Positions 1 to 49,835 of a stretch of DNA of 49,835 nucleotides are shown here, in pieces. A model generated the notes under the pieces. The model was not told where the DNA came from, did no database searches, and was given only the letters and a program-made list of their open reading frames with translations. Numbering within the stretch: position 1 is the first letter of the stretch; each line of letters begins with the position of its first letter. Both the position numbers and the translations under genes were made by a program. The stretch spans positions 1,417 to 51,251 of the forward strand of contig LFTF01000018.1 of the NCBI GenBank assembly GCA_001512945.1, read 5' to 3'. Origin of the DNA: Clostridiales bacterium DTU023. GTDB taxonomy: Bacteria > Bacillota > Clostridia > Saccharofermentanales > DTU023.

Positions 1-1319
1 ATTTTGACCGAAGCGTCAATCGCTTTTGAGCTCTCGACAATGCCCAGATCAAGTTTTTCGGAATATAGTTTGAGCTGTTCCGACATGCGATTAATGTGGA
101 ATGCGAGGTTTGTCTCTTCACCAGCATAAAGTGCTGTCATCTTATCGGTACTGGCACCGATTATTTCGAGGTTGTCACTGATCGACGCCATCTCGTCGGC
201 AATATCATTTTTTGCAAGCGCCATCAGACGAAGAGTTTCCTGGACGTCGAGATTAATCTGTTTGCTCTCTGCACGAGACTGCTCCATAGAGACCTTCGCC
301 TCTTCCATCATATCGGCGCTATGCTCAGCAACCCGATGAAGTATCTCGAGCTTATCTGGTAATGAAGCAAGATGAACCGACAGCGCATGAGCAACAGAAC
401 CGGAGAATATGTCTGCCAGTTCTTCCATTCCCTTTTCCTGCTTTTCCGCCAACGAGACGGCGAGTCCGGTCAGGGCATGATTTGCTTCCTGCAAAGGCGG
501 CGCAATCTCTTCACTCATGATCTCCCGCACACTCGTCTTGATGCCTTCCGCAAATTCACCAGTCGCAAGTTCCTCGGCCAACTTGGTAAATGCATTGACC
601 TCTTGGCGCATCTTCTCCCCATAGCTAATGATCTCGCTCACTAGAACGGCAACTCCGATTTGGTCGCGGAACACAGGCGCAAATAATGACAATGCCGTAA
701 TCAGCTCGTTCTCAGCATCTTCAATAGAATTGACAGCCTTTTTCTCATGCCATAAAAGAAAAAGGGAACAGGCAATGCCGAAGGCAAGAGGTGGCAAGAT
801 AATGATTAAGACATTGACGGGAATAGTCATCAGTATCTGCAAAGTTACAAGTAGAACCGCTCCCAAAGAACCGATCGCAAAACATATCCATGCGAAAAAC
901 CTGGAGCCAGCTTTGACCCCTGTTGTCCGAAAGAGACCGAGTGATGCAAGAATAGGCACCGGTTCCGGCAACAAACGCCCCTCGCAATACATGTGAGCTG
1001 ATTTTGAGAGTCGGTCGGCAAACACCTTCAATTGTTCTTCATCTGACGAATCAAACGCACGCACAAGCGAATCAGCGGGGAGCATGTCGTCTGTTTGCGC
1101 CTGTGAAAGCATAGTGACCGCATCATCTGCGAGTCGCAGTGATAGCGTAACAAACTTACGATTTTTAATCACACCGGCTATCATGAACGCAAGAATTGCG
1201 ATCACAAGCAATATGACCCCCACAAGCAGCACTATTTCCGATGACAGCCCCGCTGAGCCAGCACTGGAAAGCGGAGCAAGTAAAAACCGAAACGCACCAC
1301 ACGTTAAAATAAAATCCAT
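1..1319 (-). CDS. Hypothetical membrane protein with long helical tail; N-terminal 439 codons only (3' end beyond left edge)
   Basis: Absent from the supplied ORF track because it is edge-truncated. Manual minus-strand translation from ATG 1319 (GAGG 7 nt upstream, 11 nt after the ddl stop) is stop-free down to base 3: MDFILTCGAFRFLLAPLSS... It has three hydrophobic segments (EIVLLVGVILLVIAILAFMIAGVI; FFAWICFAIGSLGAVLLVTLQIL; VNVLIIILPPLAFGIACSLFLLW) followed by >230 aa of E/A/L/K-rich helical sequence. The plus-strand ORFs 96-1434 are antisense shadows of it. Confidence 0.6.
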   Translation of the reverse strand, partial: MDFILTCGAFRFLLAPLSSAGSAGLSSEIVLLVGVILLVIAILAFMIAGVIKNRKFVTLSLRLADDAVTMLSQAQTDDMLPADSLVRAFDSSDEEQLKVFADRLSKSAHMYCEGRLLPEPVPILASLGLFRTTGVKAGSRFFAWICFAIGSLGAVLLVTLQILMTIPVNVLIIILPPLAFGIACSLFLLWHEKKAVNSIEDAENELITALSLFAPVFRDQIGVAVLVSEIISYGEKMRQEVNAFTKLAEELATGEFAEGIKTSVREIMSEEIAPPLQEANHALTGLAVSLAEKQEKGMEELADIFSGSVAHALSVHLASLPDKLEILHRVAEHSADMMEEAKVSMEQSRAESKQINLDVQETLRLMALAKNDIADEMASISDNLEIIGASTDKMTALYAGEETNLAFHINRMSEQLKLYSEKLDLGIVESSKAIDASVK

Positions 1320-1330
1320 TCCAATACCTC

Positions 1331-2419
1331 TCATTCCATTCGCTGTTCGCGTTCAATTGCAAGACGCACCAATTCCTGCAGGGGCTCCTCGTCACGGTAA
1401 CCGGCTGCGCGCAACAACCTCGGATACATGCTGATACTGACAAATCCGGGAATTGTGTTGATTTCATTGAGCAGGACCTGACCATCGTCCGTAAGGAAAA
1501 AATCGATTCGCGCCATCCCATAACAGTCGAGCGCGCGCCATGCTCTGACCGCAAGATTCCGTATCGTATTATGCGTTTCCCCGTCTATTTTCGCCGGGAT
1601 AATAAGTTGCGATGTCGATTGGGCTTCATACTTAGAGTCGTAATCATAAAACTCTCGATCGGGAATGATCTCCCCGACAGGGGAAAGCAAGGGATCTCCA
1701 TACCCGCCTAAGACCGCGATTTCAAGCTCACGTCCTCGGACACCTTGTTCAATAATCGCTTTTCTGTCATGGGAAAAAGCCAACTCTAACGCCTGTGGCA
1801 AAGCCTCGCGTGACATAACTTTTGTGATTCCAAGCGATGAACCTCCGCATGCAGGTTTAACAAACAAAGGGTACGCAAGACCTTTGTCGGCTTCATTAAG
1901 AGTATGACTGACATCTTGACGCCATGACATGTTATCAACAGAGCGCCATGGTGTTCTGGGGATATTTTTTTGATCGAATATGGTATTAGCGAAGACTTTA
2001 TCCATTGCAAGCGCGCTGGCTGTCATGCCGCATCCTACAAAAGGAATTCCCGCCAACTCGAGCATACCCTGGATCGTGCCATCCTCACCGTTCGGTCCAT
2101 GAAGTACGGGGAAGACACAATCAATCTTGCAAACTTCATTCTCGCCTGCGCGTTCCACATAAAGATTGTGCTTGGATGTATCGGCGATTAAGTATGCGGG
2201 GAAAACGGGTCCTTGTTCTAACCATGTCCCATCGCGCATAGCCGCGGTATCACCCTCATATGCAAACCATCTGCCGTCTCGAGTAATGCCAACGGGTAGG
2301 ATGTGATATGTTGCCGCCCGCTCAAGCGTATCGATAATATAGGCAGCTGAAGCCTCTGAAACTTCATGTTCGCCGGACCTGCCGCCAAAAAGAATCACAA
2401 GATTCAGTTTAGCTGACAT
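1331..2419 (-). CDS. ddl: D-alanine--D-alanine ligase
   Basis: ORF 1331-2485. I place the start at ATG 2419 (MSAKLNLVILFGGRSGEHEVS, GGAGG 5 nt upstream). Typical Ddl N-terminus FGG.S.EHEVS and ATP-grasp C-terminus (LNEINTIPG). Confidence 0.93.
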   Translation of the reverse strand: MSAKLNLVILFGGRSGEHEVSEASAAYIIDTLERAATYHILPVGITRDGRWFAYEGDTAAMRDGTWLEQGPVFPAYLIADTSKHNLYVERAGENEVCKIDCVFPVLHGPNGEDGTIQGMLELAGIPFVGCGMTASALAMDKVFANTIFDQKNIPRTPWRSVDNMSWRQDVSHTLNEADKGLAYPLFVKPACGGSSLGITKVMSREALPQALELAFSHDRKAIIEQGVRGRELEIAVLGGYGDPLLSPVGEIIPDREFYDYDSKYEAQSTSQLIIPAKIDGETHNTIRNLAVRAWRALDCYGMARIDFFLTDDGQVLLNEINTIPGFVSISMYPRLLRAAGYRDEEPLQELVRLAIEREQRME

Positions 2420-2942
2420 CCGATCCTCCCAAGTTCTTTTTATTGCGCGTAATATTGACGAGAATATCCGTGAGATGATCTTCAAGATTGCTTAATACTT
2501 CATGTGTGTACTGAATCGAACTAGTACGGATCTCATTGCTTTGCCGAGTTGCCTCATCAAGCATTGCAGACGCGTTATTGATCGCCTGTTGTGTTACTTC
2601 GTGCTCGTCGATCATCCGCGCCATTTGTACTTCTGCGTCACGCATAATGGTATCCGCCTCACGGCGTGCTTGGTTGATCAATTGACGATTCTGTTGCAAT
2701 ACCCATTGAGCCCGTTCGAGTTCTTCGGGTAGCCCTTCACGGATCATGCGCACAAGAAACAGCATCTCTTCCCGTTCCACCATGCACTTGTCGGAAAAAG
2801 GCAAAGACTTTGCGTCCAACAATTCAGTTTCCATGCGATCAATCAATGTCGCGACGCTTCTGTCATCCCGTGGACGCGCTGATTGTAGGCGCTGGTCGTC
2901 CTTCTCTGGCGGCAGTTTGCGTTTCTCTTGATAATCACTCAT
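2409..2942 (-). CDS. Conserved coiled-coil protein of unknown function (177 aa)
   Basis: ORF 2409-3158 overlaps coaD. The internal ATG at 2942 (MSDYQEKRK...) has GGGAGGG upstream and lies just after the coaD stop. The sequence is a charged N-terminus followed by heptad-like helical sequence (READTIMRDAEVQMARMIDEHEVTQQAINN...). Function not recognisable. Confidence 0.55.
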   Translation of the reverse strand: MSDYQEKRKLPPEKDDQRLQSARPRDDRSVATLIDRMETELLDAKSLPFSDKCMVEREEMLFLVRMIREGLPEELERAQWVLQQNRQLINQARREADTIMRDAEVQMARMIDEHEVTQQAINNASAMLDEATRQSNEIRTSSIQYTHEVLSNLEDHLTDILVNITRNKKNLGGSDVS

Positions 2943-2991
2943 TTGCTTTCCCTCCCGGTTCTCCGGTTGATTACCGGTTTCGTCGAATACT

Positions 2992-3531
2992 TCATATGTC
3001 GTAACCCGCTTGCCCGGTCCTGTACGCTCGTTCCACGTCGTGCAGAATCGTTTTGGGCACCATGCCTGTAATATCCCCTCCCAGCCGTGCAATCTCTCGC
3101 ACGATCGAAGAAGACACATAACGCTGCTTGGCGATTGATGGAAGAAACACTGTTTCAATCCCGTCGCCTATGAGGCGGTTGATATCCGCCATTGTGAGTT
3201 CCTCTTCAAAGCTTGACGGGCCGTGTACCCCGCGAATAATCCATGTGATTCCATTGCGCTGACAATAATCAACAAGCAGACTGTCGCATTCCCTTACTTT
3301 GACCTCAGGTAAATGACACAGCGCCGTCCGGACCAATTCGGTTCGTTTCGCTCTGCTCATCACAGGTGTTTTCCGGCTATTGTCGAAGACGGCCACATGC
3401 AGTTCATCGCACAAGAAAAGAGCGCGTTCCACAATCGAAATATGTCCGTTTGTAAACGGATCGAAGGTACCCGGGAAAACCATCAGATGTTTCCCGTTTA
3501 CATGATCTTTTTTGGCCATCAGTACACTCAT
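2992..3531 (-). CDS. coaD: Phosphopantetheine adenylyltransferase
   Basis: VFPGTFDPFTNGH (nucleotidyltransferase T/HxGH motif) and overall CoaD length. The exact start is ambiguous (ATG 3531, 3519 or 3483) and none has a good SD. Confidence 0.88.
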   Translation of the reverse strand: MSVLMAKKDHVNGKHLMVFPGTFDPFTNGHISIVERALFLCDELHVAVFDNSRKTPVMSRAKRTELVRTALCHLPEVKVRECDSLLVDYCQRNGITWIIRGVHGPSSFEEELTMADINRLIGDGIETVFLPSIAKQRYVSSSIVREIARLGGDITGMVPKTILHDVERAYRTGQAGYDI

Positions 3532-3539
3532 TCTACATT

Positions 3540-4118
3540 TTATTGCGATTCTTCAGAACCCAAATTATGTTGATAAAAGGATATCACGCTGGTGCCATAC
3601 TGACAACTGCGCATCTGTATGAGCATGGGTGCAAACCAAGTCTCTGATCGCTCACGTCCTTCACTTTCGACAATAAGAACACCCGATTCGCAAACAAGTT
3701 CGGGCAAAATATTTTCGAGCTCATAGATTACTTTTTCGGAGATCTGCCAGGGCGGGTCAAGATAGATGAAGTCAAAGCGCTCTCCTATTCGAATCAAATA
3801 CTCGAGCTGGTGCCGGTAATCTCCCGCAAGAACGCGCACACCCGTGTCGAGCCGTGTTTTATTTATGTTTTTTTTGATCGCAATAAGCGCGGCGCGATCG
3901 CGTTCAATCATGACGGCTTCCGCCGCCCCACGCGAGAGCGCTTCCAACGCAATCTGTCCTGAGCCCGCAAATACATCGAGCACACGAGCTCCTTCAATTT
4001 TTGTGCCGATAATAGAAAATAATGCTTGTTTTGCCCTGCCCGACGTCGGACGGCAAACCGTTCCGGGAGGCACTTCCAGCTTGATCCCTTTGGCTTTCCC
4101 TGTAACAATCCTTGGCAT
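3540..4118 (-). CDS. rsmD: 16S rRNA (guanine966-N2)-methyltransferase RsmD-type
   Basis: SAM-binding VLDVFAGSGQIALEALSRGA and the catalytic-type motif YLDPPW. The conserved rsmD-coaD pairing is present. Confidence 0.85.
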   Translation of the reverse strand: MPRIVTGKAKGIKLEVPPGTVCRPTSGRAKQALFSIIGTKIEGARVLDVFAGSGQIALEALSRGAAEAVMIERDRAALIAIKKNINKTRLDTGVRVLAGDYRHQLEYLIRIGERFDFIYLDPPWQISEKVIYELENILPELVCESGVLIVESEGRERSETWFAPMLIQMRSCQYGTSVISFYQHNLGSEESQ

Positions 4119-4130
4119 CTTCTATTTCCT

Positions 4131-6296
4131 TTACAGACCGGGACGCGAGAGGCGAGCGCCGTAACGCGCGCGGAATTCACGCATTATGACTTGATTTTCA
4201 GGTTTCACAAGCCCGGGATCCTGCCGGAATACAAGTTCCGCCGCCTCAGCTGCTTCCCGAAGTAATCCGCCGTCTTCATAAAGGTTTGCCACTTTAAAAT
4301 CAGGCAGTCCGTGTTGTTGAACACCAAAGAAATCACCTGGCCCTCGAAGGCGCAGATCCTCTTCCGCAATGGCAAACCCGCTATTATTTTTGCATAAAAC
4401 AGTGAGTCGCTTCTTAATCATAGGATCTTGACTGTCACTGACAAGAACGCAATACGATTGATGAGAGGCGCGTCCGACACGTCCTCTTAACTGATGAAGC
4501 TGGGACAGGCCGAATCGCTCCGCGTTCTCAACAACGAGCAGCGTCGCATCGGGCTGATCGATGCCGACTTCAATGACAGTTGTCGAGACTAGAATATCAA
4601 TCTCGCCTTTCCCAAATGCGTCCATGATCGCAAGCTTGTCTTTGCTCTTTAACCGACCGTGAATCAGGGCAACACGATAGTCAGGAAAAATTTGGTCTGA
4701 AAGCCGTTGAAACGTTGACTCCGCCGAATTGAGTTCAAGTGTGTCTGAATCTTCGATCATGGGACACACGACATAGACTTTATGTCCCTCTTCCACCTGT
4801 CGTCTGATTATCCCGTCGACGCGCGATCGATCTCTTTCGGTTGCCGTATAAGTTTTGATAGGTCGACGTCCTTTTGGCATGTCTTTCATTTCCGAGATAT
4901 CAAGGTCACCATACAGAATCATGGCCAGTGTTCTGGGAATCGGCGTCGCTGACATGACGAGCACATGCGGGATAATGTCCCCGCTCCCGGTAAGTGTCAC
5001 TCGTTGTCTCACCCCGAATCGATGCTGCTCATCTGTCACACAGCAACCAAGATTCGAGAAAACGACATCCTCTTCGAGGACGGCATGTGTACCAATCAGA
5101 ATATCGATCGATCCTTTGGTGAGTTTTTCAAGCAAAATACGTCTCTGAGCCGCAGTTGTCGCTCCTGTGAGGAGCGCGATCTCAAGACCGCTTCCGTCCA
5201 AAAGCCCCGCAATACTTTTGGCATGTTGGCCCGCCAGAATCGTAGTGGGAGTCATTAGAACACATTGGTATCCTTCCCAACAGGCGACCGCCATGGCCGC
5301 CACCGCGACCACTGTTTTGCCCGAACCGACATCGCCTTGCACAAGACGATTACCCGGTATCGAGCGGCGAAAATCGCTCACAATCAGATCCAGTGTTTTT
5401 TGCTGTGAAGGCGTCAGTTCAAAGGGGAGTCGTTTGATCAACTGTTGCAATCGATCCATTACTCCCGTTCCAAGATTCATGGCGGGGCCTTTTTCATTTT
5501 CACGGCCAACCTTTAAGGCACGCAGTCCGGCGACCACCAAAAATAATTCTTCAAATGCAAGTCTGCGACGCGCGATATCGACCTCATGCTCGCTTGAGGG
5601 GTAGTGGATCCTGCGAAGCGCGTAATCAGCCGTAGCCAGCCTGGCCGTTACACGCACCTCGTGCGGAAGGCTCTCCTCTATAAAGAAGTTACGATGCTTG
5701 AGGGCGGAGGTCACAGCATGCCTTATATTGCCTTGATAGAGACCGGCGGTCAACGGATAAATCGGGAAAAAATCAGAGGATTCGGCCGCTACTTCCAGGG
5801 TCCGAAAATCGGGATTACTAACCGATCGTTGTCTGCCTCCATCCTCGATCTTGCCTCGAAAAATATATCGTTCTCCACGCCGGAGCTGTTCGGCAATCCA
5901 CGGCTGGTTAAACCAGATGGCGTTAACTGACCCAGTGTCGTCTGAAAGTCTGGCGCGCAAATAACTGAGTTTACCTCGCCGGTTCATGGAGGGTACATTG
6001 TCGATCATCGCCTCGAAAACTGACGTTTGACCTTCTTTGAGCTGTGCTACCGGCACACGCTCTTGCCAGTTTTCATATGCACGAGGCATAAGCCATAAAA
6101 GATCGCCAATCGTGGCGACACCAAGTTTCGCAAATAACTTCTGCCGTTTATCCGATATCCCGGGGAGGATGCTTACTTGCTGTTCCAGCCAACTTGTATC
6201 AGCAGTCTCAGACACAGTCACCCTCCACCCCCGCTGAAGGATCGAGACTCTTGCCGTATCGGCAAAGTCCGCGCACCGGACAAGCAAAACAGTCAC
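4131..6296 (-). CDS. recG: ATP-dependent DNA helicase RecG
   Basis: Walker A GDVGSGKT, DEQHRFG box, and QLRGRVGR motif VI. The ATG at 6296 overlaps nth by 89 nt. An in-frame GTG at 6215, preceded by GGAGGG, would overlap nth by only 8 nt and is the more likely start. Confidence 0.92.
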   Translation of the reverse strand: MTVLLVRCADFADTARVSILQRGWRVTVSETADTSWLEQQVSILPGISDKRQKLFAKLGVATIGDLLWLMPRAYENWQERVPVAQLKEGQTSVFEAMIDNVPSMNRRGKLSYLRARLSDDTGSVNAIWFNQPWIAEQLRRGERYIFRGKIEDGGRQRSVSNPDFRTLEVAAESSDFFPIYPLTAGLYQGNIRHAVTSALKHRNFFIEESLPHEVRVTARLATADYALRRIHYPSSEHEVDIARRRLAFEELFLVVAGLRALKVGRENEKGPAMNLGTGVMDRLQQLIKRLPFELTPSQQKTLDLIVSDFRRSIPGNRLVQGDVGSGKTVVAVAAMAVACWEGYQCVLMTPTTILAGQHAKSIAGLLDGSGLEIALLTGATTAAQRRILLEKLTKGSIDILIGTHAVLEEDVVFSNLGCCVTDEQHRFGVRQRVTLTGSGDIIPHVLVMSATPIPRTLAMILYGDLDISEMKDMPKGRRPIKTYTATERDRSRVDGIIRRQVEEGHKVYVVCPMIEDSDTLELNSAESTFQRLSDQIFPDYRVALIHGRLKSKDKLAIMDAFGKGEIDILVSTTVIEVGIDQPDATLLVVENAERFGLSQLHQLRGRVGRASHQSYCVLVSDSQDPMIKKRLTVLCKNNSGFAIAEEDLRLRGPGDFFGVQQHGLPDFKVANLYEDGGLLREAAEAAELVFRQDPGLVKPENQVIMREFRARYGARLSRPGL

Positions 6297-6912
6297 GGCA
6301 ACGCGCTTTACAGATTATCCGTCCATGCGCGACTAGCAGATGCCCCCATAGCGTCCACGAATCATGCGGCAGGACTTCCATAAGGTCCCGTTCGATACGC
6401 AACGGGTTCTCACTGTCAGTAAACCCAAGTAGCTTGCTGATGCGACCGCAATGGGTGTCAACGACTATGGCCTGTTCGCCAAAGACATCTCCTAAAATCA
6501 GATTGGTGATCTTTCGTCCGACGCCGGGAAGCTCGATCAGATCCTCAGCTGATGACGGTACCTGACCATCAAACTGTTCAAGCAAAATGGTTGCAGTTCC
6601 TTTGAGTGCTTTTCCCTTCATACGAAAAAACCCGCAGCTTCGAATGATCTTTTCAATCTCTGACCGCTCCGCGGATGCCATGCTCTCTATATCAGGATAT
6701 CTTGAAAACAGGTGAGGCGTAATCTTGTTCACGCGTGCATCCGTGCATTGAGACGCGAGGATAGCGCCCACGAGAAGTTCCCACGGTGAACCGTGGTCTA
6801 ACGTGCAAACCGCTTCGGGGTAGTGAAAAGAAAGGTGATCAACAATGGTGCGTGCCCGCGCCTGTTCTTCGTGATCCTCTTGTGTGCTGCCAGGTCCGTT
6901 TTTCACGCTCAT
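6208..6912 (-). CDS. nth: Endonuclease III
   Basis: Helix-hairpin-helix LPGVGRKITNLIL and C-terminal 4Fe-4S ligand spacing C-x6-C-x2-C-x5-C (CKARCRDCFACPVRGLC). Confidence 0.9.
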   Translation of the reverse strand: MSVKNGPGSTQEDHEEQARARTIVDHLSFHYPEAVCTLDHGSPWELLVGAILASQCTDARVNKITPHLFSRYPDIESMASAERSEIEKIIRSCGFFRMKGKALKGTATILLEQFDGQVPSSAEDLIELPGVGRKITNLILGDVFGEQAIVVDTHCGRISKLLGFTDSENPLRIERDLMEVLPHDSWTLWGHLLVAHGRIICKARCRDCFACPVRGLCRYGKSLDPSAGVEGDCV

Positions 6913-8144
6913 GGCTTCTCCTCAAGGAGATAGCATGTTTTTAGCATGGTCCGGTTATCGCCAGGTCTATAGATCGACATCTCGACGAGCGTGCCAACAG
7001 CCTGTCCATCCATAAACAACAGCAGATCTTTCACCGATTCCATCGGTTGTCCATTGATACTGAGAAGAATATCTCCCTCATTGAGGCCGGCCGTATAGGC
7101 AGCACTTTCCGATTTGACAAGATTGATATAAAGCCCGACCGGATTGCCATACATCTCGCGAAAGATTTCTGTATCCTCATCTCCCAAAATGGTGATGCCA
7201 AGCCCCGCTCTCTTCCTGGGAGCGTCCTCAGATTGCGACATGATCCGGTCGATGACGTCCAGAACAATGGGAGATGGAATTGCAAATCCCTGAGACTGAA
7301 TATAAATACGTTTGAGGTGACCGCTGGTAATCGCGACGACTTCCCCCTCTTCATTTACGAGAGGACTGCCCGCGTAAACAGGAATACTAGGGATTGTCGT
7401 CTCAATGAGACCCACAGGCGAACCATCCTCTTCGTATGTAATGCGGTAAAGCGACGTAACAAAACCTGCCGTCAGTCCTCCCTCCTTTACCATCAAGGGG
7501 GGATATCCGACGCAGTACACAGGAGTACCTACAGATAGCAAAGGATCTTTTGCCAAAATCAAGGCCGGAAAAACAATATCTTCTGTGTCCTGGATTTTTA
7601 AAAGCGCAAGGTCAGTCGTCTTCTGATAACCTGCTATTGTAGCTGTCAGCGCTTGTGTCATCCCCTTGACGTATATGCGAATGGAAGCATTGCTGAGCAG
7701 AACGCCGCGATAATCAAGCGCACGTTCAAGCAGACTGTATGTTGTGATTACAAATCCTGATTCGTCGACGATAAGTCCGGAAAATATTTCTTCTCGTTTT
7801 GAATAAAGAGATGACGCGGGAATTGAAACGTGCACCGATACGACGGATGGCGCAATTTTTTGGTAGACATCCGCAGGCAGAAGACCACACTCCGTGACAG
7901 GAGGCGTTTCATCTTCGGGATCATCCACGGTCGTGGGAGGTGTCGTCGTAGGCACTGTGGTTGTAGTCGTTGTGACAGTCGGCCGACGAGTTGTCGTCTC
8001 GACCTCAGTGGTTGCTAGAGTAGACGGACAATTGGAAACATCTGTCGTTTCCGCTCTCTGTTCATGACAGGACAGTGGAATTAACAGTGCCACAATAAGA
8101 AAAATGGCGATAAGGATGATTAATCCGCCGCGATCTTTTTTCAT
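6909..8144 (-). CDS. Membrane-anchored HtrA/DegP-like trypsin-fold protein with C-terminal PDZ domain; catalytic triad apparently degenerate
   Basis: N-terminal TM (GLIILIAIFLIVALLIPL), then a Thr/Pro-rich linker. The S1C-like core carries TDLALLKI (Asp motif kept). Where HtrA has TNNHV it reads TTYSLL, and where HtrA has GNSGGPL it reads VYAGSPL. A PDZ-like region (GLNEGDILLSINGQPM) follows. AAGGAG RBS. Confidence 0.75.
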   Translation of the reverse strand: MKKDRGGLIILIAIFLIVALLIPLSCHEQRAETTDVSNCPSTLATTEVETTTRRPTVTTTTTTVPTTTPPTTVDDPEDETPPVTECGLLPADVYQKIAPSVVSVHVSIPASSLYSKREEIFSGLIVDESGFVITTYSLLERALDYRGVLLSNASIRIYVKGMTQALTATIAGYQKTTDLALLKIQDTEDIVFPALILAKDPLLSVGTPVYCVGYPPLMVKEGGLTAGFVTSLYRITYEEDGSPVGLIETTIPSIPVYAGSPLVNEEGEVVAITSGHLKRIYIQSQGFAIPSPIVLDVIDRIMSQSEDAPRKRAGLGITILGDEDTEIFREMYGNPVGLYINLVKSESAAYTAGLNEGDILLSINGQPMESVKDLLLFMDGQAVGTLVEMSIYRPGDNRTMLKTCYLLEEKP

Positions 8145-8243
8145 ACCGTTCGCTCCTTGAATTCATTGAATACCTGTTTAGTAGTTTAGCCGTCACTTTT
8201 AACGAATCTGTGAACACTTACCGGGTTCATAAACCACAAACGC

Positions 8244-9782
8244 TTATGGCCTGGCGACTGTGAATGTGATCTTCGCGCCCCCAAGATCCGCGGAATTACC
8301 CGCTTCGATCTGCTGACCGTGCCTCTTGATCAAAGCACGCGCGATATATAGCCCGAGCCCCGAACCTTCTTCATGGCGTGACTTGTCGGCTTTGTAAAAA
8401 CGGTCAAAGATATGGGGCAGATCCTCTCGCGGGATCCCCGGTCCGTTATCTTCTACAGAGACGCTTACAACCCGCTCGCTGACAGTCGTACTGACGAGAA
8501 TAAGTCCTGATCGCGGTGTAAACCGAACTGCGTTGGCAACAATATTGTTCATTACCCGTGTAAGTTGCTCGACATCGCCGACAACGCGCACAGGCCCGAG
8601 ATGCTCTTCATCGAGACTGAGCTCCATTTGAATTCTTTTATCCGTCAGCATGGGCTCAAACGACTGATCGACCTGACAGATCAATTCGTTGATGTCAAAT
8701 GCAGTCTGCTTTAATGATGTTGAATCCATCCGGTCCGCCTGATCGAATAGAGTGTTGATCAGACTCTCGAGACGGTTGGTCTCCTTCTTTATTATCTCCA
8801 GGTAATAATCGAATTTATCAACAGGGATAGTGCCGTCCCGCATCCCCTCAATAAACCCTCCGATCGAAGTCACAGGAGTTCTAAGATCGTGAGATACATT
8901 GCCGAGAAATTCAAAATGCTGCTTCTCGCGCTCCTCGAATTTCGAAATCAGTGTATTGAACGTTCTGACAAGCCTTGTCAGATCGTCCTCCCTTACCTGT
9001 GAAACAATCTCTGCATGATCGGGGTCACCCTCTTCCAAGGTGAGTGTGCGAGCCTCACGGCCTATGCGCACGCGCGCGGACAGATCGCCCGCATAAACAG
9101 AGTTAGCCGTTCTGGCAAGCGCGGATATGGGACGGGTTATGTTGCGTGAAAGCCAAATAATGATCGTTAGTGATAGTAAGAACGCGAGCGAAAAAGAAAT
9201 GGGAACATTATTTTCAAGAAGAAATGAACTCAAACTCTCTGTACGGTGACGCTTTAACAAGATCACCTCGCCTGTGTACAGATCGCCAAGAGAACCGATC
9301 GGTGAACTGGCGACAAGCCAGACAGACGATTTTGGCAACAGATAGCCAAGACCCGTTTTATCCCCTGTATCACAATACACGGCATTGCTACTATTTCTTG
9401 CCTCGTCCGGTAACAACGGATCGTTACCTCCTATTGTGCCGCTCCGCTTGAGCTGTGCCATCGTTTCAATGGGAATACCCGTATGATAGATAATCTCGCT
9501 GTTTGCATTGACTACCCAGACAAAAGCACCTGTTGACCGCGCTGCAAAAGAAATATGACCTGTAATATCCGTGCTGGAAAAAGTTGTGTGTGCGGCGTCC
9601 ATCCTGCTCTCAGTCAAATATGAGAGTTCGACGACATTGCGACGCAGCTCCTCTTTACGCTGCTTGTTCGCGGACACACTGTAAATAGTCCCATATGTGA
9701 TCGCGAGGACAAGAAATATGGCCAGTATCGATACTGAGATCGTCAGCAGCGTGCGCGTATAGATGGAAAGTCTTTTTGTCAC
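8244..9782 (-). CDS. Sensor histidine kinase (2 TM, periplasmic/extracellular loop, HAMP, HisKA, HATPase_c)
   Basis: H-box GNVSHDLRTPVTSI, N-box NIVANAVRFT, G-boxes EDNGPGI and GSGLGL. It overlaps the upstream response regulator by 4 nt. Confidence 0.88.
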   Translation of the reverse strand: MTKRLSIYTRTLLTISVSILAIFLVLAITYGTIYSVSANKQRKEELRRNVVELSYLTESRMDAAHTTFSSTDITGHISFAARSTGAFVWVVNANSEIIYHTGIPIETMAQLKRSGTIGGNDPLLPDEARNSSNAVYCDTGDKTGLGYLLPKSSVWLVASSPIGSLGDLYTGEVILLKRHRTESLSSFLLENNVPISFSLAFLLSLTIIIWLSRNITRPISALARTANSVYAGDLSARVRIGREARTLTLEEGDPDHAEIVSQVREDDLTRLVRTFNTLISKFEEREKQHFEFLGNVSHDLRTPVTSIGGFIEGMRDGTIPVDKFDYYLEIIKKETNRLESLINTLFDQADRMDSTSLKQTAFDINELICQVDQSFEPMLTDKRIQMELSLDEEHLGPVRVVGDVEQLTRVMNNIVANAVRFTPRSGLILVSTTVSERVVSVSVEDNGPGIPREDLPHIFDRFYKADKSRHEEGSGLGLYIARALIKRHGQQIEAGNSADLGGAKITFTVARP

Positions 9783-10507
9783 AGATCAGCAGGATCCTTC
9801 ACCTCGAATTTGTAGCCGACACTCCATACTGTTTTGATCTGCCAGAGCGGATGATCAATAATATCGAGCTTCTCCCGGATACGTTTGATATGGACGTCTA
9901 CCGTTCGCTGTTCTCCGTAGTAATCCATGCCCCAGATATGCTCCAATATCTGATCACGCGTGAAAACGCGGTTGGGATATGACGCAAGGAAAAAAAGGAG
10001 TTCCAGTTCTTTAGGGGGCATGTCAATTTCCCGTTCTCCTATGCGCACCGCGTAACGAATCCGGTCAATGATTAAATCCGGATAGACAACAATATCCTTC
10101 TTTTTACTGTCCGCTTCAGGCTGAAAATGACCCATATTGCGCGATCTTCTTAGAACAGCTTTGACCCGTGCGATGAGTTCCTTGGGATCAAAAGGTTTTA
10201 AGATATAATCGTCCGCTCCGAGTTCAAGGCCAATAATTTTGTCAAGCGTATCGCTTCGCGCGGTGAGCATCAGGACGGGCACATCAGATTCGCGCCGCAA
10301 CTCGCGCATGATGTCAAAACCACTCATCCCGGGAAGCATTAGGTCAAGGATGATGACATCCGGATCAATTGCCCGAACCATGGGTATCACGGCATCGCCT
10401 GTATAGCATTCGCTAACCTTAAACCCATCTTTCTCGAAATACAGTTTAAGTAGTTCACTGATATTTTTATCGTCATCAACGATCAGAACACGTTTTGCCT
10501 CATCCAT
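9779..10507 (-). CDS. OmpR/PhoB-family response regulator
   Basis: Receiver domain (VLIVDDD ... DVIILDLMLPGMSG ... KPF) plus a winged-helix C-terminus (RVFTRDQILEHIWG...VDVHIKRIREKL). Start set at ATG 10507 (MDEAK, GAGAGGGGA upstream) rather than 10522. Confidence 0.9.
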   Translation of the reverse strand: MDEAKRVLIVDDDKNISELLKLYFEKDGFKVSECYTGDAVIPMVRAIDPDVIILDLMLPGMSGFDIMRELRRESDVPVLMLTARSDTLDKIIGLELGADDYILKPFDPKELIARVKAVLRRSRNMGHFQPEADSKKKDIVVYPDLIIDRIRYAVRIGEREIDMPPKELELLFFLASYPNRVFTRDQILEHIWGMDYYGEQRTVDVHIKRIREKLDIIDHPLWQIKTVWSVGYKFEVKDPADL

Positions 10508-10522
10508 GCTATCCCCTCTCAA

Positions 10523-11044
10523 TCATAAAATTTCATAGCCATTGTGTGTGTCTATCTCATTTTCGTCAACATTAAGCGCTGCGTCGTTTTCGAGTAGCGA
10601 TTCGATCTCCGAGAAAAAAGAATTAATATCACTGAATGCGCGATAAACTGAAGCGAATCGGATGTAAGCTACTTCATCAATGCCACGCAGATGTTTTAGC
10701 ACAAGCTCGCCTATCACAGACGTTGTGATCTCTCGTTTCAGAGCATTGCCCGCAGCCCGCTCGACATTGTCGATTAGCTTTTCAATCTGCTGAGTGGTAA
10801 TCGGTCTTTTTTCGCAGCTCTTCATAATTCCGTTGAGAAGTTTCTGTCGGTCAAACGATTGTCGGCTACCATCTTTCTTGATAACCACGAGTGGCATATC
10901 TTCGAGTTTTTCATAGGTTGTGAAACGAGTGCCACACAAAAGACACTCACGTCTGCGTCGGATCGAGCTACCGTCTTCCGCGGGGCGCGAATCGACGACC
11001 TTGTCATCGTTTCCTTCGCAATTCGGGCATTTCACGGGTAGCAC
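10523..11044 (-). CDS. nrdR: Transcriptional repressor NrdR
   Basis: Zinc ribbon CPNC...CLLC at the N-terminus followed by an ATP-cone domain. Typical NrdR length. Confidence 0.92.
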   Translation of the reverse strand: MLPVKCPNCEGNDDKVVDSRPAEDGSSIRRRRECLLCGTRFTTYEKLEDMPLVVIKKDGSRQSFDRQKLLNGIMKSCEKRPITTQQIEKLIDNVERAAGNALKREITTSVIGELVLKHLRGIDEVAYIRFASVYRAFSDINSFFSEIESLLENDAALNVDENEIDTHNGYEIL

Positions 11045-11087
11045 CTCTTTTCAGTATAAAGATCTTAGGACTGTTAATAGAAAGCAT

Positions 11088-11108
11088 GACCGGATCAAAG
11101 ATCCGGCC
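11088..11108 (-). terminator. Stem-loop between ftsZ and nrdR (weak intrinsic terminator or processing site)
   Basis: Minus-strand RNA GGCCGGAUC-UUU-GAUCCGGUC forms a 9-bp stem including one G-U, followed by AUGCUUUCUAUU. The U tract is interrupted. Confidence 0.35.
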
Positions 11109-11179
11109 GCTTGGAAATATCATATTCTTCAGAACAACCTATTCGGCAGTCTCTTCCGGTCAAAATTTCCGAAAATGGA

Positions 11180-12553
11180 TCAGTTGTTTTCTCCGTCTTC
11201 GTCCTGCAAAAACCATGGCAATACGCGCCCTTCCTGACGCCCTTGACGTTGTCTGGCAGGTGATTGATTGACTGCATCGCCGGGTGGCGCCTCATCAAGC
11301 ACACGCGGAGCAGCCTGGCTTTGCCTTGCTGCATTCTCCGAGGCTTGGTTGATCATGTCAATCATGACTTGGTCGCTTTGACGCTGGCTGCTTGGAGTGA
11401 ATCCCGTCGCCTGCGAACCCTGCCCCTGACCACGACCGGCAGATTGCCGACTTCGGGGCGGACGGAGAAAATCGGGCAGATCGTCTATTGTAGATCTCGC
11501 TCCTCCGCTCTGTTGGCGTTGCGGGATACTGAACGAAGGAGCTGCTGTCGCAATCTGCCCTGTTCGCGCAGTCCTCACCTGATTGGTATCACTGGTAAAA
11601 CGGCTGGCAATGATTGTAATAACAAGGTCATCTTGCATATTTTCGTCGATCACGGCGCCGAATATGATATCCGCATCTGGTGAAACTGCTTCACGCACTT
11701 GGGAAGCAGCCTCATTGATCTCTTTGAGTTTCATATCATGACCGCCGGTGAAATTGATAATGATGCTATGAGCACCTTCTATTGTCGTCTCGAGAAGCGG
11801 GCTCGTCATCGCTTGCTTGACCGCCGTTGCCGCACGGCTTTCTCCATTGCCGCGACCAATGCCCATATGGCAAACACCGGCATCTGTCATAACACGCCGC
11901 ACATCGGCCAGGTCAAGGTTGATTAGGCCCGGAACCGCTACAAGATCAGAAATACTTGATACACCGTACTGAAGAACACGATCAGCTAGACCGAACGCTT
12001 CATCCAAAGACGTGTCATCACTGGCTATTTCCAGCAGTTTATCATTGGGAACGACGATGAGAGAATCAACGTATTGCTGAAGTTCACGGATTCCTTTCTC
12101 TGCGTTTTGGCGTCGGCGTGAGCCTTCAAATCTAAATGGCGTTGTGACCACGCCAACAGTCAGAATTCCAAGCTTATTAGCGACCTGCGCAACGATTGGG
12201 GCTGCTCCAGTCCCCGTTCCGCCTCCCATTCCTGCTGTAATGAAAAGCATATCGGAACCATCTATCGCTTTCGAGATCTCTTCAATATTCTCTTCCGCCG
12301 CTTTTTGGCCAATTTCAGGTTGTGCGCCTGCGCCCAGTCCGCGGGTTACCTTTTCACCGATCTGAATTGCTTCACTGGCTTTGGAACTCAGCAAAGATTG
12401 ATGATCCGTATTGACTGCGATAAATTGAATGCCTTGCACTCCACCGTCAATCATTCGGTTGACAGCATTACAACCGCCACCCCCTACTCCTACCACACGA
12501 ATTGTCGCGTAGAGGCCATCGTTCATTCCAATATCAAAACTATAGTCAGCCAC
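11180..12553 (-). CDS. ftsZ: Cell division GTPase FtsZ
   Basis: Tubulin signature [12 protein letters not shown], a long Q/R/S/P-rich linker, and the C-terminal peptide LPWFLQDED. The track start at 12559 is a TTG only 3 nt from AAGGAG. The GTG at 12553 has 9-nt spacing and is preferred. Confidence 0.95.
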
Positions 12554-12783
12554 GGCCAATAACTCCTTCCGCTATTAACATCGGTGTTAAATTCATTGTC
12601 ATTACAAGCTGACAACAACCTTTTCGTTATAAGCAGTCTTGTATTCCAAACCAGCAAGTACTTTCAGAACATTTTACACTACCGGTTGTCGCTTGGCAAC
12701 AACAATCACAATCCATTTATAAGTACAGCCCTACGACCAGTGCTGTGCAGATGTCATAACATTAAAATAATGAAGCCAAGAGA

Positions 12784-13185
12784 TCATTCCGCGCCCGGCT
12801 GCGAATCTCCCGTTTGCTCGAGTTTTTGCTCTTCAGAACGGCCAGTGCGCCAAGCCTTCCAAAGCAAGTAAATTTGTCGTGAAATTAAACTGACATTTCT
12901 GAAGATTTTATAAGCAAATATGAACGCCACAACCAGTGCAAAATCAAATTTTATCTGGTTACCTAAAGCCGTTAATAGTACTGCTATAACTATATTTGCG
13001 AAGAATTCTATTAAAAACTTCTCCGGTTCAAACTCATCTTGTTGAAGCGCGCGATAAGAACTTGTCAAAGATTCAATGCCAACCACTGTAAAAACGGCCA
13101 AATACGGAACCAGATTTGAAGGAATCGGTACGTTTGAGAAAAGACCAAGTAACAGTCCAATCAACAATCCTATGATAACAACCAT
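12784..13185 (-). CDS. sbp: Small basic membrane protein of the Sbp/YlxX (DUF1290) type
   Basis: N-terminus MVVIIGLLIGLLLGL..., two to three hydrophobic helices, and a position between ftsQ/divIB and ftsZ as in Bacillus ylxX/sbp. The family assignment is from memory. Confidence 0.6.
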   Translation of the reverse strand: MVVIIGLLIGLLLGLFSNVPIPSNLVPYLAVFTVVGIESLTSSYRALQQDEFEPEKFLIEFFANIVIAVLLTALGNQIKFDFALVVAFIFAYKIFRNVSLISRQIYLLWKAWRTGRSEEQKLEQTGDSQPGAE

Positions 13186-13247
13186 GGGTGTATCTGCCTT
13201 TCTGTATTTCCGTTAAAACGGGATGTCCTTACAACCCTCGTCAAGAC

Positions 13248-14225
13248 CTAAGTCGTATCGGGGCGATAATAGACGGTATCTCCACTCATATCAAGCTCTC
13301 CCGCAGGTCTGCTTTTTAGCCCACCTTCGCCGATTAGGTAACTCAAGAGATTCAATCTTTCTTGTAATAACCTGTTGTCCTCCAGTTTAACACGGATTTC
13401 GCCTCCTTGTGGCAAAGGAATAAACAAGTAGATTTTGCGATCCGAGATCCTACGAATCTGTCGAACTTCTTCCATCAGTTTCAGACCGGAAACATCCGAC
13501 ATATCGTGACGAATCATCGCCGCCATGATGTTGATCGCAACATCTAATTGTACTGGGTCATCAATCTCAAGTACTTGACCTTGTTCCGCCTCCTTGCGAG
13601 TGCGCACCCCTTCTAACACGGGGAGACCGAAGTCCATGTCATTCGCAATCCGAAGCACACAGAGCTCGTGGTCAATGAGGGCAAATCCACCTGCAACACG
13701 CACTGCCAATACTTCAATTTTTTCATCTACTGTAATTCGGATCTCCGAGGGAAACCGGAACTGAACCTTGACTTCTCGGATCAGTGGAAATGCTTCCGAA
13801 ATCAAATCTTCCATGTTTCCGTAACGCAGCGTCAGATACCGAATAGGCGTGCCACCGATACCGTGAATGAAATGCTCGCCTTTTGCGTGATCTGCAAGTG
13901 CAGCTACTGCCTTGTCCTCAATGTGCCTTGTTCCGCGGACAGTGACGTCTTCAATTTGAAACTGTGGTAAAAGAGCAATCAGGGCTGCGATGACAGCAAT
14001 GACAGCTATTACACCCAGCAACTTCAACGGCCATCCGACCAATTGTCGGCGACGCTGCGCATTGATTCGTTTACGCCTGCTATCTTCAGTAAAGGGGGAT
14101 GGCGAAAAGATTTCCGGATAGTCTGAGTTTCGACGCCTGTTGTCCACCGTTGCCATACTCTTTTTTCCGCCGGATTTTACGCCCTTTGTTTTCCGGCTGC
14201 CCTTTTTAACGGTCTTCCGTTTCAT
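13248..14225 (-). CDS. ftsQ: Cell division protein FtsQ/DivIB (basic N-tail, one TM, POTRA + FtsQ domains)
   Basis: Lys/Arg-rich cytoplasmic tail, TM (LLGVIAVIAVIAALIALL), POTRA-like IEDVTVRGTRHIE, and a position after murG in the dcw cluster. Confidence 0.75.
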   Translation of the reverse strand: MKRKTVKKGSRKTKGVKSGGKKSMATVDNRRRNSDYPEIFSPSPFTEDSRRKRINAQRRRQLVGWPLKLLGVIAVIAVIAALIALLPQFQIEDVTVRGTRHIEDKAVAALADHAKGEHFIHGIGGTPIRYLTLRYGNMEDLISEAFPLIREVKVQFRFPSEIRITVDEKIEVLAVRVAGGFALIDHELCVLRIANDMDFGLPVLEGVRTRKEAEQGQVLEIDDPVQLDVAINIMAAMIRHDMSDVSGLKLMEEVRQIRRISDRKIYLFIPLPQGGEIRVKLEDNRLLQERLNLLSYLIGEGGLKSRPAGELDMSGDTVYYRPDTT

Positions 14226-14226
14226 T

Positions 14227-15369
14227 TTATTTTACGACCTTAGGTACGCTCTCAGCAATCACACGGGCTGCTTGAGGCGTGGCCCATCTGCCGGCACTTT
14301 CTCCCATTTCAGCCAATACTTCCGGCTGTTGGATCATTTGAGAGATTGTATCGAGCAACGTTTGGCTGTCAAAATCGCTGTCAGCACAGATTATTGAGGC
14401 TCCGGCCTCCTGCATGGCTCGCGCATTCTCCGTCTGATGATCGTCAGCAGCAAAAGGGTACGGTATAAGCATAGAAGGCTTTGCCTGTGCCGCGATTTCA
14501 GCACATGTCATGGCCCCCGCGCGTCCTACAAAGAAATCGCACGCGGCTATCCAATAGGGCGCGTCATGAAAAAAATGCTCTGCCTTAACCACTCCCGGAA
14601 TCTTAGCCAACTCATCTGCTAATGATTTATCACTTTGTACGCCAGTGCTGATGCTAAGCCTGGCAGTAGGGTGCTTTTCGAGCAATGCCGACCATTTGCC
14701 CTCATCATCGATATGGGCAACCGCATTATTCAGCGTTCTCGCGCCAAGACTTCCACCCATGAGGAGAACAAGGAATAAATCGTCCTCAATGTTCAAGGCT
14801 TCCCGGGCACTTTGACGGTCTATCTCATAAAATATCTTGCGGACAGGATTCCCGCTCATAATCAGGCTGCTTTTGTCTGGAAAATACTGACGACTCGCAT
14901 CGTAACTAAGAAAAACAGTTTCCGCTTTTCGTGCAAACATGCGGTTTGCCCTGCCCGGCACAGAGTTTTGCTCATGAATGATGTACGGCACACCACGCCA
15001 TTTTGCGGCAGCAAGCAAAGGGGCTGATACAAAACCACCTGTACCGATGACGAGACGAGGACGCTCCTCTTCGAGGATCGCATCACTCAAAAAGATGCCA
15101 CGAATGTTTTGGGTAACCCAGCTGACGTAGCGACAATCATGCTTGGAGGGCATATTCTGAGCAGCAATCGGACGGAACTCGAACCCTTCCGCTTGAACTA
15201 GTTTTTGCTCGAGACCTTTTTCAACACCACAGAATACGAGCCGTGTCAAAGGATGCAAACGTTTCAACTCAGATGCAATGGCAAGCGCCGGGTAAATGTG
15301 CCCGCTTGTGCCACCGGCAACAACTATGATCGTGTCGGCTACCTTTTTGCGCTTACCGTATCTCTTCAT
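14227..15369 (-). CDS. murG: UDP-N-acetylglucosamine--N-acetylmuramyl-(pentapeptide) pyrophosphoryl-undecaprenol GlcNAc transferase
   Basis: G-loop VVAGGTSGHIYPALA, C-terminal donor-binding region (GRAGAMTCAEIAA ... DDHQTENA), and dcw context. Confidence 0.92.
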   Translation of the reverse strand: MKRYGKRKKVADTIIVVAGGTSGHIYPALAIASELKRLHPLTRLVFCGVEKGLEQKLVQAEGFEFRPIAAQNMPSKHDCRYVSWVTQNIRGIFLSDAILEEERPRLVIGTGGFVSAPLLAAAKWRGVPYIIHEQNSVPGRANRMFARKAETVFLSYDASRQYFPDKSSLIMSGNPVRKIFYEIDRQSAREALNIEDDLFLVLLMGGSLGARTLNNAVAHIDDEGKWSALLEKHPTARLSISTGVQSDKSLADELAKIPGVVKAEHFFHDAPYWIAACDFFVGRAGAMTCAEIAAQAKPSMLIPYPFAADDHQTENARAMQEAGASIICADSDFDSQTLLDTISQMIQQPEVLAEMGESAGRWATPQAARVIAESVPKVVK

Positions 15370-15425
15370 TTCAAGTGCACCATTCCCGCTCAGTTTCGTC
15401 GATTCTCATATCTCAGCGTCATCCT

Positions 15426-16943
15426 CTATACAGCGTAACCTACGACATCTTCTTCATCCAGCTCTTCTTCGAGAGCCTTGCGCGCCTTGCGTCCTCCCTT
15501 GGGATCTACAATCCTTGCAAGATTGCGGTCACAGCGTGTTGCAGATTTGGACACACAGAGCACAAGGCCGGCCGCAACTGCGAAAAAGATGTTAGCCGTG
15601 CCACCGTAACTAAAGAAGGGCAATGAAATTCCCGTCGCAGGGATTAAACTAGCTGCCACTGCCATATTAAGGAATGCCTGGATAGAAATCAATATCGTAT
15701 TGCCTGCCGCGACGAGCATCGCCATCTGGGTAGATGCGCCCTTCGCAACCATAAGGCCTGAGACAAGGAATGCGAGGAATAAGACTACAACGCCCAATAC
15801 ACCGATAAAGCCGAGCTCTTCGCCTATGACAGGCAAGATGAAGTCGTTGTGTGCCTCCGATAACCAATTTAGTTTTTGTACGCTTTTTCCAAGGCCCTTC
15901 CCTGTAAGACCACCAGACCCAAGTGCGATCTCCGCCTGTTCTATCTGCAAGCGGTCGTCTTCACTAGCAGCCGCTCGGTCTTGGAAAGTCCCCACTCTTC
16001 TGAATACGTGTGAGAAACGATCGCTTATAAATGCTGTTGTGGATTCCTTGGTAACTATTTGAAAAACAAAACCGATCGCGACACTCAGGATCACGACGAT
16101 AATCACCAATTGTATTGCTCCGGTCATCCATGATTTTAGTGGGATGTCAGCCAGAAAGAAGACAACCAAACTGACCAGCGCAATAATCACGGCCCCCGAT
16201 AAATGAGGCTGAATTAACGTGAGCACAATCCAGACTGAGACCAGTAACGCCGGCCAAGTAACATCTAAAAAAGCTTGCTTGTTTAGTGATGTCTTATGAT
16301 GTTCGCCGGTTCTACCTGACAGCCGTACATCAGACGTGCGTTTCATCTCGAGCTTTCTGGTTCTGGAGCGGTGAGAAAAATATCCGGCAAGAAAAAATAC
16401 GGCACCAATTTTTGCCAATTCTGAGGGCTGAAAACTGTTGGATCCCAGGTTGATCCAACGGCGGGCACCGTTGATCACGGTTCCCTGCACGCGACAATAG
16501 ACAAGACTCACCGTCACCAACAGATAGAGTAGGATACCGAGCACAGGTCGAGTAAATTGACGAAAACGTACACATGCGCCGATAAAAATTGCTACAAGTG
16601 TTCCGGCAACCGTCAGGATCACTTGTTTTCGGGCCAGAGCAGTCGCGTCAGCTTCGAGGATAGCTCTAACAGGCGATGACTCATCAAGTCCGCCTGCAAT
16701 ATCCAATTGTGTGCGAAGCCCCGCGCTCGATTGGATAAAACTTACTCCATAACTTGCGCTGAACATCATCAGCAATCCGAAGCAAACCAAAATTAAACAG
16801 ATGAAGAGAAATGTCAAAGACATATGTCGGTGCGTTGAAAGCAGTTTGTAATTAAGAGGCATTTTTGCATTGAAACGCGCAGACGCATCTACCTTCACTC
16901 TATCCACCGGCCGTGTCTTCAATCGTTCCGCCATCGTGTTCAC
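15426..16943 (-). CDS. ftsW: SEDS-family peptidoglycan glycosyltransferase FtsW/SpoVE
   Basis: Polytopic membrane protein with SEDS motifs (QPSELAKI, SEAHNDFI, LPFFSYGG). It lies between mraY and murG. It has unusually long N-terminal and C-terminal tails and a charged internal insert. Confidence 0.85.
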   Translation of the reverse strand: MNTMAERLKTRPVDRVKVDASARFNAKMPLNYKLLSTHRHMSLTFLFICLILVCFGLLMMFSASYGVSFIQSSAGLRTQLDIAGGLDESSPVRAILEADATALARKQVILTVAGTLVAIFIGACVRFRQFTRPVLGILLYLLVTVSLVYCRVQGTVINGARRWINLGSNSFQPSELAKIGAVFFLAGYFSHRSRTRKLEMKRTSDVRLSGRTGEHHKTSLNKQAFLDVTWPALLVSVWIVLTLIQPHLSGAVIIALVSLVVFFLADIPLKSWMTGAIQLVIIVVILSVAIGFVFQIVTKESTTAFISDRFSHVFRRVGTFQDRAAASEDDRLQIEQAEIALGSGGLTGKGLGKSVQKLNWLSEAHNDFILPVIGEELGFIGVLGVVVLFLAFLVSGLMVAKGASTQMAMLVAAGNTILISIQAFLNMAVAASLIPATGISLPFFSYGGTANIFFAVAAGLVLCVSKSATRCDRNLARIVDPKGGRKARKALEEELDEEDVVGYAV

Positions 16944-17974
16944 CTCCCGAACAAGGGGCCTGAAACGAGAAAAAACCCAAGGATGGCTGCAACTAACGCG
17001 ATCAAGCTGAACACATTGACGATTTTCGTTTCCCGCCAGCCACCAAGTTCAAAATGATGATGGATCGGCGACATCCTGAATATTCGTTTCCCCCCCGTGC
17101 GTTTGAAGTACAAAACCTGCAGTACGACAGAAAAACCTTCGAAGAAAAATACAAATCCTGTAATGACAGCCAAATAAGGCACACCCGCCATGACCGTTAA
17201 AAATGCAAAGCCTATCCCTAACGCCTGTGAGCCTGTATCGCCCATAAAGATTTTAGCCGGGTACCTGTTAAAAAAAAGGAATCCGAGACAGCCCGCTGCC
17301 AGCGCAACCGAAAGGGTCGTGAAAGACAGTGAGAGAGCTTGGGGAAGAATTGCGGAAAGCAGTCCGCCCACTGACAAAAGACCCAGGGACGCGACGACCA
17401 TTAAACTGGCGAGAAGCCCATCTACCCCATCGGTGATATTGACTGAATTGCTCATATAGAAAAGGAACGGCACGAGAAATACAAAATATAAAGCTTTCCA
17501 CCAACCTGTGACAAGAATTGGTTGCACCGAAAAAGGCACTAAAATAAATGGCGGAACAGGAGAGATCCAAAGGTAATATACTGCGGCGACAACCGAGAAG
17601 AAACCAAGCAGCAATGTTTTCTGCTTAACGCTTAATCCCTTAGGTGAAACGCTTACCTTGATGTAGTCATCAATAAAACCGACAGATGCAAAAAGGAGCA
17701 TCAAGACAATCGTAGCGGACATCTGCATGAGATCTTTGCGCAGCAATGGCCCGACAATTCCCAAGATCGCGATCGGGATGACAAAGAAAAATCCTCCGAA
17801 TGTCGGCGTTCCGGATTTCGCCAAATGCGTCTGTGGTCCATTATGGCGGATAGGCTGTTCTGAACTCCTATGCCTGATTATCGGTAAGCCGATAAGTCCG
17901 GTTAGAAGCGTCGCGATGAAAACTGCGAAACCAGCCACTGCGGCAAAAAGCATGTCACGAACAGGAAACATCAT
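16940..17974 (-). CDS. mraY: Phospho-N-acetylmuramoyl-pentapeptide transferase
   Basis: Characteristic motifs FIDDYIKV, NSVNITDGVDGL, FMGDTGSQALG and PIHHHFE. Confidence 0.95.
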   Translation of the reverse strand: MMFPVRDMLFAAVAGFAVFIATLLTGLIGLPIIRHRSSEQPIRHNGPQTHLAKSGTPTFGGFFFVIPIAILGIVGPLLRKDLMQMSATIVLMLLFASVGFIDDYIKVSVSPKGLSVKQKTLLLGFFSVVAAVYYLWISPVPPFILVPFSVQPILVTGWWKALYFVFLVPFLFYMSNSVNITDGVDGLLASLMVVASLGLLSVGGLLSAILPQALSLSFTTLSVALAAGCLGFLFFNRYPAKIFMGDTGSQALGIGFAFLTVMAGVPYLAVITGFVFFFEGFSVVLQVLYFKRTGGKRIFRMSPIHHHFELGGWRETKIVNVFSLIALVAAILGFFLVSGPLFGR

Positions 17975-19470
17975 CGGCGGTCCTTCTCATTATCTTGGCT
18001 TTCACGAAGCGCTTTCGTTATTTTTTCCAGCTCATAGTATCGAGATGCCTTGAGAAGCAGGAAATCGTCTTTTTTTAATTGGCTTAGGATATCGGGAATC
18101 GCGTCTTCACAAGAAGCGTACCAGCCGGCGAACAACCCCGTGCCTTCCTGACTTCCAAGCAGGTAGTCGCGAGTAATCTTCGTTTCTTCGCCGATCAAAA
18201 ATGCAAGATCAACGCCCGCATGCAACAACTGAAGCGCGATATCTTCATGCGCTTCATTGGAATAGCGCCCAAGCTCTCTCAACCCCCCGATGACCGCAAC
18301 AAAACGCGGGCTATCCTCAGATAATAATCCGGCTGTTTGTAACGCTGCGTGGAGTGATTCCGGCGCAGCATTGTAAGCATCATCCATCACATCTATTGAC
18401 CCGATGCGAATCAATTCCTGTCTGCTCTCAGTGGGGACATACCTGCCCGCTGAGGCAGCGGCTTCTTGCATATTGAGTCCCATGGCATAAGCTACCGCCA
18501 GACCAAAAAGTACGGCAGGCACGAGATGCAAACCGGGTACTTGCAAGAAGACAGGCCAACGTTCTTCTGGCGTCAGGTTGGAGCGCCCAATAAACGACAG
18601 ACTGCCTCGATCCATCCGCACGTGTTCCGCCCAAAACACAGGAATACCGTCACGCTCCAATCTGCCCACGTTATGCTCACTTGCGATATACCATACCGGC
18701 AAAGCTGGCTGCTCTCTTACCACCCAACTTTCAAGCATGGGATCGCCCCCATTGACGATGAGAAGTCCGTTGTCCTTCATGCCCACCGTTATGGAAACCT
18801 TTTCTTCCAAAATATCGCTCATGGATCCAATGTGCTCCGCGTGCGACATGCCAATCCGAGTAATCACGGCAATATCGGGAAGCGAAATCGTGGATAGCGT
18901 GCGAATCGCACCCTTGCGAGCCATGCCAATCTCAGCAACCAAAGCCTGCGTATTAAGGCTGGTTGACAGAATAGTCCGCGGGAGGCCTACCTGGTTATTG
19001 TAGTTTTTTGCTGATTGTTCAGCTTTTACCTGTGACTTGATCATCTGATAGATCATACGGCGCGTCGTTGTTTTTCCGATGCTCCCCGTCACGCCTATCA
19101 CACTAGCGGTCAGAGTGGACCTAAACCCCCTGGCAATATCCTGATATGCTTTCAAAGTGTCGTCGACTACCAACAGATCTGGCGCATGGTCGTTCTCATC
19201 AAGAAGTTTGAAACAATCGTCCAATTCTGTCGCATCTCGCGCAACCACAACGAGGCCGGCGCCTTTTGCTATGGCAGCCATAAGGAAATGGTGGCCATCA
19301 AAATGATCTCCGCGCAATGGAATGAAAACTTCACCAGGAAGTACCGTCCGCGTATCTGTAGACACAGACGGGTAGAAGCGCTCAGGGTCGCACGCATGAT
19401 TGTCTGTCTGGAACAGCTCACCGTTCGTCCAGAGTTTCAATTGCATAGGCAAAATTCGAATCATCATCAT
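17971..19470 (-). CDS. murF: UDP-N-acetylmuramoyl-tripeptide--D-alanyl-D-alanine ligase
   Basis: MurF-type N-terminus (VSTDTRTVLPGEVFIPLRGDHFDGHHF) and Mur ligase P-loop GVTGSIGKTTT. It overlaps mraY by 4 nt. Confidence 0.88.
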   Translation of the reverse strand: MMMIRILPMQLKLWTNGELFQTDNHACDPERFYPSVSTDTRTVLPGEVFIPLRGDHFDGHHFLMAAIAKGAGLVVVARDATELDDCFKLLDENDHAPDLLVVDDTLKAYQDIARGFRSTLTASVIGVTGSIGKTTTRRMIYQMIKSQVKAEQSAKNYNNQVGLPRTILSTSLNTQALVAEIGMARKGAIRTLSTISLPDIAVITRIGMSHAEHIGSMSDILEEKVSITVGMKDNGLLIVNGGDPMLESWVVREQPALPVWYIASEHNVGRLERDGIPVFWAEHVRMDRGSLSFIGRSNLTPEERWPVFLQVPGLHLVPAVLFGLAVAYAMGLNMQEAAASAGRYVPTESRQELIRIGSIDVMDDAYNAAPESLHAALQTAGLLSEDSPRFVAVIGGLRELGRYSNEAHEDIALQLLHAGVDLAFLIGEETKITRDYLLGSQEGTGLFAGWYASCEDAIPDILSQLKKDDFLLLKASRYYELEKITKALRESQDNEKDRR

Positions 19471-19485
19471 AAATCTTTCATGCTG

Positions 19486-21897
19486 TTAATGATCGCCGCC
19501 CTGTCCGGTTTCCGCACCCGACTGCGGGACTTGGGTGAAGTATACTTTCACAACCTGTCCACGCCTCACTTTCCCAGATGCGTCGAGTTCACTGTCCCCC
19601 GCTGACGAGGGTGAGCCTGTTTCTTTGTCCACGGCCGCAAGAGCTCGACTGGAGGTAGGAGCGATGTCCTGTGCCAGTGACGGACCTTGAGGTGTTCCTA
19701 CTGGCGCAATCGTCACGCCGTATTCGGCGGCTAGCCAGACACACTCATGGTAATTTCTACCTTGAAAGTCGGGCACAGCTACCCATTCTACTTCATTTGC
19801 CTTGTCCGGGTAAAGCCATACAGTTGAACCTCGCCCAACATGTGATCCAGAAGCCGGAGAAATGCTGACACATGGCTGATCAAGATAGAATTGATCCGTA
19901 GGAACACAAGGCGCAAGATCAAGCATGATTAACTGTAACGCCGCGTCTCTGATTTTCATTGTTGAAAAATCAGGTAACTCCACCGTTCGACTCAGATAGC
20001 TGAGTTCTTCTTGGGAATAATTCTGTTTAACGCCTCGCGTATTCAAAATTCTGGCAGCGATACGGTTTGCGGCGCGTGCTGCAGATGTACTTAATGTAAT
20101 TGACGTCTCCGGTTTATGTATCGATACAAGAACGACATATTCTGGTTCATCGTAAGGCACGAGGCCGACAAAAGAAAAGGTTCGTCTTTCGTCATCGTTT
20201 GCGTCAATCGCGGTCCCGGTTTTGCCTCCGATTTTTAACCCGATACCTCCAAAAGTACCAGATGCCGTTCCTTGTCTCACGACGTCTCTTAACATAAGGC
20301 GCACGCGAGCGCACGTGTCGTTCGAGAACATCTGGGGGCTCTCGTTCAATGGAAAAGACTCCATCACATCAATCCCGTCTTCAGTTGCGGCACACCCCAG
20401 TCGCGGTGTAACCATATAACCTCCATTCCCAACTGTTGCGAAAAACTGTGCCAACTGTATGGCTGTTAAAGAAGATGATTCCCCGAAAGTCAGGTTGGCA
20501 AAGTCGATCGGCATGGGTTTGGCATGTAACAATCCCACTGCCTCTGCTGGCAGGTCGATGCCTGTTCGTCCGTAAAATCCAAGTTTGCGTATCCAGTCGT
20601 AGTACAAATCTTGGCCAACTCTTTCGCCTAACTGAACAAATACGGGATTGCATGACAGATAAAAAGCCTGACGTAATGTTTCATCACCGTGACCTTGTCT
20701 GGTGTAGCAAGATATCTCTTCTCCTTGAATTTTAATGGGATCATCGTGAAATATCGTTTGTTCCCAGGCGACATTTTCTTCCAATCCGATGGCAAGTGTT
20801 ATTGCTTTGAAGACCGAGCCCGGTTCATATACATCCGTGATGTTGGTGTTTTTCCAGAGATTAGCAATCAGATAATTCGTCTTTTCATCAGAACTCAGCG
20901 CCCCCCAATGCTCTTCTGTGAAGCCAAGAGGAAGGGCCGTCGGATCAGAGGCATCAAAAGGCGCAAGCTGTGCCATGGCGACTACGTTACCTGTTTTCAC
21001 CTCCATCACCAGGCCGTTGACACCGCGTGTAAGACCAGCGGCTGATGCAGCCGTAAGGAGTTCTTCCTGTAGGATTGATTGAAACTCAAGATCGAGCGTG
21101 GAGACAAGGTGATGACTCTTTTCAACGGGTCGAGAGACAGGCGAAGAAAAAGGAATAACGCCTTTGGTGGTGTAGTTATTCCTTTTCGCAAACGTGTACC
21201 CCGGTTCACCGGACAGAAGCGCGTCATACGACGCCTCCAGCCCCGAAACCCCGATGAGTTTGCCGTCTACCAGTTGCGTCATACCAAGGAGGGGCGATCC
21301 CAAATTGCCATTGTTATACACTCGACGCTCTTCCGCATCAAAGCGGATTCCTCCGACGCCATTAACGGCAAGCCAGTCCTTTAAGGCCATGGCCTCTATT
21401 TCGGGTACTTCGCTCGCGATCGCGATATAGGGCACGGGATTATGCCCCGCTAAATGTTTTTTCAAACCCATCCATCCAGTTACTCGATCCGTTTTTATTT
21501 GCTCCAATGTAAGGGCGCAAGATTCATCGTCAAGCCCCAGGTGCTGTTTCATTTTCTCAACAATATCTTCATCGCTAATACTCTTTGCACGTGTGGCAAC
21601 ATCGCGGGGCGTCATTCCCACGCGGTAAACATAAGTGGAAAGAACGAGCGGATATCCATTTCTGTCGAGAATCATACCGCGACGCGGACTCTCTGTATGG
21701 GTCATATACTGCTGATTTGCTGCTTTTGCCGCGAGAACGTCGTGTTGGAGTATCTGAAGATGGTAGAAATGATTGACAACGGCCCCTGACGCAAAAAGAA
21801 AGACAAGAATCAACGCAACGAATTTGCCATCAAGCAATCTAAATGACAACTTTACGTTATGACTTATTTTTGTTATGTCATTAGGTTGACGTTTCAT
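19486..21897 (-). CDS. Class B penicillin-binding protein (FtsI/PBP2B/SpoVD type) with two C-terminal PASTA domains
   Basis: N-terminal TM, SxxK (GSVFKAIT), SxN (LSCN), KTG (GGKTGTA), then two PASTA-like repeats (ELPDFSTMKIRDAA...; AVPDFQGRNYHECV...). Confidence 0.9.
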   Translation of the reverse strand: MKRQPNDITKISHNVKLSFRLLDGKFVALILVFLFASGAVVNHFYHLQILQHDVLAAKAANQQYMTHTESPRRGMILDRNGYPLVLSTYVYRVGMTPRDVATRAKSISDEDIVEKMKQHLGLDDESCALTLEQIKTDRVTGWMGLKKHLAGHNPVPYIAIASEVPEIEAMALKDWLAVNGVGGIRFDAEERRVYNNGNLGSPLLGMTQLVDGKLIGVSGLEASYDALLSGEPGYTFAKRNNYTTKGVIPFSSPVSRPVEKSHHLVSTLDLEFQSILQEELLTAASAAGLTRGVNGLVMEVKTGNVVAMAQLAPFDASDPTALPLGFTEEHWGALSSDEKTNYLIANLWKNTNITDVYEPGSVFKAITLAIGLEENVAWEQTIFHDDPIKIQGEEISCYTRQGHGDETLRQAFYLSCNPVFVQLGERVGQDLYYDWIRKLGFYGRTGIDLPAEAVGLLHAKPMPIDFANLTFGESSSLTAIQLAQFFATVGNGGYMVTPRLGCAATEDGIDVMESFPLNESPQMFSNDTCARVRLMLRDVVRQGTASGTFGGIGLKIGGKTGTAIDANDDERRTFSFVGLVPYDEPEYVVLVSIHKPETSITLSTSAARAANRIAARILNTRGVKQNYSQEELSYLSRTVELPDFSTMKIRDAALQLIMLDLAPCVPTDQFYLDQPCVSISPASGSHVGRGSTVWLYPDKANEVEWVAVPDFQGRNYHECVWLAAEYGVTIAPVGTPQGPSLAQDIAPTSSRALAAVDKETGSPSSAGDSELDASGKVRRGQVVKVYFTQVPQSGAETGQGGDH

Positions 21898-21942
21898 TAG
21901 TTACCTCGATAAAGAGAGCAAAGACAACGGCAAAACCCCTGA

Positions 21943-22500
21943 TCAGCGCAGGCGAACCCAGGATTCAATTAGCTCCACGTTCTCGTTTACAAAACGCTTG
22001 CCGGGACTATTGTGCTCGAGTAGCAGATCTTGATCAGAACCGGCACGCAGAATAGCGGCAGGAACCAAAAGTATCTGGTCTGAAGCAGCTTTTTGCATAC
22101 CGAGTCTGTTGGTCGCGTTATCGCGAACTACTTGCAGAGATGATTTTGCAGATATCCGATCCTGCAAAAGACTATTATGTTTCTCAAATTCACTAATCTG
22201 TCGACTCAACCCGGCATTGACGAAACTCATCTCCGTAATTTTCGCGCTGCGCCAGACAACAAATCCGACCGCTACCGTCAAAGCAATAAACACTGTGAAG
22301 AGACGAAAGGCAGCTCGCGTTCGATTCCGACTCGCGATTTTGTATTGCTCGCGAATCGCTGCTTCGCTTCTTAATGTTTCGCGGCGCGCTTTCTTTTTGG
22401 CTTCACGTTCATCTGGATGCGGTGCATCGACTTGAGGCAATGCGTAAGATGCCGGGCGAGCGAATTGTCGGGCCAGATTGCCGTCTTCGTACATATTCAT
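21943..22500 (-). CDS. ftsL: FtsL-like septum formation protein (single TM + coiled coil)
   Basis: Located between rsmH and the PBP. Single TM (AAFRLFTVFIALTVAVGFVVW) followed by a leucine-zipper-like helix (LSRQISEFEKHNSLLQDRI). There is little sequence conservation, so the call rests largely on position and topology. Confidence 0.6.
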   Translation of the reverse strand: MNMYEDGNLARQFARPASYALPQVDAPHPDEREAKKKARRETLRSEAAIREQYKIASRNRTRAAFRLFTVFIALTVAVGFVVWRSAKITEMSFVNAGLSRQISEFEKHNSLLQDRISAKSSLQVVRDNATNRLGMQKAASDQILLVPAAILRAGSDQDLLLEHNSPGKRFVNENVELIESWVRLR

Positions 22501-23462
22501 GCGACACCTCCCCCAAACTCGAATACCCTGAGCTTCGCGCTACGGGCTCTGCGGTTATCTTGTATCTCTTCATCTGTCGCGACTTGCGGTTTGGAGCTCA
22601 CCTGATGGCCAATCGGTTGTTTACCGCAAACACATGTCGGAAAATCTCGAGGACATTCGCATGGTGACTGCCAACGTCGCATTGCTTGTTTGACCATCCT
22701 ATCTTCAAGCGAATGAAAACTGATCACAACAGCACGACCTCCTTGCGACATTACATCCGGAATTGCATGTAGTAAATGTGCAAGTTCCTGTTGCTCCCCA
22801 TTGACGGCCATTCGCAACGCCTGAAACGTTTTTCGCGCTGGATTTCCTTCGCGCCGAGCATGTGGAGGAACAGCGCCCGAGACGATTTGAGCCAGTTCTG
22901 CCGTTCTGTTAATCGTCTTTTTCTCTCTGGCTCGGATAATGGCTCTCGCAATGAGCGTTGCGTAGCGTTCTTCCCCGTACAATCTCAGCAGAGCAACCAA
23001 CTCACTTTCGGGAATCGCGGATAAGATGTCTGCCGCTGTTGAACTTTGCTCTGGGTTCATGCGCATATCGAGCGGTCCGTCATTCAGATAAGAGAATCCG
23101 CGCGCACTGCTATCGAGTTGGTGTGAACTAACACCCAGATCTGCCAATAGACCGTCAACGTGCCCAAGTTCCTCTTGTTGCAACCAATCGGGAAATTCTG
23201 AAAATGAGGCATGTACTGTCTTGTAAGTGGCGCTTGTTTCAATGCCTGACAATCTCGCATCACATATTTTTAGTGCCTCAGGATCGCGATCAGCTGCGTA
23301 TAGGCGTCCGTTCTTGCCTAACTTCTCCAAAATGGCTGCGCTGTGTCCTCCTCCACCCGCGGTTAAATCGAGGTAGAGACCGTCCGGTTTTACAGATAGC
23401 GCATCTATCGTCTCAACCGTCAGGACGGGCATGTGCCAGGCATTAAAGTCCACGGATGTCAT
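22497..23462 (-). CDS. rsmH: 16S rRNA (cytosine1402-N4)-methyltransferase
   Basis: HMPVLTVETIDAL...PDGLYLDLTAGGGGHS and ISFHSLEDR motifs. The track ORF extends to 23669 across mraZ. I use ATG 23462 (MTSVDFNAWHMPVL), with ATG 23432 as an alternative. Confidence 0.9.
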   Translation of the reverse strand: MTSVDFNAWHMPVLTVETIDALSVKPDGLYLDLTAGGGGHSAAILEKLGKNGRLYAADRDPEALKICDARLSGIETSATYKTVHASFSEFPDWLQQEELGHVDGLLADLGVSSHQLDSSARGFSYLNDGPLDMRMNPEQSSTAADILSAIPESELVALLRLYGEERYATLIARAIIRAREKKTINRTAELAQIVSGAVPPHARREGNPARKTFQALRMAVNGEQQELAHLLHAIPDVMSQGGRAVVISFHSLEDRMVKQAMRRWQSPCECPRDFPTCVCGKQPIGHQVSSKPQVATDEEIQDNRRARSAKLRVFEFGGGVA

Positions 23463-23877
23463 AGCCCGACAGATCCATTTCTGCCAACGAAGCCTCTTGC
23501 TCCGAACTTTCATCGAAGAAGGCTTGTGAACAGATTTCGATTTTATCGAAAACATCGATGAAACATATCTCTTCTCCAGGCTCGACCTGAATATGTTTCC
23601 AAAGAAAAGCTGGAACAGACATACGTCCTTGGGCGTCAAATTCACATACGGTTGAAGCGCCGAGAACATCGCGCTTCAATTTTCGTATCTCATAACCTGT
23701 ACTTGAATTATTGAGGATTTGATCTTTGATCGTGTTAAACTGCTCAGGCGTGTATGCCGCCAGGAAACCATCATCGATTCCCTGAGTTACGACAAGAACA
23801 CCGCCAAGCATTTCGCGGAGTTTGGCCGGAACAATTACCCGACCTTTTGTATCGATTGTATGCGTGTAACGCGCCAC
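23443..23877 (-). CDS. mraZ: Transcriptional regulator MraZ
   Basis: Duplicated SpoVT/AbrB-like halves: IDTKGRVIVPAKLRE and FDAQGRMSVPAFLWK. GTG start. First gene of the dcw cluster. Confidence 0.93.
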   Translation of the reverse strand: MARYTHTIDTKGRVIVPAKLREMLGGVLVVTQGIDDGFLAAYTPEQFNTIKDQILNNSSTGYEIRKLKRDVLGASTVCEFDAQGRMSVPAFLWKHIQVEPGEEICFIDVFDKIEICSQAFFDESSEQEASLAEMDLSGYDIRGL

Positions 23878-23904
23878 AACTCCACACCTTCCTTCTTATG
23901 CTGC

Positions 23905-23955
23905 ATTCTACCACAATTTACCACCTAATTGTCAATTTCAACCACAATTCCCCAC
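23905..23955 (-). promoter_or_regulatory. mraZ/dcw promoter (TTGACA ... TGgTAGAAT) overlapped by four phased GTGG(G/T) direct repeats (putative MraZ operator)
   Basis: Minus strand: ttaGTGGGgaattGTGGTtgaaaTTGACAattagGTGGTaaattGTGGTAGAAT. The -35 TTGACA is at 23930-23935 and the extended -10 TGGTAGAAT ends at 23905, with a long 19-nt spacer. CCAC on the plus strand starts at 23911, 23921, 23942 and 23952, giving 10/21/10-nt phasing. Confidence 0.55.
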
Positions 23956-23973
23956 TAATTGATAGTTTTACAT

Positions 23974-23998
23974 AAAAAAACACCGGATTAGATCCGGT
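23974..23998 (-). terminator. Rho-independent terminator after rodA
   Basis: Minus-strand ACCGGAU-CUA-AUCCGGU forms a perfect 7-bp stem. After a single G it is followed by seven U. It lies 34 nt downstream of the rodA stop. Confidence 0.7.
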
Positions 23999-24031
23999 AT
24001 GCTTGAAATACACTTCAAAGAGACGCTTGGG

Positions 24032-25219
24032 TCAGACAGCTAGGGGAGCCTCTCGGAGCATCCGTTCGTTATGATTCATCGAATAATTTAAGAGCACTCC
24101 CAGCAATAGAAAATTAGATATCATGGCAGAGCCACCGTAACTAATAAACGGAAGCGGAATGCCTGTGATTGGGAGAAGACCGACGGTCATGCCGATATTC
24201 TCGATAAAATGGAATGCCATGCCCGTAATCAAAGCCACCATGATGTAGGATTCTTCCGGCGATCGCGAGACAATCTTGCTTGCCACGCGCAGCGTGTGGG
24301 CAATAAGGTAGACCGCGAGCAAGATGATAAGCGTTGTGCCAATCAATCCGAGTTGCTCGGAAATCGCAGGAAAAATGAAATCGGATTCTTTAACCGGCAC
24401 GCTGACCGTATTTCCGGCCCGATTACCTGCGAGACCGCCTGACGCCACGGCCGCAAGCGATTGTTCGATATGGTATGAGGCTGTTTTGTCATGACCTCTA
24501 AAAAGAAATGTCATGATTCTATCTTTTTGCGTTGAATTGAGCGCAAATTGCCACGTAAGAGGAAGCACCACAAAGACGGCGCTCGTCACTGACAGAAGGA
24601 TTGTTCGCCAACGTACACCCCAGACAAACGCTGTGCTGAGAAACATAAAGATAAGCACGAGACTTGTTCCGAGATCAGGTTCCGTAACGACAAACAGAAA
24701 TGGTAACCCGTACAATAATCCAATTCTAAAAAAACCGGTACGTACCGCTAACTCGCCGCGTTTCATGGCTGCAAATACCGGGCCCGTCATCATGGCGACG
24801 CCGATCTTCGATAACTCCGATGGCTGAAAAGAACCAAAGAGCGGGATTCGCAACCAGCTATCTGCGCCTGCCACCGGCCTGTAACCGTCAATTTTGACAA
24901 CGAATAGCAAAATAATACTCACAATGTAAATAATGCCGCCAATCAAGCGCATAGTAGGCGGCTCAAATAAGCAGAGGATGGATGCGGCCACCACACCAAG
25001 GAGAACCGCTGCGATCTGTTTGTAGTAATTCATCGGGTAGTCAAAGATGACAGCGCCATAACCCTTGGCAAGCACTGTGTTGAGAACGACAAGTCCGATT
25101 ATGACGAGCATGAGAACAGGAACAAGCATCCGATAATCGAGCGCGCGAAAAAACATATCTGCGCGAGAAGCTTTATACTCCCCTCCTGTTCGTCGCATCC
25201 CTCCATCGGTCCATTCCAT
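24032..25219 (-). CDS. rodA: SEDS-family protein RodA/FtsW type
   Basis: Polytopic membrane protein with SEDS motifs (QPSELSKI, ESDFIFPAISEQLG, LPFISYGGS). It is a second SEDS paralogue outside the dcw cluster, hence the RodA-like call. Confidence 0.82.
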   Translation of the reverse strand: MEWTDGGMRRTGGEYKASRADMFFRALDYRMLVPVLMLVIIGLVVLNTVLAKGYGAVIFDYPMNYYKQIAAVLLGVVAASILCLFEPPTMRLIGGIIYIVSIILLFVVKIDGYRPVAGADSWLRIPLFGSFQPSELSKIGVAMMTGPVFAAMKRGELAVRTGFFRIGLLYGLPFLFVVTEPDLGTSLVLIFMFLSTAFVWGVRWRTILLSVTSAVFVVLPLTWQFALNSTQKDRIMTFLFRGHDKTASYHIEQSLAAVASGGLAGNRAGNTVSVPVKESDFIFPAISEQLGLIGTTLIILLAVYLIAHTLRVASKIVSRSPEESYIMVALITGMAFHFIENIGMTVGLLPITGIPLPFISYGGSAMISNFLLLGVLLNYSMNHNERMLREAPLAV

Positions 25220-25237
25220 TATTACGAACTCCGAAAC

Positions 25238-26203
25238 TCAATCGTCAATTTCACTGGTATCCGCCAGTGGTATTTCAATTATATCTGCAGGAGTTGCCGC
25301 CAAACCTGCGAGCATCTGGTCGCGCTTTTTGCCTTTGATATGTAAAATTACAAACACAATAATCGAACCTATGACCATGACGGCCGAGACTACCTGCGAG
25401 ATTCGCAACTCGTAACCTCCAAGGAAAAACATGAGCGAATCCGTGCGGACTCCTTCAACAAAAAAGCGGACAATTCCATAAAGGAAAAAATAAGTCATTA
25501 CAGTCATATAAGGCCTTTTTGAGCGCTTGCGTATCACAAGCAGAATCACGAATATCAGCATATTCGCAATAAACTCATAAAGAAACGTCGGGTGGACCGG
25601 TAAGGCTGGGTTGAGTCCGGGCAACGGACTGGCCGGGTTTGGATTAAGCATTGCGAGTCCTTCGGCAGTTCCTTCGCTGATCATGCCCCAGGGAAGTGAC
25701 GTGTTGGTACCGAATGCCTCTTGATTGAAAAAATTCCCCCAACGGCCAATTCCCTGGCCAAGAGGGAGATAGACCGCAAAAAAATCAAGTACACGATGTA
25801 ACTTGACGCGTTTGATCCGGGCGACCATGACAACCGCGATGATTCCCCCGATGACACCTCCGTAAAACGCGAGCCCACCTCGTCGCAAATCAATGATCGC
25901 TGCCCAGTCTCCCTTGAATTGACTCCACTCAAACGCGACAAAATAGATACGTGAACCTATGAGAATAAGCGGTATCATCCACAGAAAATAGTCCAGGATG
26001 TCATCGCCGGTGAAATCATATTTTTTTGCGTGGGTCATAGCCAGCACGATACAGAGCACCATTGCGATCGTGAAAATCAAACCGTACCAATAGACGGTCA
26101 TTTGGTGTCCGAACAGATTAAACTCAAATGCTATACGGCTGATCGAAATATTTTCTATGCCGAGTCCAGGAAAGGACACATGATAATTACAAACAAAGTG
26201 CAT
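25238..26203 (-). CDS. lgt: Prolipoprotein diacylglyceryl transferase
   Basis: Lgt motifs YGLIFTIAM, GGLAFYGGVIGG and GRWGNFFNQE, plus a polytopic membrane profile. Confidence 0.9.
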   Translation of the reverse strand: MHFVCNYHVSFPGLGIENISISRIAFEFNLFGHQMTVYWYGLIFTIAMVLCIVLAMTHAKKYDFTGDDILDYFLWMIPLILIGSRIYFVAFEWSQFKGDWAAIIDLRRGGLAFYGGVIGGIIAVVMVARIKRVKLHRVLDFFAVYLPLGQGIGRWGNFFNQEAFGTNTSLPWGMISEGTAEGLAMLNPNPASPLPGLNPALPVHPTFLYEFIANMLIFVILLVIRKRSKRPYMTVMTYFFLYGIVRFFVEGVRTDSLMFFLGGYELRISQVVSAVMVIGSIIVFVILHIKGKKRDQMLAGLAATPADIIEIPLADTSEIDD

Positions 26204-26235
26204 GGACTACTTACCTCCGAAACAACGCTATTTTA

Positions 26236-27168
26236 TCATACTGAATGCTGGGCAAGAACAGATGCGAGATCTTCATCAACTTGTGTCTTGAGTTCGTCAA
26301 GTGATTTGAATCGCCGTTCATCGCGAATAAATGACAGGAATTCTACTTCAATGATCTGTCCGTAGAGATCGCCATCAAAATCGAACACATATGATTCCGC
26401 CAAAAGTTCACGCGAATCCCGCCTAACAGTCGGTGCCGTGCCGACATTGGTGATCGCCTTGTAGCGTGACTCTCCTGCAATGACATAAGTAGCGTAAACG
26501 CCGCGCCGAACGAGGGCCGACGCTGCGGGGTAAAGGATATTGGCTGTTGGAAATCCGATTCTTCTTCCCAGTCTGTTGCCGCTGATGACCTCTCCTGTCA
26601 ACCGGAAGGGACGTGACATCATGCGGGTGGCGTCTTCTACCTCCCCCTTCTTGAGTGCCTCTCGGATACGTGTACTCGAAATTTTTTCACCATTCAAAAG
26701 TACTTCAGGAACAACTAGCGGTTCAAGTGAGTGGTTCGCGGCATAGTCTTCCAAAAAGTCTGCGCCGCCTTTGCCCCCTCTGCCGAAGTGACCGTCCTCT
26801 CCAATGGCGAGCACCCGCCCACCCAACTTGCCGGCAATAACACTGTCAAGAAATTCAAACGGCGACAGGTCGCAGAAATCATGCGTGAGCGGGATGAGGA
26901 ATACTTCGCTAACCCCCTCGCGTTGGAATACGTCAAGCTTTTGAGCTTGTGTCATGAGAAAATTGTGGTCAAGGCGCCGGTCATTAAAGTCATAACCATC
27001 CCCATATGAAAACGTGAAGACACACGGGCGAAGATTTCGCTCGCTGCATGAGTCACGCAACGCACGGATCAGCGATAAATGTCCGAGATGGACACCGTCA
27101 AAGACACCGAGAGCAAACCCGCGGGGCACCGTCTTTATCTCATCCAAACTTTGATATACGGTCAACAT
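26236..27168 (-). CDS. ribF: Bifunctional riboflavin kinase / FMN adenylyltransferase
   Basis: FALGVFDGVHLGH (FAD synthetase) and GFPTANI...GVY (riboflavin kinase). Start placed at ATG 27168 (MLTVYQS), 11 nt after GAGGGAG and 6 nt after the truB stop codon. Confidence 0.9.
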   Translation of the reverse strand: MLTVYQSLDEIKTVPRGFALGVFDGVHLGHLSLIRALRDSCSERNLRPCVFTFSYGDGYDFNDRRLDHNFLMTQAQKLDVFQREGVSEVFLIPLTHDFCDLSPFEFLDSVIAGKLGGRVLAIGEDGHFGRGGKGGADFLEDYAANHSLEPLVVPEVLLNGEKISSTRIREALKKGEVEDATRMMSRPFRLTGEVISGNRLGRRIGFPTANILYPAASALVRRGVYATYVIAGESRYKAITNVGTAPTVRRDSRELLAESYVFDFDGDLYGQIIEVEFLSFIRDERRFKSLDELKTQVDEDLASVLAQHSV

Positions 27169-27176
27169 CCGACACA

Positions 27177-28208
27177 TTACTCCCTCAACAAATCTTCCGG
27201 CGTTGTAAAAACACGCTGAACACGACACACATCTTGGGTTGCCTTTCCGACTGCCACAAGCTTGTCATTGTAAACAAACGCCAACCACTCATTACCGGGA
27301 GGCGGTGCCAGCAACGCGGTCAACGGTTCTGCCACGACAACACGTTCCACAGCCGGGGCAATCGTTTTCCCATGTGCGAGATCGATCGCCTCTTTCTTTG
27401 TGAGTTCCATTCGCGGCCAGCCAATAAATGCTTGTCTGACAGGCAGCAAAACACCTCGTTCTGCCAACTCTATGCGGAGCTTTACAGGGTCTTTTTCCAG
27501 TGACCCAAAAAGCTCAAAAAGATCATCTATACGAACAGCGTCCGCGACACTGAAATGACCTGACGCGAGCCGCCGGAGTTTTGATACATGACCCAAGCAA
27601 TCCAGTTGTCTGCCCAGTTGATCCGCAAGTACTCGGATATAGGTTCCCGGGCTGACCAGAAACTCTACGGTTACGATCGGATATCCCCGTTCTCCTTGGT
27701 TGATTTTGAGAAAGCGCGACTCGTACACTGTGATTTCTCTTTGAGCGCGTTCAATGTCTTTGCCCTCACGGGCATATTTGTACAGAGGTTTGCCTTTAAA
27801 TTTGACAGCTGAATACATAGGCGCTTTTTGGCATGTTTCTTCTGTTAGCGATGAGACCGTTGAAGAAAGTATTCCCAGCGCTTCTTCATCATTGCTATCC
27901 AGGAAGCGTTTCCACGTCATCGGATCAGTCGCGCTCTCTGACACATCGCCTTCGCGATCCATCGTCGTTGTGGCCGTGCCGAGCTCTATGTCACAGAGAT
28001 AGCGTTTATTCCAGTTGAGCATGAATGTGGCCGCGGCCGTTGCACGACCGTAACAGATCGGCAGCACTCCGGTTGCCAACGGGTCAAGCGTGCCAGTGTG
28101 ACCGACCCGCCTCTCATTTAACAGACGCCTGAGTGCGGCGACGACAGACGCCGATGTAAAGCCTGTCGCTTTATCAACGATGATGATACCGTCTACAGGA
28201 TCTGTCAT
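27177..28208 (-). CDS. truB: tRNA pseudouridine-55 synthase
   Basis: Catalytic motif VGHTGTLDPLATGVLPI and a PUA-like C-terminus. It lies between nrnA and ribF as in many Firmicutes. Confidence 0.92.
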   Translation of the reverse strand: MTDPVDGIIIVDKATGFTSASVVAALRRLLNERRVGHTGTLDPLATGVLPICYGRATAAATFMLNWNKRYLCDIELGTATTTMDREGDVSESATDPMTWKRFLDSNDEEALGILSSTVSSLTEETCQKAPMYSAVKFKGKPLYKYAREGKDIERAQREITVYESRFLKINQGERGYPIVTVEFLVSPGTYIRVLADQLGRQLDCLGHVSKLRRLASGHFSVADAVRIDDLFELFGSLEKDPVKLRIELAERGVLLPVRQAFIGWPRMELTKKEAIDLAHGKTIAPAVERVVVAEPLTALLAPPPGNEWLAFVYNDKLVAVGKATQDVCRVQRVFTTPEDLLRE

Positions 28209-29248
28209 CCCGTTTTGCCCCGACCGGAACAGCGATTCAGGTAAGCCTCGGCCTCGCGAGCTACCGTCTCCATCGCCTGTTCAATCGAAAGGTCGCTGAT
28301 CGCCATACCTGCTGCCTTGACATGTCCGCCACCTCCGAATATAGCCGCAAACTCCGCTGAATCGAAACAGCTATTTGAGCGGATACTGACACGGATAGAA
28401 CCGTCTTGAGTCTCAATAAACAAAAACACGACGTCGATGTCTTCTGATGCCCTTATTTCCGAAGCCAAATTCGACAGGTCATCGTCCGGCGCCTGTCGGC
28501 GCATTAGCATAGCTTGCGTGACATGAGCGAGTAAGATGCGTCCTTCCGCGACAGACGTAATGGTTGAGAATATATCGCCTTTAATCTGCAGGCGGTTGAT
28601 CGTGGTTCGTTCGTATAGGTTGTAATGGAGTTCAGCAAGATCGACCTCGAACCGCTCAAGGAGAAAGGCTGCCTGCCTCAGGCAGAGAGGCGTCGTATTG
28701 CTATATGAATAACGTCCTGTGTCGGTGATTGTGCCCGCGAGTAACAGGATAGCGATCGTGTGATCAAAAAACGGACAAGCGTGATGCAATTCGAGATCCC
28801 AGATCATTTCGAATACGAGTTCGCATGACGAAGACGCCCCTGTGTCAATGTATTCAAGGTCACTCGGTTCGACTTGTTGGACATGGTGATCAATGGCGCC
28901 ACGAAGCGGTGTTTTAAGGAAACAATCCCCACGACGACCAAGCCGATGGGGTTCATGACAATCGACCGCAATTGCGAAATCAAAAACAGGACACTCCCGA
29001 TCACTGTCATGAACAACAATGTCTTCGAGCCCGGGAAGCTCAAGGAGCGAAGGAGGTACTTGCTCGTCTGTGAGTACAGTTGTCCGGCAACCGAGTGATC
29101 GGAATGCCCTTGAAAGTGAAACAGCCGCGCCAATCGCGTCGGCGTCAAACCGTTCGTGCGGGAAAAGTCCTATATGTCCTTTGACCGCGGCAAGATCAAG
29201 TACGATCTCAAGTAGTCGGTTGCTCGCCTCTCGTGGCTTGTGTTTCAT
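28205..29248 (-). CDS. nrnA: DHH/DHHA1 phosphoesterase (NrnA-type nanoRNase / pAp phosphatase)
   Basis: DHH-family motifs FDADAIGAA, DHH (AIDHHVQ) and GGGGH (FGGGGHVKAAG). Start at ATG 29248, preceded by GAGGAGG at 6 nt. It overlaps the rbfA 3' end by 41 nt. Confidence 0.82.
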   Translation of the reverse strand: MKHKPREASNRLLEIVLDLAAVKGHIGLFPHERFDADAIGAAVSLSRAFRSLGCRTTVLTDEQVPPSLLELPGLEDIVVHDSDRECPVFDFAIAVDCHEPHRLGRRGDCFLKTPLRGAIDHHVQQVEPSDLEYIDTGASSSCELVFEMIWDLELHHACPFFDHTIAILLLAGTITDTGRYSYSNTTPLCLRQAAFLLERFEVDLAELHYNLYERTTINRLQIKGDIFSTITSVAEGRILLAHVTQAMLMRRQAPDDDLSNLASEIRASEDIDVVFLFIETQDGSIRVSIRSNSCFDSAEFAAIFGGGGHVKAAGMAISDLSIEQAMETVAREAEAYLNRCSGRGKTG

Positions 29249-29654
29249 CGTTCGCCTCCTCGTCTTCAACGCCTGACTCGCTGTTTTCTGCCCTGCGCCT
29301 AGCGGCCGCCTCATCTTCTTCACGGACACGACGGATCAGCTGATCGATGGCCTCGCTCTCACGGAGTGTGTTGTCTTCCTCAAAAATAAGTCGCGGCACT
29401 TTGCGTGATCGGAGCTGCGAAGCCAATTCTCGCCGTAGAAAACTTCCCGCACTTTTGAATGCGTCTTTCGCATTTTCACGCGCCTCATCGTCCCCGAAAA
29501 CACTGTAATAAACGCGTGCCGTCGACAAATCATTGGTCAAACGTACGCCTGTAATGGTAACCGCGCTAGTGATTCGCGGGTCATTCAATTTTTGCGAGAT
29601 AAGGTCGGCGAGAATGCGTTTGATCTCATCTCCCATACGTTCGGATCTACGCAT
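29208..29654 (-). CDS. rbfA: Ribosome-binding factor A
   Basis: [17 protein letters not shown]...DPR...[20 protein letters not shown] is typical RbfA. It has an acidic C-terminal extension and lies immediately after infB. Confidence 0.9.
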
Positions 29655-32600
29655 TATCCTCCACCTCTTTCATCGTATAAACTTCGACTTGATCCCCTAC
29701 CTTGATGTCATTGAAGCGCTCAAGGCTCAACCCACACTCATACCCCGCACTCACTTCACGCACATCATCTTTGAATCGGCGAAGTGACGCAAGTTTTGTT
29801 TCGTAGATGACAACGCCGTCGCGCAGAAGGCGAGCGCTATCGCTCCGATGGACACGTCCATCCGTGACATAGCAGCCGGCAATGGTGCCGACACTTGAAG
29901 CGTGGAAGACATCGCGTACTTCGAGATGACCTGTCACTACTTCACGCATGACAGGAGCCAACATACCGCGCATCGCGCGTTCCACTTCTTCAATGGCCTC
30001 GTAAATGACGCGATATAGACGAATATCCACATTCGAATCGGCAGCAACCTGGGTAGCTGTCGCTGCGGGACGCACGTTAAATCCGATGATAATAGCGTTC
30101 GCAACTTCCGCGAGACGGATGTCCGATTCTGTAATGGCTCCGACCGCTCCGTGAATAACTTTGACCCGGATCTTCTCGGTTGAGAGTTTTTCCATGGACT
30201 GTCTAACCGCTTCAACAGAGCCCTGCGCATCGGCTTTGACGATCAGATTAAGTTCAATAATTTCTTCATCACTCATCTGGACAAATAACGTATCGAGCGT
30301 CATACGAGATGATTGCAGAAGCGTTGAGTCTCTGTCTTCTGTCTTACGCTTCCCTACTAGATCGCGAGCTACTCGCTCGTTCTCTACTCGATACAAGATA
30401 TCTCCGCCTTCAGGGACACCTCCGAGACCAATAATCTCTACCGGCATAGAGGGACCAGCCTGATCAATTTGTTGCCCATGGTCGTTATAAAGCATCCGGA
30501 CACGACCGACAGTGCTTCCAACCACAACTGCGTCGCCTTGCTTTAATGTGCCGCGCTGGATCAAAACAGTTGCCAGAGGACCTCGCGTAATGTCGAGTTT
30601 GGCCTCGATGACCGTGCCTTTCGCCTGTCTTTCAGGATTTGCGCGAAGATCAAGCACATCTGCTGTAAGAAGAATCATCTCCAACAGCTCGTCCATGTTC
30701 TTCCCCGTCAGGGCAGATACAGGAACAATGGTTGTCTGACCACCCCAGTTGGAGTCCATCAGATTATATTGTGACAGCTCGCGCTTGACACGTTCTACGT
30801 CTGCCTCCGCGCGATCGATCTTATTGATGGCAACGATAATTTCGGTATTCGCTGCACGGGCATGGTTGATTGCTTCTATCGTCTGGGGCATAACGCCGTC
30901 ATCCGCGGCGACCACAAGGATTGCGATATCGGTGACTTGCGCACCGCGCGCACGCAGCGTCGTAAACGCTTCATGTCCCGGGGTATCAAGGAATGTGATC
31001 ATTTTCTCATTAACCATCACTGAATACGCGCCAATGTGTTGCGTTATACCACCCGCTTCTCCTTCTGTAACAGAGGATTTTCGGATGTAATCGAGAATAG
31101 ATGTCTTCCCGTGGTCGACGTGACCCATAACAACGACAACTGGCGGCCGCGATACAAGATCTTCGTCTTTGTCGACGCTATCATCGAATAGGATATCTTC
31201 TTCTGTAATTTCGATTAATTTCTCCGACTCGATACCAAATTCGGAAGCAATGATTTCCGCTGTTTCATAATCGATTTCTTGGTTGATGGACGCCATCATC
31301 CCAAGCCCCATCAACTTCATGATAACGTCGGTTGTCGTTTTCTTCATCGCTTCAGCGAGATCTTTGACAGTCAAACGCTCCGGCAATGTCACGTTGGTAA
31401 GCTGGGCAACTGGGCGTTTAACCTGACTGGTTTGCTGTTCAGAATCCCTCGATCTCCGCCTCGACCCACGCGCCATCGGCACTGGTTCTTGCTGACGGCG
31501 TACATTGCGGTCGCGAGATGCATCAGCACGTTGCCTGTCACGACCTTTTTGATTGCGTCTGGCAAGGCTGCTCGGACGTGCGTTTGTATCTACAGGCTCA
31601 GCCGCGGGAGCTATGGGAGGCTGTGACGGACGAGGTCCTCTCGAAGGCGATGATTGAGGTCTGCCACCGTAGCCCGATGAACGATCCTGCGCTCCAGCTG
31701 TCGGCGGTCTGCTACCGTATGGCGATGAGCGCTCCTGCGGACCACCTTGTGGCCGCCTGTCATCGCGCGGACGCTGGCTGCGTTCCGCTGCGGGCACGCT
31801 GTCACGGCCGCTTCCCACATAATTGCCTCGTTGCGCGCGAAGCGGACTTCCATCTTGTGTGGTTAGAGGCTGACGCTTCTCCGGAACTGGCAAAACAGCA
31901 GGCTCCGGTCTTGTCGCTCGCTCGCCAATAGGCAGCGAACGCTCCGCAAGACTCAAATCATCGCGGCTAAGAGGGCGTTTCTCAACAGGTTTTCTTTGTG
32001 GTTCAATTTTCGCAACGGGTGCTTTTTTGCTGACAGGTTGATCCACGACAGGTTGAACAGGTTTTGGTTGGGGTTTTATCTTAACAGGTTCCGCCACAAC
32101 ACTTTCAGCAGGTTTTGACTGAGGCTTTATCTTAACAGGCTCCTCCACAATGCGTTCAACAGTTGCTGGTCCCGGTTTAGCCTTTACGGGCTCTTCCGCA
32201 ATCACTTTAACTGGTTTTTTCTCTGTTTTTGGCACTTTAACTACGGGGATTTCAGTCACGGGCTCAGCCTTCGCGACAAATTCCACCTCTGGTTCAGTTT
32301 TTGCCACAGCCTTTACAGGCTTCTCATCCAACTTCTTCGGCAATTCAGCAACCTTCTTTGCCTCGGGCGCAAGTTCGATTTCGGGAACACGACTTGCCTC
32401 CGCGACTGTGGGAACAGGTGCTACTATTTCTACTGGAACAACGGGGAGCGCTTCAGGCTTTTCAACCTCAAGCGGGGGCACCTCTACAGGTTTCGCTTTC
32501 GGCTTCTTGATAATCTTAATGAAGCCGGGGATAATTTTCCCTGAAATCCCTTGAATATCAATTGTCGAAGAACCAGGAATATCCTTTATCTCTCCGTCAT

Positions 32601-32769
32601 GCAATGAAGCTTCCGGACCCGGTAGTTCTTCCAAGGTTTCTTTGACAGGAGGTATTTCAGCATCCAGAATCGTTTCTTGCGCATCTTGTTCTTTGCGCTG
32701 TCGCAACGCTTCTTCTTCAGTAATAAATCCTGACATGAGCCCCGAATTTGCTTCTTCTCTTCTAGCCAT
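29647..32769 (-). CDS. infB: Translation initiation factor IF-2 (long repetitive N-terminal region)
   Basis: GTPase domain ([25 protein letters not shown]) and conserved C-terminal domains. About 470 aa of low-complexity N-terminal sequence. Confidence 0.96.
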
Positions 32770-32776
32770 ACTCAGC

Positions 32777-33157
32777 TCACTCCCGTTTATCCGCAGACAA
32801 CTCCCCTTCAGGGAGTCCGTCTGCTGCTCTTGCTTCCTTGATCAGTTCGCAAGTAAAATTTTTATTCTCTGTCGGGCAATCTGCAATCGCCCGATTAATA
32901 TCAATCCAAATGTCTGCCGGCAACGAATGCTTTAACGCCCGTTGCAGCGAATGTCTTTTTTTAGCGATTTCGACACACTCATTTCGAAAACAAATATACG
33001 CGCCGCGTCCCTGCATTGTCTGCGCGACGTCAACGGCTGACTCTCCCGCAGCTGAAACCGCGATTCGAAGCAACTGTTTTTGCGGGAATTCCGCCCGGCA
33101 TCCGGCACATGTACGTATTGGTTGTTTTAGCAATCGCCTACACTCCTGCGTCATCAA
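32777..33157 (-). CDS. ylxR: YlxR/RnpM-family RNA-binding protein (DUF448)
   Basis: [21 protein letters not shown]...GRGAYIC motif and a position between nusA and infB. No L7Ae-type ylxQ follows. Confidence 0.8.
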
Positions 33158-34487
33158 CGGACGGTTCTTCTACGTCGAGAGACTCGATCGTATTTTGCAG
33201 CCTATCGAGATAATCAGCCGAGGACTCCTCTGCAGGGATCTGTACCTGCGGGAGTTCTTGCTCATCATCCCAGGCATCTGCTTCATCGTCGTCCCATGTT
33301 CCGCGCTCAGCTTCATCGGCAGCAACCGCTTCATCGAAATCGGGCATCCAACTCGCCTCCAGCATCTCGCGATACTGTGTCTCGCTTCGGATATCAATCC
33401 TCCAGTCAGTCAACTTGGCTGCCAGACGAGCATTCTGTCCTTCCTTGCCGATGGCAAGCGATAATTGATGATCTGCCACGATCACTCGGGCACTCTGCTC
33501 CTCCTCGTTGAGGACAACACGTATCACGCGCGCCGGCGACAGAGAGCTGCTAATGAATTCCTTGATGTCGGGATTCCATTGAATGATATCGATTTTTTCA
33601 CCGTTCAGTTCGGTAATTACTGACTGAACGCGCGTTCCGCGCTGACCAACACACGCGCCAACCGCGTCAATATTTGAATCATGGCTTGTCACCGCCATTT
33701 TCGTCCTTGAGCCAGCCTCACGGGCGATATTGACTATTTCTACGATCCCGGCGCCAATCTCAGGCACTTCTTGTTCGAACAATCGTCGTACAAGTCCCGG
33801 ATGGCTTCTGGAAATCATAATAATCGGCCGGTGATCGCGTTGATCGACCTTTAGAATGTAGAAGCGCATATGCTTCTTAAACGTGTAGTTGTCGAGCCGC
33901 GACTGCTGATTATAAGGCAAAACGGCTTGCGCGCGGCCAATATCGACTAGGACTTCGTTGCGGTCACGGCGTTGCACAACACCGCTCGCAAGACCTCCGA
34001 CACGTCCGGAAAATTCTTCTTGGATACGCAATTTTTCGGCCTGGGCAAGCTTCTGATTGATAACGCTCTTGGCCGTCTGCGCGGCCAATCGCCCAAAATG
34101 TGCCGGATCAACTTCGCGTACCAGCTGGTCGCCAAGTTCCAGATCTTCTGAAAGCGCTTGCGCCTGTTCCAGCGATAGTTCACTGTTGGGGTCACGAACT
34201 TCTTCAACAATCGTCATTGGCTGGTAGACTCGCATCTCGCCTGTGCGGCGATCAATATGTGCCGTAATCCCATCATTTTCTATAGGTTTGGGCTCACTTT
34301 CCTCCTCTTGCGTTGCGGGGGGAATATCGTCATGCTCACGGACCCTGTCTCTGTCCTTGGATCGGATCTCGAATTCACGGCGGTACGCCGCAACAAGGGA
34401 GTCCTCGATTGCTTCGATGAGCGTCTCAAGTTCAATCCCTCGTTCTTTTTCCAAGAGTCTCATGGCTTCTATAAATTCGTGGTTCAT
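33138..34487 (-). CDS. nusA: Transcription termination/antitermination factor NusA
   Basis: N-terminal domain MNHEFIEAMRLLEKERGI, S1 (GGLASGVVQRRDRNEVLVDIG), and two KH domains (GACVGQRGTRVQ; IGKEGQNARLAAKLT), with an acidic C-terminal tail. Start at ATG 34487 (AAGGAG 5 nt upstream). Confidence 0.95.
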   Translation of the reverse strand: MNHEFIEAMRLLEKERGIELETLIEAIEDSLVAAYRREFEIRSKDRDRVREHDDIPPATQEEESEPKPIENDGITAHIDRRTGEMRVYQPMTIVEEVRDPNSELSLEQAQALSEDLELGDQLVREVDPAHFGRLAAQTAKSVINQKLAQAEKLRIQEEFSGRVGGLASGVVQRRDRNEVLVDIGRAQAVLPYNQQSRLDNYTFKKHMRFYILKVDQRDHRPIIMISRSHPGLVRRLFEQEVPEIGAGIVEIVNIAREAGSRTKMAVTSHDSNIDAVGACVGQRGTRVQSVITELNGEKIDIIQWNPDIKEFISSSLSPARVIRVVLNEEEQSARVIVADHQLSLAIGKEGQNARLAAKLTDWRIDIRSETQYREMLEASWMPDFDEAVAADEAERGTWDDDEADAWDDEQELPQVQIPAEESSADYLDRLQNTIESLDVEEPSVDDAGV

Positions 34488-34541
34488 GTTACTCCTTAAC
34501 AAGCCTCGCTATAAAAATGTGCGTCAAACGGCATCCTATCC

Positions 34542-35006
34542 TTAAAAAACAATTTCGCGTTTTACTTGAGCGATATCATCCCAGGAAAATAACATACGAT
34601 CTCCTGATTCCGTAATAACGCCCACAGTTTCATTTTCGACAACCAGTGAACCATAAAAACGTTTCACCCCGTCAATTCCACGGTACAAACTTATCCGTGC
34701 CCATTCACCTTCATGGCGAATGCAATCTTCAACCGTATTCAAGGGACGATCAAGACCGGGCGATGACACCTCAAACACGTCGAAGTCTTCAAACCCCAAC
34801 CCATCTGAAATCAACAGATCTGCTTTTTCACTCACGAGCTCACAATCCCCGATCCCAATGCCGCCTTTTTTATCTATAATCAGGCGCAATACTGTGCGTC
34901 CTCCCTCGTGGACATAGAGCACATCAAGTAAGGCAAGTCCATACGACTCTGCCACCGGAGCGATCAGCTCCATAATAACTTTTCTGTTTTCTTTGATCCC
35001 GCTCAT
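34542..35006 (-). CDS. rimP: Ribosome maturation factor RimP
   Basis: First gene of the nusA-infB operon. It has the typical RimP size and the LEVSSPGLDRPL-type motif (FEVSSPGLDRPL). Confidence 0.88.
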   Translation of the reverse strand: MSGIKENRKVIMELIAPVAESYGLALLDVLYVHEGGRTVLRLIIDKKGGIGIGDCELVSEKADLLISDGLGFEDFDVFEVSSPGLDRPLNTVEDCIRHEGEWARISLYRGIDGVKRFYGSLVVENETVGVITESGDRMLFSWDDIAQVKREIVF

Positions 35007-35041
35007 AAGAGGTAACCTCGATACCTAAAGTGCCCTACATC

Positions 35042-35069
35042 GAAAAGAGCGGGACTTCCCGCTCTTTTT
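35042..35069 (-). terminator. Promoter-proximal intrinsic terminator/attenuator in the rimP-nusA-infB leader
   Basis: Minus-strand AGAGCGGG-AAGU-CCCGCUCU forms an 8-bp stem followed by UUU. It lies 36 nt upstream of the rimP ATG and downstream of the consensus promoter at 35093-35120. A-tract and T-tract flanks make it potentially bidirectional. Confidence 0.55.
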
Positions 35070-35092
35070 GTGCAAAATTCGCCGTGAGTTCT

Positions 35093-35120
35093 ATTATATC
35101 AGGTTTTCGCATACGGTCAA
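35093..35120 (-). promoter_or_regulatory. Sigma-A-type promoter of the rimP-nusA-infB operon
   Basis: Minus strand reads cTTGACCgtatgcgaaaaccTGaTATAATag. That gives a -35 TTGACC, a 16-nt spacer, a perfect -10 TATAAT and a TGn extension. Confidence 0.65.
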
Positions 35121-35236
35121 GCTATGGAGACACTTAAACATCACTGCCAAATCAGATGCTGCACAAGATGAAATAACCTATTGCGATAACAATCATACCA
35201 CTCGATAAAGTCGTCGATGTTATCTCCGCTTTATTA

Positions 35237-35313
35237 TGGTGCACCATGACGGATTCGAACCGGCGGCCTTTCGCTTAGGAGGCGAATGCTCTATCCTGCT
35301 GAGCTAATGGTGC
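35237..35313 (-). tRNA. tRNA-Arg (anticodon CCT), CCA encoded
   Basis: Hand-folded sequence: GCACCAT-TA-GCTC-AGCAGGATA-GAGC-A-TTCGC-CTCCTAA-GCGAA-AGGCC-GCCGG-TTCGAAT-CCGTC-ATGGTGC-ACCA. The acceptor and anticodon stems are perfect. U33 and the T-loop TTCGAAT are present. There is one C-U mismatch in the T stem. Confidence 0.88.
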
Positions 35314-35346
35314 ATGAAGAGGATCAACAGCCTACGACAGTATAAC

Positions 35347-35380
35347 AAAAAAAACGGTCCCGGCAGATTGCCGGGACCGT
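35347..35380 (-). terminator. Rho-independent terminator after the uracil permease gene
   Basis: Minus-strand ACGGUCCCGGCA-AUC-UGCCGGGACCGU forms a perfect 12-bp stem followed by eight U. It lies 43 nt downstream of the permease stop. Confidence 0.85.
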
Positions 35381-35422
35381 TTGTTCGTTAAAAGATCAAA
35401 AGATCAGGTTATTAGCCTTCTC

Positions 35423-36772
35423 TTACTCTTCTTCAACCGGAGCTTCTTCGCCTACTTCATCCATAGAGAACACATAGTCTTTACCAGGAAGGATCGCGTT
35501 GACGATTATGCCGGCTAGCGCCGCAATGGCGAGACCGGACAATTGCACGGGCGCGTCACCGATCATGAATTTAAGGCCGCCAACGGCTTCAAATCCAAGT
35601 CCGGAAACAAGCGTGACTGCGACAATAATCAAGTTGCGCGTCTTCGTCAAGTCGACCCGATTTTCAACCATGTTGCGGACGCCAATGGCAGCAATCATCC
35701 CGTATAGGACGAACGACACACCACCGATGACAACACCAGGAATCGAGCCAATGAATCCGCCCACGATGGGGAAGAAACTTGCGATAATTGCCATGACCGC
35801 GGCAATTTGCATGACCCTTGGGTCGTAGACACGTGTCAGCACGAGAACACCTGTGTTCTCTCCGTACGTTGTGTTGGCAGGGCCACCAAAGGCTGACGCA
35901 AGGCTGGTCGCTATACCGTCACCAAGAAGTGTTCTGTGGAGACCGGGTTTGGCGATCAAGTTCTTGCCAATAGTCGCGCCGATGGCTGACACGTCGCCGA
36001 CGTGCTCCATCATAGTCGCGAGTGCGATAGGCACAATCGTTATGATCGCGCTCCCGTTAAATTTCATGAACCGATCCGCCGAGAGAGGCAGAGCGACAAC
36101 GCCGCCTGATGCCAATCCTGCGAAATCAACGACACCGAAGATAACCGCGACCACATAGCCGACAATGATTCCCAATAAGATGGGAATGATTTTCATCATG
36201 CCTTTGCCCCAGATATTGCAAACAACAATCGTCACAATCGCAGAGAGCGCAATCAGCCAGTTAACACCGAGCGGCAAAACACCTTTGGCCGTTTCGATTG
36301 GGCCCATGATGCTGCTGATAGCGACCGGGGCCAATATAAGACCGATGCAGACAATGATTGGACCTGTCACGACAGGTGGGAAGAAGCGCATAACGCGCTG
36401 GGGTCCGACAACCTTAATCAGACCTGCGAGAACCACATATACGAGACCGGCTACAAACACACCGCCGCAGGCGTACGGAAGCAGTTCCGGTTCTCCATTC
36501 GGGGCAATCGCCTGGTAACCTGCGATAAAGGCAAATGATGAGCCTAGGAAAGCAGGTACCTTACCTCCTGTGATTACGTGGAATAGTAGTGTACCAATAC
36601 CAGCCATCAAGAGTGCCGTCGAGACATTCAATCCGGTGATTATAGGAACAAGGATGGTGGCGCCAAACATAGCAAATAAATGCTGGACACCCAACACGAG
36701 AGTTTTTGGAACTCCCAGCTCTTTGACGTCATAGATGGGCTCGACGCCCAACTTAGATTTCTCTTTAGTCAT
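35423..36772 (-). CDS. uraA: Uracil permease (NCS2/NAT family, UraA/PyrP type)
   Basis: Close resemblance to remembered E. coli UraA signatures: LGVQHLFAMFGATILVP, FLGSSFAF, MEHVGD and NTTYGENTGVL. Start at ATG 36772 (GGAG 8 nt upstream) rather than 36805. Confidence 0.88.
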   Translation of the reverse strand: MTKEKSKLGVEPIYDVKELGVPKTLVLGVQHLFAMFGATILVPIITGLNVSTALLMAGIGTLLFHVITGGKVPAFLGSSFAFIAGYQAIAPNGEPELLPYACGGVFVAGLVYVVLAGLIKVVGPQRVMRFFPPVVTGPIIVCIGLILAPVAISSIMGPIETAKGVLPLGVNWLIALSAIVTIVVCNIWGKGMMKIIPILLGIIVGYVVAVIFGVVDFAGLASGGVVALPLSADRFMKFNGSAIITIVPIALATMMEHVGDVSAIGATIGKNLIAKPGLHRTLLGDGIATSLASAFGGPANTTYGENTGVLVLTRVYDPRVMQIAAVMAIIASFFPIVGGFIGSIPGVVIGGVSFVLYGMIAAIGVRNMVENRVDLTKTRNLIIVAVTLVSGLGFEAVGGLKFMIGDAPVQLSGLAIAALAGIIVNAILPGKDYVFSMDEVGEEAPVEEE

Positions 36773-37113
36773 TCGTTCATCTCCTCTCATAACAAGATTT
36801 CCCAAGCGTTGCGCAGTTGCCTCCGCTTCATATCAGAGACAGCCACCGCTGACGGGTACTTATTAATTACACAAATCGTACCACAAGTAACAGTTGATTG
36901 CATTAGCAGTTTCTACAGGATCAAGCCGGTAAGACGTTTGATTTCATCTCGAACATGCCCTATATGAGGGGTAATTGTTCATTCTATTTGGTGATTTGAC
37001 ACAACATTTAACAAAATCAAACGCAAATCTACGTTTTTATATTGTAAAAGACAATCACCGATCATATCGAATTAACCATGGCGCCCTTGCAAAAATTAAC
37101 TCCAACCCCACTC

Positions 37114-38052
37114 TCACCAAAAGCCGAACGATCGCAGGACCACAATAAAGATATGCAGCGTGAAAAGAGAAACAAACGAAGTAACGGCGACAATTTGAGC
37201 AGCAAGCTCACCGTCACCGCCAAGTTCAAATGCCATCGCGGGAAGCGGAGTCGCGACCGGACCGCCGAACGCGACAAGCAATGAGATTAGCGTAATATCG
37301 CGAAACCCAAAAAGAATGGCCAGAGGTACTAACAAAATCGGAACAATGAGCAGGCGGACTGTCGTGGCAATTGAGATCCATAACTTATTGGCTTTCAAAC
37401 CCAGGAATGTCAGAGAAGATCCGGCAACGATCAACGACAGAGGCTTCGCGGCCTCAGAGATTTGCTCGAGAGGACGATAAAGAATATCCGGAAGTGGGAC
37501 ACGTGTCAGTTGGAAAAACATCGCAAAAGAAACGGCGATGACAATCGGATTCTTGAGAACACTAAGCAAAATGGAACCCACATTTGGTTTTGTCCCCTTC
37601 ATCATCTCAAAAATGATGACGCTCAAAATATTGAATAGAGGAACCACTACTGCGATTAGGATACTAGCGGGACCTATTTTGTCGGCTCCAAAAAGAAGTG
37701 TTCCATAAATAATCCCCAATAAACCAAAATTAGTCCGGTAGGCGCATTGCGCGACAACAGACGCGACAGGACGCGATGGAATTTTTTTCGCGGCGACTAT
37801 GACCCCGACGCCCGCCAGCACCAAGACACATACCACAGAAAATAGTATTGCTTTGAGATCGATCGCTTCGGCAAGATTCGTATTGTATACGCTGACAAAT
37901 AAGGAGACCGATATAAAAACTACAAAAACAATCCTGTTAAGCGGCTGTTCGATTGATTTTGGGATGATCTTTGTTTTGCCAAGCAATGCGCCGGCAAGAA
38001 TAAAAAAATAAAGTGGGAAAAGACTCTCAAGTGTCTCTAGCAAAACAGCCAT
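37114..38052 (-). CDS. AEC-family (auxin efflux carrier / malate-malonate permease type) membrane transporter
   Basis: About 310 aa with ~10 TM helices. The N-terminus LFPLYFFILAGALLGKTKII is typical of the Mem_trans/AEC family. Confidence 0.75.
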   Translation of the reverse strand: MAVLLETLESLFPLYFFILAGALLGKTKIIPKSIEQPLNRIVFVVFISVSLFVSVYNTNLAEAIDLKAILFSVVCVLVLAGVGVIVAAKKIPSRPVASVVAQCAYRTNFGLLGIIYGTLLFGADKIGPASILIAVVVPLFNILSVIIFEMMKGTKPNVGSILLSVLKNPIVIAVSFAMFFQLTRVPLPDILYRPLEQISEAAKPLSLIVAGSSLTFLGLKANKLWISIATTVRLLIVPILLVPLAILFGFRDITLISLLVAFGGPVATPLPAMAFELGGDGELAAQIVAVTSFVSLFTLHIFIVVLRSFGFW

Positions 38053-38075
38053 GTACTGAGCCCCGAATCATTTTC

Positions 38076-38114
38076 AAAAACCCCCCGAAGCCGGTCAAAC
38101 CGACTTTCAGGGGG
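38076..38114 (-). terminator. Intrinsic terminator-like hairpin after the cyclase gene, only 24 nt upstream of the AEC start
   Basis: Minus-strand CCCCCUGAA...UUCGGGGGG forms a 9-bp outer stem including one G-U, with an inner CGGU/ACCG helix, followed by UUUUU. Confidence 0.6.
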
Positions 38115-38180
38115 TCTGGTTTACGTAAGAAAAACAATCAGCGTCCGTTCGGCGATATGCCTGGCGAGCGCTGACCAAAA

Positions 38181-38978
38181 TTAATCCTCTTCGTCAAACG
38201 CTACGCAGCGGCAGAACGCAGACTCACCATACTGGAACTTCCAGGGGAATGTTCCGAGGATGAGGCGCTTGTTCAGCACTTTGTCAATCTCACCGCCAAT
38301 ATTCTCGACGTGAATGATTTCCCAAGGTTTCGGGAAAACTTCAATGTGCATGGCCTGGTATGTATCGGGCCATTTGTAGATCTCATTCAGCCCTTTGCCG
38401 TATTTCTCCTTCAAGTAAGCGTCGCAGCGCTCAGCTTCTTGAGGTTCCCAGTCGCGGATCTTCGTGTTCATCGGGTGGTCGGCGGAACCGCAATCGACCG
38501 CGATGTACTTGATCTCCATCTCTTTCATCCAGTCAGGGAAATCCATCGACGGACCGGGATGGCGTAGCATGTAGCGCCGCTCATCGGCCTCCGGTTGGTC
38601 AAATCCATACTTATGGTAGCCCGTATTGATGAAGATGATGTCACCTTTTTTTACTTCAACGCGGTCCATGATGTCCTGCGGCGTGTAGATCGACCAGTCC
38701 TCCGCGATATCAGAGATATCGACGACGACGCCAGGTCCAACTAGTTTATCCATCTCGAGCGAAGCGATATCGCGACCAGATGTGTCAAAATGCAACGGGC
38801 CGTCAAGGTGAGTTCCCACGTGATTTGAGGTTGTTATGAGCATGCCGTTCGCGCCGTTCGGCGAGAGGCGCTTGAAAAATTTGACTTGCAATGGCTCGTA
38901 AGTCGGCCACGGCGGGGTCAAATGGCTTGTGTTCTGTGTAAGGTCGTAAACCTTCATTTTGTCCCAGTTTTTAATCAT
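38181..38978 (-). CDS. Cyclase-family metal-dependent amidohydrolase (kynurenine formamidase / isatin hydrolase-like)
   Basis: Family signature HxGTHxDxPxH is present as NHVGTHLDGPLHF, with downstream His/Asp/Glu ligand candidates (GSADHP, HIE). GGAGGG RBS. Confidence 0.82.
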   Translation of the reverse strand: MIKNWDKMKVYDLTQNTSHLTPPWPTYEPLQVKFFKRLSPNGANGMLITTSNHVGTHLDGPLHFDTSGRDIASLEMDKLVGPGVVVDISDIAEDWSIYTPQDIMDRVEVKKGDIIFINTGYHKYGFDQPEADERRYMLRHPGPSMDFPDWMKEMEIKYIAVDCGSADHPMNTKIRDWEPQEAERCDAYLKEKYGKGLNEIYKWPDTYQAMHIEVFPKPWEIIHVENIGGEIDKVLNKRLILGTFPWKFQYGESAFCRCVAFDEED

Positions 38979-39056
38979 GATTTCCCTCCATTTTTTTCTG
39001 ATTTATTCCATTGTATTCAGAGTCCGGTTTAACGGACAAAACTGACAGTTTATTCA

Positions 39057-39079
39057 TAGCCGTCCGTATTGGACGGCTA
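39057..39079 (-). promoter_or_regulatory. Perfect 9-bp stem-loop between the DUF1116 gene and the cyclase gene
   Basis: Minus-strand UAGCCGUCC-AAUAC-GGACGGCUA. No U tract follows. It may be an RNA stability/processing element or a weak terminator. Confidence 0.4.
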
Positions 39080-39096
39080 ATATCTATTATAGCGCA

Positions 39097-40356
39097 CTAA
39101 TCAAGGAGTCCCTCGTCGTCAAGAAGCTCGACATATGCCTCTAGCGCATCCTCAAAACAATTCATCGGCGGGTAAACAACTCCGGCTCCCACCTGGCCTA
39201 CGCCGGCGTCCTTGTGGGCAATGCCGGTGTTAATTACGGGTAGAATCTGCGTCTCAACGACTCGACGGATGTCGATCCCTGTCGGTGAACCGCGGAAATT
39301 CATGGGTGGCAATTTGTAGCTGTTGCTCTCCTCTAGCGTTATCTCATACATTCTCGTCGTGTAATTGACAGCATCCTGAGGTGTGCCGCCGACGAACTGA
39401 ACAATAGCGGGTGCCGTTGCCATGGAAAATCCACCGATGCCGAGTGTCTCCGTTATACATGAATCGCCGATGTCGGGATTGGCGTCGGCCATGCTGTAAC
39501 CGGGAAAGTAAAGCCCATCGATGATAGCCGCCGGACCGGTGAACCAGCGATCGCCCAGGCCTGCGACGCGGATGCCAAACTCAGTGCCGTTACGGCACAT
39601 CGTGTAGACAACGGTCGAATGCTTAACGCCGCCAGCCGGATCCAGTGAAGCTTTCGCCGCAGGCATTGAAAGGTTAAGGAAGAAGTGATCATTCGAGTTC
39701 ATAAAATCGAACACTTTGACCTGATCCTCTTTCGAAGAATTTGTCTTTAGGATGCTCGATGCGATCTCGCGGATAAATAGTGAAGTCGCCGCCTTATTTC
39801 GGTTGTGGACTTCGTCTCCCATTTGAACCGCTTGGGCGATCATATTCTTAAGGTCGATGGGACCGTGAATTTCAATCGCTTCTTTCATGATGGGATAGAG
39901 CGTTTTCTCCATCCATTTGAGGTGCGTGATGACCTGATCGCTGAATGCGCCAAAACGCAATACCGTTCCCAGTCCCTCGTTCTGTGTACAGTAAGATTTG
40001 TTGCCGTATGTTTTATTTTCCAGAATAAAGACAGGCATGGACGCCGTGACGACACCAGCCATGGGACCGACCGCCGAATGATGGTGACACGGATCAAATT
40101 CAATGTCGCCCGAGGCGGCAAGCTTCTCTGCTTCCTCCGGTGTTGAGGCAAGTCCTTCGTAAATCAACCCGCCGATAACTGCGCCGCGAAGCGGTCCCGA
40201 CATTTTCTCCCATGTAATGGGAGGGCCTGCGTGCAACATCATATGTTTATGCATGCCCGGCACGACATCCTTCGCCACTCCCATCCCGATCAGTGTCGGC
40301 TGGGCGCTCTGTATGATCTCCAATACTTTCTTATTGGCTTCTTCAATGAAATCCAT
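39097..40356 (-). CDS. ylbE: DUF1116 protein, homologue of E. coli YlbE (AllG-type subunit)
   Basis: Same length (419 aa) as full-length E. coli YlbE as I remember it, with long collinear matches: LHAGPP, CHHHSAVGPMAGV, NEGLG.VLRFGA, FFLNLSM, NPD(I/M)GDS.ITET.GIGG, GIDIRRVVET...INTGIAHK.AG.GQ.GAG. Confidence 0.85.
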   Translation of the reverse strand: MDFIEEANKKVLEIIQSAQPTLIGMGVAKDVVPGMHKHMMLHAGPPITWEKMSGPLRGAVIGGLIYEGLASTPEEAEKLAASGDIEFDPCHHHSAVGPMAGVVTASMPVFILENKTYGNKSYCTQNEGLGTVLRFGAFSDQVITHLKWMEKTLYPIMKEAIEIHGPIDLKNMIAQAVQMGDEVHNRNKAATSLFIREIASSILKTNSSKEDQVKVFDFMNSNDHFFLNLSMPAAKASLDPAGGVKHSTVVYTMCRNGTEFGIRVAGLGDRWFTGPAAIIDGLYFPGYSMADANPDIGDSCITETLGIGGFSMATAPAIVQFVGGTPQDAVNYTTRMYEITLEESNSYKLPPMNFRGSPTGIDIRRVVETQILPVINTGIAHKDAGVGQVGAGVVYPPMNCFEDALEAYVELLDDEGLLD

Positions 40357-40451
40357 GATTCCCCTTCTTTCTTACATCTTGATTCTGTATATGTTCTATC
40401 TATTACAAACCATCATCCTCTAATGGGTAAGGGTTTGTCGCGACCTTGTGT

Positions 40452-40628
40452 TTACTTCGAGCTCTTCAACTTGCCAAGCAAAGAAGCCATCTTGCGGTTG
40501 CCCCCCGCAAAAGGTTTCCATTGGACGTGAATACTCGGAATGTCTTGTGCTTTGAGTTCTGTGTAGAAAGACTCAAGACCAATGTTAATGATTTTCAGAT
40601 CTTCTTTAAAAAGTTCATTGACTGACAT
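40452..40628 (-). CDS. 58-aa protein corresponding to the C-terminal tail of E. coli FdrA (separately encoded)
   Basis: Below the ORF-track size cutoff. ATG at 40628 is preceded by GGAAGGAG at 6 nt, 13 nt after the fdrA stop and in a different frame. Translation: MSVNELFKEDLKIINIGLESFYTELKAQDIPSIHVQWKPFAGGNRKMASLLGKLKSSK. It matches the remembered E. coli FdrA C-terminus ...VAVINIGLRSFALELQSASKPVVHYQWSPVAGGNKKLARLLERLQ. Confidence 0.65.
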   Translation of the reverse strand: MSVNELFKEDLKIINIGLESFYTELKAQDIPSIHVQWKPFAGGNRKMASLLGKLKSSK

Positions 40629-40641
40629 GATATGCTCCTTC

Positions 40642-42195
40642 CTATAAACCAGCTGTTTTCATGATACGGTCGACGAGGCGAACTGCCTGTGCATTCGAAG
40701 GCATCACAATCACGCCTGCTTGTTCCAAGTCTTCGATTGATTGTTTTAGGTCTTGCGGATCTTTATCGGTTCCCGTCACCGAAGCGACAGCTACGATATC
40801 TCTGCCCATGCTGGCAAGTTTTTCGCGGATTTTTATGACAGAATCCGCGACAGCCCCGGCAGGATCTTCGTGCGATCCGTAACCTAAAACGACGTCGACC
40901 AGGATGACCGCGGTCGTTTCATCGATATGTGATTCGAAAAATTCAGTGCGCGTCATCGGGTCAATCATCGGGTGTGGACGTCCACGAGTGAACTCATCCT
41001 CTCCGAGATCGAGACAAAGATGTCCCGCAAGACCTTCGAGTTTTGCCAGAGCACGATCTGGTGTCAGCGGGATATTCGAGTAGATCGGATAGTGTTCGCC
41101 CAGATACTTGATGGCCTCATCAGCCAGCGTACCGCCTGTAAAGAGGGCGCGAAGGTATTTCTGCTCCGGGGCGAGCCGCCCAGCCGCATCGTCAACTACA
41201 TGCGCGATCTCTTGCTCAGAGGCGTCAAATCCATCGAAATCGACTGGCGTCTGCTTGCGAAGGAGCGCGACAGCTTTCTTTGCGGCATCTTCCAAGCTCA
41301 CACACGGTACCGCGCCTGCCCGAAGAACTGATTCGGCGTTGCCGCCGATGAAGTCTATGACAACAGGTTTTGGTGAATCCGCCACAAGATCATAAATTTT
41401 CTTTTCAACAGATGGCGCGGGGGGTTTTGAAATGAGAAGGATGACGTGTGTCTCCGGGTCAGCTAATAGCGCCTCGATGCCTTGAATCATCATTAGACCA
41501 CCGATTTCTTCTCGAAGATCGCGTCCTCCTGTTCCGATTACTTGAGACAGTCCCTCGCCCAGCTGATCTATTAGAACCGTGACCTCTTGCGTGCCTGTAC
41601 CAGACGCGCCTACCACTCCGATTTTTCCACGCTTGACAACGTTGGCAAAACAAAGCGGAACGCCGTTAATAATCGCTGTCCCGCAGTCGGGTCCCATCAT
41701 AAGCAATCCCTTGTCGACCGCCATGCGCTTGAGTTTCAACTCATCTTCAATGGACACGTTGTCCGAAAACATCATGACGTTAAGCCCCTCACGCAAAGCA
41801 TTTTCCGCCTCGTCCGCGGCATATTGACCCGGCACTGAGAGCACTACGAAATTGGCTCCCGGCAAATACTCAATGGCTGAGCGCAATGTCGGCGGCTGAT
41901 AATCGCCCGCGTGGGATTCCTTCTTCTTGTTAATCTGCTCATCGAACGATGCAATAAGCTCGTCCATGTTTACTCGGCTTTCATCAAACTTCGCGGCAAT
42001 AAAAAGGTCATTGGGAGTAACCTTCTCAAGCTCAGGCAAAAACATTTCGAGCATCTTCACCAGATCGAGGTTCAGGTCCGTACCCATTCCAACCAGTACT
42101 TCCTCAACACCGTCGAGTTTCTTCATCTCACGCGAGATGAGCATCAGTGTGACTGAATCAAAATAGGCATTCTCACGTACAATAGTGTCAATCAT
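40642..42195 (-). CDS. fdrA: FdrA-like protein (succinyl-CoA-synthetase-alpha-like fold; AllF-type subunit), lacking the usual C-terminal tail
   Basis: Collinear with remembered E. coli FdrA: FDSV.LM.ISR, LNVMMFSDNV..EDE..LK, GLLMMGPDCGT, G.IGV.GASGTG.QE, GGRDL, SKPP, GRPHPMIDP. Start at ATG 42195 (MIDTIV; AAGGAG 8 nt upstream) rather than GTG 42204. Confidence 0.88.
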   Translation of the reverse strand: MIDTIVRENAYFDSVTLMLISREMKKLDGVEEVLVGMGTDLNLDLVKMLEMFLPELEKVTPNDLFIAAKFDESRVNMDELIASFDEQINKKKESHAGDYQPPTLRSAIEYLPGANFVVLSVPGQYAADEAENALREGLNVMMFSDNVSIEDELKLKRMAVDKGLLMMGPDCGTAIINGVPLCFANVVKRGKIGVVGASGTGTQEVTVLIDQLGEGLSQVIGTGGRDLREEIGGLMMIQGIEALLADPETHVILLISKPPAPSVEKKIYDLVADSPKPVVIDFIGGNAESVLRAGAVPCVSLEDAAKKAVALLRKQTPVDFDGFDASEQEIAHVVDDAAGRLAPEQKYLRALFTGGTLADEAIKYLGEHYPIYSNIPLTPDRALAKLEGLAGHLCLDLGEDEFTRGRPHPMIDPMTRTEFFESHIDETTAVILVDVVLGYGSHEDPAGAVADSVIKIREKLASMGRDIVAVASVTGTDKDPQDLKQSIEDLEQAGVIVMPSNAQAVRLVDRIMKTAGL

Positions 42196-42232
42196 TCCTC
42201 TCACTCCTTAACTAAATTTTACTTAAAATCAC

Positions 42233-43192
42233 TTATTCCGAATCACTCCGGGATGTTCTTATATTATCGGCCGATATCTTTCGGGCGCAATACAATCCAA
42301 ACAGGAAGTCTGCCCCCGAAGACGAGCCGTAAGCCAGTACACGCTCGATGAGCGAGTCAAGCGCATCAAGATCGTCTTCTACGATCGCGCGAAGCAATTC
42401 AAGATACGCTTCATTGGCCCTTCCACTCGCCGCATGGCGCAACATATGGTAGCTGACCAGCGTCGTACGATCACGGGCTATCACAGCAACACGCTCCAAA
42501 TTTTCGCGCAACCCATTGTTTGCGTCATTGCCCCAAGGACTGTCATAAAACAGACTTAACAGGATTCCTGCAAGAAAATCATCACAAGAGGGAGTAAGCC
42601 CGGGACCAAAGCCGATCAGCCTCTCTGTAAGATCGAGCGCGTGCTCTGGCTTGTCGGATACGAGCACTTTTAAAAACAGCTCAAGATCACGGTAAATGAA
42701 AGTGCAATAGACGTTCCCCTTGCGGGTGGAAGGAGGCGTATCACCCTCCGGCATCCACGCGATCAGCGGTGAAATTCCGTCTGCATTGGCAAGCAATAAT
42801 TTTGTTTTGATCAAGTCAAGTGCCATGATGCCTGGACTACATTTGACTTGCAATGGTTGTGTGAGAGAAACAGGGCGGACATGAGCATCCTTGAGCCAAA
42901 TCGAGCCTGCTCCGCGAGGCAGGTTAAACACCAATCTGCCATCGCTTGACAGGGTGTCTCCGGCTCGCAAGCCCCACACACTGACACCGGGAACCGCCGC
43001 AACCATACCCATCGGCATGATATCGCGCCCAGACGAAGCAAACGTCACCAGTTCCTCCTCCTGTGTCAACAGGTTAACCGACGTCTCAAAGACAGAATGT
43101 ACGCGGAGCTCGAGAATGGGACGCGCCAGCAAGAACTGCCGAAGATCCGACGCAATAAACAAACCGTTATAGATTTTTTCGCGTACCGTCAT
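42233..43192 (-). CDS. ylbF: DUF2877 protein, homologue of E. coli YlbF (AllH-type subunit)
   Basis: The C-terminal half matches remembered YlbF motifs: GFGPGLTPSCDD (E. coli GKGPGLTPSHDD) and AYGSSSGADFLFG (E. coli ALGHTSGADTLLG). Its ATG overlaps the pucR stop (ATGA). Confidence 0.78.
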   Translation of the reverse strand: MTVREKIYNGLFIASDLRQFLLARPILELRVHSVFETSVNLLTQEEELVTFASSGRDIMPMGMVAAVPGVSVWGLRAGDTLSSDGRLVFNLPRGAGSIWLKDAHVRPVSLTQPLQVKCSPGIMALDLIKTKLLLANADGISPLIAWMPEGDTPPSTRKGNVYCTFIYRDLELFLKVLVSDKPEHALDLTERLIGFGPGLTPSCDDFLAGILLSLFYDSPWGNDANNGLRENLERVAVIARDRTTLVSYHMLRHAASGRANEAYLELLRAIVEDDLDALDSLIERVLAYGSSSGADFLFGLYCARKISADNIRTSRSDSE

Positions 43193-44874
43193 TGGATCAA
43201 CTCCCTGATTTTCAAGGCGAGCTGGAAATTGAATGCCGTTTCAGGGTCGCGAAGATCGATCCCGTAAATATCGCGAATGCGGTTGATCCTGTAAATAATT
43301 GTATTGTAATGCGTAAACAGAACTTCCGACACTCGCTTAAGATTACCTCCCGAAGCAAAGTAAACGCGGACTGTCTCAAGCAAATCACCTCGCTGCTTGC
43401 TGTCGTACTCTTCAATTGAACTCAAAATCTCTTCTGCGTATGCCAACGCGTCGTCCCGAAGCAACGGATGTCCCAAAACACGCAGCAGGCCGAGATCGTC
43501 GAAGAACAGCACAGATGCATCTGTTTCACCACGACTTTGAAGTATTCGAACTGTCTGCTCCGCTTGCTGAAGACTTGTCGGCAAATAACGGTATGAACGA
43601 ACACAAGAACCAACTCCTATGTAGGTATAGTGGAGCGCTTCTTTTTCCTCAATGCATTTCAAAACAATCTCTATGAAACGTTTGCACAAAGCGTGACGTC
43701 CTTCAAGCGGGCAATCGCTTTCAAACTGTAAAAGAAAGACGGCGCGATCGCTCTTTCTCGTCACGAGGAAATAACCCTCATAGTCTCTTTTTATAAGATT
43801 GGTCAGATTAAGCAGACTGGTGTTCAGATTTTTGATCATTCGAGAATTGTTGGGCGTCATTTGGAGATGCTGTTCATGATCCATGACAAGCACCACAATC
43901 TGGCTGGGCAGATCGGGATGAAAAAGATAATAGTCGGCACTTTCTATAGCTTTACTTTGTTCGCGCGGATCATCATTTAAGAGTTGCTCCAGAAAAGTTG
44001 TTTGATGAACATTTTCACGCTCGATAAGCGCAGTTCTGTTCAAAATGTCGAGCGCTATCAGGGAGGAAGTCGACTCAATGACAAAAAGATCCTGAGGACG
44101 CAAAGAACCATCCGTGTCCCACAAATAAATACTTCCGTAATGCATGTTGTCGAAATATATCGGGAGAGTAAACCGCCTTACTCCATTCTCCCCGATGGAT
44201 ACTTCCTGACTTCTATTCTTTGCCAAACGGTGATCGAGACGTGCAAAGTCTGCTGCCTCAAGGGCACGGTAATCATGCTCAATCAAACTTGCCTTATCTT
44301 GATCGGGACAGTAAAAATGAGAATCCCTAAATATGTCGTCACGGATGACGACAGGTGTTTGTGTCGCCAGATAAATCTGTTCGGCGATAGCCTGCATACC
44401 TTCATGTCTGAGCATAATTTCACGGACTGTGTGATTGAACTCGTTGATCCGGCTCAACAGACGCGTCTGCTCACCGATAATGTGGTTGAAGATTTCCTTG
44501 ATCAGCTCGCCGTATGGAACGTTTTGTGGAATTCTTATAATTGGAAAGTCGAGATCGTCCGCAAGATGAATAACACTTTCAGGTACTTCACTGATATAAC
44601 GTTGTGTTTTAATCCCCATCCCGCACACATTCTTCGACCGGAGTTGAGGGATCAGTCGCTCGAACGCGACGATATCATCACTAAATATATAGGCAGTTGT
44701 CAGCAGAAACTCCCCAGGTCTCACCCAATCGATAATATCAGGGACCTCCATGACATTGACCGACATAATACTGTTGTCTAGGCCTTTGCGACCCGCCAGC
44801 ACTTCCGCCTCCTGCAATAATCCCACTTGCAAGATGTCACGCAACTGAATTGTAAGTTTTTTTTGGTCTGACAT
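43189..44874 (-). CDS. pucR: PucR-family transcriptional regulator (purine catabolism regulator-like N-domain + C-terminal HTH)
   Basis: PucR-type N-terminus (LRDILQVGLLQEAEVLAGRKGLDNSIMSVNVMEVPDIIDWVRPGEFLLTTAY) and C-terminal HTH (LKRVSEVLFTHYNTIIYRINRIRDIYG). AGAGGA RBS. First gene of the minus-strand operon. Confidence 0.85.
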   Translation of the reverse strand: MSDQKKLTIQLRDILQVGLLQEAEVLAGRKGLDNSIMSVNVMEVPDIIDWVRPGEFLLTTAYIFSDDIVAFERLIPQLRSKNVCGMGIKTQRYISEVPESVIHLADDLDFPIIRIPQNVPYGELIKEIFNHIIGEQTRLLSRINEFNHTVREIMLRHEGMQAIAEQIYLATQTPVVIRDDIFRDSHFYCPDQDKASLIEHDYRALEAADFARLDHRLAKNRSQEVSIGENGVRRFTLPIYFDNMHYGSIYLWDTDGSLRPQDLFVIESTSSLIALDILNRTALIERENVHQTTFLEQLLNDDPREQSKAIESADYYLFHPDLPSQIVVLVMDHEQHLQMTPNNSRMIKNLNTSLLNLTNLIKRDYEGYFLVTRKSDRAVFLLQFESDCPLEGRHALCKRFIEIVLKCIEEKEALHYTYIGVGSCVRSYRYLPTSLQQAEQTVRILQSRGETDASVLFFDDLGLLRVLGHPLLRDDALAYAEEILSSIEEYDSKQRGDLLETVRVYFASGGNLKRVSEVLFTHYNTIIYRINRIRDIYGIDLRDPETAFNFQLALKIRELIQ

Positions 44875-44889
44875 CTATGTTGTCCTCTT

Positions 44890-44901
44890 ACAATCTATTT
44901 T
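44890..44901 (-). promoter_or_regulatory. Copy 1 of the shared 12-mer AAAATAGATTGT (in the pucR leader, abutting the SD)
   Basis: Plus strand acaatctatttt reads on the minus strand as AAAATAGATTGTaagaggacaacatagATG. Confidence 0.45.
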
Positions 44902-45227
44902 ACACAAATTCACAAACTGATTAATTAGCTGCTAGTAACAGCGATGTAATCATTGTACGTGATATCGATGTAATAATGTTACAGGAGCTTTCATCATGCT
45001 TGCAATTTTATTGCCATATTGGCAAAAACTGCATTTGTTTTGCTTTTTCCGCATGATCGAGCACTGTCACACATTAACAAACTAACAAAAGACTATTTGA
45101 CAGGGAGCAGATTAGCCAAACGTCTTTATTGCGTCATTAAAGATACTTTTTTGTATATGTTTATCAATATATCGTTTGAACCGTAAACTATTTTGTAAGT
45201 GATTACAACGAATTTCGCTTACATAAG

Positions 45228-45236
45228 TGATAGAAT
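45228..45236 (+). promoter_or_regulatory. Candidate extended -10 promoter element (TGATAGAAT) for the Mo-hydroxylase operon
   Basis: TGnTAGAAT lies 98 nt upstream of the GTG start. There is no good -35 at 16-18 nt, so this is tentative. Confidence 0.3.
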
Positions 45237-45247
45237 TGTATTAATTA

Positions 45248-45274
45248 TGCACAGCACCCTAATCGTGCTGTGCA
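45248..45274 (+). promoter_or_regulatory. Perfect 10-bp inverted repeat TGCACAGCAC-N7-GTGCTGTGCA upstream of the Mo-hydroxylase operon
   Basis: Seen directly in the sequence. It lies 60 nt upstream of the GTG start and no T tract follows. It could be a dimeric-regulator operator or a 5'-UTR hairpin. Confidence 0.45.
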
Positions 45275-45297
45275 GTTGAACAAAGTACCTATCTGCA

Positions 45298-45309
45298 AAA
45301 ATAGATTGT
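45298..45309 (+). promoter_or_regulatory. Copy 2 of the shared 12-mer AAAATAGATTGT (in the Mo-hydroxylase leader)
   Basis: Plus strand reads aAAAATAGATTGTtttgctgaaaaAAGGAGGtttttcGTG. It has the same orientation relative to its gene as copy 1. Confidence 0.45.
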
Positions 45310-45333
45310 TTTGCTGAAAAAAGGAGGTTTTTC

Positions 45334-46185
45334 GTGCTAAGTCAATTTGATTATGTCAAACCGCTTGTATTGGACGAAGCCCTGGATGTGTTGTCCCGCG
45401 ATACGGACACGTACATTCTGGCCGGCGGTACAGATCTTCTGATTATGCTACGCCATGAGCTGATCAACGCCCGCCATATCCTAGACATCAAGGCCATCCC
45501 TGAATTGAAGGTCTTTTCGTATGTTGAAGGTAAGGGACTGGAGATCGGCGCAAACGTCGTCGTCAACAAGCTCATCGAATCCGAGGTTGTCAGGGATAAT
45601 TACAAGGCGCTGCATGACGCGGCGTCCTGTCTCGCTTCCTACCAGCTTAGAAATCGGGCCACGCTCGTTGGAAACATTTGCAATGCTTCTCCCGGGGCAG
45701 ATCTTCCGCCCGCGCTTTTGATCTACAATGCGACCGTAAAGATCGCGAGCAAAGATGGCGTTAGGACAGTGCCGCTCAAGGAATTTTTTACGGGAGTCAA
45801 GAAGACCCAGCTCACAAAACATGAACTCGTTGTCTCCGTATTCCTTCCCGAACCAGGTCAAGACGATGACAGTTGCTATCTGCGGCAGACGCGCCTCAAG
45901 GGACACGACCTTTCAACAGTCGGTGTGGCCTGCCGTATCGATAAAAACGGGAAAGCTTGCATCGGTATCAACGCCGTTGCCATCACTCCGCTTCGCTTGA
46001 CAGCTCTGGAAGATGAACTGAACGCCAAGGGAATCACGGAGGAATCCATCCTATGGGCAGCTGACGAAATCAAAAACCACATCCGTCCCATATCTGATGT
46101 ACGTTCTTCGAAAGAATACCGGTTGCACATGGCGGGCGTTCTATTCAAGCGCTGCATGATGCAATTGATGGACAAGGAGGCATAA
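45334..46185 (+). CDS. Molybdenum hydroxylase FAD-binding (medium) subunit, CoxM/XdhB-like
   Basis: FAD_binding_5-type N-terminus (FDYVKPLVLDEALDVL...ILAGGTDLL), RNRATLVGNICNASPGAD, and a CO-dehydrogenase flavoprotein C-domain. GTG start with AAGGAGG 6 nt upstream. Confidence 0.9.
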   Translation: MLSQFDYVKPLVLDEALDVLSRDTDTYILAGGTDLLIMLRHELINARHILDIKAIPELKVFSYVEGKGLEIGANVVVNKLIESEVVRDNYKALHDAASCLASYQLRNRATLVGNICNASPGADLPPALLIYNATVKIASKDGVRTVPLKEFFTGVKKTQLTKHELVVSVFLPEPGQDDDSCYLRQTRLKGHDLSTVGVACRIDKNGKACIGINAVAITPLRLTALEDELNAKGITEESILWAADEIKNHIRPISDVRSSKEYRLHMAGVLFKRCMMQLMDKEA

Positions 46186-46188
46186 GAC

Positions 46189-46737
46189 ATGACTAACATA
46201 GATGATAAAGACATGTGCGCCATGGAAGCGGCGCATATCAATTCAAAAAACCGGCAAGTCCTTCTGACTTGCAGAGTCAACGGACAGGTTGTGGTCGAAG
46301 AAATCGATCCCACGATGTTACTTCTCCATTTCCTTCGCGACAGGCTCAAGCTGTTCGGCGCCAAGGAAGCGTGTGGAGAGGGAGAATGCGGTGCCTGCAC
46401 CGTCATCCTCAACGGCGAAGCCGTTACGTCTTGTCTTATCCTGGCCATTGAGGCCCAGGGCAGCGAGATTACTACTGTCGAAGGTTTATCCAAGAACGGT
46501 GAACTCAGCATCCTCCAACAGCAGTTCGTTTTCGAGGACGCCCTGCAGTGCGGGTTCTGCACGCCTGGTATGCTGATGTCGGCACGCGCGCTCCTTGACC
46601 GCAATCCTGATCCCACAGACGAAGAGATTATGGAAGGAATGGCGGGTAACCTCTGCCGTTGCACCGGTTATCAACAGATTTTTAATGCAGTCAAATGTGC
46701 TGCTAGATTAGAGAGAGAGGAGTTGAACCGTTCATGA
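46189..46737 (+). CDS. Molybdenum hydroxylase 2x[2Fe-2S] (small) subunit, CoxS/XdhC-like
   Basis: Both cluster motifs are present: CGEGECGACTV...C and CGFCTPGM...CRCTGY. AAGGAGG RBS. Confidence 0.93.
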   Translation: MTNIDDKDMCAMEAAHINSKNRQVLLTCRVNGQVVVEEIDPTMLLLHFLRDRLKLFGAKEACGEGECGACTVILNGEAVTSCLILAIEAQGSEITTVEGLSKNGELSILQQQFVFEDALQCGFCTPGMLMSARALLDRNPDPTDEEIMEGMAGNLCRCTGYQQIFNAVKCAARLEREELNRS

Positions 46738-49145
46738 CTCATTCTGAATTAGATCAGTGCACATATCAGGCACATGGCAATTACGAGTCATCTTACAAAC
46801 ATGTCGGCCAGCCGTATGTTCGAAAAGATGCCCTTGAAAAAGTAACAGGCCAGGCACGTTATGCGTTTGACCTCGAGATGCCCGGTATGCTTTATGCCAA
46901 AACACTGCATTCGCCGCATGCCAGAGCAAAGATTGTTAGGATCGATAAGAGCAAAGCAGAGGCGCTATTAGGTGTCAAAGCCGTCGTGTGCGGAGAAGAC
47001 TGCGACACGCGAGTTGGTCTGTACATGCAGGACAAGCTCGCAATCGCAACGTGCGAAACGCGCTACCAGGGAGAAGTCGTTGCGGCCGTTGCGGCCACAA
47101 CAGAGGCAATCGCCGAGCGCGCCGTTTCCTTGATCGAAGTCGAGTACGAAGTACTTGAACCTGTCCGGAATCTGGACGATGCGCTAGCTGCCAAAATCCT
47201 CGTTCACGAGAACATCGCCGAAATCAAGCACGTTGAGGGTGTCTTTTTCCCGCAACCGGAATCCAACATCGCAAGCCTCAACAGAAGTCTAAAGGGTGAT
47301 CCGGATGCCGGTTTCGCAGATGCAGACCTTGTCCTTGAGAACAAGTTCACACTACCTGCCGTCGCGCACGTTCCTCTTGAAACGCATGTGGCGATCGTCG
47401 CGGCCGACCCATTCACCGATCGCATCCGTATCTGGTCGTCAGCGCAGTCACCCTTTGCTTTGCGGCAATTGATGGCGTGGAGCTTTAACGTTAAGGAATC
47501 CGACATTGAGGTTCATGTCCCCTACGTCGGTGGCGCTTTCGGCGGTAAGGCCGGTATCCATCTCGAACCACTGATTGCGATACTCTCGCGCGCCAGCGGC
47601 GGCGCTCCCGTCAAGCTTCGCATGACGCGTGAACAGGAATTCAACTACCTGCCAACACGTGCCGGCATGAGAGGCAAAATAAAGACGGGTGTCAAAAAAG
47701 ATGGCACGATCGTCGCATCAGATATCGTCTACGACTGGGACAGCGGTGCGTATGCGGACTACGGCGTCAACGTAGGTAAGACAGCTGTTTACGGAGGTCT
47801 AGGCCCCTACGACATCGACAACGCAGCGATCGTATCGAACACGGTTTACACGAACAAAGTGTTCAGTACCGCTTACCGCGGTTTCGGTCACCTTGAAACC
47901 TTGTGGACAGTTGAACGTCAGATGGACATTCTGTCACAGAAACTCGGCATCGATCCCTATGAATTCCGCATGAAAAATATCCTGCGTCCCGGTGCCACAA
48001 CCATTTCCGGCGAGCTTGTCACTGAAAGTACAGGCAGTCCTTCCGATTGTCTCTCGGCCGTCGTTAAAGAGATTGGTTGGACGGGACGCAAAAGCGAAGA
48101 AGATCGTAAACGTGAGTGGAAAACAGGCAAAATACGGGGCAAAGGATTTGCCATGATCCAGAAAGCGCCCGCGATGCCACCCAGCACAGCGACAGCAGTT
48201 ATTTTGCAAATGGCGGGTGACGGTCACATCAAGATGATGATAGGCGCGATCGATTACGGGCAAGGCGCCCTTACGGCGATGGCTCAAATAGTCGCGCAGG
48301 AACTCGATATCCCGATGGAGATGGTCGAAGTCGTCACAGAGACCAATACACAGACGAACCCATACGATTGGAACACGGTCGCCTCGAAGTATACCTTCAT
48401 GGGCGGCAACGCAACGATCCAGGCATGCGGCAAAATGCTTGACCAGATGAAAGACATCGCCGGTCAGGCACTGCACTGCGCACCTGAATTCTTGACACAC
48501 GGCGGTGGTTACATCTACAACGTGCATCGCCCCGACCGCAGGGTTGCGTACAAGGATATGTCGCTTGGATACGCGTACCCCGATGGCAATGGCATAGGAG
48601 GACCGCTTATTGCTCACGGCATCTGCATGGCAGACGGTCTGACCAACCTGGATCCCAAAACAGGCGCAGGAAGTCCGGCGCTTGCCTGGACGTTCGGCGC
48701 ACATGCTGTCGATATCGAAGTCGATGTCGAGTCTGGCAACATTACTGTTTTGAAAGTTGCCTCGGCATTTGACATCGGTCAAGTCATCAACGAGCGAATG
48801 GTTTATGGACAGGTTGTGGGCGGCGTAATGCAGGGCATCGGCTCTGCCATCCTCGAAGGATATAAATTTAGCCCTGATAACGTCCTTATGAACCCGTCAT
48901 TTACAGACAACAAGATTCCGACGATGAAGGACATGCCGGTTGAGGTCGTCCCGATCTATATCGAGAACCCACAGCTGAATGGCCCCTATGGAGCCCGAGG
49001 TGTGGCGGAGCATACGATGATTTCGATCCCGTCGGCCATCGGAAACGCGCTCTATGACGCGCTTGGAATCAATTACTACCATCTACCTCTCACACCTGAG
49101 AACGTCGCGCTCGGCATTATCAGTGGAGAAAAAGATATTTATTAA
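46734..49145 (+). CDS. Molybdenum hydroxylase molybdopterin-binding (large) subunit, xanthine-oxidase family, substrate unknown
   Basis: a/b-hammerhead N-domain (VRKDALEKVTGQARYAFD), VGGAFGGKAG, AYRGFGH, and the C-terminal catalytic-Glu motif ARGVAEH. Its ATGA overlaps the small-subunit stop. Confidence 0.92.
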   Translation: MTHSELDQCTYQAHGNYESSYKHVGQPYVRKDALEKVTGQARYAFDLEMPGMLYAKTLHSPHARAKIVRIDKSKAEALLGVKAVVCGEDCDTRVGLYMQDKLAIATCETRYQGEVVAAVAATTEAIAERAVSLIEVEYEVLEPVRNLDDALAAKILVHENIAEIKHVEGVFFPQPESNIASLNRSLKGDPDAGFADADLVLENKFTLPAVAHVPLETHVAIVAADPFTDRIRIWSSAQSPFALRQLMAWSFNVKESDIEVHVPYVGGAFGGKAGIHLEPLIAILSRASGGAPVKLRMTREQEFNYLPTRAGMRGKIKTGVKKDGTIVASDIVYDWDSGAYADYGVNVGKTAVYGGLGPYDIDNAAIVSNTVYTNKVFSTAYRGFGHLETLWTVERQMDILSQKLGIDPYEFRMKNILRPGATTISGELVTESTGSPSDCLSAVVKEIGWTGRKSEEDRKREWKTGKIRGKGFAMIQKAPAMPPSTATAVILQMAGDGHIKMMIGAIDYGQGALTAMAQIVAQELDIPMEMVEVVTETNTQTNPYDWNTVASKYTFMGGNATIQACGKMLDQMKDIAGQALHCAPEFLTHGGGYIYNVHRPDRRVAYKDMSLGYAYPDGNGIGGPLIAHGICMADGLTNLDPKTGAGSPALAWTFGAHAVDIEVDVESGNITVLKVASAFDIGQVINERMVYGQVVGGVMQGIGSAILEGYKFSPDNVLMNPSFTDNKIPTMKDMPVEVVPIYIENPQLNGPYGARGVAEHTMISIPSAIGNALYDALGINYYHLPLTPENVALGIISGEKDIY

Positions 49146-49199
49146 AACTTCGTGTCGTTGATCCCACAATCAAAACGGGATCAGATGTAATACTGATTA

Positions 49200-49246
49200 C
49201 AGATCCGCTGCTGATTTTCAAAGATCAGTAGCGGATCTGCTTTTTA
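49200..49246 (+). terminator. Rho-independent terminator of the Mo-hydroxylase operon
   Basis: CAGATCCGCTGCTGAT-tttcaaag-ATCAGTAGCGGATCTG forms a 16-bp stem with one G-U. After a single C it is followed by TTTTT. A smaller hairpin at 49159-49183 precedes it. Confidence 0.85.
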
Positions 49247-49421
49247 TACGGTACCGCCAATAGTTTTTCGCATATTGACCTAGATTATTTGGCAGCATAA
49301 GGAATTCATAATATTACTTGTAAACTCGATGGTTTTGATGATATGTTTTTAAAAGGCAGTGTAGTTAAGAAAGGCTATTAGAAGCGGTCTACAGATAAGG
49401 CTCCGATGAAGGACAATATAG

Positions 49422-49835
49422 ATGAACGAAAAGATTAAGCTCAGGTACGGTGTTGATGAAAAATTGCCCTTTTCGGATACATTCTTTTACGGACTGCAAT
49501 GGTTAGCCGTCAGCCTACCCACCATTGTCGTTTTGGGCCAGATAGTCGCCAACCTCCATTTTTCTGATCCGCAAGCTCAAGTGAATTACATGCAAAAAAT
49601 CTTCTTTGTCATGGCGCTCAGCATGTTGCTTCAGCTCTTTTTTGGACACCGCCTGCCGGCTGTCGTCGGGCCAGCTTCTATTCTTCTGGTTGCTATTACA
49701 GCCAGTCAGGGCGCAAGTTTAGACAGTATCTACAGCTCTATCTTAATCGGCGGCGCGCTCCTGACGTTATTCAGTGTGAGTGGTCTTTTTTCAAAATTGG
49801 AAAAACTCTTTACCCGCCAGGTAGTCGCCACCATC
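49422..49835 (+). CDS. NCS2/NAT-family nucleobase permease, N-terminal 138 codons (runs off right edge)
   Basis: Edge-truncated, so absent from the ORF track. ATG 49422 has GAAGGA 8 nt upstream. Translation: MNEKIKLRYGVDEKLPFSDTFFYGLQWLAVSLPTIVVLGQIV...FGHRLPAVVGPASILLVAI. The hydrophobic helices and the G.Q-type first-TM motif are typical of xanthine/uracil-type permeases. Confidence 0.65.
   Translation, partial: MNEKIKLRYGVDEKLPFSDTFFYGLQWLAVSLPTIVVLGQIVANLHFSDPQAQVNYMQKIFFVMALSMLLQLFFGHRLPAVVGPASILLVAITASQGASLDSIYSSILIGGALLTLFSVSGLFSKLEKLFTRQVVATI

Follow-up and report, generated by a model that had tools for sequence, protein, structure and literature searches.

The AllFGH complex of Escherichia coli catalyzes the reaction oxalurate + Pi ↔ oxamate + carbamoyl phosphate and, together with the carbamate kinase AllK, serves anaerobic allantoin degradation (PMC11326118). 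It is the only characterized AllFGH enzyme, and oxalurate is the sole proven substrate (PMC11326118). A second described system, the classical oxidative route for pyrimidines, begins with C6 hydroxylation and runs from uracil through barbiturate and ureidomalonate to malonate and urea (PMC3758960).

Here, a 49,835-nucleotide stretch of DNA from Clostridiales bacterium DTU023 (contig LFTF01000018.1; the window) was compared with these systems and with 80 AllG loci, of which 70 had enough downstream sequence and 34 had full flanks. With a probability of roughly 0.55, the window makes up the upstream half of a supercluster for the anaerobic, oxidative catabolism of pyrimidines (uracil, and probably also thymine), by which uracil would be oxidized, its ring opened and the product split with phosphate for a gain of ATP. 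A sequence-only reading of positions 35423-43192 had raised the idea of phosphorolysis of an N-acyl-urea other than oxalurate, such as ureidomalonate (malonurate). The gene context described below supports this idea, namely a malonate operon, the absence of allantoin genes from all 80 loci and a molybdenum (Mo) hydroxylase that is not a canonical xanthine dehydrogenase (XDH), from which we infer the substrate.

Organization of the locus

All of the genes named previously are present where they had been placed and have strong family matches. The minus-strand operon begins with a PucR-family transcriptional regulator (43189..44874, minus strand; PucR, GGDEF_2 and HTH_30 domains), which overlaps allH by 4 nt and is kept at the same position in Bacillota loci, and it is closed 3′ of the permease gene by an intrinsic terminator with a 14-bp stem and a T-run (35352..35382, minus strand). 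The hydroxylase genes are divergent from this operon on the plus strand, outside the span 35423-43192 but within the window. A promoter region assigned to neither strand (44875..45333), which includes a tandem 24-nt repeat at 44935-44982, separates the regulator/AllFGH genes from those of the hydroxylase, and a further intrinsic terminator (49200..49239, plus strand) is found 3′ of the Mo subunit gene.

The AllFGH-type enzyme

Homologs of AllF, AllG and AllH are encoded together, as in the AllFGH oxamic transcarbamylase. The AllH-like subunit (DUF2877; 42233..43192, minus strand; PF11392, 90 bits) shares 36% identity with E. coli AllH across the 119 C-terminal residues. The AllF/FdrA-like subunit (40642..42204, minus strand), with a CoA_binding + Ligase_CoA fold in Pfam, is 38% identical to E. 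coli AllF, conserves GRPHPMIDP and scores 503 bits against the NCBIfam FdrA subfamily (cut-off 433), and the AllG-like subunit (DUF1116; 39097..40356, minus strand; PF06545, 336 bits) is 45% identical to E. coli AllG. Between the last two lies a 58-aa ORF (40452..40628, minus strand) that is 51% identical to residues 509-555 of E. coli AllF (E = 2e-16) and is conserved in most related loci; elsewhere, the AllF tail is fused to the AllG N terminus or resides within AllF-tail-AllG fusions of about 1000 aa. The ORF is a real gene: it encodes the C-terminal tail domain of AllF in detached form, as a linker between AllF and AllG. All three subunits of the enzyme trio described earlier are present, but with AllF split they take up four genes. 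The free tail and the order allH-allF-tail-allG set the locus apart from E. coli, and an NJ tree groups every cyclase-linked AllG in one clade to which E. coli AllG does not belong.

Ureidomalonate is the CH2 homolog of oxalurate. In the proposed pathway, AllH, AllF, the 58-aa tail and AllG would convert ureidomalonate and phosphate to carbamoyl phosphate and malonamate, displacing the hydrolytic ureidomalonase. Like the E. coli reaction, this would be an N-acyl-urea phosphorolysis yielding carbamoyl phosphate and a primary amide; unlike it, the substrate would be ureidomalonate, and the amide would be metabolized further rather than excreted. Carbamoyl phosphate would give ATP by way of carbamate kinase, for which no gene was detected in the window or the surrounding 22 kb. 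Some relatives resemble E. coli in clustering this gene: two copies lie inside the cluster at L039 and L040, L037 is similar, and allK-like genes are found at a few loci only, the window excluded. The energy-conserving step proposed earlier would require such a kinase, for which the window has no gene.

The domain content of AllF bears on another explanation, in which the FdrA-like complex works as an enzyme of the ADP-forming acyl-CoA synthetase type and activates malonate or malonamate, the ureido group being hydrolyzed off by the cyclase or amidase and no carbamoyl phosphate being released. The CoA_binding and Ligase_CoA domains are consistent with such an activity, as is the NCBIfam subfamily name “acyl-CoA synthetase FdrA,” which follows older annotation. 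Even so, this explanation is highly improbable, given that the E. coli complex, once purified, acts as a transcarbamylase and does not require CoA (PMC11326118), that separate CoA-transferases are already encoded in the clusters, some of which contain carbamate kinase genes, and that urease genes were not seen.

Hydroxylase, cyclase and transporters

Domain matches bear out the Mo/FeS/FAD architecture previously assigned to the hydroxylase, which comprises an FAD subunit of 283 aa (45334..46185, plus strand; FAD_binding_5, 171 bits; CO_deh_flav_C, 62 bits), a 2×[2Fe-2S] subunit of 182 aa (46189..46737, plus strand; Fer2_2, 110 bits; Fer2, 29 bits) and a molybdopterin (Mo) subunit of 803 aa (46734..49145, plus strand; MoCoBD_1, MoCoBD_2 and Ald_Xan_dh_C). 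No NCBIfam equivalog was reached by the Mo subunit, for which the best score was 457 bits with XdhA (cut-off 780), and in the PDB it comes closest to 4-hydroxybenzoyl-CoA reductase. A subfamily shared by 33 cluster-linked Mo subunits can be recognized by the motifs GGxFGGKAG, xRGFG and GARGxxEH. In the window, the first motif reads GGAFGGK-A, not K-E; the position that we take to be equivalent to bovine XDH Glu802 is occupied by Ala, whereas the presumed equivalents of Arg880 and Glu1261 are kept. A canonical purine xanthine dehydrogenase was rejected on the basis that the XdhA, PucD and XdhB equivalog scores were not reached and the signature Glu, a substrate-binding residue, is absent. The enzyme, a member of this distinct subfamily, is proposed as a candidate uracil/thymine C6-hydroxylase that would convert uracil to barbiturate.

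The cyclase-family metal amidohydrolase (38181..38978, minus strand; PF04199, 115 bits) retains an intact HxGTHxDxPxH metal motif. In the PDB it is related to kynurenine formamidase and isatin hydrolase, the latter kinship having been anticipated from the sequence. It shares a Pfam family and the metal motif with KynB and isatin hydrolase, which also opens a cyclic amide, but falls in a subfamily of its own, found in synteny with the allG and Mo hydroxylase genes, and scores 53 bits against the KynB equivalog (cut-off 223). Where enough downstream sequence was available, the cyclase gene lies on the allG strand at 59 of 70 loci and no more than 300 nt downstream of allG at 43 of them; at L111, cyclase and Mo hydroxylase are paired alone. 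No Pfam match to the AtzD/Bar barbiturase family was obtained with the large ORFs of the window (4131-49145) or the genes past its end, nor among representatives of families 9, 10, 13, 15, 17 and 23 from related loci. The cyclase-family hydrolase holds the position where an AtzD/Bar barbiturase would be expected, and in place of that unrelated enzyme it would open barbiturate to ureidomalonate, although its role and that of the amidase described below could be exchanged.

The adjacent NCS2 nucleobase permease (35423..36805, minus strand; PF00860 Xan_ur_permease, 311 bits) had been called UraA-like, in agreement with its 40% identity to E. coli UraA. In an alignment with the latter, SSFAF, EHVG and YGENxG are kept and the equivalents of UraA E241 and E290 are conserved; NCBIfam scores for uracil permease (330 bits; cut-off 477), RutG (267) and pbuX (222) are all below cut-off. 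This UraA-type permease would bring in uracil and thymine. A second NCS2 permease (49422..49835, plus strand), of which the window end leaves the N-terminal 138 codons, is 440 aa at full length and matches the NCBIfam NCS2_1 purine/pyrimidine permease (128 bits; cut-off 40). The AEC-family (Mem_trans) carrier (37114..38052, minus strand; Pfam, 70 bits; NCBIfam auxin-efflux-carrier, 43 bits, under cut-off) had been counted among the parts that fit the pathway; it was detected solely in Saccharofermentanales/Mageeibacillus-like loci and is not core.

A malonate operon beyond the window

Approximately 3 kb past the window end in the same genome is a tight operon (intergenic gaps of 9-35 nt) encoding an MdcA-like protein, an MmdA-type carboxyltransferase, OAD-gamma, a biotin carrier, the beta subunit of a Na+-pump decarboxylase and an amidase. 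L001, L002 and L086 have the window's own Mo subunit together with a malonate operon that is 99-100% identical, and there the order is window genes, second permease, biotin ligase, LysR and malonate operon, and the entire arrangement is retained in a different species (L088) at 76-82% amino-acid identity. With TIGR01110 (cut-off 789.15), the MdcA-like protein gives 786.6 bits, the carboxyltransferase match is 858 bits, and the beta subunit scores 475 bits (cut-off 190). The amidase and malonamidase MAE2 are not orthologs, and peptide amidase is the nearest PDB relative of the former.

The MdcA-like alpha, carboxyltransferase, biotin carrier, OAD-gamma and OAD-beta components resemble those of Na+-translocating methylmalonyl-CoA decarboxylase (MmdABCD) and of malonate decarboxylases (Mdc/Mad). 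In contrast to these systems, the amidase is the final gene, and no ACP (MdcC/MadE) or MdcB/G/H genes were found in the operon or 4.7 kb upstream. Because of this absence, the operon is probably a CoA-based hybrid of malonate CoA-transferase and malonyl-CoA decarboxylase. Malonamate would be hydrolyzed by the amidase to malonate and NH3, malonate converted to malonyl-CoA (or a thioester equivalent) by the MdcA-like transferase, and malonyl-CoA cleaved to acetyl-CoA and CO2 by the biotin-dependent MmdA/OAD-beta-type decarboxylase, whose Na+ pumping would provide a second energy gain. The malonate chemistry that had been suspected downstream gains support at the level of gene context from this operon and from the analogous combination in other phyla.

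Recurrence of the gene set

The module AllH-AllF-58aa-AllG-cyclase occurs in Bacillota, Spirochaetota, Chloroflexota, Synergistota and Caldisericota, usually accompanied by the Mo/FeS/FAD hydroxylase and a UraA-type permease, an association that distinguishes it from E. coli AllFGH. Among the 34 full-flank loci, AllF is present at 31, the cyclase at 30, the Mo, FAD and FeS subunits at 29, 28 and 28, respectively, and a homolog of the first permease at 25. Genes for an amide hydrolase, a dicarboxylate CoA-transferase and a biotin decarboxylase adjoin the module again and again, a few loci also have carbamate kinase or a cytosine-deaminase/AtzC-like gene (the latter at five), and the same functional set is assembled from non-orthologous parts (MdcA or a family-III CoA-transferase; an amidase-signature protein or a CN-hydrolase). 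Thus, L025, L032, L072, L071 and L067 (Spirochaetota and Chloroflexota) carry an amidase-signature amidase, CoA-transferase III and CT/BCCP/OAD-beta, Alkaliphilus metalliredigens a CN-hydrolase and CoA-transferase III, and a Thermoanaerobacteraceae MAG a CN-hydrolase. Linkage to decarboxylase genes of the MdcA-like and MmdA types recurs independently in at least three phyla. Cultured carriers of the cluster are A. metalliredigens QYMF and Anaerospora hongkongensis DSM 15969.

These data bear on whether the enzyme is instead a genuine oxamic transcarbamylase, with oxalurate made by the Mo hydroxylase and cyclase from a five-membered ureide (hydantoin or parabanate-type) or a purine product. The amidase would then act on oxamate and the CoA-transferase on oxalate, and the neighboring malonate decarboxylase operon would have nothing to do with the pathway. 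The status of oxalurate as proven substrate, the identities to the E. coli subunits, the PucR-family regulator and a score of 369 bits for the Alkaliphilus CoA-transferase on the oxalate CoA-transferase model, short of the cut-off of 522, are in its favor. Set against these are the absence of allB, allC, allD and allE from all 80 loci, a further difference from the E. coli system, and the independent decarboxylase linkage. In addition, MdcA-like and MmdA-type proteins act on malonate and (methyl)malonyl-CoA, the amidase closes the malonate operon, and the permease is of the UraA type. Oxalyl-CoA decarboxylation is not known to be biotin-dependent, which also counts against an oxalurate route, and this explanation is considered quite improbable.

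Malonate-type modules lie within 10 kb at only about one-third of loci; another third instead carry a module of a 232-aa protein, a thiolase and DUF35, which is present at about 17 loci. The latter module is compatible with the same logic of hydroxylation, ring opening and ureide phosphorolysis being applied to another N-heterocycle, with uracil not the physiological substrate: a purine opened at the pyrimidine ring (xanthine to ureidoimidazole carboxylate), a substituted or amino-pyrimidine, or a triazine-like compound. The Mo subunit sequence does not reveal the substrate, a second, CoxL-like Mo lineage stands in for the window type at some Anaerolineales loci, an AtzC/cytosine-deaminase-family gene occurs at five loci, and the second permease falls in a generic purine/pyrimidine group. 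By contrast, the malonate/malonyl-CoA modules need a C3 dicarboxylate, which C4-C5-C6 of a pyrimidine would provide, clostridial xanthine- and urate-pathway genes are not among the conserved neighbors, and the first permease retains UraA uracil-binding motifs. A different heterocycle is judged unlikely, less so than an oxalurate route. Taken together, the malonate operon, the cross-phylum module, the lack of allantoin genes, the AllG tree and a hydroxylase unlike canonical XDH favor ureidomalonate over oxalurate or purine chemistry of the ordinary kind.

Implications

The proposed route would share its intermediates (uracil, barbiturate, ureidomalonate and malonate) and initial C6 hydroxylation with the Rhodococcus/Mycobacterium-type pathway (PMC3758960). 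It would differ in using a non-homologous cyclase-family enzyme for the AtzD/Bar barbiturase and a phosphorolytic AllFGH-type enzyme plus amidase for the urea-yielding ureidomalonase, in its anaerobic hosts and in the coupling of malonate to a Na+-pumping decarboxylase. No published description of such a cluster was found in a literature search, and judged from its gene content it would be an undescribed version of this rare pathway.

If this is correct, the orphan uracil/thymine dehydrogenase would gain its first genes, the cyclase family would include a new class of barbiturase that is not homologous to the known one, and AllFGH enzymes would have a second substrate specificity, that of a “malonamate transcarbamylase” or ureidomalonate phosphorylase. 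Two energy harvests per uracil would follow, ATP via carbamoyl phosphate and a Na+ gradient via malonyl-CoA decarboxylation. There is an even chance that the cluster represents a widespread, previously unrecognized anaerobic pyrimidine fermentation, and that the AllFGH family (715 representative clusters at 50% identity) may be one of N-acyl-urea phosphorylases with several substrates.

Organization of the Gene Cluster

Housekeeping genes (the dcw/ftsZ cluster and rimP-nusA-infB) fill most of the window, and the metabolic cluster starts at 35.4 kb. On the minus strand, a tightly packed single operon encodes a PucR regulator (43189-44874), AllH (42233-43192), AllF/FdrA (40642-42204), a 58-aa ORF (40452-40628), AllG (39097-40356), a cyclase-family hydrolase (38181-38978), an AEC carrier (37114-38052) and a first NCS2 permease (35423-36805), and ends at a strong terminator (35382-35352). 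The divergent plus-strand genes encode an XDH-family hydroxylase with FAD (283 aa), 2Fe-2S (182 aa) and molybdopterin (Mo; 803 aa) subunits. A terminator comes after the hydroxylase genes (49200-49239), and 3' of it lies the start (138 codons) of a gene for a second NCS2 permease, interrupted by the window end. Every gene listed in the sequence-only reading was found in the window.

The divergent promoter region contains a tandem 24-nt repeat (GTAACAGCGATGTAATCATTGTAC / GTGATATCGATGTAATAATGTTAC) at 44935-44982, which may be an operator for the PucR-type regulator. A tRNA-Arg(CCT) gene (35237-35313, minus strand) is situated between the cluster terminator and rimP-nusA-infB, and the latter flank is retained in several related MAGs (L009, L014, L018, L021 and L054; L-numbers denote homologous loci in other contigs or genomes). 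An Rfam scan of 34500-49835, run to find a riboswitch or another RNA element that might hint at the ligand, returned nothing but one tRNA, and the number of sites in a promoter scan was not above that in shuffled sequence.

The AllFGH-like Enzyme

AllG, AllF and AllH share 45, 38 and 36% identity, respectively, with the E. coli subunits, for which oxalurate/oxamate transcarbamylase activity has been demonstrated biochemically (PMC11326118). The 58-aa ORF matches the C-terminal tail of AllF in sequence and is thus a detached form of it. Elsewhere, this segment is fused to the C terminus of AllF (E. coli) or to the N terminus of AllG (proteins of ∼473 aa), or is embedded in AllF-tail-AllG fusions of ∼1000 aa (homologous proteins examined: P0241, P0243, P0251, P0259, P0306 and P0360). 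Given these fusions in relatives, the 58-aa protein is predicted to be a mobile linker domain that is integral to the AllF/AllG enzyme.

The AllG family comprises 715 representatives (50% clustering, E ≤1e-30). In a midpoint-rooted neighbor-joining tree built from 160 AllG domains, all 53 cyclase-linked sequences were enclosed by a minimal clade of 85 tips, and E. coli AllG fell outside it, a placement that is weak evidence because the tree was built without bootstrap. Division of 150 representatives by identity to the E. coli or the window protein gave a continuum, uninformative by itself.

Hydroxylase, Cyclase, and Permease

No NCBIfam model reached equivalog level with the Mo subunit, whose nearest solved relative is 4-hydroxybenzoyl-CoA reductase. 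Alanine replaces the purine-binding Glu802 of bovine XDH, and the equivalents of Arg880 and of the catalytic Glu1261 are retained. The motifs GGxFGGKAG, RGFG and GARGxxEH recur in 33 Mo subunits linked to such clusters, at identities as low as 36%. A second, CoxL-like Mo lineage (GGGFGPKI / YRGAGR / GAGEAG) occurs within the same cluster in some Anaerolineales (L067, L068, L069, L071 and L075) and also at L074 and L085, and looks like a non-orthologous replacement of the hydroxylase.

The cyclase protein carries the metal motif of its family and is distant from kynurenine formamidase orthologues. Tandem double-cyclase fusions of ∼545-569 aa were observed in Caldisericota, the PVC group and some Spirochaetota (L066, L076, L078 and L082); at L078 and L082, AllF was not detected beside AllG. 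The first permease shares 40% identity with E. coli UraA, retains the substrate-binding glutamates of that protein and scores higher with the uracil-permease model than with the xanthine-permease model.

A Putative Malonate Operon Beyond the Window

The continuation of the locus was read from contigs with an identical Mo subunit (L001, L002 and L086), which derive from the anaerobic-digester MAG GCA_012510955.1, labelled Clostridiaceae/Saccharofermentanales. Here, the second permease is followed by a biotin-protein ligase, a LysR regulator and then a six-gene operon with gaps of 9-35 nt. Its products are, in order, an MdcA-like malonate transferase (563 aa; TIGR01110, 786.6 bits versus a cut-off of 789), an MmdA-type carboxyltransferase (858 bits), OAD-gamma, a biotin carrier, the beta subunit of a Na+-pump decarboxylase (475 bits versus 190) and an amidase-signature amidase. 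The entire arrangement is conserved in another species (L088, 76-82% protein identity).

Neither this operon nor the unrelated genes upstream of its MdcA-like gene include ACP or MdcB/G/H. A canonical malonate decarboxylase was therefore ruled out, and the predicted products look like a malonate CoA-transferase together with a Na+-translocating malonyl-CoA decarboxylase. The sequence-only reading had proposed phosphorolysis of malonurate (ureidomalonate), and the downstream chemistry that this needs, from malonamate to malonate and on to acetyl-CoA and CO2, is matched exactly by the predicted functions of an operon that was invisible to that reading.

The closest PDB match of the amidase was a peptide amidase (4.8e-84), with malonamidase MAE2 at only ∼3e-24, and orthology to MAE2 was ruled out. 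At L091, an amidase homologue (64% identical) precedes genes for an MdcA-like and an acetyl-CoA-synthetase-like protein, in other surroundings (SCFA transporter, histidinol-dehydrogenase-like protein and SDR); amidase-MdcA pairs are therefore not confined to the pyrimidine-type cluster. Another homologue (57% identical; L092) adjoins a carbamate kinase gene. In the Mageeibacillus-like clade (L007, L009, L010, L014, L017, L020 and L054), genes for biotin-protein ligase and/or the biotin transporter BioY adjoin the cluster, which fits the biotin need of the neighboring decarboxylase.

Conservation of the Cluster across Phyla

With AllG as the query and one genome per GTDB species, 80 loci were recovered at 52-86% identity. 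The hosts are Bacillota (Saccharofermentanales/Mageeibacillus-like bacteria and Sporomusaceae, among them the cultured Anaerospora hongkongensis DSM 15969), Spirochaetota, Anaerolineae, Acetomicrobium, Caldisericota, members of the PVC group and, in a few cases, Actinomycetota. Where enough downstream sequence was available, the cyclase gene was on the allG strand in 59 of 70 loci, and it lay ≤300 nt from allG in 43. Among the 34 loci with full 10-kb flanks, AllF was present in 31, the cyclase in 30, the Mo, FAD and FeS subunits in 29, 28 and 28, respectively, and a UraA-like permease in 25. Clustering of neighboring ORFs revealed further conserved families: 17 loci have a family-III CoA-transferase, 14 an amidase-signature amidase, 13 an MmdA-type carboxyltransferase and 8 OAD-beta, and a biotin carrier recurs as well.

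In Spirochaetales locus L040, the order is XdhC, two carbamate kinases, FeS, Mo, AllH, AllF, tail (the 58-aa ORF), AllG, cyclase, amidase, CoA-transferase and UraA; L039 has the same order, with the FAD subunit detected as well. Spirochaetota locus L025 encodes OAD-beta, BCCP, CT (carboxyltransferase), UraA, AllH, AllF, tail, AllG, four unassigned products, cyclase, CoA-transferase and amidase, and at L032 the AllF-tail-AllG genes are directly followed by cyclase, CoA-transferase and amidase, with CT and OAD-beta farther downstream. The order in Anaerolineae locus L072 is OAD-beta, CT, FAD, FeS, amidase, AllF, tail, AllG, cyclase, a cytosine-deaminase/AtzC-like protein, AllH, UraA and CoA-transferase. 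Use of the cyclase as the query identified the complete genome of Alkaliphilus metalliredigens QYMF (80% identity), whose cluster at CP000724.1 722,111-742,914 encodes FAD, FeS, Mo, permease, PucR, AllH, AllF, a 56-aa protein, AllG, cyclase, CN-hydrolase and CoA-transferase III; this core, with a CN-hydrolase, was also found in a Thermoanaerobacteraceae MAG.

A conserved 232-aa protein with an invariant HT...HELGG motif was found in 17 loci (L044, L051, L055, L057, L060, L064, L070, L078 and L082 among them), often followed by a thiolase and a DUF35/ChsH2-OB protein; it takes the place of the amidase/CoA-transferase module. Its gene is directly 3' of the cyclase gene in most of the named loci; at L078 and L082, it is on the opposite strand, with the hydroxylase genes in between. 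Searches of Pfam and the PDB, profile search included, gave no match.

The core is thus the hydroxylase, the cyclase and the AllFGH-like enzyme; an amide hydrolase, a dicarboxylate CoA-transferase and a biotin decarboxylase come after it, encoded by non-orthologous genes in different lineages. A constant core with exchangeable downstream parts is typical of a conserved pathway.

At L111, cyclase, FAD, FeS and Mo genes form a four-gene unit with no AllFGH genes within the 10-kb flanks, which links cyclase function to the hydroxylase product. L070 has two tandem AllF-tail-AllG-cyclase sets, which may serve two substrates, for instance uracil and thymine. At L053, the additional ORFs for PucR, AllF and cyclase are adjacent fragments and appear to be split or frameshifted rather than second copies, because their lengths sum to single genes.

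No allB, allC, allD or allE gene was present at any of the 80 AllG loci. This absence of allantoin genes, the presence of malonate-specific genes in a linkage repeated independently, and the UraA-type permease make it quite unlikely that this is a true oxalurate enzyme whose substrate derives from another ureide and that the malonate operon is next to it by chance. The same observations tell against use of the same enzymatic logic on another heterocycle, which we regard as unlikely.

Proposed Pathway

Under the preferred pyrimidine reading, uracil or thymine would be imported and hydroxylated at C6, with uracil giving barbiturate, and the cyclase-family enzyme would open the ring to yield ureidomalonate. 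The AllFGH-like enzyme would then cleave ureidomalonate with phosphate to carbamoyl phosphate and malonamate, amide hydrolysis would release malonate, and CoA transfer with Na+-pumping decarboxylation would form acetyl-CoA (propionyl-CoA from thymine). Carbamoyl phosphate would provide ATP via carbamate kinase. No carbamate kinase gene was seen in 22 kb around this locus; such genes are clustered in some relatives, and the Spirochaetales version of the cluster has two different ones side by side (L037, L039 and L040). Carbamate kinases embedded in clusters, together with the E. coli biochemistry, make it highly improbable that the FdrA complex acts as a CoA ligase. Because gene context and homology are the basis of every step, we assign the specific oxidative route for uracil and thymine a probability of about 0.55.

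Knowledge of the oxidative pyrimidine pathway, which is considered rare and aerobic, goes back to the 1950s. To our knowledge, no gene has been assigned to its first enzyme. Full-text searches of a literature collection with few subscription journals gave no description of this cluster; AllFGH was reported there for oxalurate in E. coli only, and the oxidative pathway only with an AtzD-type barbiturase and a ureidomalonase of the hydrolytic kind. In a 2025 overview, pyrimidine degradation is limited to four routes, namely oxidative, reductive, Rut and URC (PMC12507026).

The hypothesis can be tested directly in two cultured, sequenced organisms that have the cluster. If it is true, many anaerobes of digesters, sediments and soda lakes would use an energy-conserving oxidative route for uracil and thymine, in which three steps would be performed by enzymes that are unrelated to the known ones or of different specificity, and the recently solved AllFGH enzyme would have a second physiological role.

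Follow-up and report, generated by a model that had tools for sequence, protein, structure and literature searches.

We analysed a window of 49,835 nucleotides (the whole stretch of DNA under study) from Clostridiales bacterium DTU023, in which two divergent sets of genes leave a common control region (Table 1). All the genes that an earlier note on this DNA had described are real and lie where it placed them. The locus makes up the left two-thirds of an island of ~30 kb that extends beyond the window end.

Table 1. Genes and other features of the island within the window
Feature	Coordinates	Strand	Details
tRNA-Arg(CCT) gene	35237-35313		after the 35352..35382 hairpin
Terminator-like hairpin	35352..35382	-	14-bp stem then T-run; closes the island's minus-strand side
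UraA-type NCS2 nucleobase:cation symporter	35423..36805	-	Pfam Xan_ur_permease 312 bits
AEC (Mem_trans) transporter	37114..38052	-	Pfam PF03547, 70 bits
Cyclase-family PF04199 metal-dependent amidohydrolase	38181..38978	-	Pfam 115 bits
AllG (DUF1116)-like carbamoyltransferase subunit	39097..40356	-	Pfam AllG 336 bits
58-aa ORF, FdrA/AllF C-terminal tail	40452..40628	-	NF004760 positions 507-555
AllF (FdrA)-like subunit	40642..42204	-	CoA_binding + Ligase_CoA domains; NF004760 503 bits
AllH (DUF2877)-like subunit	42233..43192	-	Pfam AllH 90 bits
PucR-family regulator	43189..44874	-	PucR, GGDEF_2, HTH_30 domains
Divergent control region	44875..45333	.	459 bp
Mo-hydroxylase FAD subunit	45334..46185	+	FAD_binding_5 + CO_deh_flav_C domains
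Mo-hydroxylase [2Fe-2S] subunit	46189..46737	+	Fer2_2 + Fer2 domains
Mo-hydroxylase molybdopterin subunit	46734..49145	+	best NCBIfam match XdhA 457 bits
Terminator-like hairpin	49200..49239	+	18-bp stem; 3' of hydroxylase operon
Second, divergent NCS2 permease, 5' part	49422..49835	+	full protein 440 aa; no NAT motif

The pucR gene is the first of the minus-strand unit and overlaps allH by 4 nt. Gaps of 28 nt (allH-allF) and 13 nt (allF-tail ORF) follow, and beyond the tail ORF they widen to 95, 118, 128 and 308 nt. The tight junctions reported through the cyclase gene are thus found at the head of the unit but not downstream. The control region has exactly the length given for it earlier; within it are a 24-nt repeat in tandem (44935-44982) and a motif, CGATGTAAT, that is present three times and is not conserved in orthologous control regions. 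The genes for hydroxylase, ring opening and transferase are probably under PucR control. The second NCS2 gene had been grouped with the divergent hydroxylase genes; it is co-directional with them but probably does not belong to their operon, given the strong hairpin between.

The 35423..36805 permease carries the NAT motif ENTGVLVLTR, with a first-position Glu as in E. coli UraA (E290), and is thus of the ENxG type, in contrast to the QN of XanQ and UacT. Identity is 40% with E. coli UraA and 28% with XanQ and UacT. Among NCBIfam equivalogs it scores best with uracil permease (330 bits, under the 477 cut-off), and we predict that it is a uracil/thymine uptake system.

The AllG-like protein is 45% identical to E. 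coli AllG/YlbE, and the AllH-like protein matches E. coli YlbF in the C-terminal 119 aa alone, at 36% identity. The AllF-like protein exceeds the NF004760 cut-off of 433 bits, matches model positions 1-494 of 555, and is 38% identical to E. coli FdrA, of which it lacks the last ~50 residues. The 58-aa ORF lies in a different frame from AllF and has its own GGAAGGAG ribosome-binding site. Its counterpart is separate, never fused and immediately 3' of allF in 67 of 67 related loci, and was also predicted by gene callers in L001-L004 and L009. The ORF appears to be a conserved separate subunit that forms the AllF C-terminal tail. We considered whether it could be a frameshift remnant and ruled this out on its conservation as a separate gene in all 67 loci. 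Purified E. coli AllFGH interconverts an acyl-urea plus phosphate with an amide plus carbamoyl phosphate (PMC11326118), and the assignment to oxamate carbamoyltransferase given in the earlier note is correct.

By sequence, the three-subunit hydroxylase belongs to the xanthine-oxidase family, and all its subunits score below the xanthine dehydrogenase (XDH) equivalog cut-offs. The XdhA score of the Mo subunit falls short of the 780-bit cut-off, so that it does not qualify as an XDH equivalog; among solved structures, 4-hydroxybenzoyl-CoA reductase alpha, CoxL and quinoline oxidoreductase come nearest. We predict a uracil/thymine 6-hydroxylase resembling uracil dehydrogenase.

The cyclase motif HVGTHLDGxLH is invariant in orthologues and aligns with HTGTHIDAPFH of KynB. 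In a Foldseek search of the PDB, 31 of 31 significant matches were PF04199 structures, and the top TM-score (0.58) was with isatin hydrolase; the structure model has pLDDT <50 at residues 19-62, which span the active-site motif. In the cyclase, both the metal-binding motif and the fold of KynB and isatin hydrolase are preserved.

Conservation across related loci

We surveyed the neighbourhoods of the cyclase in 80 species-level genomes, anchored on orthologues 65-91% identical and counting neighbours within 10 kb; 49 of the 80 loci had full flanks. AllG was near the cyclase in 77 of 80 loci (49 of 49 with full flanks) and AllF in 73 (48 of 49). The Mo subunit orthologues (33 of 49 full-flank loci) are often directly adjacent to the cyclase gene, and UraA-type permeases, mostly with the E-type motif, occur in 34 of the 49 loci and 42 of the 80. 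A PucR gene heads the trio in ~44 of 80 loci. The loci span several phylum labels, and gene order varies while content recurs. The earlier note had proposed to compare co-occurrence with chance; the cyclase-AllG-AllF linkage, in 73-77 of 80 species-level loci, is far above it. The survey also supports the note's view of a coupling between the trio, a ring-amide hydrolase family and a Mo-hydroxylase. Gene content, family membership and cross-species conserved linkage are what we observe directly. The cyclase orthologue group comprises ~590 stretches in species-representative genomes, and the island is kept in several hundred species, mostly anaerobic bacteria.

Other components are less constant. 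An amide hydrolase is present in 32 of 80 loci; it may be of the AS, CN_hydrolase or cytosine-deaminase-like family, and these are interchangeable. The cytosine-deaminase-like proteins (12 loci) score 404 bits against a cut-off of 438. Carbamate kinase was found in 17 of 80 loci (TIGR00746, 373 bits, above the 358 cut-off). About 20 loci carry a trio of thiolase-like, DUF35-like and 220-aa proteins in place of the amidase and CoA-transferase, a role outside our proposed model; there the cyclase is the sole hydrolase of the cluster. The AEC transporter, counted as part of the module in the earlier note, occurs in 1 of 80 loci and is therefore not part of the conserved module; it is a lineage-specific accessory, perhaps for a carboxylate such as malonate. 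Orthologues of the second NCS2 permease occur in 0 of 80 loci, and this gene is lineage-specific.

The module is present in the window as described earlier but is incomplete there. Downstream of the window lie a biotin-protein ligase, a LysR regulator and then an operon of mdcA-like, mmdA-like, OAD-gamma, BCCP, OAD-beta and, as the final gene, AS-amidase genes. The island thus continues with a (methyl)malonyl-CoA decarboxylase that pumps Na+, accompanied by a malonate CoA-transferase of the MdcA type and by the amidase. The MdcA-like protein matches TIGR01110 over its full length (787 bits; cut-off 789), the MmdA-like carboxyltransferase scores 858 bits and OAD-beta 475 bits against a cut-off of 191. 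The amidase and the malonate operon supply the key clue to the pathway. LysR probably controls this malonamate/malonate operon, which, having its own regulator, could in principle serve free malonate in this genome. Decarboxylase parts lie within 10 kb in only 8 of 80 loci, and malonate handling takes three non-orthologous forms in independent genomes: MdcA with an Mmd-type decarboxylase (the DTU023 island); CoA-transferase III with MmdA/BCCP/OAD-beta between the cyclase and hydroxylase genes (Carboxydothermus islandicus L059, Sporomusa rhizae L072); and, in L066 and L076, a system of the Malonomonas type that includes PF06857, the malonate-specific ACP.

The window had been described as free of the classical allantoin genes. 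This extends past its edge, where no classical allantoin/oxalurate gene was found, and across the full island (AllB, AllC, AllD, AllE and GlxK); in the 80 neighbourhoods AllC, AllD, AllE and GlxK homologues were likewise absent and AllB gave one weak AllB-like match only. Carbamate kinase, also noted as missing, is absent from the whole ~30-kb island but occurs in some related clusters.

A proposed pathway and its alternatives

We propose, with a probability of roughly 0.58, that the island encodes an anaerobic, energy-conserving catabolism of uracil-type pyrimidines to acetate, CO2 and NH3, a route whose every substrate and reaction we infer. The UraA-type permease would import uracil or thymine, and the Mo/FAD/2Fe-2S hydroxylase would oxidise C6 to give barbiturate (or 5-methylbarbiturate). 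The cyclase-family metal hydrolase, the signature enzyme of the module, would open the barbiturate ring to ureidomalonate (N-carbamoylmalonamate), the oxalurate homologue one carbon longer. AllH/AllF/AllF-tail/AllG, a paralogue of E. coli oxamate carbamoyltransferase, would then convert ureidomalonate and phosphate to malonamate and carbamoyl phosphate, from which carbamate kinase would form ATP, NH3 and CO2 using ADP. Other genomes have the kinase gene within the cluster; DTU023 would need to encode it elsewhere than in the ~30-kb island, which leaves its ATP-yielding step a prediction. The amidase just outside the window would release NH3 from malonamate to leave malonate. The MdcA-type transferase would form malonyl-CoA using acetyl-CoA, and the biotin-dependent Na+-pumping MmdA/BCCP/OAD-beta/gamma decarboxylase would regenerate acetyl-CoA and release CO2. 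The net conversion would be uracil to acetate + 2 CO2 + 2 NH3 + 2[H], and the gain would be one ATP plus a Na+ gradient. No described route of this kind was found in the literature searched, in keeping with the suggestion in the earlier note of a conserved, uncharacterised nucleobase-catabolic module.

The same enzyme logic might act on another ring, purine-derived or five-membered (hydantoin, imidazolone or parabanate type), with oxalurate, oxamate and oxalate as products and independent malonate genes; we consider this unlikely. The PucR family has a historical tie to purine catabolism. A Lachnospiraceae variant without a nearby Mo-hydroxylase has an 8-oxoguanine-deaminase-like gene together with an NCS2 permease of the Q type (xanthine/urate-like), a hint of purine-derived input. 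Oxalurate/oxamate is the one substrate pair so far characterised for AllFGH (PMC11326118). The family III dicarboxylate CoA-transferase, found in 32 of 80 loci, scores 369 bits against acetyl-CoA:oxalate CoA-transferase and 300-309 against formyl-CoA transferase; its scores against oxalate, glutarate and mesaconate transferases are equally good. Against this reading, no oxalyl-CoA decarboxylase was seen in the 80 neighbourhoods, which are also devoid of allantoin genes, whereas malonate-specific parts (MdcA, malonate-decarboxylase ACP, MmdA-type) are found within the cluster or next to it, in several arrangements that bear no relation to one another. The UraA type of the conserved permease, the cytosine-deaminase-like neighbours and a Mo subunit that is no XDH equivalog also favour uracil-type input. 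Still less probable is a pyrimidine-to-malonate route with the hydrolases swapped, in which a variable AS amidase, CN_hydrolase or amidohydrolase-superfamily protein opens barbiturate and the cyclase acts on the transferase product as the terminal amidase or another amide hydrolase (e.g. for a formamide). The best-known PF04199 members act on linear amides (kynurenine formamidase), the cyclase gene always follows allG and could thus act after the transferase, and in Anaerolineaceae-labelled loci the AS amidase shares an operon with the hydroxylase genes. However, the amidase of our island ends the malonate CoA-transferase/decarboxylase operon, and in L011 and L012 the hydroxylase genes come right after the cyclase, without the trio. 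Isatin hydrolases, which give the top TM-score and match in length, open lactams. The cyclase is favoured as the ring opener because it is the sole hydrolase in the thiolase-variant clusters (~13-20 loci).

An ordinary E. coli-type allantoin/oxalurate branch, with a true oxamate carbamoyltransferase fed by allantoin-pathway enzymes from elsewhere in the genome and a normal xanthine dehydrogenase, is very improbable. The trio does fall into the AllF, AllG and AllH families of Pfam and is 38-45% identical to its E. coli counterparts, and Bacillus purine catabolism likewise combines a PucR regulator with an XO-family hydroxylase and with NCS2 permeases. This branch is hard to reconcile with the missing allantoin genes, the sub-threshold hydroxylase subunits and an obligate cyclase-family partner that has no counterpart in E. 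coli; moreover, E. coli AllG is 43-54% identical to the 77 cyclase-linked AllGs, whereas the window AllG is 56-86% identical to them. That the genes are adjacent by chance or co-transfer, with unrelated functions, is scarcely credible and already contradicted by the conservation data. Nothing specific favours it, although the 95-308 nt gaps and two separate regulators would permit independent transcription; it is at odds with a linkage that recurs under several phylum labels despite varying gene order.

Comparison with known systems

E. coli AllFGH with carbamate kinase AllK (PMC11326118) represents the same three protein families and the same predicted reaction type as our pathway. Identity is 36-45%, the gene order here is allH-allF-tail-allG rather than allF-allG-allH, and AllF is divided between a protein of 517-520 aa and a peptide of 56-58 aa. 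A carbamate kinase neighbours the genes, as AllK does, in the 17 loci noted above. Our loci have an obligate cyclase-family neighbour and no allantoin genes, and the predicted substrate is one carbon longer (ureidomalonate/malonamate). The Bacillus subtilis PucR regulon (pucABCDE xanthine dehydrogenase) has in common the PucR regulator, an XO-family multi-subunit hydroxylase and NCS2 permeases; here, however, the hydroxylase falls outside the XDH equivalogs, the conserved permease is of the uracil type, and uricase, allantoinase and allantoate genes are absent.

Isatin hydrolase and kynurenine formamidase (PDB 4j0n, 5nmp, 4co9) have the fold and HxGTHxDxPxH metal-binding motif of the cyclase, at 16-19% identity in structural alignment. 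Isatin hydrolase opens a cyclic amide and is of the same length (~260-265 aa); it is a precedent for lactam opening within the PF04199 family. Our locus has no tryptophan/isatin context, and the cyclase orthologues, unlike these enzymes, form an extremely well conserved group (65-91%) that is linked to AllFGH and a Mo-hydroxylase.

With two Na+-translocating decarboxylases, the Mad malonate decarboxylase of Malonomonas rubra and the methylmalonyl-CoA decarboxylase MmdABCD, the island has in common the MdcA/MadA-type alpha subunit, biotin carrier, OAD-beta Na+ pump, OAD-gamma and dedicated biotin-protein ligase. Unlike Mad, it is without the malonate-specific ACP and its maturation genes and has an MmdA-type acyl-CoA carboxyltransferase instead, so it probably operates via free malonyl-CoA. 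Unlike in Na+-translocating decarboxylases, an amidase is joined into the operon.

The closest chemical parallel, reportedly worked out by Soong, Ogawa and Shimizu in 2001-2002 in Rhodococcus erythropolis (uracil/thymine dehydrogenase, barbiturase and ureidomalonase), is the oxidative pyrimidine pathway of aerobic actinomycetes. This pathway is listed among the known routes (PMC12507026). The claim that the gene combination matches no textbook pathway does not hold for the chemistry, which other enzyme families appear to perform here, with a phosphorolytic step. The first two predicted steps, uracil to barbiturate to ureidomalonate, are alike, as are the malonate end product and an amidase-signature enzyme. 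The predicted ring opener here is a PF04199 cyclase-family metal hydrolase, whereas that of the oxidative pathway belongs to the AtzD/TrzD/barbiturase 'Toblerone-fold' family. Ureidomalonate would be cleaved here with phosphate to carbamoyl phosphate and malonamate, whereas the oxidative pathway hydrolyses it to urea and malonate; the predicted phosphate cleavage would therefore release nitrogen without urease and make an ATP gain possible. Coupling to Na+-pumping malonyl-CoA decarboxylation is likewise predicted only here, and the hosts are mostly strict anaerobes. If our proposal is true, the island encodes an energy-conserving variant of the oxidative pyrimidine pathway, assembled from non-homologous enzymes.

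Gene content of the island

The ORF listing and profile searches recovered every gene that the earlier note had named when it described this stretch, from its sequence, as a PucR-headed module. On the minus strand, a strong terminator-like hairpin stands at the end of the UraA-like permease gene, and a tRNA-Arg gene lies beyond it. Left of position 35000 the window carries housekeeping genes throughout (rimP-nusA-infB, truB, ribF, lgt, the dcw cluster, ftsZ and nrdR). Two FtsW/RodA/SpoVE-family genes lie in the cell-division region, one of them outside the dcw cluster proper; two such genes are ordinary in spore-forming Bacillota.

Features of the window and of the island past its end
Feature	Position	Strand	Evidence or remark
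FtsW/RodA/SpoVE-family gene	15426-16943		cell-division region
FtsW/RodA/SpoVE-family gene	24032-25219		cell-division region
UraA-like NCS2 permease	35423-36805	minus	308-nt gap to the AEC gene
AEC transporter	37114-38052	minus	
Cyclase	38181-38978	minus	PF04199, 115 bits (gathering cut-off 23.1)
Palindrome	39057-39079		allG-cyclase gap
AllG/DUF1116 gene	39097-40356	minus	Pfam AllG, 336 bits
58-aa ORF	40452-40628	minus	frame differs from allF; NF004760 positions 507-555
AllF/FdrA gene	40642-42204	minus	NF004760, 503 bits (cut-off 433), model positions 1-494 of 555 only
AllH/DUF2877 gene	42233-43192	minus	Pfam AllH, 90 bits; 4-nt overlap with pucR
pucR	43189-44874	minus	PucR, GGDEF-like and HTH_30 domains
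Tandem 24-nt direct repeat	44935-44982		divergent spacer
CGATGTAAT	45200-45211		one of three copies in the spacer
FAD subunit of hydroxylase	45334-46185	plus	xanthine-oxidase family
2Fe-2S subunit of hydroxylase	46189-46737	plus	xanthine-oxidase family
Mo subunit of hydroxylase	46734-49145	plus	xanthine-oxidase family
Terminator-like hairpin	49200-49239	plus	18-bp stem; 3' of the hydroxylase genes
Second NCS2 permease		plus	last feature of the window (first 138 codons); 440 aa in full
Operon gene 1, MdcA-type malonate CoA/ACP-transferase			TIGR01110, 786.8 bits over full length (cut-off 789.15)
Operon gene 2, MmdA-type acyl-CoA carboxyltransferase			858 bits, below equivalog cut-off of 999
Operon gene 3, OAD-gamma			TIGR01195, 36.6 bits (cut-off 36.05)
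Operon gene 4, biotin carrier (BCCP)			
Operon gene 5, OAD-beta Na+ pump			TIGR01109, 475 bits (cut-off 191)
Operon gene 6, amidase-signature (AS) amidase			Pfam Amidase; nearest PDB entry a peptide amidase

We recovered the part of the island beyond the window by exact-match look-ups of the Mo subunit and the MdcA-like protein. They led to the same locus on digester-metagenome contigs and in the NCBI MAG GCA_012510955.1, labelled "Clostridiaceae bacterium". Past the window end, the complete permease gene is followed by genes for a biotin-protein ligase and a LysR regulator, by a six-gene operon on the opposite strand, and then by unrelated genes (a hydrolase, a MatE transporter, a CBS protein and rplL). 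The full island encodes no carbamate kinase, allantoinase, allantoate amidohydrolase, ureidoglycine hydrolase or ureidoglycolate dehydrogenase, and homologues of E. coli AllC, AllD, AllE and GlxK were found in none of the 80 neighbourhoods surveyed below. The claim that the classical allantoin genes are lacking was borne out: the full island holds no complete classical set just past the window edge, and none was found in the 80 neighbourhoods.

The 459-bp divergent spacer contains a tandem direct repeat and three copies of CGATGTAAT, one of them inverted. Because CGATGTAAT was absent from all 38 orthologous upstream regions examined, it is not a family-wide operator, and we claim no PucR operator in this spacer. 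Scanning the entire window against Rfam with gathering thresholds revealed a tRNA but no riboswitch or other RNA element. A promoter scan returned sites no more frequently than in shuffled sequence and was left unused. A perfect palindrome with a 10-bp stem (TAGCCGTCCG tat TGGACGGCTA) lies in the 118 nt that separate allG from the cyclase gene. On the coding (minus) strand it has no T-run 3' of it, and it may be an element for RNA processing or stability.

Conservation and variants of the cluster

Orthologues of the cyclase form a remarkably conserved group, 65-91% identical across Clostridia, Tissierellia, Negativicutes, Moorellaceae and Erysipelotrichaceae, and they also occur in MAGs labelled Anaerolineaceae, Bacteroides, Thermotogaceae, Atribacterota and Coriobacteriales. 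Searching a single genome for each GTDB species gave at least ~590 confirmed cyclase stretches. We surveyed the best 80 of these at least ~590 loci with ±10 kb of flanking sequence, clustered all ORFs and used tblastn with a set of island proteins to score presence. Full flanks were available for 49 of the 80 loci.

Proteins encoded near the cyclase gene in the surveyed loci
Protein	Loci (of 80)	Loci with full flanks (of 49)	Remark
AllG	77	49	
AllF	73	48	
AllH	~60		by clustering; fast-evolving
PucR	~44		by clustering
UraA-type permease	42	34	
Mo subunit	41	33	
Family III CoA-transferase	32		
Thiolase-domain protein	20		
Carbamate kinase	17		TIGR00746, 373 bits (cut-off 358)
AS amidase	13		
Cytosine-deaminase-like amidohydrolase	12		
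CN_hydrolase	9		
Any decarboxylase part	8		MmdA, OAD-beta, MdcA or malonate-decarboxylase ACP

These counts support the proposed linkage of the cyclase to the trio (the AllH, AllF and AllG genes) and the Mo-hydroxylase. The AEC transporter, which the earlier note had counted in the module, is present in one of the 80 related loci and is incidental; the second NCS2 permease is present in none. A role for the AEC protein as a conserved malonate transporter was ruled out by the same count, and MdcF-specific models gave no match.

The most complete clusters resemble a pathway map. In Carboxydothermus islandicus (locus L059), genes for XdhC, PucR, AllH, AllF, the tail ORF, AllG, a CoA-transferase, the cyclase and carbamate kinase are followed by those for a CN_hydrolase, a nitroreductase-like protein, MmdA, a small protein, BCCP, OAD-beta and the FAD, FeS and Mo subunits. 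Sporomusa rhizae (L072) has a near-identical gene set. Alkaliphilus metalliredigens QYMF (L009) combines the hydroxylase, permease, PucR, AllH, AllF, a 56-aa ORF, AllG, cyclase, CN_hydrolase and CoA-transferase. A Malonomonas-type malonate decarboxylase, including the malonate-specific ACP (PF06857), comes after the cyclase in L066 and L076, and in L011 and L012 the cyclase is directly followed by the three hydroxylase genes, without the trio.

Other loci differ in copy number, host label or accessory genes. Two cyclase copies flank carbamate kinase in L045 (8177-11149), and one Tissierellia contig (L043 and L044) has a second cyclase copy without the trio. MAGs labelled Anaerolineaceae or Chloroflexota (L013, L014, L017-L023 and L025) encode cyclases 87-91% identical to that of the window in a similar cluster, which points to recent horizontal transfer or to binning or taxonomy-label problems. 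XdhC, YqeC, a 271-aa protein and a MobA-like nucleotidyltransferase adjoin the cluster in L030, L034, L035, L038, L039 and L068 and are absent from the window's island. YqeC marks molybdenum hydroxylases that depend on selenium, so in some lineages the cluster's hydroxylase may be of this kind. A nitroreductase-family flavoprotein, the family to which RutE of the Rut pyrimidine pathway belongs, recurs in or beside the cluster (L059, 12623-13120; L051-L054, L077 and L082).

Two variants recur. In ~13-20 of the 80 loci (L062-L064, L067, L069, L074, L075, L078, L080, L083, L085, L087 and L089-L092; for example L063, 3648-6003), three genes lie directly upstream of allH-allF-allG-cyclase-hydroxylase and stand in place of the amidase and CoA-transferase. 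They encode a 220-aa protein with no match in Pfam, NCBIfam or PDB, a 398-aa thiolase-domain protein and a 121-aa ChsH2/DUF35-like zinc-ribbon/OB protein. The second variant is found in gut isolates (Lacrimispora indolis, Clostridium spp., Lachnospiraceae and Agathobaculum; L051-L054 and L056). It joins PucR, AllHFG and the cyclase to 8-oxoguanine-deaminase-like and cytosine-deaminase-like amidohydrolases, DUF6198, a short-chain-fatty-acid transporter, carbamate kinase, a nitroreductase-like protein and an NCS2 permease with a Q-type (xanthine/urate-like) NAT motif. No Mo-hydroxylase is encoded within 10 kb, and the input substrate of this variant may be other than uracil.

Predicted enzymes and route

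Purified AllFGH converts oxalurate, an acyl-urea, and phosphate reversibly into oxamate, an amide, and carbamoyl phosphate (PMC11326118). The window encodes the AllF, AllG and AllH families together, and the trio would, by relationship, split an acyl-urea with phosphate into an amide and carbamoyl phosphate. Identities to the E. coli proteins are 45% for AllG, 38% for AllF and 36% for AllH (over 119 aa, the C-terminal third only). E. coli AllG is 43-54% identical to the cyclase-linked AllGs, which are 56-86% identical to the window AllG; that E. coli AllG falls outside this range suggests that the cyclase-linked proteins are a separate orthologue group. That 17 related clusters include carbamate kinase agrees with carbamoyl phosphate being a product here too.

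AllF is a single 555-aa polypeptide in E. coli, whereas the cyclase-linked clade encodes a 517-520-aa protein and a separate 58-aa tail. The tail ORF has its own Shine-Dalgarno sequence and is separate after allF, never fused, in 67 of 67 related loci, which rules out a frameshift or pseudogene. The separation of the C-terminal ~50 residues of FdrA/AllF is a conserved gene fission, and the predicted transferase of this clade is therefore a four-polypeptide system.

All hydroxylase subunits scored below the xanthine dehydrogenase equivalog cut-offs (bits/cut-off: Mo 457/780, 429/916 and 403/784; FAD 192/287; FeS 181/217). The enzyme is a three-subunit member of the xanthine-oxidase family and, by these scores, no xanthine dehydrogenase equivalog. 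The nearest solved relatives of its Mo subunit are 4-hydroxybenzoyl-CoA reductase, CoxL and quinoline oxidoreductase. The residue after GGxFGxK is Glu in bovine xanthine dehydrogenase, Ala in the window Mo subunit and Gln in E. coli XdhA and XdhD. We down-weighted the active-site argument as weak evidence, because E. coli XdhA likewise lacks the Glu. The window permease is 40% identical to UraA versus 28% to XanQ and UacT and scores below the uracil permease equivalog cut-off (330 versus 477). Its NAT motif, E316-N-T-G, corresponds to E290-N-I-G in UraA and to Q-N in XanQ and UacT. On the Glu-Asn motif and closest similarity, we class the conserved permease as UraA-type.

The cyclase shares family, metal motif and fold with kynurenine formamidase and isatin hydrolase (PF04199), the latter being a lactam-opening member of the family. 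Its motif HVGTHLDGPLH (HxGTHxDxPxH) is invariant in the orthologues and aligns with that of KynB. All 31 Foldseek matches with E ≤ 0.001 are PF04199 structures (TM-scores 0.42-0.58); the structure model, of moderate quality (pLDDT 74, active-site loop <50), was used for fold membership only. Unlike kynurenine formamidase, the cyclase lacks a tryptophan-to-kynurenine context: it scored 53.5 bits against the arylformamidase equivalog TIGR03035 (cut-off 223), and no kynurenine-pathway neighbours were seen in the 80-locus survey. The PF04199 hydrolase occupies the position expected of a barbiturase. No AtzD/TrzD-family barbiturase was found among the island proteins scanned, all of which matched other families, and none was recognised in the partly annotated 80-locus survey.

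We assigned ring opening to the cyclase as a prediction because it is universal in the clusters, the other hydrolases being variable, because it is paired with the hydroxylase alone in L011 and L012, because it is the sole hydrolase in the thiolase-type clusters, and because the AS amidase shares an operon with the malonate genes in the window's island. The roles could be swapped, with a variable hydrolase such as the AS amidase opening the ring, but we consider this unlikely. The AS amidase is exchanged for a CN_hydrolase in other genomes; given the transferase trio, its predicted substrate is malonamate, not ureidomalonate.

Four observations bear on the route. The trio would supply the transferase. 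After it, the clusters encode interchangeable, unrelated amide hydrolases (AS or CN_hydrolase), then a dicarboxylate CoA-transferase (family III or MdcA), and then either a biotin-dependent (methyl)malonyl-CoA-type decarboxylase or a true malonate decarboxylase. Such non-orthologous replacement at a fixed position strongly suggests an amide and then its dicarboxylic acid, malonate or methylmalonate, as the intermediates. Before the transferase there would act a hydroxylase, of a family attacking the carbon beside a ring nitrogen, and a metal amidohydrolase. The uracil-type permease and the recurrent cytosine-deaminase-like neighbours would place the substrate among the pyrimidines.

The sole common metabolite we identified as compatible with all four observations is uracil (or thymine), which would be oxidized to barbiturate. 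Ring opening of barbiturate would give ureidomalonate (oxalurate plus one CH2), and its phosphorolysis malonamate and carbamoyl phosphate. Malonate as the end product is indicated indirectly, since genes for malonate CoA-transferase and decarboxylase occur not only in the island but also in independent related clusters. In net terms, uracil would yield acetate, 2 CO2, 2 NH3 and 2[H], and the cell would gain one ATP plus a Na+ gradient. We hold the general enzyme logic to be probably correct, and the specific substrates to be somewhat favoured.

Significance and relation to known systems

Pyrimidine breakdown in strict anaerobes is currently ascribed to the reductive route. To our knowledge, the oxidative route via barbiturate is known from few aerobes only, and its genes are partly known. 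We give roughly even odds (about 0.5) to the full proposal: an undescribed fermentative pyrimidine pathway in several hundred mostly anaerobic species, with a cyclase-family "barbiturase", a four-polypeptide AllFGH-type "malonamate carbamoyltransferase", ATP formation via carbamoyl phosphate, a Na+ gradient via malonyl-CoA decarboxylation, and thiolase-linked and hydroxylase-less Lachnospiraceae forms. If true, it would assign a function to a very conserved gene set of several hundred species, whose hosts include Clostridia from digesters and sediments, thermophilic Clostridia, and isolates from human or animal guts, among them Anaerotruncus, Flavonifractor and Lacrimispora. It would show that energy can be drawn from nucleobases by way of carbamoyl phosphate and a sodium pump. 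A second family of substrates would be added to the AllFGH transcarbamylases, a class discovered recently, and a new ring-opening activity to the cyclase/isatin-hydrolase family. Common annotations, among them "kynurenine formamidase", "acyl-CoA synthetase FdrA" and "xanthine dehydrogenase", would be corrected. The route could also be relevant to the microbial fate of uracil analogues.

As listed by a group that studies nucleobase catabolism in anaerobes, the known pyrimidine routes are the oxidative, reductive, Rut and URC pathways, and the known purine routes the oxidative, xanthinase and reductive ones (PMC12507026, 2025); none of these uses the island's genes. A full-text literature search, with most subscription journals outside its reach, turned up no published account of the cluster or of any phosphorolytic route via barbiturate. 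The idea of an uncharacterised nucleobase-degradation module survives in substance, with the amendments that the AEC gene does not belong to it, that it extends past the window and that it has a textbook analogue.

The island is distinct from the E. coli-type allantoin/oxalurate locus, in which AllFGH lies in an allantoin-catabolic context (allB, allC, allD and allE) with the carbamate kinase gene allK in the operon, and from the Bacillus-type purine regulon. It has all four parts of the Na+-translocating biotin decarboxylases (OAD-beta, OAD-gamma, biotin carrier and carboxyltransferase). With the Malonomonas-type (Mad) malonate decarboxylase it shares a near-cut-off MdcA, but it lacks the malonate-specific ACP. 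Among known systems, the one that comes nearest in chemistry is the oxidative pyrimidine pathway of aerobic actinomycetes, in which a Mo/FAD/Fe-S uracil-thymine dehydrogenase, an AtzD/TrzD-family barbiturase and an amidase-signature ureidomalonase yield urea and malonate. In contrast to that pathway, the ring-opening enzyme predicted for the island belongs to another family, its third step would be phosphorolytic instead of hydrolytic, and it would be coupled to energy-conserving malonate decarboxylation. We regard the island as best explained by a new form of the oxidative pyrimidine pathway, one that would conserve energy.
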